Positions 1 through 64,000 of a stretch of 64,000 bases of DNA are shown piece after piece. The notes below the pieces were generated by a model. That model did not search any database and was not told the DNA's origin. It saw nothing but the letters and a program-made list of their open reading frames with translations. The stretch lies in NCBI GenBank assembly GCA_964016885.1, contig OZ024750.1, positions 36,828,001 through 36,892,000 of the forward strand. The letters are read 5' to 3'. Within the stretch, counting starts at the first letter, position 1; each line of letters opens with the position of its first letter. Position numbers and translations under genes: made by a program. Origin of the DNA: Eledone cirrhosa. Its lineage: Eukaryota.

Positions 1-690
1 TACAGGTACAGAAGTGCTGTCAGATGGACCTGCCCGAGATGCGCGCAGAGCGACGAAACCATTCTGCACGCACTCGTTCAGTGTTCGTGCATTACTGACT
101 TGTCGAGTTATGTCAGACAGCTGTTGTCGCATGTAGAACGGATCCGGCTATTGACCAAGTCCATAGTGAAGATTGATTCGCCGCCTTCTTTTGGCCAGGA
201 AGAGCAGGCAATTTTCCTCTGTCTGGTGGCAGTTGCAAAAGAGGTTGTATGGTGGACGAGGCTGAAAGTCCTGAAGACAGACACTTTCTCTTCGGCCAAT
301 CCCTCATCAACTTTTTCAAATTTCACTTGGTGAGGAAGGAGAGAGAAGTGCTGCCCCCCCCCCCCCCCCAGTACATTTGCTGAAAGGTGGGTGAATGTGG
401 CGACAATGGCCCGCGTGAGTGGGCCTACCCTGATCATGATCCTGTAGGCTGGTGAATTTGAGGCGGAGAGAGGGGTGCCCTCGAAGTGTCAGGTGGTTCA
501 GGATTGGTGGGGTACCTGAAGCAACCCTGAGTGGTTATCTCCCCTATTGGGGAATTTTCATTGTTGTATTTTTCTTATTGCTATTGTTTTCCTATTTTTT
601 ACTCGATTTTTATGTAAAACCCCCACTGTCCCCGTCTATTGTATTGTGCCCTATATGTCGGCCCTTGTGGCCAATATATAAAACCATTAT
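1..690 (+). mobile_element. 3' end of Tx1/L1-like LINE (zf-RVT zinc knuckle, 3' UTR)
   Basis: Frame 1 from base 1 reads ...WTCPRCAQSDETILHALVQC...AKEVVWWTR, matching the CxxC-E(T)xxH-C knuckle and AKxxIWxxR motif of L1/Tx1 ORF2 C-termini; ends in a (TAT)n tail. Confidence 0.75.
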
Positions 691-730
691 TATTATTAGT
701 AGTAGTAGTTGTAGTAGTAGTAGTTATTGC

Positions 731-772
<42 letters not shown>

Positions 773-800
773 TATTGCAGTAGTAGTAGCAGTAGTAGTT
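688..800. repeat. (AGT)n microsatellite
   Basis: Direct reading. Confidence 0.95.
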
Positions 801-1630
801 ATATAGTTATCTATTCATTGATCTATTTCTATGAGGAATATATGAAGTGCATGACAGTCAGTAGAGAATGGGGACAGGTAAAAACTTTAAGGAATAGATG
901 GTGCAATTACCTGTTGCTGATTAAAAGAATTCATTTATTTTATAGAGTGAAGTCATTAGCTGTACATTAATCAACAATATTTTATATCAAAAGAAAATTA
1001 TTTTCTATTTCAGCAGTTTTTGGTAATAAAGACAATATTATTTGGCTATTTTATCTTCTTTCTATAATCTCTCATTAAATGGAGAGTCTTTGATTATTGA
1101 AAATATTCATCTTATTTTAAAAACAGCTATAAATAGATTATAATTTACATCAAAATTTCAAAATCACTGTTTAAATTAGCTAATGCATTTATCATGTTTT
1201 GCATATTACTAATAAAAAAAAAAATAATGAAATAAACTCAATAAATAAATAATGAGAAGCAGAGAAAATATAATAAAATCAAATAAAATCAAATGAAAAA
1301 AATAAAAAATAAAGAAAGGCAGAAATAAAAGTCCACAACAAATAGATGCTATCAGAATTCTGACAGTTAAAATTAAGTTGTTTTGGAAATGATATATATT
1401 ATATTACTTAGCAAAGTAAATATGTGTTGTTAGGGACAAAAGAAACTCTTAGAGGAACAAAAATTCTACTATTTGTTGGCAGGATATTGTTTCCCCACAG
1501 GATCGAACCAGGAAATCAATACACATACCACTTAAGATGCAAATCATAGATTTTAAAACAGACATACACATTGAGGGAGAGTAAAGGAAGATATAACTTT
1601 AATTGTATATATATATAGAGAGAGAGAGAG

Positions 1631-1853
1631 AGAAAAAGAGATGAAATCGAAAATGCAACGGGAGTCTTATTTTTTTTTTTTAAATATATATATTTATTTG
1701 GTTCCGCGAAACCGGTAAAGGAACCAAATAAATATATATATTTTTTTTTAAAAATAAGACTCCAGTTGCATTTTCGATTTCATCTCTTTTTCTTTATACT
1801 TTCACTCGTGTAGGACACCTCGGTTATTTTTCAATTTGTAAAAAAAACCTCAC

Positions 1854-1858
<5 letters not shown>
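1631..1858 (+). mobile_element. Penelope-like/HHR element fragment with inverted duplication (about 75-bp arms)
   Basis: 1631-1705 is a near-perfect inverted copy of 1720-1793; the spacer and start of the right arm read GAAA-CCGG-TA (3' half of a minimal HHR) followed by AATAAA; flanked by (TA)n/(GA)n and (TA)n. Confidence 0.65.
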
Positions 1859-1890
<32 letters not shown>

Positions 1891-2016
1891 TAACAGATTA
1901 AAGTTTAAGCAAAGAATCTTTGGATTATAGTCTTCACATTTATTATTATTACTATATATATATATATATATCGTCATCATCATCATCATCGTTTAACGTC
2001 TATCTTCCACACTAGC

Positions 2017-2474
2017 ATGAAATTTCGTTTCATTTTTTCCGTTTATCGTTTTCGGTGCACCCGGCCGATTAACCCACTCGATATGCAAATTAGGCTACTC
2101 AGCCGTTAATATGCATAAGGTAAGTATATACTTTTGGACGTTCAACTATCTGGCAGGAAGGTATACGTTGCTAATGATAGCTAACAAGCTTGAAAGTAGT
2201 ACAGCGTTCCTTTCTCAGTGTTGAACAAACGAGCAACAATGGTTGCTAGACACTACGGCTTAATACGGGATGTTTGTTTACAAACACACCGAGCATTATA
2301 ATAAATGTTCGGTGAATCCATATGTACATATATATATGTGTGCATGTATGTATATATATATACATACTACTGTACATCTGTATACATATATGTATGTACG
2401 TGTACATACTTATATTTAAGTAACAACCGTACTAAGAGTGGGAAATGAAATTTCGTTTCATTTTTTCCGTTTAT
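2017..2474 (+). mobile_element. Terminally redundant non-coding element (428-bp unit, 30-bp direct repeat) with HHR
   Basis: ATGAAATTTCGTTTCATTTTTTCCGTTTAT at 2017-2046 and 2445-2474; ends in (TA)n. Confidence 0.7.
2165..2207 (+). ncRNA. Type I hammerhead ribozyme, minimal, G5>A degenerate
   Basis: ACGTTG-CTAATGA-t-AGCT aaca AGCT-t-GAAA-gtag-TA-CAGCGT: stem I and stem II pair; core deviates at G5. Confidence 0.7.
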
Positions 2475-2571
2475 ATATATATATATAAATATAAATATAT
2501 ATATGCAAGCAGAGATAAGCAGACGTAAAATGATGATGATATATATATACATAATATTATATATATATATA

Positions 2572-3250
2572 ATAATTGGTGTGGGATGCTTAAAGAGTCT
2601 GTAAGTGGTATGCCGTTTGAGCACTTGATACTCTTACAGAGCAGAGTATAATATCACATAAGAAACGGAGAATCAGTGGTGCGACGAATAAGATTTATTA
2701 GACATATTACAATCGTTTCTCTGGCGACCAGCTCGAGGCACGATCGATGCAATGATCAAACCTGATGCTGAAATCGCAAGATTCTCAGATATGTCTCGAT
2801 TCTACAAAGCAGAGTTTGGAAACTTCCACCAGAAGCACTCAGAAAACGTATCTCAAACAAAAATTAACAAGTTAGTGAAAAATTAGTAATTAGAAAAATT
2901 CAGTCACCTATCGCTGTTCAATAGAATGGTAGTAATCGGCTCTAGTATCCATGTACCAGGGCGAGAAATAGTACAACGGTAACAATGGTAGTGCATAAAC
3001 CCGTTCCGGACATTAAATGCCAACCGGCCATTAGACAACGATATAGAGTTAGTGCGCTGGCTAGAGGCAGAATTCTAGATATTTTGACCAACCACTTGCG
3101 TAAACCAGTCAATTTCACAACTTGTAAGATTCAATAGGTGAGTGAAAGGGAACATTTATAACAGGTATTAGAGCATATATTAAAACAAAACAATAAGAAA
3201 TGTGAAAAATTGTTCAACTTACACCCATTGTTAATCTGCTAGTTGGGAGA
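2572..3250 (-). mobile_element. Non-coding HHR-bearing element (PLE/retrozyme-like)
   Basis: HHR on minus strand followed by AATAAA and ending in (TA)n; shares a ~125-bp module with 4134-4259. Confidence 0.6.
2700..2796 (-). ncRNA. Type I hammerhead ribozyme, long stem II, degenerate core
   Basis: Minus strand: AGACATAT-CTGAGAA-TCTTGCGA...TCGCCAGA-GAAA-C-gatt-G-TA-ATATGTCT; 8-bp stem I; one deviation from CUGANGA. Confidence 0.75.
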
Positions 3251-3456
3251 AAATAATTGTTTCTACTTTTGGCACAAGGCCAGTTCATTACTGGTACTTT
3301 ATTTTATCGACCCCGTAAGTTGACGGAACTAGTATAGTTATCACTGCTAGGACCGGTTGCATCTCAGTGTACTCAATAGGTAATGTTAAATAAACTCCCA
3401 GAGTATACACACAGTTATTTGCTTCAATACAACACACGTTAATTGGTACCTTCAAT

Positions 3457-3815
3457 GGAGGCACATGGCTTAGTGGTTAGAGCATTGGCCTTGCAATCGA
3501 AAGGTTATCAGTTCAATTCTCAGACCAGTGATGTGTTGTTTCCTTGAGCAAGACACTTTATTTCACATTGCTCCAGTTTACTCAGCTGTAGAAATGAGAT
3601 GATAGGGACCCCAGTCCCTATCATCTCATTTCTACAGCTGGGGTCCCTATCATTCCACTGCAAAGTGGTCGTGGAGGTACCACAGCAAAAAGCACCCAGC
3701 ACTCACTGTAAATGAGGTTTGTGTTAGGAAGGGCATCCAGCTGTAGAAATCAAGCCAAAATTAGTTCCCGTCCCACCCTTGCAAGCAGGGAAAAAGCGGA
3801 CGTAAAATGAAATGA
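3457..3815 (+). mobile_element. tRNA-derived SINE with RTE-type tail
   Basis: A box TGGCTTAGTGG, B-box-like GTTCAATTC, CCTTGAGCAAGACACT body, tail GGAAGGGCATCCAGCTGTAGAAA...GGACGTAAAATGA; near-identical copies at 18055, 24960 and 29665. Confidence 0.85.
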
Positions 3816-4259
3816 ATTATTCCTGTACTCGAGTTTCGGCCACTTAATGCAGCAATAGTGTGCCCAGCACCCACTCTCCACATATATTATGCAACAATGC
3901 ACAATCAGCACATGTGGCTTCATCAGAGGATTTCGCCTAATAAATAACCAATCGATCGACAGAATTCGATCCCAGTCCTTGTTGGCTATGACTGTATGTG
4001 ACGGCCAACACAGTAAAACGTTAGCAACTGGAATCTCTACACGTCATCACAATGCTGTCACCTGACTGGCTACCGATACAGAAATTTCTGTGATGGCAGG
4101 AAACAAAAACCAAATAGTTCCGCTCTTGCTATAAGCACTCAGCCAACGTATTTCAAACACAAATTAACAAGTTAGTGAAAAATTGGTTATTAGAAAAATT
4201 CAGTCTCCAATCGCTGTACAATTGAATGATAGCATTTGGCTCCAGTCTCCAAGTACCAG
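3816..4259 (-). mobile_element. Non-coding HHR-bearing element fragment
   Basis: Contains the HHR at 3821-3930; 4134-4259 is homologous to 2834-2959. Confidence 0.55.
3821..3930 (-). ncRNA. Type I hammerhead ribozyme, palindromic stem III
   Basis: Minus strand: TCCT-CTGATGA-a-GCCAC...GTGGC-c-GAAA-CTCGAG-TA-c-AGGA; perfect core, 1-nt register defect in stem I. Confidence 0.75.
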
Positions 4260-4693
4260 TAATGCACTTGGGCCAATTTAATCGACTTTCCCTCACCCAA
4301 AATTGTTGGCCTTGTGCCTAAATCAGAAACCAGTATTTACATTTTGAGAAATTAATACAAGTTCTATTGTTATATGCAGACACTAAATATTTTTTGAAAT
4401 TCTGTGTCATTCTAATGTTCTATATTCTAGAATAGATTTGAAAGTATTTGTTATATGAAAAAAAATATTGTTAGATATATTTATTAAAAAGTTAGGATTA
4501 TTATCAAAATTAAAATTTTGTTTATGGTTGATCAAATGAAATTTGAAGTTTTGATCATTAATTTGCAAGAAGGAAATCATTTTTAATTAATACCAACCAA
4601 TAATGTTTTCATTTTAGCTTATTCTTTGTTTTTATCAATAAGCTATTATTCAAAAATATGCCACTTAAATAAAAACAGCTGAGATATTGTAAA

Positions 4694-5405
4694 TAATTGT
4701 TTCTACTTTTGGCACAAGGCCAGCAATTATCTCAGTGTATTACTGGTACATTATTTTATCAACCCCGTAATAGCTGTCTCTACTATTGGCACAAGGCCAG
4801 CAATTATATCAGTGTATTACTGGTACATTATTTTATCAACCCCGTAATGGCTGTTTCTACTATTGGCACAAGGGCAGCAATTAAACCAGTGTATTACTGG
4901 TACTCAATTTTATCAACCCCGTAATAGCTGTTTCTACTATTGGCACAAGGCCAGCAATTATCTCAGTGTATTACTGGTACATTATTTTATCAACCCCGTA
5001 ATGGCTGTTTCTACTATTGGCACAAGGCCAGCAATTAAACCAGTGTATTACTGGTACTTTATTTTATCGACCCCATAATAGCTGTTTGTACTATTGGCAC
5101 AAGGCCAGCAATTATCCCAGTGTATTACTGGTACTTTATTTTATCGACCCCATAATAGCTGTTTCTACTATTGGCACAAGGCTAGCAATTATCCCAGTGT
5201 ATTACTGGTATTTTATTTTAATCGACCCCATAATAGCTATTTCTACTATTGGCACAAGGCCAGCAAGTACCCAGTACATTACTGGTACTTTATTTTATCG
5301 ACCCCATAAGGATGAAAGGCAAAGTTAACCTCGATGGGATTTGAACTAAGACCGTAAAGGGCCGCAACTCTGTGATTCAAAGCATGGCGTCCGACCCTCA
5401 ATGTT
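4694..5405 (-). repeat. SINE with its 3' part amplified as a 77-bp tandem array (about 8 copies)
   Basis: Repeated TTTCTACTATTGGCACAAGGCCAGCAATT...TACTGGTAC...ACCCC unit that continues into the SINE body at about 5310-5405. Confidence 0.9.
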
Positions 5406-5454
5406 TGGTACATTACTGCTATCACACATATCAACCACAAATCAAACACTAATA

Positions 5455-7030
5455 GACACATACATATACTCATACATAGCCACACACATAAAGAGACACA
5501 CATACACACACAGACTTACACACAGACTCACACATATAAACACACAGACACACGCACATATATAGACACCAACACATACACACACACACACACACACACA
5601 AACACATACATAGCCACCAACACATATACACACACACAGACGCACACATACATAGACACCAACACATACAAACACAGACACACATACATAGACACCAACA
5701 TACACACACACAGACACACACATACATAGACACCAACACATACACACAGACACACATACACACACATACACAGACACACATACATAAACCAACACATACA
5801 CACACACAGAGACACCAACACATATGCACACACACATAGACATACATAGACACCAACACATACACACACACACACACATACATAGACACCAACACATATG
5901 CACACACACATAGACATACATAGACAGCAACACACACACACACATACATAAACACCAACACATACACACATACAGACACACACATACATAGATACCAACA
6001 CATACACATACACACACACACACATACAGACACCAACATATACACACACACACATATACATAGACACCAACACATACACACACATGCATAGACACCAACA
6101 CATATACACATACGCACACACAGACACACACATACATAGACACCAACACATATGCACACAGACACACATATACATAGACACCAACACATACACACACAGA
6201 CACACACATACATAGACATCAACACATACACACACAGACACACACATACATAGACACCAACACATACACACACACACATACATAGACACCAACACATATA
6301 CACACACAGACACACACATACATAGACACCAACACATATGCACACACACACATACATAGACACCAACACATACACACCCACAGACACACACATACATAGA
6401 CACCAACACATATGCACACACACACATACATAGACACCAACATATACACACACACAGACGCACACATACATAGACACCAACACATATGCACACACACACA
6501 GACGCACACATACATAGACACCAACACATATGCACACACACACACATACAGACACCAACATATACACACACACAGACGCACACATACATAGACACCAACA
6601 GATATGCACACACAGACGCACACATACATAGACACTAACACATACACACACACAAACATACATAGACACCAACACATACACACACATATACATAGACACC
6701 AACATATACACACACACAGACACACACATACATAGACACCAACACATACACACACAGACGCACACATACATAGACACCAACACATACACACACATACACA
6801 CACATTCATAGACACTAACACATACGCACACACACATACATAGACACCAACACATACACACACATATACAAAGACACCAACATATACACACACACACACA
6901 CAGACACCAACACATACACACACAGACACACGCATACATAGACACCAACACATACACACACACACACATACGTAGACACTAACACATATACACACATATA
7001 CAGAGACACCAACATATACACACACACATA
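5455..7030. repeat. CA-rich compound minisatellite (CATAGACACCAACACATACACACA-like unit)
   Basis: Direct reading; explains the long Cys/Val ORFs. Confidence 0.95.
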
Positions 7031-7990
7031 AATGAGAATATATAAAGGATAGTTTTAAATGTAGAGAAGAACGAAGGAAATAATTATGGTTATCAGTGTA
7101 TCTGTCTCTCTATCTGTGTGTGTGTATGTGTATGTGTATGTGAGTGTGTGAATAGGTGTATGGGGATATATGTGTGTGTATGAGTATGTGTGTGTGCATG
7201 GGTGTATCATGTGTGCATGGATGTGTGTGTGTGCATGTGTGTGGTTTTTAGTACAGATGTCACTACTAGAATATAACTGAAGGCTAATTAATTTAATTAT
7301 TTCTACTTTTGGCACAAGGCCAGCAATAATCTCAGTGCATTACTGGTACTTTATTTTATCGACCCCGTAAGGATGAAAGGCAAAGTTAACCTCGACAGGA
7401 TTTGAACTCAGACCATAAAGGGCCGTAAGGCTAATTAATTTAATACATATGAAATGTGAAGTCATCTGACTTAGTAATTAGGATGATTGGTTAATGATTG
7501 GAAGGCTGTGAGTTCAATTCTTGGCAGTGTCTTGTTTTCCTGAGCAAGACACTTCACTTGAGCAAGCACTTCACTTCAGCAAGACATTTCACGTCACACC
7601 AGTCCACTCAAATGACAACATTGGATTGTATCTAATTCATAGTGGCCAGCCTATGTCACATATTGTGTTATTTTGAATTTTCCTGAGAACTGAGTTAACG
7701 TTATAAATATCTGTGGAATACTCAGCCACTTGCACATTAATTCCAGGAGTAGGATGTTTCATTGGTCAAACACATGGAAGAGTAGTTATAGTAACTAACA
7801 GAGTGCCAACAAACAGCACAAATTTCTCTCTTTAAACCATCCATTTAATTTTAATTTAAGAATTTATCAGGATGAAGTTTTCATAAGTAATGAACCCTTT
7901 TTAATTGATTTAGTGGGTGCCTCCCTTTAATCCTATTTGTGGTTTTAACCATCATTTTCCCCAAATAATATGAATGCTTCAAACGATAAT

Positions 7991-8176
7991 TGTTTCTACT
8001 TTAGGCACAAGGCCAGCAATTACCCAGTGCATTACTGGTACTTTATTTTATCGACCCCGTAAGGATGAAAGGCAAAGTCAACCTCGGCGGGATTTGAACT
8101 CAGATCGTAAAGGGACGTAACCATGCTGGAAAGCATGGCGTCCGACCCTCTACCGATACTGCCAATCCACCGCCCC
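7991..8176 (-). mobile_element. tRNA-derived SINE (Meta-domain-like) with 18-bp TSD
   Basis: GTTCAAATCC B box; central TTTGCCTTTCATCCTTACGGGGTCGATAAAA; TSD AATGCTTCAAACGATAAT at 7973-7990 and 8177-8194. Confidence 0.9.
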
Positions 8177-8194
8177 AATGCTTCAAACGATAAT

Positions 8195-11097
8195 GCACCC
8201 CTCTCCACTCTGTAAAGTGGTAGTGCTGCTGTCACAATAAAAGACACCCCCCTCCACTCTGTAAACTGGTAGTTCTGGTGTCACAATAAAAGACACCCCT
8301 CCACTCTATAAAGTGGTAGTGCTGCTGTCACAATAAAAGACACCCCCTCCACTCTGTAAAGTGGTAGTGCTGCTGTCACAATAAAAGACACCCCCTCCAC
8401 TCTGTAAAGTGGTAGTGCTGCTGTCACAATAAAAGACACCCCCTCCACTCTGTAAAGTGGTAGTGCTGCTGTCACAATAAAAGACACCCCCTCCACTCTG
8501 TAAAGGGGTAGTGCTGCTGTCACAATAAAAGACACCCCCTCCACTCTGTAAAGTGGTAGTGCTGCTGTCACAATAAAAGACACCCCCTCCACTCTGTAAA
8601 GTGGTAGTGCTGCTGTCACAATAAAAGACACCCCCTCCACTCTGTAAAGTGGTAGTGCTCCTGTCACAATAAAAGACACCCACTCCACTCTGTAAAGTGG
8701 TAGTGCTGCTGTCACAATAAAAGACACCCCCTCCACTCTGTAAAGTGGTAGTGCTCCTGTCACAATAAAAGACACCCACTCCACTCTGTAAAGTGGTAGT
8801 GCTGCTGTCACAATAAAAGACACCCCCCTCCACTCTGTAAAGTGGTAGTGCTGGTTTCACAATAAAAGACACCCCATGCACTCTGTAAAGTGGTAGTGCT
8901 GCTGTCAAAATAAAAGACACCCCCCTCCACTCTGTAAAGTGGTAGTGCTGCTGCAACAATAAAAGACACCCCCCCCCCTCCACTCTGTAAAGTTGTAGTC
9001 CTGGTGTCAATAAAAGACACTCCCCTCCACTCTGTAAAGTGGTAGTCCTGGTGTCACAATAAAAGACACGCCACTTCACTCTGTAAAGTGGTAGTCCTGG
9101 TATCACAATAAAAGACACCCCCTCCACTCTGTAAAGTGATAGTGCTGCTGTCACAATAAAAGACACCCCCTCCACTCTGTAAAGTGGTAGTGCTGCTGTC
9201 ACAATAAAAGACACCCCCTCCACTCTGTAAAGTGGTAGCGCTGCTGTCACAATAAAAGACACCCACTCCACTCTGTAAAGTGGTAGTGCTGCTGTCACAA
9301 TAAAAGACACCCCCTCCACTCTGTAAAGTGGTAGTGCTGCTGTCACAATAAAAGACACCCCCTCCACTCTGTAAAGTGGTAGTGCTGCTGTCACAATAAA
9401 AGACACCCCCCTCCACTCTGTAAAGTGGTAGTGCTGCTGTCACAATAAAAGACACCCCCCTCCACTCTGTAAAGTGGTAGTGCTGGTTTCACAATAAAAG
9501 ACACCCCCTCCACTCTGTAAAGTGGTAGTGCTGGTTTCACAATAAAAGACACACCCTCCACTCTGTAAAGTGGTAGTGCTGGTGTCACAATAAAAGACAC
9601 CCCCCTCCACTCTATAAAGTGGTAGTGCTGGTTTCACAATAAAAGACACCCCCCTCTACTCTGTAAAGTGGTAGTGCTGGTTTCACAATAAAAGACACGC
9701 CCCTCCACTCTGTAAAGTGGTAGTGCTGCTGTCACAATAAAAGACACCCCCCTCCACTCTGTAAAGTGGTAGTGCTGGTTTCACAATAAAAGACACCCCC
9801 CTCTACTCTGTAAAGTGGTAGTGCTGGTTTCACAATAAAAGACACGCCCCTCCACTCTGTAAAGTGGTAGTGCTGGTGTCACAATAAAAGACACCCCCCT
9901 CCACTCTGTAAAGTGGTAGTGCTGGTTTCACAATAAAAGACACGCCCCTCCACTCTGTAAGGTGGTAGTGCTGGTTTCACAATAAAAGACACGCCCCTCC
10001 ACTCTGTAAAGTGGTAGTGCTGGTTTCACAATAAAAGACACGCCCCTCCACTCTGTAAAGTGGTAGTGCTGGTGTCACAATAAAAGACACCCCCCTCCAC
10101 TCTGTAAAGTGGTAGTGCTGGTTTCACAATAAAAGACACCCCCCTCCACTCTGTAAAGTGGTAGTGCTGGTGTCACAATAAAAGACACCCCCTCCACTCT
10201 GTAAAGTGGTAGTGCTGGTTTCACAATAAAAGACACGCCCCTCCACTCTGTAAAGTGGTAGTGCTGGTGTCACAATAAAAGACACCCCCTCCACTCTGTA
10301 AAGTGGTAGTGCTGGTTTCACAATAAAAGACACGCCCCTCCACTCTGTAAAGTGGTAGTGCTGGTGTCACAATAAAAGACACCCCCTCCACTCTGTAAAG
10401 TGGTAGTGCTGGTTTCACAATAAAAGACACCCCCTCCACTCTGTAAAGTGGTAGTGCTGGTTTCACAATAAAAGACACGCCCCTCCACTCTGTAAAGTGG
10501 TAGTGCTGGTTTCACAATAAAAGACACCCCCCTCCACTCTGTAAAGTGGTAGTGCTGGTTTCACAATAAAAGACACCCCCCTCCACTCTGTAAAGTGGTA
10601 GTGCTGGTTTCACAATAAAAGACACCCCCCTCCACTCTGTAAAGTGGTAGTGCTGGTGTCACAATAAAAGACACCCCCTCCACTCTGTAAAGTGGTAGTG
10701 CTGGTGTCACAATAAAAGACACCCCCTCCACTCTGTAAAGTGGTAGTGCTGGTTTCACAATAAAAGACACCCCCCTCCACTCTGTAAAGTGGTAGTGCTG
10801 GTGTCACAATAAAAGACACCCCCTCCACTCTGTAAAGTGGTAGTGCTGGTTTCACAATAAAAGACACCCCCCTCCACTCTGTAAAGTGGTAGTGCTGGTG
10901 TCACAATAAAAGACACCCCCTCCACTCTGTAAAGTGGTAGTGCTGGTTTCACAATAAAAGACACCCCCCTCCACTCTGTAAAGTGGTAGTGCTGGTTTCA
11001 CAATAAAAGACACCCCCCTCCACTCTGTAAAGTGGTAGTGCTGGTGTCACAATAAAAGACACCCCCCTCCACTCTGTAAAGTGGTAGTGCTGGTGTC
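8195..11097. repeat. 48/49-bp minisatellite (about 60 copies) derived from SINE/RTE-tail internal unit
   Basis: Unit GACACCCCCTCCACTCTGTAAAGTGGTAGTGCTGCTGTCACAATAAAA; followed by degenerate SINE tail (TTGGCATTAGGAAGGGC). Confidence 0.95.
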
Positions 11098-11517
11098 TCA
11101 AAACACTTTGTAATGTGATTGGCATTAGGAAGGGCCATAGAAACCAAACCAAAAATGCAACATATGAGCTTATTGTGGTCATCTGACCTGTCTAGTCTCA
11201 GAACAGGATAACCGATCCAATCCATGTCAGCATTCTAACTGGACATAGCATAGGGGTGATGATGATGATGATGATGATGATGATTATTGTGGTGGTAGTG
11301 ATGATGATGATTATGGTGATGATGATGATGGTTTTGTTGAGGGTGATGATGATGATGATGGGGAGGGTGATGATGATGATGATACTTATACATATATTCT
11401 CAGATATGTACCCACACACATATATATATATATTCATATATACAAATATACATATATATGCACATATACAGATATATATATATATATGCACATATACATA
11501 TATATGCATATATATTA

Positions 11518-12924
11518 ATCGACCAGGTCATGAAGGTCACGGAAAAAGTAATAGCGCAACTAATCAGAGAGAGAATTGACCTAGATGAAATGCAGTTCGG
11601 GTTTGTGTCAGGCAAAAGTACCACAGACGCTCTTTTCATAGTACGACAACTACAGGAGAAGTACCTAGCTAAAGGTAAACCCCTCTACTTAGCTTTTGTC
11701 GACTTGGAGAAAGCCTTCGACAGAGTCCCCCGCTCCATTATCTGGTGGGCTCTTAGAAAACTAGGCGTTGACGAATGGCTTGTGAGGGCTATACAAGCCA
11801 TGTATAAAGAAACAGTCAGCAAGGTTAGAATTAACAACGAATATAGTGAAGAGTTTAGCGTAAAAGTTGGCGTCCATCAGGGCTCTGTTCTCAGTCCACT
11901 ACTATTTATTATTGCCCTTCAGGCTATAACAGAGGAGTTCAAGACAGGCTGCCCATGGGAACTCCTATACGCAGACGACCTGACACTCATAGCGGAATCA
12001 ATGGCCGAGCTAGAGAAGAAATTCCAAACATGGAAGCACGGCCTAGAGTCAAAAGGACTTAAAATTAACCTGGCTAAGACCAAAGTACTAGTTTGTAGGA
12101 AAGAAAACAAGGCGGCGGTCCCTTCTGGGAAATGGTCGTGCTCGGTGTGTAGGAAAGGCGTAGGTAGAAACTCCATTTTATGTCCTAAATGCAAAGTATG
12201 GGTGCATAAAAGATGTAGTGGGATCACAGGTAAGCTAACTAAGAACATAGATTTTACATGTGGCCGGTGCTCTGGTGCAATAAGTAGCAGCAAGTGCCCA
12301 CAAACTACTAGCTCTTTCAATTGCGCAGAGGGTTCTATAGAAATAGTGGACAGCTTCCGTTACCTGGGCGATAAAATCAGCAGTGGGGGAGGGTGCTCTG
12401 AAAGTACTGTAGCTAGAGTCAGAACTGGTTGGAAAAAGTTCAGAGAGCTTATACCACTATTAGCTGCTAAAGGGTTCTCACTAAAAATGAAAGGCAGGTT
12501 GTACGATGCCTGCATACGAACAGCAATGCTGCATGGCAGTGAGACCTGGGCATTGTGTGCAGAGGATATACGCAGACTAGAGAGAAACGAAGCTTGCATG
12601 CTCCGCTGGATGTGTAACAGTAATATACGTGAACGGCAAAGCATAAACGAACTAAGGAAAAAATTAGAGATAAGAGGGATCAGATGTTGTTTACTCGAGA
12701 GAAGGCTACGTTGGTATGGACACGTGATGCGCATGAAAGTCGATAGCTGTATAACAAAGTGCAGGGCAATAAAGATAGACGGTAGCCACGGAATAGGCAG
12801 ACCTAGAAAAACCTGGGACGAGCTGATAAACTCCGACATCACACACTTACACCTCTCCAAGACAATGTCACTGGACCGAGACCTTTGGCGGTACTCAGTA
12901 ACAGAGAAGACCCGCCTTACCTAA
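11518..12924 (+). CDS. RTE reverse transcriptase C-terminal half (5'-truncated) with PHD-like finger
   Basis: QFGF, AFVDLEKAFDRV, GVHQGSVLSPLLF, LLYADD, FRYLG, RLRWYGHV, GRPRKTW; the N-terminal residues of the track ORF are microsatellite. Confidence 0.9.
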   Translation: MDQVMKVTEKVIAQLIRERIDLDEMQFGFVSGKSTTDALFIVRQLQEKYLAKGKPLYLAFVDLEKAFDRVPRSIIWWALRKLGVDEWLVRAIQAMYKETVSKVRINNEYSEEFSVKVGVHQGSVLSPLLFIIALQAITEEFKTGCPWELLYADDLTLIAESMAELEKKFQTWKHGLESKGLKINLAKTKVLVCRKENKAAVPSGKWSCSVCRKGVGRNSILCPKCKVWVHKRCSGITGKLTKNIDFTCGRCSGAISSSKCPQTTSSFNCAEGSIEIVDSFRYLGDKISSGGGCSESTVARVRTGWKKFRELIPLLAAKGFSLKMKGRLYDACIRTAMLHGSETWALCAEDIRRLERNEACMLRWMCNSNIRERQSINELRKKLEIRGIRCCLLERRLRWYGHVMRMKVDSCITKCRAIKIDGSHGIGRPRKTWDELINSDITHLHLSKTMSLDRDLWRYSVTEKTRLT

Positions 12925-13324
12925 ATATATAGTAAAACCTACTCCAGCCAGTAGGCATCTCTAACAAAATACACCCCGTCCCACCACCACCACCCCCACC
13001 CGATCCACACCACCCCGTTCTATGTAAAGTTATGTTGGTGCCGCGCCATCGAGGCCGAAACAAATGAGATCGTGTAGGTGTCACGACAAAAAAACACACA
13101 GTCCACGCTGTAATGTGGCCGTGTAGGCAACACGGTAAAAACCTCCCAGACCCACACTGTAAATGTGGTTGGTGTTAGGAAGGGCATCCAACTGTAGAAA
13201 ACCTGCCAGACAGTCCTATGCGAGCAAGACAATCACTCTTGCCTCAAGTGGGACTACCCCCTGTCCAAACCCATGCAAGCATGGAACACGGACGTTAAAC
13301 GTTGATGATGATGATGATGATGAT
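11518..13324 (+). mobile_element. 5'-truncated RTE-clade LINE with long 3' UTR and (GAT)n tail
   Basis: Open RT frame, 3' UTR 12925-13300, (GAT)n tail; inserted in a TA-rich microsatellite. Confidence 0.95.
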
Positions 13325-15046
13325 ATATATATACATATATATGCACATATACAAATATACATATATATGCACATATACAGATTTATGCATGCAAATACAT
13401 ATTCATTGAGAACCATACATGTCCACGTATCCATATGTACATATACTTATACATATGATGAAAACAACTCTTTGAAAATTATTTTGCTATCTAAGATTCA
13501 GTTGTTGATTAAAAACATAACTGTATCCACTCTCCTGTGTTTGTAATTTAACTATTTCTAACAGTAAGTGTCAAACCCATTATCCTAAAACGTAAATAAA
13601 AACAACGAATGAATGGACTTATGTAAGTATTAATCATCATTATCATTCGTCGACTACTGTCGAGATGATGGATCTCACTCTCATGCCCCAGAATTCCCTG
13701 TCCCCCATCGCTGCCCCCAGGTCCTGTCTACTGATTCCCCGTATCCCTAGAGATAACGTCAGGGAATGACAGCTTCCTACTCCTAGTCATTACTTAAGTA
13801 TTACTTAATTCCACTCTATGACTTTTCCATGTAAATTCTTTGCTATTGTGACGTCAGAAAAACAAGAGAGTGTCAAGCTTTGCTCCCTTCCGAAATCTCT
13901 TTGGGGTCTTGAGATACACAACCTTTGTGTGTCTAACGCAGGCCCATCACCAGTTTTTTTACTGTATGAAATGGAGACTGAAATGTATTTTTATAACAGG
14001 CTTCTCTACCTAAAACATGAACATGTCCTTTATTAACCCGTGTGAAGGATGATGTGGTATTGTTCTTTTACTTACCTCTCACCATATTGCCGTTTTGCTG
14101 GTCTTATTCATGCCGTTCACCAATTTGGTACTTTCTGTGGATCTACAAATTTAAATATAAACTAAATAATAACTTTTACCCATTTGGTTCACTATTAAAA
14201 GACTCTGAATTTAAAGCTTTCAGTTGACATGTCATTACTCTAAGAGTAATAATGCCCAAAAAGAAATTTAAAAACTATTACAAAACAATCAAAGAAACAA
14301 AGAAAAACATGTATATAAATACATATAAAGATATAGTCAAACGACAACAACTATATTATCAAACTTGAGAAATTTTAATTCAGATGCAAATGGCATTGAT
14401 GTATCAAAGAAAGAATTATTTTTTATGTATGAAAAGATGAGGGAAATGTACTTAATAGAAGACAATAAACGAGAAATATATAGAAACAGAATTGTTAAAC
14501 AGACAATAGTATCTAGCAACAGTAAATTAAAATATTCACATTAACGCTTCTTTTTTTCTGTTGGTTAATTTTATTGTGTTGTTTTTGGTGTCCTATTTCG
14601 TCTTATCTGAAACTTTCAGAAAGGATTATGCACTGAACTTACTATCACTATTTAGACTTAAGAAATAGAAATGTTTTATTTATTAGCGTCCATTAGTCTT
14701 TATTATGTTGCATTCAATGGACTCAAAGAAGATTCTTTTCATTTTCAATTATGGAAATTTATTGACTCAAAATTTTATCAATACATATAGATCAATAGAC
14801 ATGTACATGGATGTGTAGTCAGGGAGGTTGTTTGGAAACCATGGGTTTCTGAGTTCAGTTACACTGTCACTCTTTAGGTTAGTATCTTCTACTATCACTT
14901 TGGGTTGACCAATGTCTTGTGAGCAAAATTTAGTAGATAGTAACTGAAAATCTGGCATGTATATATATATATGCCAGATTATGGTATATATATATATATG
15001 TAATTCGTTTTTCAATTTGTTTTGCAAGATTTCTTATCTGAAAATG

Positions 15047-15091
15047 TGTCACTGAGGAGGTCACAGAATGTGTGACGAAAGAGTTTTGACA
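15047..15091 (+). ncRNA. Type I hammerhead ribozyme, minimal, degenerate cleavage site
   Basis: TGTCA-CTGAGGA-g-GTCACA gaatg TGTGAC-GAAA-gagt-TT-TGACA, within a ~210-bp insert between (TA)n tracts. Confidence 0.7.
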
Positions 15092-16719
15092 ATATATAGA
15101 CAACCTTCCAGTTATCGAACCAACCAACCAATCGGAAATTTATAATAAATTGAAGTAAAAACCAACAGGTGCATGTGTTTTTATTGGTAACATGACCCTC
15201 CCAAAGTATAACAATATATATATTTATTTATATATACCTGATTTTCACACATTTACTGTCTATAAAGCCAATGAAATAAAATATACTATAAACCATGGAA
15301 GGCAAAGTTATCTTTGGCAGAATTTGAAATCAGAAAGTAAAAAGCTAGAAATATACACTGCAATGTCATTCTCTCTATCAATTTCTTTATATTTGTGGCT
15401 GATATTGCAAACAAATTATATCGTTCGTGTGAAGGCTTAGTGGTTAGAGTGGTGGGTTTACAATCATATGATTGTAAGTTAGGTTCCCAGACCACAAACA
15501 ACCTTGCCTGGACTTGTGCCTCAGAAAAGGAACATTCTAGGTGCAAATCCCATTGTCATTTGTGACCAAAGGGGGTTTCCACCTTCACACAAATATAGTT
15601 CATAAACATGCTATAAAAACTACTTCCATTAGCCATTACGTCAGATATTTTAAATGATGTTCCAGGTCAGTAAATTTAGCCTTATTACCTTGGAGAATTA
15701 AAGCTTGCTGATGCCATTTTCGAGGTGATTTCTTCATTATAATGCATGCAGCTTTCCAATTAATAGCAATTACATTTTATAGATTTCCTGGTTGTAGTTG
15801 TCTTTTGAAATGAGATCTTGTGAGAATTGTGACTATTATATTCATGTGAGCAGAAATATCTATGACAATAATATTGAGATTTATAATTAAATATTTCTTC
15901 TTATATTAAACAATATAGATTAATAATACATAGATTTAAACAAAAAGAAAGAAAATATGATTTTGAAAATGTGAATTTCTAAGATTTCTATGGGATCTTT
16001 AGATCAAATTTAAACAGGCTTCAATAAATAGCTTTTCACAGACATGAATGAGAAACAAAACTGAAATTTGTGTTTGACCCAATTTCATTCCTATTGTTAT
16101 TATCCAACTTAGAAAATAAAACAAAAGTGGCAATTATTTAAAGAAATGTAGTTTTATCATTTCTTTTGAATAAGAAATTGAAATTTTGTGTTAACATAAA
16201 AATCTCTACAAAGAAAAAAAAATGAAAAAATATACTCAAAAGATGATGCCTAAAGCTGTCTATCAAAAAAAATATTTGAAAAAAATGCTAATTCTTTTTC
16301 TATCTAATTTTTTCCCATATATTTTATTATTTACCAGAAATACATTGTTAAAATACATTTTATTTATTGGATCTATTGATAAAAGTTTAAATTACAGACA
16401 TTCAAATTTATCATTAGTTAAACATTATAAAATGCACTAATCTGTAGTAAAATTGATAAACTTTTTGTTGAATAATTACATTCTACCAGAACTGGCTGCA
16501 ATTTCCACATTCTAAACAGAACAAATAGTAGTAAAATTATTATTGGCTCTATAATTTAATTGCTATATCATATCAATAGTATTTGATTTTACATTAGGAA
16601 TTTGATTGACTATTTTTAGAACATTGCTTCCTGACTAAAACTAACAAAAACCAACAATGACTACAAAACAAAGCAAAAGATTAAGTAGAACATTTAATAT
16701 TGAGACCCCAGGTGTAATA

Positions 16720-16930
16720 TTGAGACCCCATACTGCCGAGCTCCTCTGCAAGGTAGAGTGGTTGTTGCAATGGGTGTCGCTGGCCATTATCCATGGGAAT
16801 GCTTTTGCGGTCTTGTCTGTGAGGTGCAGCCCTATTGCTGCTGCGCCCTGGGCCCAGAGCCCAGTCAGCCTCCCCCTTCCTCTGTGACACTACAGCCCTT
16901 GCCTTTTCCTTCCTTTTCCATTTTTTTTAA
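16720..16930 (+). mobile_element. CRE-clade LINE 3' fragment
   Basis: ETPGVILRPHTAELLCKVEWLLQWVSLAIIHGNA, similar to the CRE C-terminus; homologous to 28400-28620. Confidence 0.7.
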
Positions 16931-17334
16931 AATATATTTTCTTATTTTTTTAATATATTTTCTTATTTTCTCAAATAAATAAACTCTTGTCAAATAGAAA
17001 AGTTTTAATAGATAAAGAATATTTGCAACAAATGGTTACAGGTGTTGTAGTACAGGTGTTGTACAGATGTTGTTGTACATGTATTGTACAGGTGTTGTTG
17101 TACAGATGTTGTGAACTCTCACATGTCATGGGAGAGAGAGAAGTCTCCTCCAGTGCATTAATGGTACTATATTTATCAACCCTAAAAAGATGAAAGGCAA
17201 AGGTGACCTTGGTAAGATTTGAATTCTCAACAGAAAGAGTGAAGACATATTCCAACATTGCCAATTTGCTACCTTTGGTTATAAATCTATAAATGAAGAA
17301 TATTTACATGCTAAAATATAAATTATCTTTCTAA

Positions 17335-17615
17335 TGTGGTGTGCAGGAGAGAAGGCTGAGATGGTATGGACATGTGATGCGCATGGAGGATGACCGATGG
17401 GTGAAGAAGTGCCAGGAATTCCCAGTGGAGGGAAGACGCAGTAGAGGTAGACCACAAAAAACATGGGAAGAGGTGGGGAGAACAAACCTCAGATTGCTGA
17501 AACTCACGGAGGAGATGACGAAGGACCATGACGGGTGGAGAGATGCTGTGCTGAATAGAACCTGTCCAACCCTTCCAAGCAGGCAAAAGCGGACGTAAAT
17601 TGATGATAATGATGA
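17335..17615 (+). mobile_element. RTE LINE 3' end
   Basis: ERRLRWYGHVMRM...GRPQKTW...; GGACGTAAA-TGAT tail. Confidence 0.85.
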
Positions 17616-18054
17616 CTATAAATCACACACCATTCAAAGATAAATTAAATGTATTCTGTCTGAAGTATTACAGTATCGTCATAATGAATGACCATGGTTT
17701 TACACCTGGAAAGTCTCCCTCTAAGGCACAAGCCTGGTCAAGGTGTGTTTATGGAAGGCCAGTAGTCACCTATACATGCCAGTCTCTACTCTCCATGTTA
17801 CTGATGTTGTCTAAAGGAAAGGCAATGACTGAAACAGCTTGGCACCAATGATATCATAAAATTTATATACTTTGTATATACCATATATACACTATATATA
17901 CTCTATATATGTATATACACTGTTAATACACTATATATACACCGTATATACATTATATATACTAGCAGAAAAGTGGGTTTCTGCTAGCATGTATAGTGTG
18001 CATATTTATATTATATGTAAATAAACATGCATGTAGATATGATATCATTATCAT

Positions 18055-18388
18055 CATCATTTCATTTTACATCCGCTTTTTCCCTGCTTGCAAGAGTGGG
18101 ACGGGAACTGATTTTGGCTTGATTTCTACAGCTAGATGCCCTTCCTAACACCAACCTCATTTACAGTGAGTGCTGGGTGCTTTTTTTCCGTGGTGCCTAC
18201 ATGTCCACTTTACAGTGGAGTGATAGGGACCTCAGTCCTATGACCTCATTTCTACAGCTGAGTAAACTGGAGCAATATGAAATAAAGTGTCTTGCTCAAG
18301 GAAACAACACATCACCTGGTCCGAGAATTGAACTCACAACCTTTCGATTGCAAGCCCAATGCTCTAACCACTAAGCTATGTGCCTCCA
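18055..18388 (-). mobile_element. tRNA SINE with RTE-type tail
   Basis: Reverse-complement copy of 3457-3815. Confidence 0.85.
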
Positions 18389-18748
18389 GATATGTCAAAT
18401 AAAATTGTAATTGACAATATGGACAGAAATTGAATAGAGACTGTGTTACACTCTCTTCTGTAATCAGTAAAGTAATCCATGATACATTTAAAAAAGATGA
18501 TATTATATATAAACTGCATTACCGTGGAATGTTATGAAACTTTATATAACGATGCAAATATATGGATGTTTATATAAGCGATGTAATAAGTGTTGTGATA
18601 TAACGGACGCTAACCGGAAGTGTAGATATTTGAAAATTTGAAAAGAAGTGAATCTTAAAATAAGCAATACTTTATATATAAGAATATTTATGTTTAATCA
18701 ACAGCTACGAAATTTAGTAGATAAATTATGTAATATTCATTCATTATT

Positions 18749-18935
18749 TGGATTGGCAGTATCGGTAGAGGGTCGGATACCATGCTTTGCAGCATAGAGT
18801 TACGACCCTTGCCATTCTGAGTTCAAATGCCGCCGAGGTTAACTTTGCATTTCATCCTTACGGGGTCGATAAAATAAAGTACCAGTAATGCACTGGGTAT
18901 TTGCTGGCCTTGTGTCAAAAGTAGAAACAATTATT
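18749..18935 (+). mobile_element. Meta-domain-like tRNA SINE
   Basis: Same family as 7991-8176. Confidence 0.85.
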
Positions 18936-19863
18936 TATTCAAAGTAATCCAACTTTTTTTACTAACAGGGTAAAAAAATATATTCTGGACGCAGTTCTGC
19001 ACTCCTTTCTTTATTATAGTTAAGGCTAGCAGAATGGCCCGGTGTTGCCCAGGATTTGCTCTAGAGTTTTTATATATTTGATATATATTTATCCTTATCG
19101 AGCCTTGTGAAATAAATACTTTTGTTTATATTTTGTTATTGTGTATGCAAAAATATCTGTACATGAATATATAATTATATATCATCATCATCATCTTCAC
19201 CGTTTTACATCCGTTCTTCCATGCTAGCATGGGTTAGACGGGTTGTCCTGTTGTGGGCAGTGTCTGGTCGGCTCACCATGCCTTGCTCATACAGGAACTG
19301 ATTTTGGCTTGATTTCTACAGCTGGATGCCCTTCCTAACACCAACTTCATTTACAGTGAGTGCTGGATGCTTTTTTTCCGTAGCGTCTACACGTCCACTT
19401 TACAGTGTGGGCTGGGTGCTTTTTTGCCGTGACACCTCCACGACCACTTTGCAGTGGGTGGGTGTGGGGGCATATTGTCTATATGCTTCAGCTTGTACCT
19501 ATGGGAGGTCGGGTACTCTGTATTACTGCGTGGCGCCAGAGGACACGGTCGTGTGTCATCGCCTTTGAGAGGTGTAATTGGGTAATATATATATAACAGT
19601 ACAGAGAAGTATGGAATACCTTGACCTCGGGATGTTGTCTACTACATATAATGTTGTCCAAAGGAAAGGCAATGGCTTACAGCTTAGCATCAGTGACGTC
19701 GCAACTCATTTCTACAGCTGAGTGAACTGGAACAACATGAAATAAAATATTTTGCTCAAGAACACAATGTACCACCCAGTCCGGGATTCAAATTGACAAC
19801 CTCACGATTGTAAGCTCAATGATCTCACTCCTTCATTGCAGAATAGTGACTGTAAAACATAAT

Positions 19864-20051
19864 TGTTTCTACTTTAGGCACAAGGCCAGCAATTACCCAG
19901 TGCATTACTGGTACTTTATTTTATCGACCCCGTAAGGATGAAAAGCAAAGTTAAGCTCGGCGGGATTTGAACTCAGATCATAAAGGGAGATAACTCTATG
20001 CTTCAAAGCTTGGCGTCCAACCCTCTACCAATACTGCCAATCCACCGCCTT
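19864..20051 (-). mobile_element. Meta-domain-like tRNA SINE with 18-bp TSD
   Basis: TSD GTGACTGTA(A/G)AACATAAT at 19846-19863 and 20052-20069. Confidence 0.9.
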
Positions 20052-20724
20052 GTGACTGTAGAACATAATGTTAAATAAATACTAATGTAGCTTACTTTCA
20101 GACATCTGACTTTATAGTATTCACAAAAATAACAGATATGAATGACATTTATCACTAGATTGGTGAAAATGTAACTACTAAATTAAATGTATTTATATTT
20201 CCAAATGTTTCTATTTAAATCAATTACATTAAGACTCATTTAAGTTGAACTAAATGACATCTTACAAAGTACGAAAGTAAATTTTCTAATTGTATGCTAT
20301 CAGACATTTCAATTAGGTGATACAGAATTCAAACAAATGAGATTACTGTTAAAATGATATGTAAGAAAACATGTAATGTACATTTATATCATTATAATCA
20401 TCATCATCATCATAATCATCATTTTACATCTGTTTTTCTATGGCAGATAAGATTTTCTTTGGCGTAAATTTCCTCCAATCATTGCATTCCTTCATCATTT
20501 CATTTGTGAGGCTGAGTGTTTTAAGATCAGCTCTAATCACTTCTGATCAACTAAGTAGCAGAAGCTATCAACTACTTCTATGAAATCTTCTCAGGTTAGG
20601 AAACAATTTGATCCTGTTACTAATTACTCATGTGTATATCCCACATATATAGTTTACCTTTGTTGTTAGTCTGCCTACAATACCACTCCACATTATGGAC
20701 CAGAGTTCTGTTTTCATACTAAAA

Positions 20725-20912
20725 TAATTGTTTCTACTTTTGGCACAAGGCCAGCAATCACCCAGTACATTACTGGTACTTTATTTTATCGACCCCATAA
20801 TTGTGAAAGGCAAAGTTAACCTCGGCGAGATTTGAACTCAGATCGTAAAGGGGCGTAACTCTATGCTTCAAAGCATGGCGTCTGACCCTCTACCGATACT
20901 GCCAATCCACCA
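20725..20912 (-). mobile_element. Meta-domain-like tRNA SINE inserted in a decayed RTE remnant
   Basis: Same family; flanks on minus strand resemble the RTE IEVVDSFCYL region. Confidence 0.8.
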
Positions 20913-21480
20913 TAATGGTCTTTGTTAGATTTACACAATAGGAATTTCTTATTTAGCTCTTCCACAGATTCATTATAGAGCTTTCCTATGTGTGAATGTA
21001 AGCATATATATATTTATATACAGTATTATGTGATATGGTGGGTATAACACACACCCAGACTATATTTTTTATAGATCACTTTTGTTTTTTTATTTTTTAG
21101 TTTAAAGAATGATATATAGATATGTGTATATGTATGTGTTATACATGCATGTGTGTAACTATAGTTTTATATATATAAGATATGTGTGTATATATCTATA
21201 TATTTATATCTATATATATGTATGTATGTATGGTCAGGTCACTCTTGAGTGCTACTGGTAACATGTAACCCAGTACAACCTGTCACATGGTCAGGTCGTC
21301 GTTGACTAAACTGGCAACCTCACCAAGTTTACTTGGTGAGGAAGGTGATTTTGGACACCCTGCAGGACAAAGGACAGAAGAACTCATAAGTCAATGGCCA
21401 TCCAAAAATGTGTAAATATGTATATATATATATATATGTGTGTGTATATATGTTTATACGCGTATACATATGTGTATGTG

Positions 21481-21745
21481 CGGGGACATAGAAATAATCA
21501 GGCTGGATACCCGATCACGCGGTCAAATCACTGGGAGTGAAGGACCCCTAGATCTTGTCAGGGCATTCTTCTAGGAGAAGGCAACTCAGGAGACTGGGAT
21601 AACTCCGACATAAAACCTGCGACTCAGTAGTTACCGATCATATTGATCTTTTCTTCTTTTCGGGTTATAGCTACTGTCGCTCAGAAAGTGAGATTGGCTC
21701 AGTGCACAGTCTTTCCTCACTTTAAAAAAAATCTTCACGCACAGG
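21481..21745 (+). mobile_element. RTE 5' UTR-like fragment
   Basis: CTAGGAGAAGGCAACTC motif; similar to 51376-51560 and, on the minus strand, to 45880-46100. Confidence 0.6.
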
Positions 21746-21811
21746 TATTGCATGATAGCATTAATTGATAATTATTAATAATGTTATATAGTGCAATAGC
21801 CATACTCAATA

Positions 21812-22507
21812 ACGAGGGGCAGCCATCATGTATGCATACTTGGCATGGCAATAAAGTCTTCAGTGTGCCATATATAGCAGTAAATGTAGTTAATATTAGT
21901 TGGAATTTGAACTTTGTTGTACACGTGTGATATTCTGTATGAATGCCGTATTTTGTCACAGGTCCATGCATAAGTATTTTGCTGGATTTAAGTCAAGAAA
22001 ATTTAACCGCATATCTTTACATTGAATGGAAACAAGGCAAATCAGCAACAGATATTATTGCACCATTCAAGGAGAGTGGAATTAACAATGTTCCAGCAAA
22101 TTCAATCATTTATCATTGGGTGAAACAATACAAAGATGGCAGTAGAACATCACTTATTGATACTCCTCGTTCTGGCTGCCTTTGCACAACCACTATTCAT
22201 GCCAACATTCAACTCATTCAAAGTTTCATTGATGCAGAACCAAAACAATCATTGTGTTGCATTGCACATGTTGCTGGAATAAACAAAGAAAATTTGTTCT
22301 CGCTTCATTAGAAGAGGCACTGGATAAAGTGTTGCACTGGATGAATCGTTTGACTGATTTCGACAATTGCCAAAGGAACAGTTCCAGAAAGAGTTAAATG
22401 CTTTCCATAAGCACTGTAAAGATGTTATTGCATTCAGTGGAGATTATGTTTTTCAGAATAAATAAATCATTTAAAGTGTTATTCTAAGGACTTTATTGCC
22501 ACACTAA

Positions 22508-22512
<5 letters not shown>
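21812..22512 (+). mobile_element. Internally deleted mariner (Tc1/mariner) transposon
   Basis: ORF 21943-22311 resembles mariner N-terminal HTH (W..QYKDG.RTSL.D.PRSG...TT...NI); inverted repeats ATACTTGGCATGGCAATAAAGTC (~21835) and GACTTTATTGCCACACTAAGTAT (~22489); left end CGAGGGG. Confidence 0.85.
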
Positions 22513-22573
<61 letters not shown>

Positions 22574-24959
22574 TTTAGATGTGTCTTTGCACATATACAC
22601 TTGCATATGAGATGTTGAAGAAGAGTCGGTCCCATCATTTTCATTGTACTCTGAGCTGATCGATATAGAGACAGTTGAAATATGCTTATAAATAATATAT
22701 AAGGAAAAATATATATATGCATGTGTGTGTGTAGTGTGTGTGCATGTGTATGTGTGTTATTTGAGATAGATTGCTGATAAATCCACCCATATCTAGAATA
22801 ATTCATATTAGTCTGTAGATTTGAAAATAATTTAAAATGATTTACACACCACTTGATAGGTTAAGTATATAATAAATTAAAATATGCTTGGTTTTAAAGT
22901 CCACAAAATAACCAGAGTAAAGTACTTTTGAAATCATCCATATCTTTTATCTAAATATTCATAATATTTTTAATTTAAATTTGAAATCAATCCAAAATAT
23001 GCTTTTGGTAAGTTTTAACACTTCATTTAAATTCATATATAAATTTCTATTTTGAAATCTAAAACTTCATTGAAATTCATATATATCTTTCTATTTTGAG
23101 ATGTAAAACTTCAATTTATATTTTAAAATATAATATTTATCCTTTAATTAAAAATAACAAAGATTTGTTCTCTTTTGACTTTACCAAGTAAATATTATCT
23201 TTGCTGGCAATTTGTCAACATTTTAATGCAATTTGATTTGATTCTATAAGACTAAATATATTGTTTTGTTCTCATCAAACCTATAAGTTTCATTAGAAAA
23301 TGTATACATTTCAATGAATTAGCAAAGCAATTTGAAAAAGATTTGTCTGTAATGAAAAATGAATTGACAAACAATCTCTTTATATTTTTTAATTTCTTTA
23401 TATACTTTTATTTATTTATTTTCCAACATAATGAAGATTGATAGGTTGATCATTTGAAAGGTTTAAATTTAAGAACTAATGTTAGATATAATTTTAATTT
23501 TTACATTTTGTTCTTTGTTTGTCCAAGAGAATGTTGTTTCATAGAGATAATTACAGAACATCTTTAATACAAGAATTAAAATATGTCTGTTTTCTTATTC
23601 TATAGCTAATGTTTCTTTATGAATTTTCTTGTAAATTAAATTGTTACCTGTTGTGTTATATATTTTCATCACGTATATACATCATTAATTCAAATACTAT
23701 TATATTTCTGAAATATTATACAATATTCAAACACAGTCTTTTTCTTAACTAAATGCTTTTTACAAAGAAATTTTTCAATCCTTTGTTTTAAATCTATTTT
23801 AAGATTTTTCTGTATGGAAATCTTTTTTCACTTTCTTGCACATTTATATCTTTATATTTTTAGTGTTGGGGGAGTGGAGGTGTGGCTTAACATATAAAAC
23901 TGAAGAACCAGAAATTATATATTTTATCTATGGAAGGGGTAAGGCAATTATGTAATATCTGAAACTATGAAAGAAGAAAGGTTTTCATCACCAAATTTTC
24001 TTTTAAATCAATGAATAAATGCTTCAGAAAATATAATAAACATTTCCTTTGTCCTTTTCAATCAATAAGTTATGTGGCTTTAGTAGTTTTAAAAGTGATT
24101 GATCGTGCTTTCGATAACAATAACATTTCACTAGCAAATGTATACCCATTAGATAAACGAGCACTCTAAAGTGTTTCTTCCACCTCTTTTAGAACAGATA
24201 AAAGATAGGATTTTTTTTTTTACTATATATAGTTTTAAAATGTATGCCATAGATATTTAATGCTTTTTAATTATTATAAAAAAAAATGAAACATAAGTTT
24301 AGAAAGTTCACCAAAAGCATTCTAAAGATGTTAATCTAAATTCCCAGCCATAGAATGAAAGATCTATTTAATGGAGAATACCAGGAAATTTTCTGAGGTT
24401 CTTTTCTTTTGACACTTGAAAATAAATGTAATTCTTCTCTACAGTAACATAACGGGAAGTTAAAAGGCCATCCAATCATAAAACACTTATTCTAATCAAA
24501 TATAGACAGAATCAATAAACACATACTGTATGTATCTGATTGGCAGGTCAAATTTAACACTGAAATGTGTATGTTGCATACAACCCATCTTACAACATAA
24601 AAGTTAAAATTTATTTGGCAAAGGAAATCATCACCATTTTTCATCATCATTTTACACCTTCTTTCCATGCTGTCATGGTCTGAGACTAGGCTGGTTGAAG
24701 GGACTACATTTTGCTACTATATGTTCCATGTCTATAAATATAAATAAGCAATTAATGTTTTTCTTTCACTCTATATCCATAAACATTTTGAAATAAGTGG
24801 GTCCATACTTTATACAGACAATTGCTTCTCCATCACACTCCAACTCTGTCTTATTAAAAAACATGTACATAAACAACATCTTGTTTATACTTCTATATAA
24901 GCATGCAGTAAATATAATTCTTTTAGATTAATATTTAATGTGGTGTATTGACTTCAAAC

Positions 24960-25275
24960 TTCATCATCATCATACGTCCGCTTTTCCCTGCTTGCAAGGG
25001 TGGGACGGGAACTGATTCTGGCTTGATTTCTACAGCTGGATGCCCTTCCTAACACCAACCTCATTTACAGTGAGTGCTGGGTGTTTTTTTTCCATGGCAC
25101 CTACACGTCCACTTTACAGTGGAATGATAGGGACCCCCAGTCCCTATCATCTCATTTCTACAGCTGAGTAAACTAGAGCAATGTAAAATAAAGTGTCTTG
25201 CTCAAGGAAACAACACATCACCCGGTCCAAGAATTGAACTCACAACCTTTCGATTGCAAGGCCAATGTGCCTCCA
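24960..25275 (-). mobile_element. tRNA SINE with RTE-type tail
   Basis: Homologous to 3457-3815. Confidence 0.85.
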
Positions 25276-25359
25276 AACTTGTAATTAGAAATAATATTTA
25301 GAGATTTAGTAAGTGATAAAGAAAGCCTAATTTTGGGAAGAGAATCTTTGTACTAACCT

Positions 25360-25941
25360 ACATCATCATCATCATCATCATCGTTTAACGTCCATGTTCC
25401 ACGCTTGCATGGGTTTGGACGGGAGTTTTCCCACTTGAGGTAAGAGTGGTTGTCTTGCTTGCATAGGACTGTCTGGCGGGTTTTCTACAGTTGGATGCCC
25501 TTCCTAACACCAACAACATTTACAGTGTGGGGCTGGGAGGTTTTTACCGTGTTGCCTACACGGCCACATTACAGCGTGGACTGTCTGGCGGGATTTCTAC
25601 AGCTGGATGCTCTTCCTAACACCAACCACATTTACAGTGTGGGACTGGGAGGTTTTTACCGTGTTACCTACACGGCCACATTACAGCGTGGACTCTGTGT
25701 TTTTTTTGTCATGACACCTACACGATCTCATATGTTTCGACCTGGATGTTGTGGCACCAACATAACTTTACATTGAAAGGGGCGGTGTGGATGGGGGGGG
25801 GTATTTTGTTAGAGATGCCTGTCGACTGTAGTAGGTTTTACTTTGTATTTAGGTAAGGCGGGTCTTCTCTATTACTGAGTACCGCCAAAGGTCTTGGTCC
25901 AGTGACATTGTCTTGGAGAGGTGTAAGTGTGTGAGGTCGGA
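25360..25941 (-). mobile_element. RTE 3' end/3' UTR with internal duplication
   Basis: Homologous to 12833-13324. Confidence 0.85.
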
Positions 25942-26196
25942 CATATATTTAATCTTGTTTTTATCTGTATCTGGTAGTCAGCAATGTAGCAAAAAACGTA
26001 AGTTGCTGAGAACCTAATTTCAGACAGGGTTTCAATTTATTGTAACTATTTTCACTTCATTTATCATGAATTGTCTTCAGTAAAACATGAATGTCACAAC
26101 TTCTATTTACTTATCAAACAAAATCAATAGATTTAATTAACCATTAACCCCTACTCACAACATATAAACAATTGATTAATCATTATATTTGTGCAG

Positions 26197-26373
26197 TGAA
26201 TTGGCAGTATTGGTAGAGGGTCAGACATGCTTTCCAGCATAGTTACGTCCCTTTATGATCTGAGTTCAAATCCCGCCATGGTTAACTTTGCCTTTCATCC
26301 TTACGAGGTCGATAAAATAAAGTACCAGTAATGTACTGGGTAATTGCTGGCCTTGTGCCAAAAGTAGAAACAA
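26197..26373 (+). mobile_element. Meta-domain-like tRNA SINE with TSD
   Basis: ATTATATTTGTGCA on both sides. Confidence 0.85.
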
Positions 26374-27269
26374 TTATATTTGTGCAAGATAATAAAATAT
26401 TGGTTGATTTCTTGACCAGCTGCTAATGTCAAGATATAGCTTTTGAAATATATCTTTCTAAATATGTATATTTCATTTATATCTTTAAAAATATACTTAA
26501 TTATACCTTTAAAAATATACTTAAGTAATATTTCTATAGCTTCATACTTTAAAATTTATACAAGATAACATCATATACTATGGCTTAAGTGTAATGTTAA
26601 TTTATTGACACTAAATTCTTCTTCAGATGTTATATTGTGCAGTAGAAAATCTATTCTTTAATGAATTGATGCTATACCATCCTACAACTGAGTTGAAAAT
26701 TATTTCAATATCATAGACCTTTAGTAGAAATACCCAGGAAAGAAAGAGTCATGTTAACGAGACATCGGCGAATTAGATGAATTGTGAATGTAAGAAAATG
26801 GAAGGAACCAAAATGGAAGCAAACAGAATATGATTCACATGGAACACAGGAAAGAAAGTTAAATAATACAATAGCCTTACAATTCAATAGGCTGACAATC
26901 AATAAAGGCAAATGTGTTCTGAAATATATACATCTCATACTGTAAATCAGAGAAAAGGCTCAAACATAATTCTGAATAATTAGATGAAATATATTTGTGT
27001 TCAGCTTTATATGTATTGATTACTTTTAGTTAGTTTTTTCCCCTCATATTTGTATTCTATTCACAACTAGACTTAACTTGCTTCCTTTATAGTTGCTTCT
27101 TAACAAAGTCGTGCAGATTTACAAGTGTTCAACAAAGGATCTTATCTATCAATAATGGAGAAGTTAATGGTTTTACAAAACTGCTTCAAATTCCTTTATT
27201 ATTTTTAAAATGAACATTGAACATTGTATTATTTCATTAGAGATATGATTTCAAATGATTAAATCATCC

Positions 27270-28630
27270 CAGCTCCTTGGACTTGAGATCAACCCAACCA
27301 AGTAGGAGGTTACCAACATCAGCTACAGATAGGCTGAATTCTGCAACGGCATACTCTGCTCCTATCCCATCCTGGCTGGGGCTCGGCTGACACCGAAGAC
27401 CGTCACAAGTATGTGGATTTGTCCCGATTGGCATAAAGGCTGCGCCTCATTGACGCTCATCCTGCGCTCTTCCTCCACTCTTCCTCTTGAACTGCTTCGC
27501 CCTCCCCAAATTCACGTTTATGCTGCGCGGTGCACCTTGCTACCCCCACACAGATCTTCTCGGGGAACTTGACACCACCATTTGAAGCTGTGCGGAACAC
27601 TTCTGCAATGTCAGGTTGGCACAGGCGAAACTCCCAGTGACGTTCGGTGGCCTCGACCTCTGATCAGCTTCGGATCTGGCTTTACCTGCCTACCTCTCCT
27701 CTATCTCCTCCAGTCATGCTCTCATCAGCGAAGTTCTCAGCCAGACAGCTGAACCTGACCTGTCCCATGAGATGAAACATGCTCTGACCTACTGGACAGG
27801 CGAAGGCTTCTATGTCCCCAGTATAATACAGTCCAATGTAACTGGGACAACACCAAATGCAGGTCTTCTGTCAGGCGGATTGCATCTGGCTTGGACCAAC
27901 ACTGCCTCGCCTGCCTCCACTCCACTTCTCAGCCCAACAGCAGCGTGTGGATCAATTCGGTATCCTCGTCATCAACTGGTACCCTTCTTGATGATGAGTG
28001 CACTCTCATTGGAGTAGCCAAATGCCTTGGCCTTTGTGTGTGTGAGCCACATAAATGCCGCTCTGGGGCGGATGTTGGCAAGTTCAGCCAGCACCTCTGT
28101 CATGTCGCCAAAGCACAGGCCGGTTCCCTTGACACACCGCTCTCAACGACACTGTGAAGGAACCTGGACGCAGCTGGCTTTCCATCTCAACTGGAGCCAG
28201 CTGGCCTAGACCGCAGAGATGGCAAGTGCCCTGACGGAATCACCCTCTTCCCATTTAAAGGAGGTAGATCCCTCATCTGGGATGCCATCTGCTGCAACAT
28301 GTTCTCCACCTCCAGCTTAGTCGCTTTGGCCACGTGGCCCAGCTCGCCGAAAAATAAACAAATACCGGGGATTGTCTGGCCACTTCCTCTTCGCACTGGT
28401 TGCCATTGAGACCTCAGACTTACTTGGACCCCATACAGCTGAGCTCCTCCACAAGATCAGAACGTCGAGGAAGGAGCCCCACGAGGTTGGGTGACTGTTG
28501 CAGGAGGTGTCACTGGCCTTTGTCCGCGGGGTACAGCCATTCTGCCCTCCATGCCCTAGGCCCAAAGCCCAACCACTCTCCCCTCTCTTCTGTGACATTA
28601 GAGTTCTTGCCATCCCATCCCCTTCCTGTT
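27270..28630 (+). mobile_element. Decayed CRE-clade non-LTR retrotransposon (RT end, zinc knuckle, restriction-like endonuclease)
   Basis: Broken frames give QAKLPVTFGGL, CLGLCVCEPHKC, LEPAGLDRRDGKCPDGITLFPFKGGRSLIWD (PD..D RLE motif), AIETS. Confidence 0.85.
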
Positions 28631-28756
28631 CTTTTTTCTTTCTTTTTCTCTTTTCTCTCTATATTTTCATATTCTTTTTTTCTTTCGTTTCCTTTTCTTT
28701 TTTTATTACTGTTGTTATTATTGTCATCATCATTATTATTATTATTATTAAATACA

Positions 28757-28950
28757 GGTGGTGGATTGGCAGTATCGCTAGAGGGTCGGACGCCATGCTT
28801 TGATGCAAAGAGTTACGGCCCTTTCCATTCTAAGTTCAAATCCCGTCGAGGTTAACTTTGCCTTTCATCCTTACGGGGTCGATAAAATAAAGTACCAGTA
28901 ATGCACTGGGTAATTGCTGGCCTTGTGCCAAAACTAGAAACAATTATTAT
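28757..28950 (+). mobile_element. Meta-domain-like tRNA SINE
   Basis: Same family as 7991-8176. Confidence 0.85.
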
Positions 28951-29664
28951 TATTATCATTACTGTAAATAAAAATTAACCGTTTTAAAAAAGATATACAA
29001 AATATCCATCACATAATATACTACTACTAACTACTACTACTACTACTACTACAACAACTAAATTCATCCACTTCCTTGTGGTGACATGATAAAACCTTTC
29101 CATCTCACACTATCCAACATTAACTACCGCAATTCTTCACCAGATTCTTCCTCTATGATTCTCTTTAATGTCTTGAGAGGTCTTCCGTGTTTGCGTTTTT
29201 CATTAGTGGACTCCCATAGTAAAAGTTTTGTAGCAGGTTCATTGCCTTTCCTGACATGACCTAATATGGATGGTATATTACACAATATAGTCAAATAATT
29301 TTAGTTTTGATTTGAATTAAATTTCATGAGAATCACATTAGACAGTAAATAGAGCCTGATATCATACAGAGGTTGGCTATAATTTCAAATTAGATACATG
29401 ATTGAGTATCATTTCTCATATTTTGGTGGCTTGGCAAAATCGGTAGAGCGTCAAACAACATGCTTTGTGGCATAGAGTTATGGCTATTTACATTCAAATG
29501 CCGCTGATGTTAGCTTTGCCTTTCATCTTTATGGAGTCAATAAAATAATACCAGTAATGCACTGGGGTCGATTTAATTGACTTTCCTCTCCCCCAAATTA
29601 TTGGCCTTATGCCTAAATCAGAAACCATTATTTCTCATATTTGTGTTGTGTTTATACACACACT

Positions 29665-30060
29665 CATCATCTTCATCATCACCGTTTTACGTCTGTTCTT
29701 CCACGCGAGCATGGGTTAGACGGGTTGTCCTGTTGTGGGCAGTGTCCGGTCGGCTGACCTTGTCTTGCTCATACGGGAACTGATTCTGGCTTGATTTCTA
29801 CAGCTGGATGCCCTTCCTAACACCAACCTCATTTACAGTGAGTGCTGGGTGCTTTTTTTCCATGGTGCCTTCACATCCACTTTACAGTGGAGTGATATGT
29901 ATCCCAGTCCTATCATCTCATTTCTACAGCTGAGTAAACTGGAGCAATATGAAATAAAGTGTCTTGCTCAAGGAAACAACACATCACCTGGTCCGAGAAG
30001 TGAACTCACAACCTTTCGATTGCAAGCCCAATGCTCTAACCACTAAGCCATGTGCCTTCA
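29665..30060 (-). mobile_element. tRNA SINE with RTE-type tail
   Basis: Homologous to 18055-18388. Confidence 0.85.
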
Positions 30061-31774
30061 CACTATATATATATATACAAAACAGATACTTAGCTACAGC
30101 TGATGAAACTTAACAATCACTGATGGCCATGGATTTTGGGACCCACTTATACAGTAATCCAGGATTTATGTTCACAAATCATAGATGGATCCGTCAGAGA
30201 AGAGTGAAGGAACATTTTGACAACATATTCATCTTTTAATTTAGTCCTAAATCAACTCATACTGCAATACATATATTTATAGGTGAGACTTTACAAATGT
30301 CATTATATATGGATTGGCAATATCGGCAGAGCGTTGGACAGCATACTTAGTGGCATATAGTTATGGTCCTTTATGTTTTGAGTTCAAATCCCACAGTGGT
30401 TAGCTTTGCCTTTCATCCTTACGTGGTCAATAAATTAAAGTACCAGTAATGTACTAGGGTCAATTTAATCGACTTGCCCCTTCCCCTAAAATTGCTGACC
30501 TTGTGCCTAAATCAGAAACCCTTATTTGAATTTAACATTCATCATAACACATGTTTTTAATGAAAATCCATGTGAAAGGCATTTATCAGTGAAACAGCTG
30601 TACATGTTAGTTCACAGCTTCAAAAGCTATAATTATAACGATCTCTAAAAACCTGAATACAGCAATGAGTTGCCAAGATTTTAATAACCAGTTTGCTGAT
30701 CTGCTAAAATTTTATCTAGCTGTTCCATTAAACAAAACAAAAACAAAATACAACTCTGAATTTGGCAATAAAATATTAACAACACTGCAAAAATATTCGA
30801 GTAGACCAAATTAATTATGAAATTCTTTCATCATCGAATATATATGTTTGTCCTTTGAACACTTTATTTAATATATAAATATACTTAATATATAAATGTA
30901 TACATATACAGTGAAGAGATGAAGAGTTGAATACTTTTGTCTGTCTCATAGTAATATTTGCAATTAAATTCTAAAATAAAATATAATAGAGAACTGTAAA
31001 TAATGGACATTAAAACAAAGCTGTTTCATGTTATAGTGAGAAATAAAGATTATATTTTAAATTTAAACTCAACAAATCAATATTCTCTTTTCTCTTCTTT
31101 TGCTCACCCCAGGCAAAGCAATAAAGCCACTAAAATACAAGGGGGTTACTGAGAAGGGAGGACAAAACAGAGAGTACATAATTCAAGAGATTCAAGTTAG
31201 TGGTCAGGCAAGTAAGAAAGGTAGTGGTCAGGCAAGAGGTGCGAGGGCAGACACTATCAGAATAGAATTTCTGATTATATTTAGGAATTTCAACTGTAAA
31301 ATATGAAACCTTTCCATCAGTCTGGGGCTCCATTTAAACCTATGGATATGAGGCAACCAAGAGAAAAACTCATAAGAACAATTCCCAAGAAAATATTTAT
31401 AAAAAAAATGTAAAGAGAGGCATCATTTCTAAAGTATGATAGTGACTGAGGAGACATGATAAGTTAAGACCAAAATGTTGGCAATATGGATAAACAATTA
31501 ATAAATATATTGTGTACACAGAGCAATTGGAATATTTTCAAATATTTTATATGCACCATACATTTTATTTTGTCATCTCCACTTAAATACTTTCAAATCA
31601 CTATCAAATAGTTCTTATGTATCATTCATCTTCAGTATTTTATTGAATGCTTCAATATTTTATTGACATAAAATCAATATATTCTGTATGTGTGTGTGCA
31701 TGGAAATTAGCAAAACAAACAAAATTTCTACTGTAGTTTATAATACAATAGTTATAATCATCATCAATACATTT

Positions 31775-31997
31775 TTCCATCTGTTTCCTATTTGTTTCAC
31801 ATCTGTTTCCTATTTGTTTTACATGTTTCCTATTTGTTTCACATCTGTTTCCTATTTGTTTCACATCTGTTTCCTATTTGTTTTACATGTTTCCTATTTG
31901 TTTTACATCTGTTTCCTATTTGTTTTCCATGTTTCCTATTTGTTTTACATGTTTTACATCTGTTTTCATGTTTTCCATTTCTTTTACATCTGTTTTC
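31775..31997. repeat. About 22-bp minisatellite (TGTTTCCTATTTGTTTTACATC)
   Basis: Direct reading. Confidence 0.9.
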
Positions 31998-33855
31998 AAT
32001 CTTGGCAAGATTGGATGGTTTGTCACACTTTGTGACTAGACAGGTCAGATGACCATGACTGACCATGTTGCATTTTGGCGTAAATGCTTCAGGACTGGAT
32101 GCCTTTCCTAACACCAAATGCTTTGCAGCATGCAATTGGTTTATTTTATCATAACAGCAGCTCAACTGCTTTACAGAGAGGGCTGGATGAATTTTATTAT
32201 GGCACTAGCACTTACAGAATGTATTGAGTGCATTTTATTGTAGCATCATCTATACGTCTTTGGGTGGGTGAATCATTGTGTCCTTAGTGTGGTAGTGATA
32301 AGAGCATGCCAGCAGTTGCACTGTGGAAAGAGGCAGGGGTAATGGCAACTACATATTGCTCGCTGAGAACCTCATTACAGAGAGAGAGAGAGAGAGATAA
32401 CAAGTGTTATGTAGTGGAGTTGGTCCCGAAGAGAGAGGGTGATGACTGAGAGCTGTAAACATAGTGAGGTAGGACAATCAAAGGGGTAGATTTATAAGAT
32501 TGTTGGGTATATACCCCTCTTTATGTGGACAGGAGGTAACGGTTTGCTGGACATAGATAGCTAAGGTGCTGGAATAACTAAGCACCCTAATGGACATCAC
32601 TTAATACATCAATAAAGTGAGCCACCAAAAATGACACAAACCACACTATCAGTCCTCCATGTCACAAATGCCACAGGATGAAAAAAATTAGTTTGCCTAC
32701 AATTTCTGATATTTTAGAATTTTATTCCATTCTGTTATGGTTGTTGTGACCCTCTGTACGTAACCCTTGAGAAATAACATAGATTTCAGAAAACAGTTAA
32801 TTCCACCTATTAAAAAAGAGCTAATTGCACCTAACCCAATAAACACAGCTAATTCCATTTAATAAAAAAACAGCTAATAAGAAAAAAAACCCAGATAAAT
32901 CCTTCTAATAAAAAGCATCAAATAAAAACAGCTAATTCTAGCTAATAAAATAAAAAGCCCTAGTTAAATCTTTCTAATTAAAAGCAGTTAAATCATTCTG
33001 ATAAAAAACAATTAATTCTAGCTAATAAAAAACAGCTAATTCAACCTAATATAAAACAGCTAATTCCCCTTAATAAAAACAGCTAAGACCCTCATGTTCC
33101 ATTTAAAAACTGATTAACATAAAGCTGTAAAATCCTTTCCTTAACAATTATTTCAATTAACAAAATTCTAAGTATTTTCTCATCCATGCTAGATTTATTA
33201 CCATTTTATCACCTGCTTTCTTAAGACAGATTGAATAAAGAAGATTTATACAATATCCTCTCCGTGTGAAGCTTAAATTTGTAATATATGATTGTTAAAT
33301 TCCCTTATTTCAGTATTTCTGTTACTTAATTCTTATATATACATATATCTTCTGTTAGTAATGTAGTAATTCTGGAAATAATGTAGTTTTAAATAAGGAT
33401 ATCTATTAGTAATATTTGTCTACAAAAAACAACCAGTTGTCTTGGATATGGCTACTAATAGCTAGTATAGTCACTTTCTCAACTAACCTACTTTTCTCTA
33501 GGTAAACTCCTTTAGCTTATCTGCTGAAAATTTATTTGTACATAGTACAAAATATTTTCTATGAGGGAATAAATATTGGTTTCTGGGAGACCCTACTGCC
33601 ATATAAACACATTCTACTTGATAATAAAAACCAGAATGGAAAAGAAATATGAATAGATACAAAAATAATATAAATATTTCAATATAGTTTACTTCAGTGC
33701 TGGAGATAACTCATATTTCTCTCTCATTTCCATTCTTCTTAATGTTTTGTCTTGCTATAGATACAAACATGTCACAGAGGTCAGTTCTGTAAACCATTTC
33801 TTTCAGTTTTTATCAATACTTTTCCTTTTCTCTTCGAATGCATTCATAAAATGTT

Positions 33856-33924
<69 letters not shown>

Positions 33925-34289
33925 GATATATTAACAAATGGAAACTATATTTATAAAACCATATTTATTTCATTATACATATTTCAAGGACACCAAGTCA
34001 AATTATGGTGCGCTTTCATCAGATAAAATATAATATAGATCAGTTTTATAAATAAATATTGACATACCCTTAAAGAATGTGACCATTTCTGTTGCTTTAT
34101 ATCAGTTATAAAAATATTTGCTTGTTGTATCCCAACAAATTAAATATAACTTCTACATATATATATATATATATATACACACTTTTATACACACACTTAT
34201 ATATATATATATACACACACACATGTATATATATACATACACACTTCATTTCTACAGCTGAGTAAACTGGAGCAATGTGAAATAAATTA

Positions 34290-34716
34290 CCCACACCGCC
34301 CCTTTCAATGTAAAGTTATGTTGGTCCCACAACATCCAGGCCGAAACAAATGAGATCGTGTAGGTGTCACGACAAAAAACACACAGTCCACGCTGTAAAT
34401 GTGGCCGTGTAGGCAACACGGTAAAAACCTCCCAGCCCCACACTGTAAATGTGGTTGGTGTTAGGAAGGGCATCCAGCTGTAGAAAACCCGCCAGACCGT
34501 CCACGCTGTAATGTGGCCGTGTAGGCAACACGGTAAAAACCTCCCAGCCCCACACTGTAAATGTGGTTGGTGTTAGGAAGGGCATCCAACTGTAGAAAAC
34601 CCGCCAGACAGTCCTATGCGAGCAAGACAACCACTCTTGCCTCAAGTGGGAAAACCCCCGTCCAAACCCATGCAAGCGTGGAACACGGACGCTAAACCTG
34701 ATGATGATGATGATGA

Positions 34717-34720
<4 letters not shown>
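34290..34720 (+). mobile_element. RTE 3' UTR copy
   Basis: Homologous to 13005-13324; (GAT)n tail. Confidence 0.85.
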
Positions 34721-34774
<54 letters not shown>

Positions 34775-34783
34775 GAGTGAGGT

Positions 34784-35470
34784 TTGCTCTTCCTCTCGAC
34801 CACATCATCCTCTGTATTCCCAATCTTTGCTCCCAAATACAGGAAGTCCTCAACCAATTCTAGTGGCTGCCCGCCTACATTAGTAATCTTCTCTGGCTTC
34901 TTAATATTCTCTATCAGATATTTTGTCTTAATCTCATTCATTCTCAGCCCCATACCCATCGACACAGTTACCACCTCCTGTATCAAATCCTCTGCCTCCT
35001 TCACTGTGTTTGTCACAAAAACTATGTTGTTGGCAAATTCAGCATCCGATATATTTTTTGCCTTAACTCACCTGCTCTGAGCCGGTGTTACAGTAAAGCC
35101 AGAGTCCTGGTGGATGGGTGCTACATGAGAAAGCTGAGGATGGCTCTGAACATTAATCAGTATACACTGAAGAACTCAGAGCTGTACAGGAGCCTCCCAA
35201 AAGTCAGCTCAAAAGTCACACAGAAGAGACTGAGGTTAGCTGGACATGCTCACCGACATCCAGAGTTGACACTGCACTCAGTGCTCCTCTGGGAGCCCCA
35301 TATGGACACACTGGAAGAGGAAGATCGAAGTTAACATATGTTGATGCCCTAAGGACAGACACTGGTCTGTTGGAGATGCAGGACATCGCAGCGATGATGA
35401 GGGACAGAGACCGCTGGAGAGAACTCATCCATGGATCTCGGGAATTTTACCCACCCTAGATAGATAGATA
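34784..35470 (+). mobile_element. 5'-inverted RTE-like LINE insertion
   Basis: 34784-35109 encodes RT (EFANN~FADD, KTKY, FLYLG) on minus; 35110-35460 encodes the C-terminus (DGCY, RLRLAGH, LLWEP) on plus, then an (AGAT)n tail. Confidence 0.8.
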
Positions 35471-35494
35471 TCATCATCATGATCATCACCGTTT

Positions 35495-35893
35495 TACTAT
35501 ACTATATATTTTCAACAGTAATACAGTACTATATATTTTCAACAGTAATACTGTACTATATATTTTCACCAGTAATACTATACCATCTATTTTCAACAGT
35601 AATACTATACTATATGTTTTCAACAGTAATATTATACTATATATTTTCAACAGTAATACTGTACTGTACTATACATTTTCAACAGTAATACTATACTATA
35701 CTATATATTTTCAACTGTAATACTATACTATATGTTTTCAACAGTAATATTATACTATATATTTTCAACTGTAATACTATACTATAGGTTTTCAACAGTC
35801 ATACTATACTATATATTTTCAACAGTAATACTGTACTATATATTTTGAACAGTAATACTATACTATATATTTTCAACAGTAATACTATACTAC
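35495..35893. repeat. About 27-bp minisatellite (ATATTTTCAACAGTAATACTATACTAT)
   Basis: Direct reading. Confidence 0.9.
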
Positions 35894-36312
35894 ACAGTCG
35901 GCTTATCGTCTGTTTATCCAAGCGAAGCTAGGTACGTCAGCTATACATATATATGTCTGGATGCCATAGAACACGCCAATGGTAACCGGGTGCCAGCCGG
36001 ACGGGCCAGCTAGTAATATATAAAGAAGAAATTCGAAGCATGGAAGCAGGGATGAGAAAGAAGGGGGCTCAAAGTCAATCTGTCAAAGACTTGTAATTAG
36101 GCGAGAAAACATTATATTATATATTGGCAGTATCGGTAGAGGATCAGACACCATGCTTTGCAACAAAGAGTTACGGCCCTTGCCATTCTGAGTTCAAATC
36201 CTGCCAAGGTTAACTTTGCCTTTCATCCTTACGGGGTCGATAAAATAAAGTGCCAGTAATACACTGGGTATTTGCTGGCCTTGTCCCAAAAGTAGAAACA
36301 ATTATATTATAT

Positions 36313-36343
<31 letters not shown>

Positions 36344-36744
36344 ATATATATATATAATATATATATATAATATATCTATCTATATATATATAATAATGTG
36401 AAGTCGCATGGCTTAATGGTTAGAGCATTGGGCTTGCAATCAAAATTCTCGGACCGGGTGATGTGTTGTTTCCTTGAGCAAGACACTTTATTTCACATTG
36501 CTCCAGTTTGCTCAGCTGTAGAAATGAGATGAAGAGGTACCAGCCTGCCCACCCAGCCAGTGGGATGGCGTTATCTTATGGCTAAAACAGCACGACATAC
36601 TGTGACCAGCGGCGCCGAATGGACACCCAACAGACTGCTCAGTCAAGGTGATATATATAATAGATATATAATATATCTATATATATATATATATATACAT
36701 ATTATATATATATATAGTATATATATCTATCTATATATAATATA

Positions 36745-37811
36745 CTAGCTGAGATACCCGGTTATTCCCCGGGTATTTTATTAAAGTTACAATATTTGAT
36801 CATTGAAATATGAATGCTGAATTTTAACTAAAGTAGGAATTATAGCAGAATATTTATTGCTGTTTGTTTAAAGCAAATCATAGATAAAAATATTATTAGT
36901 TTTGTCCAGTGGTGATTTTTTTAATACTGCTCCCTATTACAGTCAGCATATATAATGCTTTGCACTTCGAAGAATCATTAGGTATGTTGTCAGTGAATAG
37001 GGCATGACCAAAAAAATAAATTTAGATTTTATTAATCAATTTTTTTTTTTTTGCGAATTCAGAACCTCTGAAATTCAAACAAAATATGAAGGCTATTTTG
37101 TTTGAATAAAATGAAATAAAAAATAAATATACTATTGGTTGATGAATGAATGAAGAATTTACTTACTCATTTCTGTAATTCAGGAAAGTTTATTTAAATG
37201 TGAGTGTGGTAAATATATACATATACACCAGACATCAAACTCCCATGTCACTGCCTCCATCTCTCCCGATCTCCCCATCACTCACTATTATGAGCAAATG
37301 GGGGCCCACGCACTGGCCGCCCAGCAGCCCCAGCGGTCGGAATAGAGGATCGTGAGGGAGACACGCTGGAAAATCCATTCCAGCCTGCGAGGCTCACCCC
37401 TGCTGGTAGCCAACTCTTTGCCGATGGTGGTGAGTTGGGAGGTAGCCCTAGAGCCAAGGACACCAGACCTCTCCATTGCTATGGGCTCAACAACAAACCT
37501 GTCGGAGAGCGACCGATATTTGGAGAGTTTACGTTCCTTGGCCCAAAGTTTGGCAGAGCCTGGGTTGACTAAAATTTTACACTGTAGCTTTCACCAACTT
37601 TTACCTCTATGGCAGTAGGATCTTGTTTGAGGGAGATTTGTTTTCTATTTCTTTTAGGTACACCAACAGTTATAGTGGCTTCCATGACATACAGACACGC
37701 CTGCATGTGTGTGTGTTTGTGTGTGTAAGACTGTTCGCTGGGATTTGAAATGGATTTTGCCAATATTTCTTGTAGATCGAGGTGTCACATACAACCTTTC
37801 CTTTTTGCTTC

Positions 37812-37842
<31 letters not shown>

Positions 37843-38490
37843 CATACATGAGACAGTAGACTGGGATATATATGTCTCTAACTTAAGTACGGTGATAAAC
37901 ACACACACACACACTTAAGTACAGTGACAAACACACACACACTTGTCTCTAATTTAAGAACGCCGAGGCACACACATGTACGCTCACATACACACACAGT
38001 CTCATTACGACTTTTGTGAAAGAGAGAGAGAAAGAGAAGTAACGTTAAGAAAGGAGTTAAAGAAGCGCTTAAAAAATAAATAAATTAAAGTTTGTTATGG
38101 ATCTATGTTATCAATATTCTGTTTTCTTTCTCTCTCTTCCCTAATCCCCCCTCTCTTTCTTTGGCTATCTCTCTCTCATCCCCTCTCTTTCTCTATTATC
38201 TCCTCTCTCTCATCCCTTCTCTCTCTTTCTCTATAGAATGAAGAACAAAAAGAACAAATAAGTTGTTGCCTCCTTTTGCAGGACTGAGTTGTAGGTGGAG
38301 AAAGGGGAGTAGTGGGAGGGAGGGTTTAATATCCCCAGGGGTTCCATTATTGATTTTTATTGAAATCCAATTAACTAGTCCTGTTCCTGAATATTAGCTT
38401 AACATGTCTGTAAAGTTTCGTCAGGATCGGATCAATGGTTTAGACGCCAACTTGTAACACACAGACAGAAATTGCCATTTATATAGTAGA
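36745..38490 (-). mobile_element. Non-autonomous Helitron
   Basis: Minus strand starts A|TCTACTATATAAA and ends with hairpin CCCGG...CCGGG then CTAG|T (AT target, no TSD); internal CA/CT microsatellites. Confidence 0.8.
37270..37620 (-). mobile_element. CRE-clade LINE 3' fragment nested in the Helitron
   Basis: KERKLSKYRSLSDRFVVEPIAMERSGVLG...IGKEL...GEPR..EWIFQRVSL. Confidence 0.8.
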
Positions 38491-38492
38491 TC

Positions 38493-38527
<35 letters not shown>

Positions 38528-38533
38528 TAGATA

Positions 38534-38620
<87 letters not shown>

Positions 38621-38621
<1 letters not shown>

Positions 38622-39097
38622 GGGTAACAAATAATAGTTATATGCAGTCCACCTGACCTACATTGTTTATAAACACTGGCTTATCTTTACGCTTGATATA
38701 ATACACCCTACGACACTCTTTACATGTCAATTTTATACATCTGCTTCATGTCAGCTAGTTTTACACGCTAAAATCTTAGATATACTATACCCCCCACCTA
38801 TGATGTTGTGATCATCTCAAATAATTTATTGCTAGCATTGTTGATACTGTTGTTATTGTTCTAACTGAATGCCATTACTATATCATATAGTAGCCTGTAT
38901 ATTCCTTTCATGCCTGTCTATTCTCTTCATTCTCATAAGCTCCGAAGAACTGACTGGTTATAATTTTGTATTGGCGATCGAGTAACGTGAAAACAAGCGG
39001 ATAGCGATCTCTAGACCTACCAGTTCAGAGAAACAATTGTCAGCAGTGAGATTAAAAACCTTTTTTGTATAGCAAACCGTGTCAATCTTCTTTCCTG

Positions 39098-39100
<3 letters not shown>
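38621..39100 (+). mobile_element. (TA)n-flanked non-coding HHR element
   Basis: 480 bp of unique sequence between two long pure (TA)n tracts; HHR followed by ATTAAA. Confidence 0.7.
38931..39051 (+). ncRNA. Type I hammerhead ribozyme, long stem II, GUC site
   Basis: TCTCAT-aa-GCT-CCGAAGA-a-CTGACTGGT...ACCAGTTCAG-a-GAAA-CAATTG-TC-AGC-a-GTGAGA; U4>C; palindromic stem III ACAATTGT. Confidence 0.8.
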
Positions 39101-39183
<83 letters not shown>

Positions 39184-39379
39184 CACACACACACAAATGT
39201 GTGATAGCCAGATTTAGAATGAGTTGGAGGGGGTTTAGGGACCTAGTACTTCTGGCAATTGTGGGGAAGGCTCTGAATGTGTGGGAGCTGGAGGAAAAAT
39301 AGGGTGCTAGTAACTCTGCTGACAATGGGAGTTTCTCTCTTGCTAGGCTGTATGATGCCTGGGTGTAAGTACAAAGCGA

Positions 39380-39762
39380 AACCTACAGTCAGTAGGCACC
39401 TCTAATAAAAATACACCCCCGGCCCCACTACCCCCACCCCATCCACACCACCCCTTTCAATATAAAGTTATGTTGGTACCACAACATCCAGTCCTAAACA
39501 AATGAGGTCGTGTAGGTGTCACAACAAAAAAACGCTGTAATGTGGCCGTGTAGGTAACACGGTAAAAACCTCCCAGTCCATACTGTAAACGTGGTTGGTG
39601 TTAGGAAGGGCATCCAGCCGTAGAAAACCCGCCAGACAGTCCTATACAAGCAAGACAACCACTCTTGCCTCAAGTGGGAAAACTCCCGTCCAAACCCATG
39701 CAAGCGTGGCAGATGGACGTTAAACGATGATGGTGATGATGATGATGATGATGATGATGATG
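39380..39762 (+). mobile_element. RTE 3' UTR copy
   Basis: Homologous to 12935-13324. Confidence 0.85.
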
Positions 39763-41011
39763 ACAACAAAACACGGGACTTAACTGCAGAGGAACTGGAA
39801 CTCCAATCGATGTCGGGTGTTGGTATGATTGACACAGCATGGGAGAGCTAAAAGAGAGATAAAGTATGGAAGGAATCTGAGGAAGTGTATGGTATGGAAA
39901 GGTATGGACATGTAATTCATGTGGAGGGTGATAGTTGCAGAGTGAGATTTATGGAATTACAATTGTTTCCCCTTTATCACTGCCTTCTCTGCCCCACCTC
40001 ACCCCTCTGAACCTCAACACACCTGCCTTCCCCCCCCCCCCATGACATTACACATTTGTCTCCCCTATCTATTGTCAGTTGCTCGTAGCATCATAGTTAT
40101 CCTCCTTCCTCCCTCCTCCATACATAGTACAATACACCCAGTTCACTCTGTAAAGTGTTTGGTATTACAAAGGATATGCAGCCAGAGAAACTATATCAAA
40201 AAGGGTTGATATGACATTTTAATTCATGACAGGTCATGACACGTGCTGAGACGATGAAAAGTGCCCCCCAGTACACTCTGTAAAATTGTCGCTGGTGGTG
40301 GTGGTGGTAGTGGCGGCTATTTTGTATACACTTTGCTTGGTGGTTGTTGTTGTTGTTGTTGTCTAGCCACAGGTCAGTCCTGATTGAATGAACATATTGT
40401 TGTTTTTTTTTATTTATATTTGAAATAAAATTGGTATATAACTATAAGAAAATATGGCTGCTATTTCTAGCAGATTGAGTGTCCATATAGAGGCTGTTTC
40501 CTTGATTCTCATTGATTATCTAAATATCTACTCTGGTATCTCAAAATAAAATATCCAAATATGTCATCATTGGTTACTTTTTTTAATATTTGTGTCGGTA
40601 GGGCAGTAATCGGTGGAGCGTCAAACAACATACTTTATGGCATTTACAATCTAAGTTCAAATCCTGCTGAGGTTAGCTTTGCCTTTCATCCTTACGGCAT
40701 TGATAAAGTAAAGTACCAGTAATGGACTGAAGGTGATTTAATCGACTGTCTTCCTCTTCCCCAAATTTGTTGGCCTTGTGCCTAAATCAAAAACCAATAT
40801 TTGTGTCTGGTAGATAAGGAAGAATCTGGTAGATAAGAAAGAATTGTTGGTAAAATTACCTAGCAGTATTTGTTTTTGGTTCTTTACTTTCTGGGTTCAA
40901 ATTCTAGAATGGTTTGTCTTTGTCTTTTCATATTTTACCAGTAATATACTTGGCTTAATAGAACTGATACTTAATTTCCCCTCAAATTTGAGGTTTTGTG
41001 CCTCTCTAATA

Positions 41012-41358
41012 ATTCTTCTTCTTCTTCTTCTTCGCCCCCTTATTCCTGAGTGGATCATGGAGGCAGAGTCCTCAAACACTCCTTCCAGCGGGTCCTGTCA
41101 GAAGTGACCATCTCCAACTGTTCCGGCTGGATCTCCAAGCGAGACTAGCCAAGCTCATGGATGTTATCCAACCATCTTGCTTCTGGTCTACCCCTGGGTC
41201 TCCTACTGGTTGGTTTTTGCCTGTAAAATCTGTCCAGCAATTCTTTCCTGAGACATTCTAACCACTTGACCATAGTATCGCAGCTGTAATCTCTCAATCT
41301 CGAGAAGTAGAGGCTCTACCTGGAGTGACTCTCTGACATCCGAGCTATGCACTTTATC
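41012..41358 (-). mobile_element. RTE (Expander-like) 3' end with (GAA)n tail
   Basis: Minus: VRESLQVEPLLLEIERLQLRYYGQVVRM; second copy at 46945-47215. Confidence 0.8.
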
Positions 41359-41570
41359 TGTAATAAATCAATATATAACATTTTTATTTAGCATGATTTT
41401 TAAACATATGTAGACACTATCAATTATTAAAAAAACTGAAATATAACCTTAAAGAAAAAAACTGAAATTAGTTCCACAAAATATAAATCAAACACAATCA
41501 GTTGCATAGCAACATGATTTCTCTAGAAAAATTAGTGACTATGATAATTAACATATCTCATATTGCTTAC

Positions 41571-41685
41571 CTGTAGGAGCCAATGGGTTTAGGAAATGCT
41601 GGGGCACTGATATTGCAAAAAGAAATGTCAATTTTGTAGTCAGTCATTAATATTTTGATGAATGTTGTGTTACAAACATCATTTC
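41571..41685 (-). CDS. Candidate host-gene exon, product uncertain
   Basis: Donor CAG|GTAAGC at 41571; acceptors TTAG| (41685) or TCTTTTTCAG| (41697); open frame NDVCNTTFIKILMTDYKIDISFCNISAPAFPKPIGSY; non-repetitive. Confidence 0.4.
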
Positions 41686-41717
41686 CTAATTATATAACTG
41701 AAAAGATGACAAATTGT

Positions 41718-43420
41718 CAGTATTGTTGCAGTATTGTTGCAGTATTGTTGCAGTATTGTTGCAGTATTATTACAGTATTGTTGCAGTATTATTACAGTAT
41801 TGTTGCAGTATTATTACAGTAGTGTTGCAGTATTGTTGCAGTATTATTGTAGTGTTATTACAGTACTATTACAGTATTGTTGCAGTATTATTGTAGTGTT
41901 ATTACAGTACTATTACAGTATTGTTGCAGTATTATTGTAGTGTTATTACAGTATTGTTGCAGTATTGTTGTAGTGTTATTCTAATATTACTGTAGTGTTA
42001 TTCAGGTATTACTATAGTATTATTGTAATATTACTATAGTATTATTGTAGTATTACTACAGTATTATTGTAGTATTACTGCAGTATTATTGTAATATTAC
42101 TACAGTATTATTGTAGTATTACTACAGTATTATTGTAATATTACTATAGTATTATTGTAGTATTACTACAGTATTATTGTAATATTACTATAGTATTATT
42201 GTAGTATTACTGCAGTATTATTGTAATATTACTATAGTATTATTGTAGTATTACTACAGTATTATTGTAATATTACTACAGTATTATTGTAATATTACTA
42301 TAGTATTATTGTAGTATTACTACAGTATTATTGTAGTATTATTGTAGTATTACTACAGTATTATTGTAGTATTACTGCAGTATTATTGTAATATTACTAT
42401 AGTATTATTGTAGTATTACTGCAGTATTATTGTAATATTACTATAGTATTATTGTAGTATTACTGCAGTATTATTGTAGTATTACTGCAGTATTATTGTA
42501 ATATTACTACAGTATTATTGTAATATTACTGCAGTATTATTGTAGTATTACTACAGTATTATTGTAATATTACTATAGTATTATTGTAGTATTACTACAG
42601 TATTATTGTAGTATTACTGCAGTATTATTGTAGTATTACTACAGTATTATTGTAATATTACTACAGTATTATTGTAATATTACTATAGTATTATTGTAGT
42701 ATTACTGCAGTATTATTGTAGTATTACTACAGTATTATTGTAGTATTACTGCAGTATTATTGTAGTATTACTGCAGTATTATTGTAATATTACTACAGTA
42801 TTATTGTAGTATTACTGCAGTATTATTGTAGTATTACTGCAGTATTATTGTAGTATTACTACAGTATTATTGTAGTATTACTACAGTATTATTGTAGTAT
42901 TACTACAGTATTATTGTAGTATTACTGCAGTATTATTGTAATATTACTATAGTATTATTGTAGTATTACTACAGTATTATTGTAGTATTACTATAGTATT
43001 ATTGTAGTATTACTGCAGTATTATTGTAGTATTACTACAGTATTATTGTAATATTACTATAGTATTATTGTAATATTACTATAGTATTATTGTAGTATTA
43101 CTATAGTATTATTGTAGTATTACTATAGTATTATTGTAATATTACTATAGTATTATTGTAATATTACTATAGTATTATTGTAGTATTACTATAGTATTAT
43201 TGTAGTATTACTATAGTATTATTGTAGTATTACTATAGTATTATTGTAGTATTACTATAGTATTATTGTAGTATTACTATAGTATTATTGTAGTATTACT
43301 ACAGTATTATTGTAATATTACTACAGTATTATTGTAGTATTACTGCAGTATTATTGTAATATTACTATAGTATTATTCTAGTGTTATTACAGTATTGTTG
43401 TAATATTGTTGCCGTATTGT
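41718..43420. repeat. 11/22-bp minisatellite (AGTATTATTGT/AGTATTACTAC)
   Basis: Direct reading. Confidence 0.95.
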
Positions 43421-43756
43421 TCTAACATGTTAGGTTCTAAGTTCAAATCCTGCCAAGAGTGTATTTTTACCTTCATCTTTCTGAAGCTTGATGAAATAAA
43501 GTTCCAGTCCAAGACATTGAATTAGTGGAATTATCAGAGAACTGGACAATTCTTTTTGTGCTACGTACCCATCTTACTGGTGTAGTAAACTTATTTGTAC
43601 CTAAGCAACAAGATGGTGCCTTGTATAAAGTACCCAATCAAAGAAAATGAGAAACAAGCATTGTATCTGTGTTCTCCTACAAAGATTCCATGCCAAACAT
43701 CATCATTACCATTTTACGTCCATTTTTCCATGCTAGCATGGGTTAGACTATAGGAA

Positions 43757-43876
43757 ATGCTTACAGCATCTAGGTTTCCCAAGCGGTCACCCATCTAAGT
43801 ACCAACTAGGCTCGATGTTGCTTAACTTCAGTGTTTGGAAGAGCACGGGTGTTTTCAGCATGATATGGCTGTAAAC
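43757..43876 (-). rRNA. 5S rRNA copy (diverged, probably retroposed or a SINE head)
   Basis: Minus: GTTTACAGCCATATCATGCTGAAAACACC...GAAGTTAAGCAACATCGAGCC...GTACTTAGATGGGTGACCGCTTGGGAAACCTAGATGCTGTAAGC; about 120 nt with A/C boxes; only TTT after it. Confidence 0.9.
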
Positions 43877-43931
43877 TACTAGCGACTTTTCATGGATGTC
43901 CATAGAGTCATTTCTGAACATAATCAGGATG

Positions 43932-44395
43932 TAACAGAATTGAGGGTTATTTATACATCATCTGTAACCTTAGCTATCCATGTTATCGTGTTTAGTTCAT
44001 TATATTAGGAGCATGCAATAGAATTGGGGGTTGTTACACATCATATGTAACCCTAGCTATCCATGTTATCGTGTTTAGTTCATTATATTAGGAGCATGCA
44101 ATAGAATTGGGGGTTGTTACACATCATATGTAACCCTAGCTATCCATGTTATCGTGTTTAGTTCATTATATTAGGAGCATGCAATAGAATTGAGGGTTGT
44201 TACACATCATCTGTAACCCTAGCTATCCATGTTATCGTGTTTAGTTCATTATATTAGGAGCATGCAACAGAATTGGGGGTTGTTACACATCATCTGTAAC
44301 CCTAGCTATCCATGTTATCGTGTTTAGTTCATTATATTAGGAGCATGTAACAGAATTGAGGGTTGTTACACATCATATGTAACCCTAGCTGTCCA
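43932..44395. repeat. 83-bp tandem repeat (about 5.5 copies)
   Basis: TGTTATCGTG recurs at 43981, 44064, 44147...; degenerate extra copy at about 44690-44820. Confidence 0.9.
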
Positions 44396-46349
44396 ATTAT
44401 CATCTTGTTGGACAATAGGCTTTGTGGCATATAGTTATGGCCCTTTACATTTCTGGCCTTGTGCCTAAAGTAGAAATAATTAAATAATTGTTTCTACTTT
44501 TAGGCACAAGGCCAACAATTTTTGAGGAGGGGGAAACTGATTAAATCAACTCCAGTGCTTTACTGGTACTTTATTTTATCAACCCTGTAAGAATGAAAGA
44601 TGAAAGGCAAAGCTAATCTTGGAAGGATTTGAACTCAGAATATAAAGAGCCATAACTCTATGCCAAAAAGCATGTCAGAGGGTATCACAGAACTGGTGTT
44701 TGTTACATATTATATATAAATGCTAACTATCCAGCTATCATGTTCTTTAGTTCATTATATTATGAACATGTAACAGAACTGAGTGGGTGGGTACACATAT
44801 GTGACTCTAGCTATCTAGTTACTTCGTCCATTGTCAGCTCTGATCAAGCAGATCTATGAACAAATAATTTTGTCTCTGATCATTCTAGTGTATCATTTTT
44901 AAGAGTGTGGTATGTGATTTTATAGAAATATGGCTGTTACTTCTAGTAGATTCAAGCAACATGATGGTGTAGGGGACTAATTATTTTTAGTTTGTTGTTG
45001 CTGTGTATAAATTAAACATCTTCCCATCTAGTAAGTCCTGCTTGAGCAAACCTACACCCAGACGTAGCTTTACCAACAATATGTCTAGCTATAGCCATCT
45101 AATCTTTACTGTAGAAAATACTGTTAAAAGATGAAGGAATTTAAAAGTGACACATTTAGTTTTAGTAGCTCGTAGAGATTTAACAGCTGAATAATTCAAT
45201 ATAACATTAATACACTTCTTCTCTTGCCATTATCACCAGATCGTAAAACTACAAAATGAATTATTTTTTTGTTGGTGGTATAATTTGAAGATTCTGTCTT
45301 TGCTGAAATACCAAAGGAATAAAGAAGAGATTGGCTGCTTGAAATCTTTGTCTTCTTCTGCTTGAAATCTTTGTCTTCTTCTGCTTGGAATCTACAAATG
45401 GTTATTTTATGTTTTTCTTTTCTGTATTTCTGATATATTTATCTGCTATTTATCAAACATTATAACAAGTATGCCAAAAGTTGGTATTCCAATTTCCATG
45501 GAGTTGATTGTTGAAAAGATATACTTCCTCTCCTTTTAGGTATAATTGGGACTCAGTCTCTAGTTCAAGCCATGGCGAATATAGCTTTGGTCTGTGCCCA
45601 GCACTCATTGGGTGTTTTGACCATGAACCATAACATACTCCTACTGGGGAGTTAACATTGGTGGCTAAATTACTGCCCAACTTCTAGCTTCCAGATTATC
45701 TCCTATGTCCTGGTCTATAACCAGCATGAGGCTCTTTCTACTGCTTTCTCCCAACCTGCAAGTTGCTGTCTTATCTCTTTTTATCATTCTAATGGCAGTG
45801 AGTATTCTCCATATCAATTGAACTAGACATACCTTGCAGCCCACCTCAACTGGAAATGATATTTTAGATTCATTTCTGCATATGTTACAACAAAAGAAAA
45901 AAGAAAAGGCAATGCTCACACAACACACATGGAAGCCATTTAGATCAAGTGATGTCTGTGTTTGATGCTTTTTTAAGTAATTCTCTGAATAACAGTGACA
46001 GGTATCCAAAAAGAAGAACAGGTTAACATTGCTGGCTGCCAAAAAGTGGCAGGTTTTATATCAGAGTTTTACTTCTTGTAGAATGAGGTCTTAACAAAGT
46101 ATTTTCATGTCCCTGAGCATATATACATTTATATATATCATCATCATCATCATTTAACGTCTATCTTCCATGCTAGCATGGGATAGTATAATTGTAGAAC
46201 ACTGGTGGGTTATGTCCATAGTAGTAGAACACTCAGTCCATGGGATGAGTTTGGTAGAAGTAGTTCCACAACAGTTAGTTCACCATACCGAGAACAAATG
46301 TTTCACCTTATTCGGATCATTTGTTTTTCCTTTTCCGTACAACTTCATA

Positions 46350-46815
46350 TAGGTTTCCCAGAGTTGCAATACGGGGAAATGTGGTCTAGAGTGGGTTTGC
46401 TAGTGTTGCAATACTGGGTTGCAATAATGGGTTTGCCAGAGCTGCAATACTGGGGGAATGTTGCCCAGAGTGGGTTTGCCAGAGTTGCAATAATGGGGAA
46501 ATGTTTCCCAGGATGGGTTTGCCAGAGCTGCAATGCTGGGGAAATGTGGTCTAGATTGGGTTTGCCACAGCTGCAATAATGGGGAAATGTTTCCCAGGAT
46601 GGGTTTGCCAGAGCTGCAATGCTGGGGAAATGTTGTCTAGATTGGGTTTGCCACAGCTGCAATAATGGGGAAATGTTTCCCAGGATGGGTTTGCCAGAGC
46701 TGCAATGCTGGGGAAATGTTGTCTAGATTGGGTTTGCCAGAGCTGCAATACTGGGGGAGTGTTGTCCAGAGTGGGTTTTGCTAGAGTTGCAATGCTGGGT
46801 TAATGCTATCCAGAG
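46350..46815. repeat. About 43-bp G-rich minisatellite
   Basis: GGGTTTGCCAGAGCTGCAAT..GGGGAAATGTT unit. Confidence 0.9.
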
Positions 46816-49800
46816 TTTTTAGGTGGGGTGATTTTCTCTAGACATTGTAGGCCTTATTTATTTTCTATTGAACTTTTGCATCAAAGCAAGGAGTTGCCAA
46901 GGGTAACAAACAGCCTCTTACATTAATTCCTGACTCAGCTGTTCAGTTTCTTCTTCTTCACCCACTTATTCCTGAGAGGGTTGTTGGGGCAGAGTCCCCT
47001 TCAAACACTCCTTCCAGTGGGTCCTATCAAAAGCAACCATCCACAATTGATCTGGCTCGATCCCCAAGCATGACACACCAAGCTCATGGGCATTATCCAA
47101 CCATCTTGCTCAGGATCTAGCCCTGGGTCTCCTGCTAATTGGTTTTTGCTTGTAAAATTTGTCCAGTGATTCTTCCCTAACACATTCTAACCACATGGCC
47201 ATAGTATCGGAGCTGTGAATGTAATTAGTCTTAAAATATAATTATAGAATGGGGAGGAGGAGGGCAGGGTGATTGGGCTCTGGGCCTAGGGTGTGGCGGT
47301 AATGGGTCTGTGGACACGACTGCCTTCCCGCAGACAATAGCCAACGACACTCGCTGCAACAGCCACCCCACCTTATTCTTCTGTGACACTAGAGCCCTTG
47401 CCTTTTCCATTTAAAAAAAAATATTTTCTTATTTTACATTTCATTCTTTCTTCTCAATCTAAATTTTCACATTGATTCTAGAATGCATAAGATTGTCGAG
47501 AAAGGAATGCAGGGCTTTTCATAAAATATACAAAGTTTAATACTCAATGTAATTAGTGTTAAAATATAATTTTTATTTGACAGGACAATCTGTTGAAGGT
47601 TACAGACAATATGTGTGGCTGGAGTAAGGACCCAGCAACAGGAAAAGTGACTCAGTGGTGGAATAGTAGTGTAGATAAAGTCATAGAAAGCTAAGAAACA
47701 GGCCTGAATAAACTGGAATAAACACATGGTCGAGAAGTAAACACCTTAGTCACTTAACCATACTTGTAGCTATATACACACACATATATACACATATATA
47801 CACATATAAACACGCACACATTTAGACACATATAAACACGCACATATATACACACATTTAGACACATATATACACAAATACACACATATATACACATATA
47901 TAGAAACATATATATATACACACATACACAAATATATACTCATACACACACATACATAGATATATACACACATATATACTCATATTTACTTAGATATACA
48001 CACATTCACATATACATGAACACACAAAAGACAGTATGCAAGAAAGAAGAAAAGATGTCGTAATTGAAACAGTGGAAGAAATTCAAATGAGTTTTTATTG
48101 TGAACATTGTAGTTATTAATAACTTAGTGCAGGCAGAGACTAATAACAGGAGTAATAGTAGTAGTCATGGTGGTGGCGGCGGTATTAGCAATAGTAGTAG
48201 CAGTAGTAGTAGCAGCAGCAGTAGTAGCAATACTAGTAGAAGTAGTAGTAGTGGTGGGGAATATGATGAGAAGGGGAATAAGATTCTTATTTATTTTAAT
48301 AAATTTAATTTTTTTTTAGTTGAAGCTAATATGACATACTGTTGTAATTTCTTGAAAGATATGTCAGACTTCTGTTTCAGATTTAAGCATGAAACTTCAA
48401 GTTTTGGTTTTTGTTTTAGATTAAATAAAAAAAGAAGAAAATTTACATCATTTTAAGACAGCAAACAAAAGATGTTATCTACATTTAATCTAATTTTCTT
48501 TACAGATTAGTTTCTGTTGATAGGTTGATGACACTAAAGGGATGCCAATATCTCTTGAATAATAGAGTATTTAAACCTAATGAAAATACAAGCATTTTCT
48601 ATAGAATACTTTGATGAGAATTGAGAATTGAGATTTTCATTTTGATAAACTTCATGCAATTTATTTCAGCTCTGAAACTACTGATTATAGCGTAATTTAA
48701 GAAAATAAATTTAAAATAAAATGAAATAAATAGAAATCTTATTTCACATGAATTTTCCATCGTTTAACATTATTAGGCAAGGAAGGAAACCAAGTTATTT
48801 ATTAGAAAGTTGACCTTTTTTTTCCATGTTAAATAAGAATAAACTTATCCGAAATTATTGCAAATAGTCTATTTCCTTAATGCTGTTCATATTATCAATG
48901 TTTTAAAGAAAATCCCTGCCAGGAATCTAGGAAGTTTGCCAGAGTTAATTTTCAGAGGTATTAACTAGCCAACTTAGTAGGTATTGATGCAATATTCTTT
49001 ATTTCTTCCAATAGCTATAACTAAATAGAAATCAATTGACAAGTTCCCAGACCACTTACCATATGTGGTGGAGCTCTTAAAAAATTCAGACCAAGCAAAC
49101 AATATTTCCATTAGTCTCTTTCCATTGCTGATACTATCTACCGTTAGTCTCTTTCCATTGCTGATACTATCTACTCATGGCAGAAAGAGCAACATGAAAT
49201 AAATTGTCTTGCTCAAGGACATAACGCATTGCTAGGTCCATGAAATTAAACTTGCAACCTCAACCTCATGACTGCAAATCCACTTCTGTAACCACTAAGT
49301 CATCCACCTTCACAAATGCTAATGTCTCATTTTGAAGTGTTACTTATCACATCTAAGTTAAAGGGTCAACGTCTTTTATATTCATTTATTTTGTATTTTA
49401 TTAATTATTTTCCCCGAGTCATTCTCATTTCAACCTACCTCATGTCTCTTATAACTGCTTTTACTGTAAAGAAAAAGAATATTTTATTTGAAATTGCATC
49501 CAATTTTCACTATATTGAAATGTGTAATTGGTAGTAGAGATGATATGAGAGAAAGCTGCAATAAAATTAATAGGTTAAACTGAATGAAATGAACTCAATA
49601 AACATTACTCAGGCTAGATCTCGATAAAGTACAAAAATAGAAAAAGAAACAAATACTAGAGGAATTTCTCAAATTTAAATATACTCTTTGGTACATTTAC
49701 CCTTTCATGACCATATTTCTAATGTAATATGTAGTCTGTTTCGATTAAATTTCAAAATAATCAATAATTTGGAGGAATTTGGTGAAACAAAAAAAAAACA

Positions 49801-50617
49801 TTGCCATTATAAAGCTGATTTTTATGATGAAAACTTCAAAAAAGGTTTTTATATAAAATGATGATAGAAGTCTTTAATTTAAATATAAACACTTTGAAAT
49901 GAGAGATTTTGGATTATAGAACAAAGTATAGAACAGGTTAGTGTCAAAATAACGTTAGAACTGTCAATATTGTGAATAGATTACTTATATGCCCTAATCA
50001 CCTGCACTAGCTGGAATTAAAATGAAAACCTTTTGATGAATACTGCTTGGAGATTCTTGATCTAAGAGGAAATTAGTATTTGTGGAGTGAAGATTTATTT
50101 TATGTAATGTATAAAAGGTTATAAAAGACCATTTAGCTATAAAATCCCTATACATTTTATATCATTTTGTTCATTAAAAGCAATATAAAGTTTACAAAAT
50201 ATATGGCAGTTGTGATGCAGCGAGCTAAATTTGTTTTTAAAAAAGTCTAAATTCTTTTTATTATAATGTAAATTTTAAAATCATCCGAGTTCTATAGTTT
50301 AGGCAAACCTGAAAATGACATTCTCCTGGTTGTTTACCAATTTATTTATATACATTGCTGGAGAAATAAACAGAAAGTTATACACAAACTCCTATTCTGG
50401 GAACCAACTTATGGGTGCTGCAATAGATGAAAACCTGCTTCAACAATCATCCATCAATTCTCAGATGATTCAAATCTCAATAGGGAGCAATTACCAGGAG
50501 CAATGGAAAATTAAGACCTTGTCAGGAATGTTTGACTGTGGTTACAATGATGATGGTCTCTCTATTTATCTATCTATATACATATGTATACATACATACA
50601 AACATACATACATATAT

Positions 50618-51292
50618 CATCATCATCATCATCATCAACGTTTAACGTCCGTGTTCCACGCTTGCATGGGTTTGGACGGGGGTAGTCCCACTTGAGGCAA
50701 GAGTGATTGTCTTGCTCGCATAGGACTGTCTGGCAGGTTTTCTACAGTTGGATGCCCTTCCTAACACCAACCACATTTACAGTGTGGGTCTGGGAGGTTT
50801 TTACCGTGTTGCCTACACGGCCACATTACAGCGTGGACTGTGTGTTTTTTTGTCGTGACACCTACACGATCTCATTTGTTTCGGCCTATGGCGCGGCACC
50901 AACATAACTTTACATAGAACGGGGTGGTGTGGATGGGGTGGGGGTGGTGGTGGTGGGACGGGGTGTATTTTGTTAGAGATGCCTACTGGTTGGAGTAGGT
51001 TTTACTATATATTTAGGTAAGGCGGGTCTTCTCTGTTACTGAGTACCGCCAAAGGTCTCGGTCCAGTGACATTGTCTTGGAGAGGTGTAAGTGTGTGATG
51101 TCGGAGTTTATCAGCTCGTCCCAGGTTTTTCTAGGTCTGCCTATTCCGTGACTACCGTCTATCTTTATTGCCCTGCACTTTGTTATACAGCTATCGACTT
51201 TCATGCGCATCACGTGTCCATACCAACGTAGCCTTCTCTCGAGTAAACAACATCTGATCCCTCTTATCTCTAATTTTTTCCTTAGTTCGTTT
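50618..51292 (-). mobile_element. 5'-truncated RTE copy, nearly identical to 12644-13324
   Basis: Same C-terminal peptide INELRKK...TEKTRLT and 3' UTR. Confidence 0.95.
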
Positions 51293-51340
<48 letters not shown>

Positions 51341-51375
51341 GTATGTATACATATGCATATAGATAGATAGAGAGA

Positions 51376-51777
51376 TGACCCCTTAGCCTTTGTCAAGGCA
51401 GAATTCTAGGAGAAGGAAAACTCTGATATAACACCTGCAACCCTGATGGTATCCAATGATGTTAACTTGTTCTTCTTTTTGGTAAATATCATCTTGGTTA
51501 AGAGAGTGGGACTGGCTTTGTGCAGTGCCTTTGCTCACTATAAAAGCTTCACGGCACAGGCATTGCTTTATATCGGGAGATCTCTCTGCACTTGTCATCA
51601 CATGGTACCATGGGCCCAGCACTATGTGTCAATAATTGTCACAAGTGTAGTGTTTGTACCAGAGTTTTCAAGTCGCTGGCTGGACTAAAAAGTCACACTC
51701 GTTCAGCCCATCGGTAGGGGTTCTCCTACATGGATATAAAGTAGTGGCCGTACTCGGAAACGAGTTGGCAGCCACCA
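51376..51777 (+). mobile_element. Short internally deleted RTE derivative (5' UTR joined to 3' end)
   Basis: CTAGGAGAAGGAAAACTCTGA RTE 5' UTR motif, then HKCSVCTRVFKSLAGLKSHTRSAHR* C2H2 finger typical of some RTE C-termini. Confidence 0.7.
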
Positions 51778-51798
51778 TATATATATATATATATATAT

Positions 51799-52629
51799 AG
51801 TTAAAGGTCTATAGATTTTCCCTGGATTTTACTAAATTCTGTGGATGAATTTATATCCTGATTCTCTTTTGAGATGAGTTTGAGTTATTTTTCCTAAATC
51901 TTTCGTTAACTACTTTTCCCATCTTGACGTTATAGTCGCATATATGTTATAGAATGCCGTTAGCTTCTTGCTAAAACAATCTCTATACCTCTCATTTATA
52001 TTTATACTCGGATTCTTTTCCTAGAGTGCTTAAACTATCTGTGACTAATCCCGGTTTTTTTCATAAAAACTGTGATAATATTGCTATTTTGCTGAACTCC
52101 TTTGTAGAGTTTTTTTCAGAATGTATTTGACTGCTATTTCTTGTAAATAAACATTCACTTCCATCCTGACGTCACTAGCCCCGTTTTTTCCTCATGTGCT
52201 TTTTCATAAATACACATGAAGGCGAACTAGCCAGTTTTAGAATTCCCTTTTTCGGATTATATTACTGTGAGAGCCCTGGTTTTCTGTTGAGCTCTGCTGA
52301 TGATTGAAATTCCAACCGTGACCATCTCCACTGAAAGTTTTCATGAAATAGTCTTTTAAGACTATACAGAGCATTTGATGTTATTCCAAATTGAAGGATA
52401 AGTGTTTCAAACTTTATTTTATCATGAGTTAAAGGTCTATAGATTTTCCCTGGATTTTACTAAATTCTGTGGATGAATTTATATCCTGATTCTCTTTTGA
52501 GATGAGTTTGAGTTATTTTTCCTAAATCTTTCGTTAACTACTTTTCCCATCTTGACGTTATAGTCGCATATATGTTATAGAATGCCGTTAGCTTCTTGCT
52601 AAAACAATCTCTATACCTCTCATTTATAT
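51799..52629 (+). mobile_element. Terminally redundant HHR element (628-bp unit + 203-bp repeat) in (TA)n
   Basis: 51799-52001 appears identical to 52427-52629; (TA)n on both sides; no ORF of 60 aa or more. Confidence 0.85.
52291..52372 (+). ncRNA. Type I hammerhead ribozyme, intact core
   Basis: GCTCTG-CTGATGA-t-TGAAA...TTTCA-t-GAAA-TAGTCT ttta AGACTA-TA-CAGAGC; all three stems pair; predicted cleavage after A52366 (AUA). Confidence 0.9.
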
Positions 52630-52799
52630 ATATATATATATATATTTGGACTTACATTTATATTTATATATATATAACTTTAGAATTTAGGCTTTTTTTA
52701 AAAATAAATTTAGCTTGCTGCATCACAACTGCCGTATATTTTCTAAACTTTATATTGCTTTTAATCAACTAAATGATGTCAAGATAGACAAAAAGTATA

Positions 52800-54780
52800 C
52801 CTTGCAAAGAGGGAAGCAGAGGATAGTAAGTTCAAGCATATTCTACAATGGGAAGACGAAAGACATGAGATATTCAGGATTGCAAGGCAATGTGTCAAGG
52901 AGAATTGTGATATTGTCGGGGAGACGTGTGTCCATAGCTGAAACTGATAAGAAGGTAGCTTGGAAGAGTCATTAAGAGAGACTACTGAATGTGGAGAATG
53001 AATGGAATAAAGATAGTCTGTCCCACATCGATCTAATAGATGGACCAGCGGTGCAAGTTAAAGGTAGTGTAGTAAGTAAGGCAATAACAAATATGAAGAC
53101 AGGCAAGGTAGCTGGGCCTTCGGGGATAGTTGCTGAAATGTTGAAGGTATCAGGAATGGCGGGACATACTATGGTCACCCGGATAGTAAACCAAGTAATA
53201 CAGAATGGGGTCATACCAAATGACTGGCGTAGCAGCATCATCATCACCTGTTACAAGAGCAAAGAAGACGCCCTGGATAGAGGAAACTATAGAGGCATTA
53301 AATTAGTTGACCAAGTCATGAAAGTCACAGAAAAAGGTATTACACAATTGATTGGAGACCAAATTGATCTAGATGAAAAGCAGTTTGGGTTTGTGCCAGG
53401 TAAAAATACCACAGATGCTCTTTTCCTTGTACGGCAATTACAGGAGAAGTACCTAGCTAAAAGCAAATCCCTCTACTTAGCTTTTGTTGACCTGGTGAAG
53501 GCCTTTGACAGAGTCCCACACACCTTAATCTAGTGAGCTCTTAGAAAGAAGTGGAAGAATGGCTTGTGAGAATTATACAAGCCATGTATAGAGGAACAGT
53601 CAGCAAGGTTAGAATTAACAATGAATATAGTGATGAATTTAGCGTAATGGTAGGGGTTCACCAAAGCTCCGTCCTTAGGTGCCTCCTGTTTATTATTGTC
53701 CTACAGGCTGTGGATTGGCAGTATCGGTAAGGGTCGGACGCCATGCTTTGAAGCATAGAGTTACCTCCCTTTATGATCTGAGTTCAAATCCCGCCGAGGT
53801 TAACTTTGCCTTTCATCCTTACGGGGTCGATAAAATAAAGTACCAGTAATGCACTGGAATAATTGCTGGCCTTGTGCCAAAAGTAGAAACAATTATTGTC
53901 CTACAGGCTATAACAGAAGGGTTTCAGACTGGCTGCCCATGGAAACTTCTATATGCAGATGATCTAACTCTCATAGCTGAATCCATAGCTGAACTAAAGA
54001 GGAAGTTCCAAACATGGAAGCATGGCTTGAATCAAAAGGCCTTAGAGTCAACTTGTCTAAGACTAAGGGTCTAGTATGTAGAAAGGAGAATAGGGCACAG
54101 GTACCCCCTGGGAAATGGCCATGCTCAGTGTGTAAGAAAAGGTGTAGGTAGAAACTCCATTCTATTTTCCAAATGCAAACTATGGTTACATAAAAATGTA
54201 ATGGGATCAGAGTTGAGTTATCTAAGAATGTAGAATTTATATGTGGCTGATGCTCAGGTGCAGTAAGTAGCAAGGACCCACTGGATGATATCTCCTTCAA
54301 CTGCCCAGATGGTTCTATAGAAATAGTAGACACTTTCTGTTGCCTGGGTGACAAAATCAGCAGTGGAGGAGGGTGCACTGAAAGTGTAGTAGCCAGAGTT
54401 AGAGCGGGATGGAAAAAGTTCAGAGAGCTCATACCGCTGTTGGCCACAAAAGGTTTTTCTCTAAAATTGAAAGGCAGATTGTATGATGCATGTATACAAA
54501 CGGCGATATTACATGGTAGGGAGACCTGGGCGTTGTGTGCTGAAGACCTGCATAGATTAGAAATAAATGAAGCTTGCATGCTCCTATGGATGTGTAATAG
54601 TAATGTGCATGGGATGTGTAATAGTAATGTGCACGAAAGGCGAAGCATAAATGAATTGAGAGAGAGACTAAGCATAAGAGGTATCAAATGTTATGTTCTG
54701 GAACAAAACCATTTAATCCGTGCTAACGTGGAAGATGGACGTTAAACGATGATGATAATGATGATGATAATGATGATGAA
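52800..54780 (+). mobile_element. Older decayed RTE LINE (same group as 11518-13324)
   Basis: MKTGK.AGPSGIVAEML, NYRGIKL, QFGF, KAFDRV, LLYADD with stops and frameshifts; (GAT)n tail. Confidence 0.9.
53710..53891 (+). mobile_element. Meta-domain-like SINE inserted into RTE, 18-bp TSD
   Basis: ATTATTGTCCTACAGGCT at 53692-53709 and 53892-53909. Confidence 0.92.
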
Positions 54781-55659
54781 CTTTGGCGTATAGAAGGGAA
54801 TCCAGCTGTAGAAACCAATCCAAATTCGGTTCTGTTTGAGCAAGGCATGGTTATCTGACCTTGAGTTGCCTCAAATAGGACTACTCATCTAACCTATGCT
54901 AGTGTGGAAAATGGATGGTGGTGATGATGATATATATTTATCTATTGTGGGAACCAATTCATAGGAGATACAATAAATGAAAATCTGCTCGAGCCTTCAT
55001 CGATCAACCTCAGTAGGGATCAGCAATGAAAAATTATGAATTGTGGAGGGACTTTGTCAAGAATATTCAATGTGGTTGCAATGATGATGATGATGATCTA
55101 AACTGCTATTCATAGCGTAGGAACTAACAAAACATTTATCGGTCATATAATTTTGTTACAGCTTCTTGTGAAATGGTTCTATTGATTGACATTTACATTA
55201 ATATATATGTTAAAAGAAAAAAAAAAAGCAAATTTAAATATATTTGTTATAGAAGATAACAAAGCTTGAATTGCGTAGCAACTTTAGTAATTATATGAGA
55301 TAAATGGGATGAAGAAACTGTTTGAGGTAACTGGGTGACCAGATATGGAAAAAAAACAAGTTAATATATAAATGTTATCAGATCTAGAATAAATCCTACA
55401 TAGAAAATAGGTCAATAAGTTTTTTAGAAATATACATAATAACAAAACAGAAAAAATATATTCACTGTTGAGAATGGGCTGAAAATAGTTTCAACATCTG
55501 TTTTGCAATACTATAAGATTGCTTCACTTTATGAATCAGTCTGTCTATTTCTGCAGATAACACAACTTGCATTACACTTAGTTTATTCATTCTTAGCTAT
55601 CTTTATTTAAATTCATATTATTATCCCTCTGGAGCCTTGACATTAAATGTCCAGCCCTC

Positions 55660-57170
55660 ACTATGAAATGGTCATGTAGGTGTCATGACAAAAAGCACCC
55701 AGTCCACACTGTAAAGTGGTCATGTAGGTGTCATGACAAAAAGCACCCAGCCCACACTGTAAAGTGGTCATGTAGGTGTCATGACAAAAGCACCCAGTCC
55801 ACACTGTAAAGTGGTCATGTAGGTGTCATGACAAAAATCACCCAGCCCACACTGTAAAGTGGTCATGTAGGTGCCATGACAAAAAGCACCCAGCCCACAC
55901 TGTAAAGTGGTCATGTAGGTGTCATGACAAAAGCACCCAGCCCACACTGTAAAGTGGTCATGTAGGTGTCACAACAAAAGCACCCAGTCCACACTGTAAA
56001 GTGGTCATGTAGGTGTCATGACAAAAGCACCCAGCCCACACTGTAAAGTGGTCATGTAGGTGTCACGACAAAAGCACCCAGCCCTCACTGTAAAGTGGTC
56101 ATGTAGGTGTCACAACAAAAGCACCCAGCCCTCACTGTAAAGTGGTCATGTAGGTGTCATGACAAAAGGACCCAGCCCTCAATGTAAAGTGGTCATGTAG
56201 GTGTCATGACAAAAGCACCCAGCCCTCACTGTAAAGTGGTCATGTAGGTGTCATGACAAAAGCACTCAGTCCACACTGTAAAGTGGTCATGTAGGTGTCA
56301 CAACAAAAGCACCCAGCCAACACTGTAAAGTGGTCATATAGGTGTCATGACAAAAGCACCCAGCCCACACTGTAAAGTGATCATGTAGGTGTCACAACAA
56401 AAACACCCAGCCCAGCCCACACTGTAAAGTGGTCATGTAGGTGTCACAACAAAAGCACCCAGCCCACACTGTAAAGTGGTCATGTAGGTGTCACCACAAA
56501 AGCACCCAGCCCACACTGTAAAGTGGTCATGTAGGTGTCACAACAAAAGCACCCAGCCCACACTGTAAAGTGGTCATGTAGGTGTCATGACAAAAGGACC
56601 CAGCCCTCAATGTAAAGTGGTCATGTAGGTGTCATGACAAAAGCACCCAGCCTGCACTTAAAGTGGTCATGTAGGTGTCATGACAAAAGCACCCAGCCCA
56701 CACTGTAAAGTGGTCATGTAGGTGTCACCACAAAAGCACCCAGCCCACACTGTAAAGTGGTCATGTAGGTGTCACAACAAAAGCACCCAGCCCACACTGT
56801 AAAGTGGTCATGTAGGTGTCATGACAAAAGGACCCAGCCCTCAATGTAAAGTGGTCATGTAGGTGTCATGACAAAAGCACCCAGCCCACACTGTAAAGTG
56901 GTCATGTAGGTGTCATGACAAAAGCACCCAGCCCACACTGTAAAGTGGTCATGTTGGTGTCATGACAACAAACACCCAGCCCACACTGTAAATATGGTTG
57001 GCGTTAGGAAGAACATGCAGCTGTAGGAAACTAGTCAAAATCAGTTCCATGTATGCAAATCAAGCTCCTCTTATCTCTCACATGTATGCAAATCAAGGTC
57101 TCTTATCTCTCACTAAGGGACTGCCCATCCTACCCATACTAGTGTGGAGAATGTACGTTAAACAATGATG
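55660..57170 (+). repeat. 47/48-bp minisatellite (about 28 copies) ending in SINE/RTE tail
   Basis: Unit GTCATGTAGGTGTCATGACAAAAGCACCCAGCCCACACTGTAAAGTG; tail GTTGGCGTTAGGAAG...ACGTTAAACAATGATG. Confidence 0.95.
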
Positions 57171-57679
57171 GTTATTGCTTCATTTTAGTGATTTCTGTTA
57201 GCACCTCTTATTAATTAATCATCTTCAGGCTGTCTCTATGCATTAACTAATATGATACCATACAAATGTTATCTAATCTTCCATGTTTTATTCTCTTTAC
57301 ATATCCATGTTCTCCAAGCCTTCTTGTATATTCTGAGAGACATAACATCACAGAAGCCTTACAATATTCCTAAGTACTTTATATCCTATTCAGTCTCTAG
57401 TTTTAACATTTTATGAGCCCACACTCTTATCACCTTGCCATAAACAATAGAAGTGAGAGAAATATATAACTCAAATTTGACATTTTTGTATCATGTATAA
57501 ACTTCATTAGAGTAATTTAAAATATATGGCAGATGATGGATAGTTTACAGTTTACAGTTTCAAGCTTCAAACTAATTAATGTATGTTGTGCAGTGTTGGG
57601 TATTTATTCTACATGACAACAATCATATTGGTTTGACACATAGGATGAATCAGCGGAAAGGCACACGAATATTTAATCA

Positions 57680-59620
57680 GCTACTAATTAGAACAGTACA
57701 GATACAAATGAGATAGTTAATCATGTACTAATGAAGGTAGACTAGATACTAATTATGATAGTCCAAATAATAATTAGAGCAGTCCAGCAACTAATTAGAA
57801 TAGTTCAGACACTAATTAGGATAGTGCAGCTACTAATTAGAACAGTTTAGATAATTAGGACAGTCTAGTTACTAATTAGGACAGTCCATATACTAATTAG
57901 GACAATCCATATACTAATTAGGACAATCCATATACTAATTAGGATGATCCATATACTAATTAGGACAGTCCATATACTAATTAGGACAGTCCATACACTA
58001 ATTAGGATGATCCATATACTAATTAGGATGATCCATATACTAATTAGGATGATCCATATACTAATTAGGACAGTCCATATACTAATTAGGACAGTCCATA
58101 ATCTAATTAGGACAATCCATATACTAATTAGGATGATCCATATACTAATTAGGACAGTCCATATACTAATTAGGACAATCCATATGCTAATTAGGACAAT
58201 CCATATACTAATTAGGATGATCCATATACTAATTAGGACAGTCCATATACTAATTAGGACAGTCCATATACTAATTAGGATGATCCATATACTAATTAGG
58301 TCAGTCCATATACTAATTAGGACAGTCCATATACTAATTAGGATGATCCATATACTAATTAGGACAGTCCATATGCTAATTAGGACAGTCCATATACTAA
58401 TTAGGACAGTCCATATGCTAATTAGGACAGTCCATATACTAATTAGGACAGTCCATATACTAATTAGGATGATCCATATACTAATTAGGACAGTCCATAT
58501 ACTAATTAGGACAGTCCATATACTAATTAGGATGATCCATATACTAATTAGGACAGTCCATATGCTAATTAGGACAGTCCATATACTAATTAGGACAGTC
58601 CATATGCTAATTAGGACAGTCCATATACTAATTAGGACAGTCCATATGCTAATTAGGACAGTCCATATACTAATTAGGACAGTCCATATACTAATTAGGA
58701 TGATCCATATACTAATTAGGACAGTCCATATGCTAATTAGGACAGTCCATATACTAATTAGGATGATCCATATACTAATTAGGACAGTCCATATACTAAT
58801 TAGAACAGTCCAGACACTGATTAGAACAGTCTAAATACTAATTAGGACAGTCTAGATACTAATTATGTGGAGGCATGTGGCCTAGTGGTAAGGTTGTTGG
58901 ACTTACGATCATAATATTGTGGGTTCGATTCCTGGGCTGCGTGTTGTGTTCTTGAGCAAAACACCTCATTTCACGTTGCTCCAGTATACTCAGCTGAAAA
59001 TACTGGCAATAGCTGGGGGTTTAACCCTGCGATGGGGGAGTCTTGTACTCTCAGTCGCTTCACACCATAAAACCAGGATAAGCACCAGCCAAATGAGTCT
59101 TCTGGCTTAAGACAGAGTTTAGACTTTAGATACTAATTAGGGCAGTCTAGATACTAATTAGGACAGTCCATATACTAATTAGGATAGTCCATATACTAAT
59201 TAGGATAGTCCATATACTAATTAGGATAGTCCTTTACTAATTAGAACAGTACAGATACTAATTATGACAGTCTAGATACTATTAGAACAGTCCAGACACT
59301 AATTAGGACAGGCTAGATACTAATTAGAACAGTCCATGTACTAATTAGGACAGTCCAGATACTAATTAGGGCAGTGTAGACACTAATTAGAACAGTCTAG
59401 ACACTAATTAGGGCAGTCCAGATACTAATTAGAACAGTCCTGACACTAATTAGGGCAGTCTAGACACTAATTAGGGCAGTCCAGATACTAATTAGAAAGC
59501 CCAGACACTAATTAGGGCAGTCCAGATACTAATTAGAACAGTCCAGATACTAATTAGAACAGTCCAGACACTAATTAGGGCAGTGTAGACACAAATTAGA
59601 ACTGTCCAGACACTAATTTC
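57680..59620. repeat. 21-bp minisatellite (ACTAATTAGGACAGTCCATAT) interrupted by a tRNA SINE at about 58866-59127
   Basis: Direct reading; SINE has TGGCCTAGTGG and GGTTCGATTCC boxes. Confidence 0.95.
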
Positions 59621-60224
59621 TGAAGGGATCAGAAAAAAAACTAGAGTAAAATGTAGTACTCAATACATTAATAGAGAAGTTGCATATTTATACTATATAT
59701 ATATTGGGTGGGGAGCTCATCTCATACACACACACACACACACACATCATATATATACATATATCATCTTTGTGTAACATCTACTATCTCTTCTAGCAAG
59801 GGCTTGATGCGTTTTCATAGACCTGGTCGGTACTGAAATGGGTTTACTGACCTCACAGACAGGTAGGAGTTTGCATCTCGCTTATGTACAGTATGACCTC
59901 TACCAAGTGCATGCATAAGAGGGGTTGTCATATCCTTAACACAACTGAGGGTCTTCCCTACCCTTTCTTTGGCTAGATGCTCTTCCTATCACCAACAGCA
60001 TGTACTGGGTTCAATTATCATGTAGATCATCAACACTAGGGAGCTTGTCATGTCCTTAATACAACTGAAGGATCCCACCCCCCCCACCCCCCACAACCCT
60101 TTGTTTAACAAGCTTTCTATGGCTGGATGATGATGGTGGCATTGGCGGAAGCGATGATGATGATGATGATGACACAAGATGCACTTCTCAATTTTTCTCT
60201 GACAAATTTCATTGATGATGTATA

Positions 60225-60956
60225 AGTCATTTGAACCACCTGCATCTCCTCGGTGACATTGCCCCTGCAGATGTGAGACGGGAAGCTGTAGAGATCACAC
60301 AGGCTATCAGTGATGAATGCCACCTCCTTCACGGATGTGAACATCCGGGGCTCAACGACTGAAGTCAAGGAGAAGCTTCCTCAGCCATGTCCAGCCCCTA
60401 ACAACATCTCAGGAAGAAACCAGACTACAGCTATGGATTAGAATGCTAGAGAATGACTCCTCTCCTATTGACATGGGAATTTCCCCCCCCCCCCTTCTGA
60501 AGCCCTCCTTCCTGGTTCAGAACCACCATGGGGTCCAGTGGAAGACACTCAACCGCCTTGAGAACAGGAATGGGGAGATCAAAAGCTGCTATGGCCAGAT
60601 GGGGTTACAAGACCGGGGCCCAACCATCTGCGAATGCGGAGAGGAGGACCATACTATGAAGCACTGCCTTGTTTGCCCTCTACTACCCAACCAGTATTAA
60701 TTGTTTCTACTTTTGGCACAAGGCCAGCAATTACCCAGTACATTACTGGTACTTTATTTTATCGACCCTGTAAGGATGAAAGGCAAAGTTAACCTCGGCG
60801 GGATTTGGACTCAGTTTGTAAAGGGACGTAACTATGCTGCAAAGCATGGCGTCCGACCCTCTACTGATACTGCCAATCCACCAATGCAAAGGACTGTGTA
60901 AAGAAATGGGAAACTGTCATATGACCACATGCTTCGAAGATACGAAAAGAAGAAGT
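60225..60956 (+). mobile_element. Vingi/Ingi-like LINE 3' end with SINE insertion at 60698-60882
   Basis: IAPADVRR, RLKSRRSF, WKTLNRL, CECGEEDHTMKHCLVCPL; ATACGAAAAGAAGAAG tail. Confidence 0.75.
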
Positions 60957-61117
60957 CATTTGAAGGGTATAGTAGACTAAATTTGCTCAAGGAGTCGCAC
61001 AGTTAGATGAAATGTAGAAAGATGGTTGTGAAGCAAACTTTATAAACCACACAGCCACAGTTAGATTAACCCAAGTATCAAACTGAAAGTTGTTATACAT
61101 TTCACACAGCATTTTAA

Positions 61118-61305
61118 CCCTTTAGCATATAAACCAGCCGTATCCGGCTAGAATTCTCTCACCTTTTTCTGTTCAAACCAGCCGTAACTGACCACTCATA
61201 CTGATGTTAAGGTACTCAGTATCTCGTAGCTTTGATATTATGTGGGGTAAAGCTTTTACTGTGAAAATACAATAGTAAATATAGAGTAATGTAAATACTA
61301 AAGGT
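61118..61305. mobile_element. piggyBac-type MITE
   Basis: TTAA|CCCTTTAGCAT...ATACTAAAGGT|TTAA. Confidence 0.85.
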
Positions 61306-62389
61306 TTAAGTTATAATAACATAAGTAAACATCCAGGATTAGGATGTGAGCTAAAATAGTTTCTCAGTTGTCAATTTTAACCACAATATTTGTTCATTGT
61401 AGCCTGCTATATTGAGAATAAAGATATGAAATCATTGATTATAATTATATTTTCATTTATTATAATTATATTTTCAAAACAATACCAATTTATTATCACT
61501 AGTTATTATTTCTCTAAAGCTCTAAATTAAATATTGAAAATGAGAGGAATGAAACTAGAGACGTATATAATTGCATGGATGTATTTGAAAATCTTCAAGT
61601 GGTATCAGATTTCTAAGATTTCATGCAAGTAATATTTAATAACGAAGAATGAAAACTAAGTGCCAACAACATTGATAAATTAACGAAGTTTGAAAAATAT
61701 TATATGAAAGAAATAGAATTCCAAAATTGGAAAGTAATTACCAGTTTTTATTCAATTAATTTAGTTTTGACATTTATTACAGAAAAAAATATATATATAT
61801 ATTCATATTTTATTCATAAGTATTTTAATTTGATGAATATTTTTTTTTAATCTTTTATTTTCTTATTGTAAAGAACTGACTTCTTGATACACAATGAGCA
61901 AACATTTTTTGGAAATTTTTCATTGCAAGATTGCTATCCTTAATCTTTGTATTTTGATCTGAAAGATTCAATATTGACAGATAGGAAAGTAATTAATATA
62001 ATAGCTTGATTATTAATAATTATGTACAAGAGAAGAATTTATATTTGCTCATAAATACTGAAAAAAAAATTGTAATTGGTAAACATTAGAGATTTCTTTG
62101 TAAAATGAACTCATTTTCTTCTTGTGAATAGCCATCACTTGAGATTAATAGAGATAAAGTATGTATTATATGGAATAAATGGTTTCTGATTACCATAGTC
62201 TATGTACAAGCTCAGTGGAATGTTGTTGTACTCTTTAGCCCAAGGCCAACCAAGTTTGGGCATACATATGATCAAAGCTATTCAAGCCATTACCGTCCAG
62301 TCTTTTCAGTCGTAGTTCACCTTAGATTACATTATACAATGTTTTTCCATTAAAAAAAAAGACACAAAAATGTAGTGAATATGATTTAA

Positions 62390-62610
62390 CCCTTTAGCAT
62401 TTACACTACTCTATATATACTATTGTATTTTCACGGCAAAGGCTTTACCTCACATAGTTATCTCACATAATATTGAATCTATGAGATTTTGATAGTACTT
62501 ATTTTAAGAACAATACCTTAACATCAGTATGAGTGGTTGGTTACAGCTGGTTTGAACAGAAAGAAGGGAGAGAATTCTGGTCGGATATGGCCAGTTTAAA
62601 TGCTAAAGGG
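62390..62610. mobile_element. piggyBac-type MITE, opposite orientation to 61118-61305
   Basis: TTAA|CCCTTTAGCATTTA...TAAATGCTAAAGGG|TTAA. Confidence 0.9.
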
Positions 62611-62747
62611 TTAAAAGAGATTTGGCTGCTATTTCTTTTAAATCAAGTACAAACTTCCATTTTTGTCGGGTTTACTAAATTAAATTTATTCATGTTAGAT
62701 GGTGGTGGGGGATGTTAGTAAGGAATAAAAACAAGTATATATATAGA

Positions 62748-62962
62748 CATCATCATCATAATCATCACAATCATCATCATAACCATTGTCGTCGTCATCA
62801 TCACAATCATTGTTGTCATCATAATCATCAACATCATCATCATCATCATTGTCATCATCATCATCAATGTCATCAACATCATCATCGTCGTCATCATCAT
62901 CATCAACGTCATCAACATCATCATCATTGTCATCATCATCATCATCATCATCTCCGTCATCA
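62748..62962. repeat. (CAT)n imperfect microsatellite
   Basis: Direct reading. Confidence 0.95.
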
Positions 62963-63149
62963 TTTTTAATCCGTTTTCCATATGCTGACATGGCTTTGAC
63001 TGTTATTTCTTATAAGTCAAGTAGCTACATAGAGATTCCTTGTTAGGATTTAAGATGAGTGGAAAGGTTATCACAAGTGTGTTGGGATTTAAGAGGGGTG
63101 GGGAAGGGAGGTATGATAGGATTTAAGAGAGAAGGGTATGATGGTATGA

Positions 63150-63586
63150 CTGGTATCTCTCTATCTCTAACGCGGGTAAAATTCCGGATATCCATGGACA
63201 AGTTCTCTCCAGCGGTCTCTGACCCTCATTATCGCTGCCATGTCCTGCGTCTCCAACAGACCAGTGTCTGTCCTTAGGGCATCAACATACGTTAACCTCA
63301 GTCTCCCTCTTCCAGTGTGTCCATGTAGGGGCTCCCACAGGAGCACTTAGTGCAGTGTCAACTCTGGATGTCAGTGAGCATGTCCAGCTAACCTCAGTCT
63401 CCTCTGCGTTACTTTCAAGCTGTATATATATATACACACACACACACCTACATATCCTCGGTCTCCCGCTTCCAGTGTGTCCATGTAGGGGCTCCCACAG
63501 GAGCACTGAGTGCAGTGTCAACTCTGGATGTCAGTGAGCATGTCCAGCTAACCTCAGTCTCCTCTGCGTTACTTTCAAGCAAGCTG

Positions 63587-63619
<33 letters not shown>

Positions 63620-63860
63620 CTACATATCCTCGGTCTCCCTCTTCCAGTGTGTCCATGCAGGGGCTCCCACAGAAGCACTGAGTACAGTGTCAACTCTGGA
63701 TGTCAGTGAGCATGCCCAGCTAACCTCAGTCTCCTCTGTGTCACTTTTGAGCTGACTTTTGGGAGGCTCCCGTACAGCTCTGAGTTCTTCATCCTCAGTG
63801 TATACTGATTAATGTTCAGAGCCATCCTCAGCATTCTCGTGTAGCACCCATCCACCATCT
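63150..63860 (-). mobile_element. RTE-like 3' end with internal segment triplicated
   Basis: Homologous to 35110-35470; the LLWEPLHGHTG segment occurs three times, separated by (TA)n(CA)n. Confidence 0.85.
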
Positions 63861-64000
63861 GAGTGAGTTTCTTGGTATGTTAGGATTTAAGAGGGGAGAT
63901 TGGTAAAGAGTTATAACTTGATCCTGGGTAGAGTGGGCTGGGGGTTTACAGTGATAATAAGGAGGGGCATGAATGGGTTGGTTTGTATCTTTTATAAGCA

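Follow-up and report, generated by a model that had tools for sequence, protein, structure and literature searches.

Type I hammerhead motifs in a 64-kb stretch of the Eledone cirrhosa genome: probable ends of truncated Penelope-like elements and candidate tandem retrozymes

Much of the biology that bears on the motifs described here is already published, including the hammerheads of Penelope-like elements (PLEs), the Hydra elements of octopus, U3-A8 cores, tails and retrozymes. The Hydra clade of PLEs includes Hydra-1_Obim of Octopus bimaculoides, which carries a hammerhead and prefers (TA)n (Craig et al., 2021, PMC8557442). Published motif counts include, in the parts of the respective papers compared, 126,247 type I motifs in axolotl, more than 6000 in Acropora and about 5000 in Mytilus (PMC7229834), and 4,000-9,000 minimal motifs in coelacanth and Xenopus (PMC4209133). 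For giant squid, 235 Rfam matches are on record (PMC6962438), and the 2026 repeat annotation of Octopus vulgaris leaves ribozymes unmentioned.

The window analyzed here is a 64,000-nt stretch of Eledone cirrhosa contig OZ024750.1. Its type I hammerheads very probably lie at the 3′ ends of eight families inserted at (TA)n, five of them represented by 5′-truncated ends of coding PLEs and three of them retrozymes whose copying in trans is probably carried out by PLE enzymes (Table 1). The biology is thus of a known kind, and it is the scale that seems to be new.

Table 1. Features of the window, with family classes as predicted.
Feature	Position	Strand	Details
Family H, Neptune/Nematis-type PLE 3′ end	1631..1862	+	5′-truncated through hammerhead; (TA)n end
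Family H, inverted copy	1631-1705		precedes hammerhead remainder
Family H, hammerhead remainder	from 1706		GAAA, palindromic stem III and 3′ arm of stem I only
Family J remnant, 3′ arm of another hammerhead family	1869..1918	-	TA run common with H
Family G, 1.07 units of 429-nt ORF-less tandem retrozyme	2017..2474	+	
Family G, hammerhead	2165-2207	+	14-nt stem II; copy with G5A and altered stem III; family majority intact
Family C, Hydra-type PLE 3′ pLTR	2572..2828	-	(TA)n end
Family C, hammerhead	2700-2796	-	62-nt stem II; G8A in window copy
Family D, 1.15 units of old 884-nt ORF-less tandem retrozyme	2829..4258	-	83-88% identity
SINE pieces splitting family D copy	about 3258-3315 and 3457-3814		
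Family D, hammerhead	3822-3930	-	82-nt stem II
Family E, Neptune/Nematis-type PLE 3′ pLTR	14987..15215	+	hammerhead 15047-15091
Family E, inverted tail	14987-15049		
Family B, Hydra-clade PLE 3′ pLTR	33921..34156	-	intact hammerhead 33966-34030
Family B, inverted tail	34093-34156		
Family F, Hydra-type PLE 3′ end	38622..39102	+	hammerhead 38939-39044, stem I extended from 38931; 81-nt stem II; U4C family-wide
Family F, inverted tail	38622-38651		
Family A, 1.3 units of very young 628-nt ORF-less tandem retrozyme	51800..52624	+	inside (TA)n; 98-100% identity
Family A, hammerhead	52291-52372	+	intact, full 7-bp stem III; predicted cleavage after 52366

The original prediction listed six full motifs and a half motif, and all seven are present where it placed them, its positions being the outer ends of stem I (2165+, 2700-, 3822-, 15047+, 38931/38939+ and 52291+). 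They are referred to here as 2171, 2788, 3926, 15052, 38942 and 52297 (full) and 1708 (half, beginning at 1706). An eighth, full motif with a score of 39 at 34022(-), and the 3′ remnant of a ninth family (J) at 1869-1918(-), had been overlooked. Stem II measures 14-82 nt, in keeping with the range proposed, and the stem III palindromes named at that time were all found. The criterion for type I was a CUGANGA...GAAA...UH core (or its U3-A8 covariant) with three stems, stem I being open. A strict scanner returned three motifs only, and a relaxed scanner, paired with shuffles, was then used. At a threshold score of at least 24, the window contains five motifs, versus a mean of 0.07 (maximum 1) in 30 local dinucleotide shuffles of the window, the kind of control for which the original prediction had called. 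Four of its six full motifs reach this score; 2171 (score 16) and 38942 (score 17) fall below it when taken alone and are backed by their families. Low-scoring scanner matches at 35599-35744, within a 27-nt tandem repeat, and at 18638, 26080 and 41655, for which no family copy matched, were rejected as chance. An Rfam search of the window gave 85 matches at E<=1, none of them to a hammerhead, which suggests that the Rfam models overlook forms with a long stem II and a short stem III.

Two further statements of the original prediction stand in part. The surroundings of the motifs had been described as mostly unrelated, yet the 2788 element lies directly against the second unit of the 3926 tandem array, and for this reason the flanks of these two motifs match at 87% over 127 nt. 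Endings in (TA)n characterize the fixed 3′ end of all eight families, but not the window copy of 3926, which is interrupted by SINE insertions and by the 2788 element. Private core mutations occur in two window copies (G8A in 2788 and G5A in 2171).

At the level of the families, each of which is multicopy (416-4035 first-look candidates per family), the hammerhead core is present in the majority of every one, and all eight unrelated families appear to keep both the core and the three stems. The majority core is canonical in A, B, C, D, E and G. In H it is the U3-A8 covariant (19 of 19 copies), in F it departs by U4C (20 of 20), and in J, U4A is present in 32 of 44 copies from the fetched loci. 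Stem III of B, C, D, F, G and H lacks a hairpin of its own and has predicted self-duplex energies of -2.2 to -10.7 kcal/mol; the self-duplex of E is weak (-3.3), and stem III of A folds its own 7-bp hairpin and so is not of the minimal, dimeric type. Within families the core is barely better conserved than the flanks, as expected from neutral decay after insertion. Selection on the hammerhead is apparent, from substitution patterns, only between subfamilies of A: when A is compared with a sister subfamily (81-83% identical), 0 of 36 hammerhead-constrained sites differ, versus 94 of 628 sites overall (P about 0.002). Of 19 stem pairs, one shows a double change and is compensatory, so that the covariation rests on a single pair.

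The window copies of B, C, E, F and H (motifs 34022, 2788, 15052, 38942 and 1708, respectively) appear to be 5′-truncated pLTR ends of autonomous PLEs, three of Hydra type and two of Neptune/Nematis type. Longer copies of these families are colinear with PLE endonuclease/RT, which makes the window copies ordinary truncated ends, and the 5′ ends of the copies vary, as truncation predicts. A PLE endonuclease lies upstream on the same strand in 3/20 loci for E and 7/20 for F, and in 2/5 and 4/5 of the extended loci for H and B, respectively; it occurs together with the C pLTR in 7/20 loci retrieved with the upstream stretch of C. PLE peptides from the fetched loci served as search seeds.

The most complete structure is a full pLTR-ORF-pLTR copy of a sister subfamily of B (locus L332), in which an ORF of 742 aa lies between hammerheads 4297 nt apart. 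This spacing exceeds the size of less than 3 kb that is general, although not a strict criterion, for the Hydra clade. Six of the eight copies picked for long frames have ORFs of 708-781 codons, which were found in this sister subfamily only (84-88% identity). The B protein has RWR (with one change), DKT and a CxCX5C linker, and no CCHH; those of C and F likewise have the CxCX5C linker, with one Cys in the GIY-YIG core, and their N-terminal motifs were not seen in the fetched loci. RT and endonuclease of F are colinear in three extended loci, and C is represented by endonuclease and RT-thumb fragments, its endonuclease matching Pfam GIY-YIG at E=0.004, below the curated cut-off. The ORF of C was traced from locus L181; in locus L179 a Hydra-type endonuclease also lies 1.9 kb upstream of C, but it was rejected, as it belongs to another family with its own hammerhead. 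All three families have a hammerhead in the pLTR and a (TA)n target, and their motifs, together with a by-eye match to the description of Hydra-1_Obim, point to the Hydra clade. In E there are a linker and the CCHH pattern, with RT upstream in one locus (L174). In H the CCHH pattern is followed by a stop and then by 1.4 kb of non-coding DNA; an endonuclease fragment and no RT was seen in its extended loci. E and H are probably Neptune/Nematis-type PLEs, the two names being left as one grouping. Membership of Naiad, in which an N-terminal endonuclease precedes the RT and a canonical hammerhead is lacking, was rejected for both, since they carry a hammerhead and their coding sequence ends with the endonuclease, ahead of the pLTR.

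A (52297), G (2171) and D (3926) look like non-LTR retrozymes, with units of 628, 429 and 884 nt. All three are tandem, and arrays of A reach 12 full units. No colinear ORF was found in 30 loci of A, 25 of its sister subfamily, 20 of G and 20 of D, and no protein match to the units was obtained (best tblastn E 0.28 with PLE seeds). Among the fetched loci (the best ~40 copies per search, with a weak blast), the units showed no similarity to PLE ends, and the sister subfamily, through which a partner for A was sought (25 loci), was again tandem and ORF-less. A terminates at a single site in 30/30 loci, 258 nt past the predicted cleavage site. Among nine A arrays, six have a private substitution in all units and three have no substitution common to all units; the longest array has alternating units, a sign of later duplication. 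In an expression check, contigs of 4/6 listed runs contained divergent subfamilies only. Copying of A, G and D in trans by PLE reverse transcriptase/endonuclease is likely, given the shared target, the fixed 3′ end and the 5′ truncation.

The density of motifs extends beyond the window. In a genome sample of 400 kb taken at preset places there were 48 motifs, versus 1.1 in shuffles; at a score of at least 28 there were 36, versus 0 in each of 10 shuffles. Extrapolation gives an estimated genome total of about 260,000-350,000 motifs, one per 9-12 kb, so that the frequency of about one per 9 kb originally noted for the window also holds genome-wide by sampling. A (TA)4 tract lies within 200 nt downstream of 43/46 sampled motifs, versus 25.6% at random, and upstream of 17/47, bearing out the proposed preference for (TA)n. 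The proposal that these are PLE-type hammerheads whose self-complementary stem III suits dimer folding fits 34/48 sampled motifs. The hammerhead adjoins the predicted start site of reverse transcription, and nearly all truncated insertions would therefore keep the motif, which would account for its high density. The majority of dispersed copies have probably been inactive since they were inserted.

An origin of the motifs by chance folding of DNA rich in AT and in repeats is scarcely credible: two window copies do score inside the shuffled range, and Rfam gives no match, but the complete absence of high-scoring motifs from the ten shuffles and the retention of core and stems by eight families refute it. 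The original prediction regarded every motif as the mark of a non-autonomous ribozyme retroelement, and the window itself gives some grounds for this, as its copies are short and non-coding, it has no PLE ORF or other autonomous element, as had been stated, and A, G and D are ORF-less tandems. Moreover, the first searches returned copies of B, C, E and H that mostly lack an ORF within 1.5 kb, and short pLTR units might also spread by themselves. As an account of all eight families it is nevertheless improbable and is refuted by the coding copies, since five of the eight run upstream into PLE endonuclease/RT sequence and have the variable 5′ ends that fit truncation; it holds for A, G and D only.

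For these three families, an origin as satellite DNA spread by unequal crossing-over or DNA circles, with the hammerhead as a relic of a PLE pLTR, has in its favor the long arrays, of which one alternates variants in a manner typical of DNA-level duplication, and the array-wide private substitutions, which fit local expansion as well as rolling-circle copying. It is highly unlikely, however, in view of the dispersal of copies over many contigs, the single 3′ end site in (TA)n combined with random 5′ ends, and the unchanged hammerhead sites in a unit (A) that has diverged by 15%. In addition, the circular folds of A, G and D are more stable than those of shuffles (z -4.2, -8.6 and -2.0).

In the favored reading, of PLE ends and retrozymes copied by PLE enzymes, tandem copies would be transcribed and the RNA cut to unit lengths by the hammerhead, acting as a dimer in families whose stem III consists of just a palindrome and as a monomer in A. 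The unit-length RNA would possibly be circularized. The GIY-YIG domain of a PLE would then nick (TA)n. Reverse transcription would start from one fixed internal position on the RNA, about 50-260 nt downstream of where it is cleaved, and would stop at random, producing short pLTR stubs as well as arrays and copies longer than one unit. The inverted "tail" that marks the 5′ junction would arise when the other nicked strand is extended from a second fixed site; for B and G, the numbers of inverted pieces are left out, as TA runs and internal palindromes inflate them. Such a scheme has a biochemical parallel in a purified PLE that initiates internally at two adjacent sites and extends both strands (PMC11167929). 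In the same in vitro system, hammerhead mutants had no effect on insertion and no RNA ends occurred at the cleavage site, and cleavage may thus not be needed.

We advance more tentatively, as a proposal that falls somewhat short of probable, that family A is a still-spreading circular retrozyme, propagated by rolling-circle reverse transcription with a PLE enzyme from one fixed internal start, and that this genome is the richest hammerhead repository described, with its about 260,000-350,000 motifs in dozens of TA-targeting PLE/retrozyme families, fixed U3-A8, U4C and U4A cores, and stem II of up to about 100 nt missed by Rfam. The genome estimate exceeds the published counts in the parts of the literature compared, although the descriptor used here admits a long stem II and the figures are not like for like. 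If the estimate holds, read-through transcripts and introns would often carry a potential self-cleaving motif. A young retrozyme (A), Hydra PLEs with long ORFs and fixed core variants would occur together in one genome, making the mobilizer of animal retrozymes and the need for the hammerhead directly testable. If the reading of A is true, this would be the first matched genomic system for testing animal retrozyme mobilization.

Comparison with described systems places each group of families close to a known one. With Hydra-clade PLEs (PMC8557442), B, C and F share the pLTR hammerhead, the (TA)n target, a C-terminal GIY-YIG without CCHH, a single ORF, RW[R/K] and DKT (observed in B), the CxCX5C linker, and CxxC and CxH around E/N residues. 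They differ in a stem II of 30-81 nt, in the family-wide U4C of F and in very high copy number, and B, at about 4.3 kb, is longer than elements that are "generally <3 kb" (PMC8557442) because of 3′ non-coding regions that measure 1.0-1.8 kb in F, B and C. The minimal-hammerhead PLEs of Neptune/Nematis (Cervera and de la Pena, 2014, PMC4209133) also have a C-terminal CCHH-type endonuclease, a short palindromic stem III, and many single motifs from truncated copies and inverted pairs. E further shares their CX4CxxC linker and an extra base at the 5′ end of stem II, and the U3-A8 core covariation of H is as in Cercyon of Schistosoma (PMC4209133). The parts of that paper compared count 2,000-9,000 per genome, versus an estimated 10^5 here, with descriptors that differ.

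In the portions compared of the literature on metazoan non-LTR retrozymes (Cervera and de la Pena, 2020, PMC7229834; Li, Clavereau and Pollet, 2026 preprint), the elements are, like A, G and D, ORF-less head-to-tail units of low GC, with one type I hammerhead per unit, dispersed as monomers to multimers and co-occurring with PLEs. The units of A (628 nt) and D (884 nt) exceed the 150-450 nt given there (PMC7229834) and are covered by the range of 51-972 nt that the 2026 preprint gives. Strict (TA)n targeting and a single fixed internal 3′ end were not found in those portions, and the full 7-bp stem III of A is a further difference. A sequence link to pLTRs, reported in the compared part of the preprint for 24/57 Xenopus families, was not found for A, G and D. 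Finally, as in the Poseidon PLE of Anolis (Frangieh et al., 2024, PMC11167929), each family has two fixed 3′ ends, split by the tail and downstream of the hammerhead, and the target is AT-rich. The tails here are about 65-165 nt, versus 30-40 nt in Poseidon, and TA-like microhomology of 3-5 nt occurs at the junctions, whereas the start site in Anolis was reported to be non-homologous to its target.

The hammerhead motifs of the window are real. A scanner for type I hammerheads that tolerates one core change and a stem II of up to 110 nt returned five hits scoring at least 24 in this AT-rich sequence with its many microsatellites; 30 local dinucleotide shuffles averaged 0.07. The coordinates in the original prediction proved to be the stem I outer ends of the scanner motifs. 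All sites that it named are present; it overlooked the motif of family B and the 3′ remnant of a ninth family, J, which joins the eight repeat families A to H. None of the 85 Rfam matches in the window is a hammerhead, and PLE coding sequence is absent from it. What we take to be SINEs and fragments of RTE-type LINEs are abundant there, and the units of five minisatellites resemble pieces of the local SINEs. A 5S rRNA-like copy flanked by two tandem repeat arrays could be a gene, a pseudogene or a 5S-derived SINE.

Hammerhead cores and other repeats of the window
Feature	Position	Strand	Scanner score	Remarks
Family A core	52297	+	41	
Family B core	34022	-	39	
Family C core	2788	-	36	
Family D core	3926	-	28	
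Family E core	15052	+	26	
Family F core	38942	+	17	
Family G core	2171	+	16	
Family H half motif	1708	+		
Family J 3′ remnant	1869-1918	-		
5S rRNA-like copy	43758-43876	-		87 bits
Minisatellites	4698-5309, 8196-11101, 55651-56992, 25466-25694, 34383-34614			units 47-112 nt
RT-encoding LINE fragments	11383-12924, 52976-53533, 53971-54745			presumably RTE type; longest open stretch 513 codons

Counts sampled across the 3.0-Gb assembly indicate that the window is typical, not a hotspot. Forty 10-kb stretches at round coordinates fixed beforehand, only 0.013% of the genome, hold 48 motifs scoring at least 24 (mean 1.1, maximum 4 in 10 shuffles), representing about 40 insertions, and 36 scoring at least 28 (0 in all 10 shuffles); 19 stretches are motif-free and seven carry three to five. 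The length-weighted genome estimate is 355,000 motifs (bootstrap 205,000-519,000) or, applied strictly, 259,000 (150,000-387,000), figures that err low because decayed copies and family F escape the scanner. PLE coding sequence occupies 12,095 of the 400,000 sampled bases. The features originally ascribed to the motifs recur in this sample: (TA)4 lies within 200 nt downstream of 43 of the 46 testable motifs, as against 25.6% of random positions (upstream, 17 of 47), 17 of 48 have AATAAA or ATTAAA in the next 30 nt, as against 4.4%, and stem III is self-complementary in 34 of 48. Clustering of all motifs in a set of fetched loci gave more than 50 groups.

Genome searches with each motif, in which 40 candidates were scored and 20-30 fetched, gave first-look totals that are lower bounds and not copy numbers: at least 2324 for A, 722 for B, 3315 for C, 2875 for D, 4035 for E, 2776 for F, 3999 for G and 416 for H. 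The hammerhead core expected in family consensus sequences is the canonical majority in A, B, C, D and G, and is canonical in 17 of 19 matched copies of E (20 loci); G8A in the window copy of C and G5A in that of G are nearly private (G in 19/20 and 18/20 copies, respectively). Family H carries U3 and A8 in 19/19 copies, a covariant pair known from Schistosoma PLEs (PMC4209133, in part), and F carries U4C in 20/20, which lowers activity in vitro yet is tolerated in a viroid (PMC3088659, in part). Family J (also at L183, L186, L191 and L219, loci outside the window) has a long, imperfect stem III and U4A in 32 of the 44 copies found, a second fixed position-4 variant besides that of F. At L107 and related loci there is a second U3-A8 family (6/7 clustered copies), independent of H, and a short palindromic element often inserted right at the families' TA runs (L006, L035, L050, L132, L146) gives a hammerhead-like U3-A8 scanner hit in 3 copies. 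Stem III of B, C, D, F, G and H does not fold alone and pairs with a second copy, as does that of E, weakly; the 7-bp stem III of A folds alone. Within families the core is conserved barely above the flanks, and below them in A and C, as expected if copies decay after insertion.

The original prediction of non-autonomous elements holds for A, G and D, whose units have no coding match, and fails for B, C, E, F and H, which run upstream into PLE coding sequence and are the ends of autonomous PLEs. On the same strand, a GIY-YIG endonuclease lies 200-254 nt upstream of the hammerhead in 3/20 loci of E, about 570-590 nt upstream of the match in 7/20 of F, 1.4 kb upstream in 2/5 extended loci of H, 1.6 kb in 4/5 extended loci of B and 1.8 kb in 10/20 loci for C, together with the pLTR (terminal repeat) of C in seven. 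RT is found in two B loci, within 2.8-3.1 kb of colinear sequence in three extended F loci, and, alongside the endonuclease loci of E, in a 73% relative; H is colinear over 1.9 kb at 92%, where the walk ended short of RT. A protein search with the B RT gave 113,210 first-look candidates, and six of eight copies picked for long frames have 708-781 open codons. These, like the complete unit L332, an inverted pLTR plus pLTR-ORF-pLTR with hammerheads 4297 nt apart, belong to a B sister subfamily that shares 84-88% identity with the copy in the window.

The B protein has RWR, DKT and CxCX5C and lacks CCHH, the motif set that defines the Hydra clade in the accessible text of PMC8557442, whose supplement already lists Hydra-1_Obim of Octopus bimaculoides, with hammerhead and (TA)n preference; C and F have the same CxCX5C linker. 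Families E and H share a CCHH-type endonuclease with Neptune/Nematis elements, and E also a CX4CxxC linker. For a PLE protein of this genome, the relatives that carry a name are Argonauta proteins, at only 36-41% identity. Another Hydra-type family (L285-L298) has its hammerhead about 900-1000 nt downstream of the endonuclease, a stem II of 50-60 nt and a short tandem repeat in the 3′ region.

Families A, G and D are retrozymes, with head-to-tail units of 628, 429 and 884 nt, respectively. Copies of A are 98-100% identical and sited in (TA)n, with a 3′ end at the identical base in 30/30 loci. This fixed end follows the predicted cleavage site by 258 nt, and arrays run across as many as 12 such sites. 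Six of nine arrays carry a private substitution in every unit and three carry none; differences average 2.3 within and 5.0 between arrays, and in the longest array units alternate. The array-wide private substitutions fit a single monomer having been copied again and again, as from a circle, but a homogenised multimeric transcript or local expansion would leave the same picture. A sister subfamily of A, with 81-83% identity, is likewise tandem and lacks an ORF in 25 loci. When the majority of 14 full units was compared, 94/628 sites differed overall and 0/36 at the core, stem I and stem III (P about 0.002), N7 varied freely and stem II had one compensatory pair. These constrained positions are the best evidence here suggesting selection on the ribozyme. 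Among the fetched loci, no PLE had a related end.

In every family the 3′ end is fixed and lies in (TA)n, and the 5′ ends vary. Families B, C, E, F and H have a second fixed end, about 65-165 nt from the first, and in four window copies (B, E, F, H) an inverted piece sits at the 5′ junction. These ends and pieces match the PLE tail, which in vitro spans the sequence from one internal reverse-transcription start site to a second, both target strands being nicked and then extended (PMC11167929, accessible part). In the same source hammerhead cleavage is assisted by protein and insertion in vitro can do without it, a result that weakens the cleavage step in the proposed model; for these elements, we infer self-cleavage, circles and who the helper is. 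PLE ends of different families share TA runs (L010, L084, L174, L177, L186, L221), and this pile-up gives nested clusters and a clumped distribution.

Full-text literature searches returned no report of octopus retrozymes and no genome-wide cephalopod hammerhead count beyond the 235 Rfam hits of giant squid (PMC6962438, in part), and the accessible portions of PMC13282606 and a 2026 ribozyme preprint mention neither. Already published, as far as the available text of each source extends, are PLE pLTR hammerheads, single motifs from truncated copies, inverted pairs and U3-A8 (PMC4209133), retrozymes and the PLE-helper idea (PMC7229834, PMC7761336, a 2026 preprint), and (TA)n targeting and Hydra elements (PMC8557442). 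The kinds of element are known and the families are new; they stand out by their abundance, by long stem II inserts and fixed variants of the core, and because one retrozyme is very young.

Follow-up and report, generated by a model that had tools for sequence, protein, structure and literature searches.

Cervera and de la Peña (2014) proposed that Penelope RNA cut by hammerhead ribozymes is ligated and then copied more than once (PMC4209133), and both the role of hammerheads in Penelope-like elements and the circular origin of tandem insertions have been in question since then. In 2020, the same authors defined the non-LTR retrozymes and demonstrated circular forms in coral, mussel and axolotl; in HHR_Amex2, one of the axolotl ribozymes, stem II opens with a U·U mismatch (PMC7229834). 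Li, Clavereau and Pollet (2026) described retrozyme units of 51-972 bp and tied them to Penelope pseudo-LTRs; in Xenopus, 24 of the 57 retrozyme families match known elements, and one of nine dimers was cleaved (10.64898/2026.07.22.740005). With regard to the enzyme, Frangieh et al. (2024) reported that initiation is internal, that AT-rich sequence is cleaved and that insertion proceeds even when the hammerhead does not cut; in the case of Poseidon_Ac, reverse transcription starts ~90 nt past the hammerhead cut, and uncut RNA is the main substrate (PMC11167929). Craig et al. documented a (TA)n bias of Naiad and a microsatellite bias of Neptune elements (10.1101/2021.04.23.441226), and one squid genome contains 235 Rfam hammerheads (PMC6962438). 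In the literature searched, we found no account of the family described below, nor any study that mapped the ends of retrozyme insertions; the family may be catalogued in subscription journals or repeat databases, which lay outside the scope of the search.

The element analysed here is located in a 64,000-nt stretch of the Eledone cirrhosa genome (hereafter, the window) and is very probably a non-LTR retrozyme: it is non-coding, tandem and multi-copy, carries a type I hammerhead in each unit, has a G+C content below 50% and neither LTR nor PPT, and shares its genome with Penelope-like elements. Accordingly, its architecture does not represent a new kind, given that the element falls within the class of non-LTR retrozymes and that the model of a circle followed by reverse transcription has already been published (PMC4209133, PMC7229834). 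Taken by itself, the element is an unremarkable representative of a class already described. The window copy comprises the following features:

51777-51798, no strand: (TA)n target, left side, a TA run of 22 nt
51799-52001, plus strand: 5'-truncated partial unit, the first copy of the 203-nt repeat, recognized by identity to 52427-52629
52002-52629, plus strand: full 628-nt unit without an ORF, in its natural phase, which was set from the common 3' end of the family
52167-52174, plus strand: palindrome TGACGTCA, presumably CRE-like, a candidate internal promoter element
52291-52372, plus strand: type I hammerhead with a predicted cut after 52366, recognized by fold, pair probabilities and conservation in the family
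52394-52523, plus strand: predicted long hairpin directly 3' of the hammerhead, from predicted folds
52427-52629, plus strand: second copy of the 203-nt repeat, bearing the family's fixed 3' end (about 52625-52629), the probable start point of reverse transcription, from junction counts
52630-52645, no strand: (TA)n target, right side, a TA run of 16 nt

The window copy is 831 nt long, which corresponds to 1.32 units with one hammerhead. Its terminal segments, 51799-52001 and 52427-52629, are identical at all 203 bases, with a period of 628 and no leftward extension of the repeat; a second measurement, with the TA run counted in, gave a repeat length of 208. The original prediction had correctly recognized this repeat and its period, the pure (TA)n tracts that bracket the copy and the absence of an ORF: the longest stop-free frame encodes 64 aa and the longest ATG frame, 45 aa. 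The 628-nt unit has a G+C content of 33%, and its longest purine run is 6 nt. As a whole, the unit folds better than shuffled sequences (z -3.4), and two-sided change was detected in one of the 136 predicted pairs, in a single sequence among 19, with no covariation beyond the hammerhead. The block around TGACGTCA (52162-52181) is 92% conserved across 43 older units, and the palindrome possibly is an internal promoter element. Within the hairpin, the segment 52442-52501 is 92-97% conserved in the older units, and covariation among the predicted pairs over the whole unit lends the hairpin no support; it is a candidate protein-binding element.

The hammerhead has the anatomy that had been anticipated, including a perfect core, and the predicted fold supports it. 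Stem I consists of six Watson-Crick pairs (52291-52296/52367-52372) and stem III of seven, A15.1-U16.1 included (52348-52354/52359-52365); the core is formed by CUGAUGA at 52297-52303 and GAAA at 52345-52348, and the predicted cut after 52366 follows an AUA triplet. Stems I and III pair with a probability of 0.85-1.0. Stem II, on which the original prediction was silent, consists of five pairs (52305-52309/52339-52343) with a 29-nt loop and a U·U mismatch at its base in place of G-C; its pairing probability is ~0.1, as opposed to ~0.5 for the hairpin that competes with it at 52332-52343, and the catalytic fold, at -17.7 kcal/mol, lies 0.4 kcal/mol above the minimum of -18.1 kcal/mol. In these models, the competing hairpin takes the 3' strand of stem II and could keep the hammerhead partly off. 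A conserved GTTG 5' of stem I (52285-52290) can be paired with CAAC in loop II (52312-52317), a possible loop 1-loop 2 contact proposed from the sequence; both segments are nearly invariant in the family alignment, leaving nothing for covariation to score.

The covariance-model search that had been suggested as a check gave no hammerhead match in Rfam at E up to 1, and its seven matches were all miRNA models on simple repeats. Furthermore, a loose core pattern matches the window nine times, against a shuffle mean of 5.3, and 25 of 100 shuffles reach nine. This is not above chance; what carries the case for the hammerhead is its stems, together with the conservation seen across the family. Across 51 family sequences, 97.4% of 816 cells are paired, a value that none of 500 shuffles attained, and one pair of stem II is changed on both sides (U-A in 28 sequences, C-G in 22), which amounts to a single event on the family tree. 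The CTGAnGA core is intact in 55 of 60 distinct family segments; among these 55, position 7, a tolerant position of the hammerhead core, is C in 28, G in 16 and T in 11. Identity to the 43 older units is 0.937 for the hammerhead and 0.934 for another block, compared to 0.865 for the remainder, and the fold is retained through four subfamilies.

Elsewhere in the window, a second hammerhead-like core, with an eight-pair stem I and a short stem III, is found on the minus strand at 33952-34022; it resembles motifs in three other loci (L066, L071 and L077) and probably is the end of a different Penelope family. The element is flanked by broken LINE-type RT fragments at 52800-54745 (plus strand), which matches RVT_1, and at 51013-51405 (minus strand). 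The window also contains minisatellite arrays at 8196-11101, 55651-56992, 41718-43418 and 57746-59618, with units of 49, 47, 22 and 21 nt, respectively; the 49-nt and 47-nt units are related to one another.

In the 3.0-Gb genome, 1,288 sites match a 26-nt loop II tag exactly (0 for the reversed control), so that, by sequence, the family appears to have at least 1,288 hammerhead-bearing units. A local tandem duplication of a single-copy sequence, which had been named as a possible refutation of the original prediction, is incompatible with this count. No matches to the tag were found in metagenome and viral contigs. With the 831-nt copy as the query, 85 matches at 98-100% identity were obtained from the 40 scored among 2,324 candidates. 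To sample insertions by tag and not by end, we took the first 100 of the 1,288 matches, all on a single contig (C1), which yielded 76 insertions. Their identity to the window unit is at least 97% in 27 cases, 93-97% in 7, 86-93% in 11 and below 86% in 31. In a tree of 61 of the 115 distinct near-full units, groups are apparent at 82-83, 87, 89-91 and 97-100%, and units from one array tend to cluster together. The window subfamily, at 97-100%, is consistent with the young insertion that had been claimed. Copies range from stubs to 12-unit arrays, the longest being of 12.4 units, and in one array of 7.5 units the difference between units is 0.5%. The length required for two hammerheads, at least 967 nt, is reached by 16 of 72 tagged insertions; the window copy, with 831 nt and a single hammerhead, cannot itself yield a circle and hence is a dead-end product. 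As had been noticed, its hammerhead (52291-52372) lies outside the repeat, which starts at 52427; this merely reflects the point at which the copy was truncated, and longer copies bear a hammerhead in every unit.

For the analysis of insertion ends, we numbered the unit from 51799 as position 1, which places the cut site at 568 and the end of the window copy at 203. The 3' end falls at 203-209 in 71 of the 76 tag-sampled insertions, with TA next in 63 of the 76; the other five end at 199, 178, 147, 147 and 599. In a query-biased set, where a few duplicates of one insertion are left, 132 of 142 distinct junctions are at 203-209 and two at 402. The common 3' end is shared by the subfamilies at 82-83, 87, 89-91 and 97-100%, and in the window copy it sits 263 nt 3' of the cut site 52366. 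By contrast, the 5' ends are spread over the unit: of 113, just 2 map to the 5-nt surroundings of the cut site (564-574), which equals the uniform expectation, and no pile-up at one transcription start was seen. No indels were found at 107 passes through the cut site or at 81 passes through the unit end. The 72 tagged insertions that keep the end are all at least 322 nt long, with 39 reaching at least 636 nt, 18 at least 950 nt and 9 at least 1,264 nt; the lengths halve about every 314 nt, show no step at the unit or cut boundary and have a heavy tail (8 at 1,578 nt and 4 at 2,834 nt). A clear direct target duplication, of 49 bp, is present in 1 of 50 young complete insertions (L103), and inverted 5' pieces occur in L084 and in the 12-mer array, features that liken these insertions to those of Penelope elements.

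The window copy is likely to be a polar product, for which copying began at a fixed point, 263 nt beyond the cut, and stopped at random, in which case 51799 is the likely point where reverse transcription stopped. We consider a Penelope-type internal start of reverse transcription highly probable. The circularly permuted 1.3-mer of the original prediction is borne out insofar as the copy, at 1.32 units, exceeds one round; the permutation, however, is not free, as only the 5' end varies. The proposed mapping of copy boundaries gave the same polarity, with 71 of 76 ends at one point and scattered starts.

Some junctions deviate from the common pattern. Minor 3' ends at position 402 (L008 and L093) and at position 147 (L273 and L275) lie at sites that resemble the main end and are followed by TA; by analogy with the two sites in Poseidon_Ac, these are possible alternative start sites of reverse transcription. 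In four loci (L130, L121, L104 and L089), flank sequence is duplicated, directly or in inverted orientation, across TA runs adjoining the insertion, which suggests fold-back priming at TA during insertion. An older subfamily has an abundant stub of ~63 nt, covering unit positions 142-203 and with TA on both sides; it was found in element orientation at about 1503-1569 in L131-L160, and also at L007:1381-1446 and in L245. The cut of this stub at position 142, an internal AT stretch, is present in 29 of 30 fetched loci, drawn from 887 candidates with a query that favoured such stubs.

Variation between the units of one insertion bears on the nature of the template. Among 41 young insertions of at least 700 nt, 18 carry a substitution in every covering unit (28 sites in total), compared to 118 single-unit changes in 53,294 bases, a degree of sharing well above what chance would give. 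Four insertions (L006, L099, L008 and L094) are under two units long and yet share variants between units, which whole-unit duplication cannot explain. Such sharing indicates that one template sequence was read twice, as would be the case with a circle. In one array, a 29-nt deletion is present in both covering units, and one insertion (L248-) differs by 0.2% between its own repeats as opposed to 3.6% from the nearest other insertion; only in a few of the 29 insertions compared (L248-, L296 and L254) is the internal difference clearly smaller than that to the nearest other insertion. As proof of a circle, array-wide variants apparently confined to one insertion are weakened: 4 of 16, apparently private among 41 insertions, recur in shorter ones when 49 are compared, so that many of these are marks of sub-lineages, which a homogeneous linear source would pass on as well. 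Furthermore, 17 sites are common to only some units of long arrays, pointing to local duplication within these arrays.

On the whole, we lean slightly towards a circular template over an uncut multimer. The circle is favoured rather than shown because an uncut multimeric transcript leaves a nearly equal footprint and is the main Penelope substrate in vitro (PMC11167929). Under this alternative, an uncut linear transcript of a tandem array would be copied from a Penelope-type internal start, without a circle, and the hammerhead would be used otherwise, for 5' trimming or in a later role. Weighing against the circle and on the side of the linear transcript, the one purified Penelope protein used uncut RNA without needing the hammerhead in vitro, where hammerhead mutants still were inserted (PMC11167929), and stem II is weak, competing in the fold models with the hairpin at 52332-52343. 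The cleavage of only one of nine Xenopus retrozyme dimers (10.64898/2026.07.22.740005) also counts against the circle, as do the single tree event behind the stem II change and the second block that nearly equals the hammerhead in conservation. In addition, long uniform arrays that could serve as sources exist (12.4 units; 7.5 units at 0.5%), and the fixed 3' end, the scattered 5' ends and the clean passage through the cut site fit a linear multimer equally well. Nevertheless, the hammerhead fold has been kept in four subfamilies, with a two-sided change and variation at position 7; many uniform sub-lineages would each need a homogenised source array; the 5' ends do not pile up at one start site; and an ordered run of unit variants common to two insertions was not found, by inspection, among the 49 compared. 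We therefore regard the uncut multimer as a serious but rather unlikely template.

Other explanations fare far worse. The heavy length tail above 1,264 nt and the variants shared by neighbouring or alternating units of long arrays would be compatible with an origin at the DNA level, in which a satellite-like unit spreads through local duplication or extrachromosomal DNA circles and the hammerhead is a relic. However, the polar fixed end, the scattered other end, the dispersed sites, the target duplication and the 5' inversions are marks of retrotransposition, whole-unit duplication of a shorter copy cannot yield a 1.32-mer, and the hammerhead fold is conserved, so that we give this origin very little credence.

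The genome has 10,595 GIY-YIG candidates, of which 150 were scored. Three long Penelope-like stop-free frames, of 938 aa (L061), 844 aa (L062) and 1,096 aa (L063), were scanned; RT and GIY-YIG were recognized in two of these (938 and 1096 aa) and RT alone in the third, and all three are, on sequence grounds, candidates for the mobilising enzyme. Several Penelope families of this genome end in (TA)n, and some bear hammerheads with a U·U base of stem II. In the copies examined, no Penelope ORF is continuous with the element; upstream of the fixed end lies either the next unit or TA. At 69 loci (an array on C2 and 68 taken from the tag list), Penelope fragments occur near 13 and are continuous with the element in none, and the 64-kb window contains no such fragments. 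A profile of 61 family sequences, run against 50 of the 150 scored GIY-YIG loci, matched family copies only; masked locus flanks showed no homology to Penelope ends; when 13 Penelope 3' ends were aligned locally to the family (52 alignments), the best z was 2.4; searches with diverged subfamilies returned further non-coding copies only; and a motif from a loose contig end, sought as a lead to the partner, had 0 matches. A short stretch in common with the 3' end region of the L010-type Penelope family is not significant. The RT fragment at 52976-53530 was rejected as a partner: it matches RVT_1 and not Penelope proteins, TA and further DNA lie between it and the element, and it is an unrelated neighbour.

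Penelope ends in this genome also display a fixed 3' end, 5' truncation, insertion at TA and a hammerhead that precedes the end by ~260 nt, and the copies might accordingly be 5'-truncated pseudo-LTR ends of an ordinary autonomous Penelope element with an ORF outside the sample. This, too, appears most improbable: the next unit, not an ORF, lies upstream in every long copy, the fragments near 13 of the 69 loci are in no case continuous with the element (with 100 of the 1,288 tag matches examined), and there is no homology to the sampled Penelope ends. The truncated end of an autonomous Penelope was rejected for the same reason, the lack of an RT/GIY-YIG ORF continuous with the repeat in the loci examined, and the other finding that could have overturned the original prediction, copies adjoining such an ORF, did not materialize. 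One Penelope-like element (L076:3260-6525), consisting of an RT end, a cysteine linker and GIY-YIG, lies in TA as an inverted repeat of 1,629 nt without mismatches; one of its arms has a short tail, and a small hammerhead precedes the end of the element by ~160 nt.

R2 enzymes jump from the 5' end of one template to the 3' end of another, and equivalent jumps between cut linear monomers would account for more-than-unit copies with an active hammerhead and without a ligase, but this route is hardly credible in view of the 0 indels in 107 passes through the cut site, the 2 of 113 5' ends near that site (no excess), the lengths without a step and the variants common to units of one insertion.

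The unit is present in RNA of one run. In this run, X1, a ribosomal-protein contig skips a GT..AG intron without any difference from the genome, whereas run X2 is unspliced over the same stretch, which identifies X1 as RNA of this species and X2 as DNA. X1 contains two overlapping contigs, 51983-52337 and 52313-52613, with one difference each, which span the unit end and the cut site. The signal, from one run, may represent intronic read-through from many copies, and the contigs inform on presence, not on strand, level, cleavage or circularity; the circle and the cleavage are predictions of the model, neither of which such contigs can show. Near-identical pieces at 52420-52613 and 51816-52039, at a depth of ~4.5, also occur in two runs labelled as two other organisms (X5 and X6). 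Neither run contains ribosomal-protein contigs of this species, and the pieces, most simply explained as trace DNA of this species, were left out of the evidence.

On balance, we slightly prefer to view the window copy as a 5'-truncated, 1.32-unit non-LTR retrozyme copy, generated when a borrowed Penelope-like RT/GIY-YIG made more than one lap of a circular RNA with a predicted length of 628 nt. Under this scenario, a source copy with two hammerheads (at least 967 nt) would be transcribed, in line with the unit seen in one RNA run, and the hammerheads, the fold of which is conserved, would cut at the position equivalent to 52366. A host ligase would then close the monomer, as inferred from other retrozymes. 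A protein, presumably the Penelope-like enzyme, would nick the (TA)n target at which the copies are found, and reverse transcription would begin inside the RNA, at the one site 263 nt past the cut that corresponds to the fixed end; the internal start of a Penelope enzyme provides a precedent (PMC11167929). The RT would lap the template until a random stop, the lengths showing that the number of copies roughly halves with every 314 nt, and some arrays have later lengthened by local duplication, as the variants common to neighbouring units show. More tentatively, the family might be a free-living circular RNA parasite, akin to no Penelope end here, that spread in at least four waves through rolling-circle reverse transcription by a borrowed Penelope enzyme. 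If this is the case, hundreds of datable copies would constitute the clearest genomic footprint yet of Penelope-type tandem insertions from circles. The family is short, has a young subfamily (97-100%), more than 1,000 units, a sharply defined internal start and a hammerhead that should, by prediction, be active as a monomer, and these properties make it a convenient substrate for distinguishing between circle and multimer and for addressing the enzyme and the RNA signal.

Like the described non-LTR retrozymes, the family consists of tandem units that encode no protein and each contain a type I hammerhead, with a G+C content below 50% and a range from monomers to multimers (PMC7229834); it also coexists with Penelope-like elements in one genome and has the U·U base of stem II found in HHR_Amex2. 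The 628-nt unit is longer than the 150-450 nt given for that class (PMC7229834) and falls within the range of 51-972 nt (10.64898/2026.07.22.740005). Stem III has 7 pairs here versus 1-2 in those elements, and loop II here is of 29 nt. The accessible parts of the two papers (PMC7229834, 10.64898/2026.07.22.740005) hold no report of an anatomy such as that seen here, in which most copies are dispersed and 5'-truncated and share a single fixed 3' end in (TA)n. We found no pseudo-LTR parent among the elements searched here, whereas 24 of the 57 Xenopus families match known elements (10.64898/2026.07.22.740005).

Plant LTR retrozymes, as summarized in PMC7229834 and 10.64898/2026.07.22.740005, similarly combine terminal redundancy with a hammerhead and a length of 600-1000 nt, but carry a type III hammerhead in true LTRs, a PBS, a PPT and 4-bp target duplications. 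Here, the hammerhead is of type I, the repeat length varies by copy and the longest purine run is 6 nt. Assignment to the LTR retrozymes was rejected given the type I fold, a repeat length that follows the 5' end and a sole clear duplication of 49 bp, not 4 bp. Compared to Penelope-like elements (Poseidon_Ac, Neptune and Naiad), the family differs in having no ORF and in the distance from the cut to the end, which is 263 nt as opposed to ~90 nt in Poseidon_Ac (PMC11167929). It resembles them in that reverse transcription probably starts within the RNA, downstream of the hammerhead, and in the AT-rich or (TA)n targets, the 5' truncation, the partial tandems and the inverted 5' pieces (PMC11167929; 10.1101/2021.04.23.441226).
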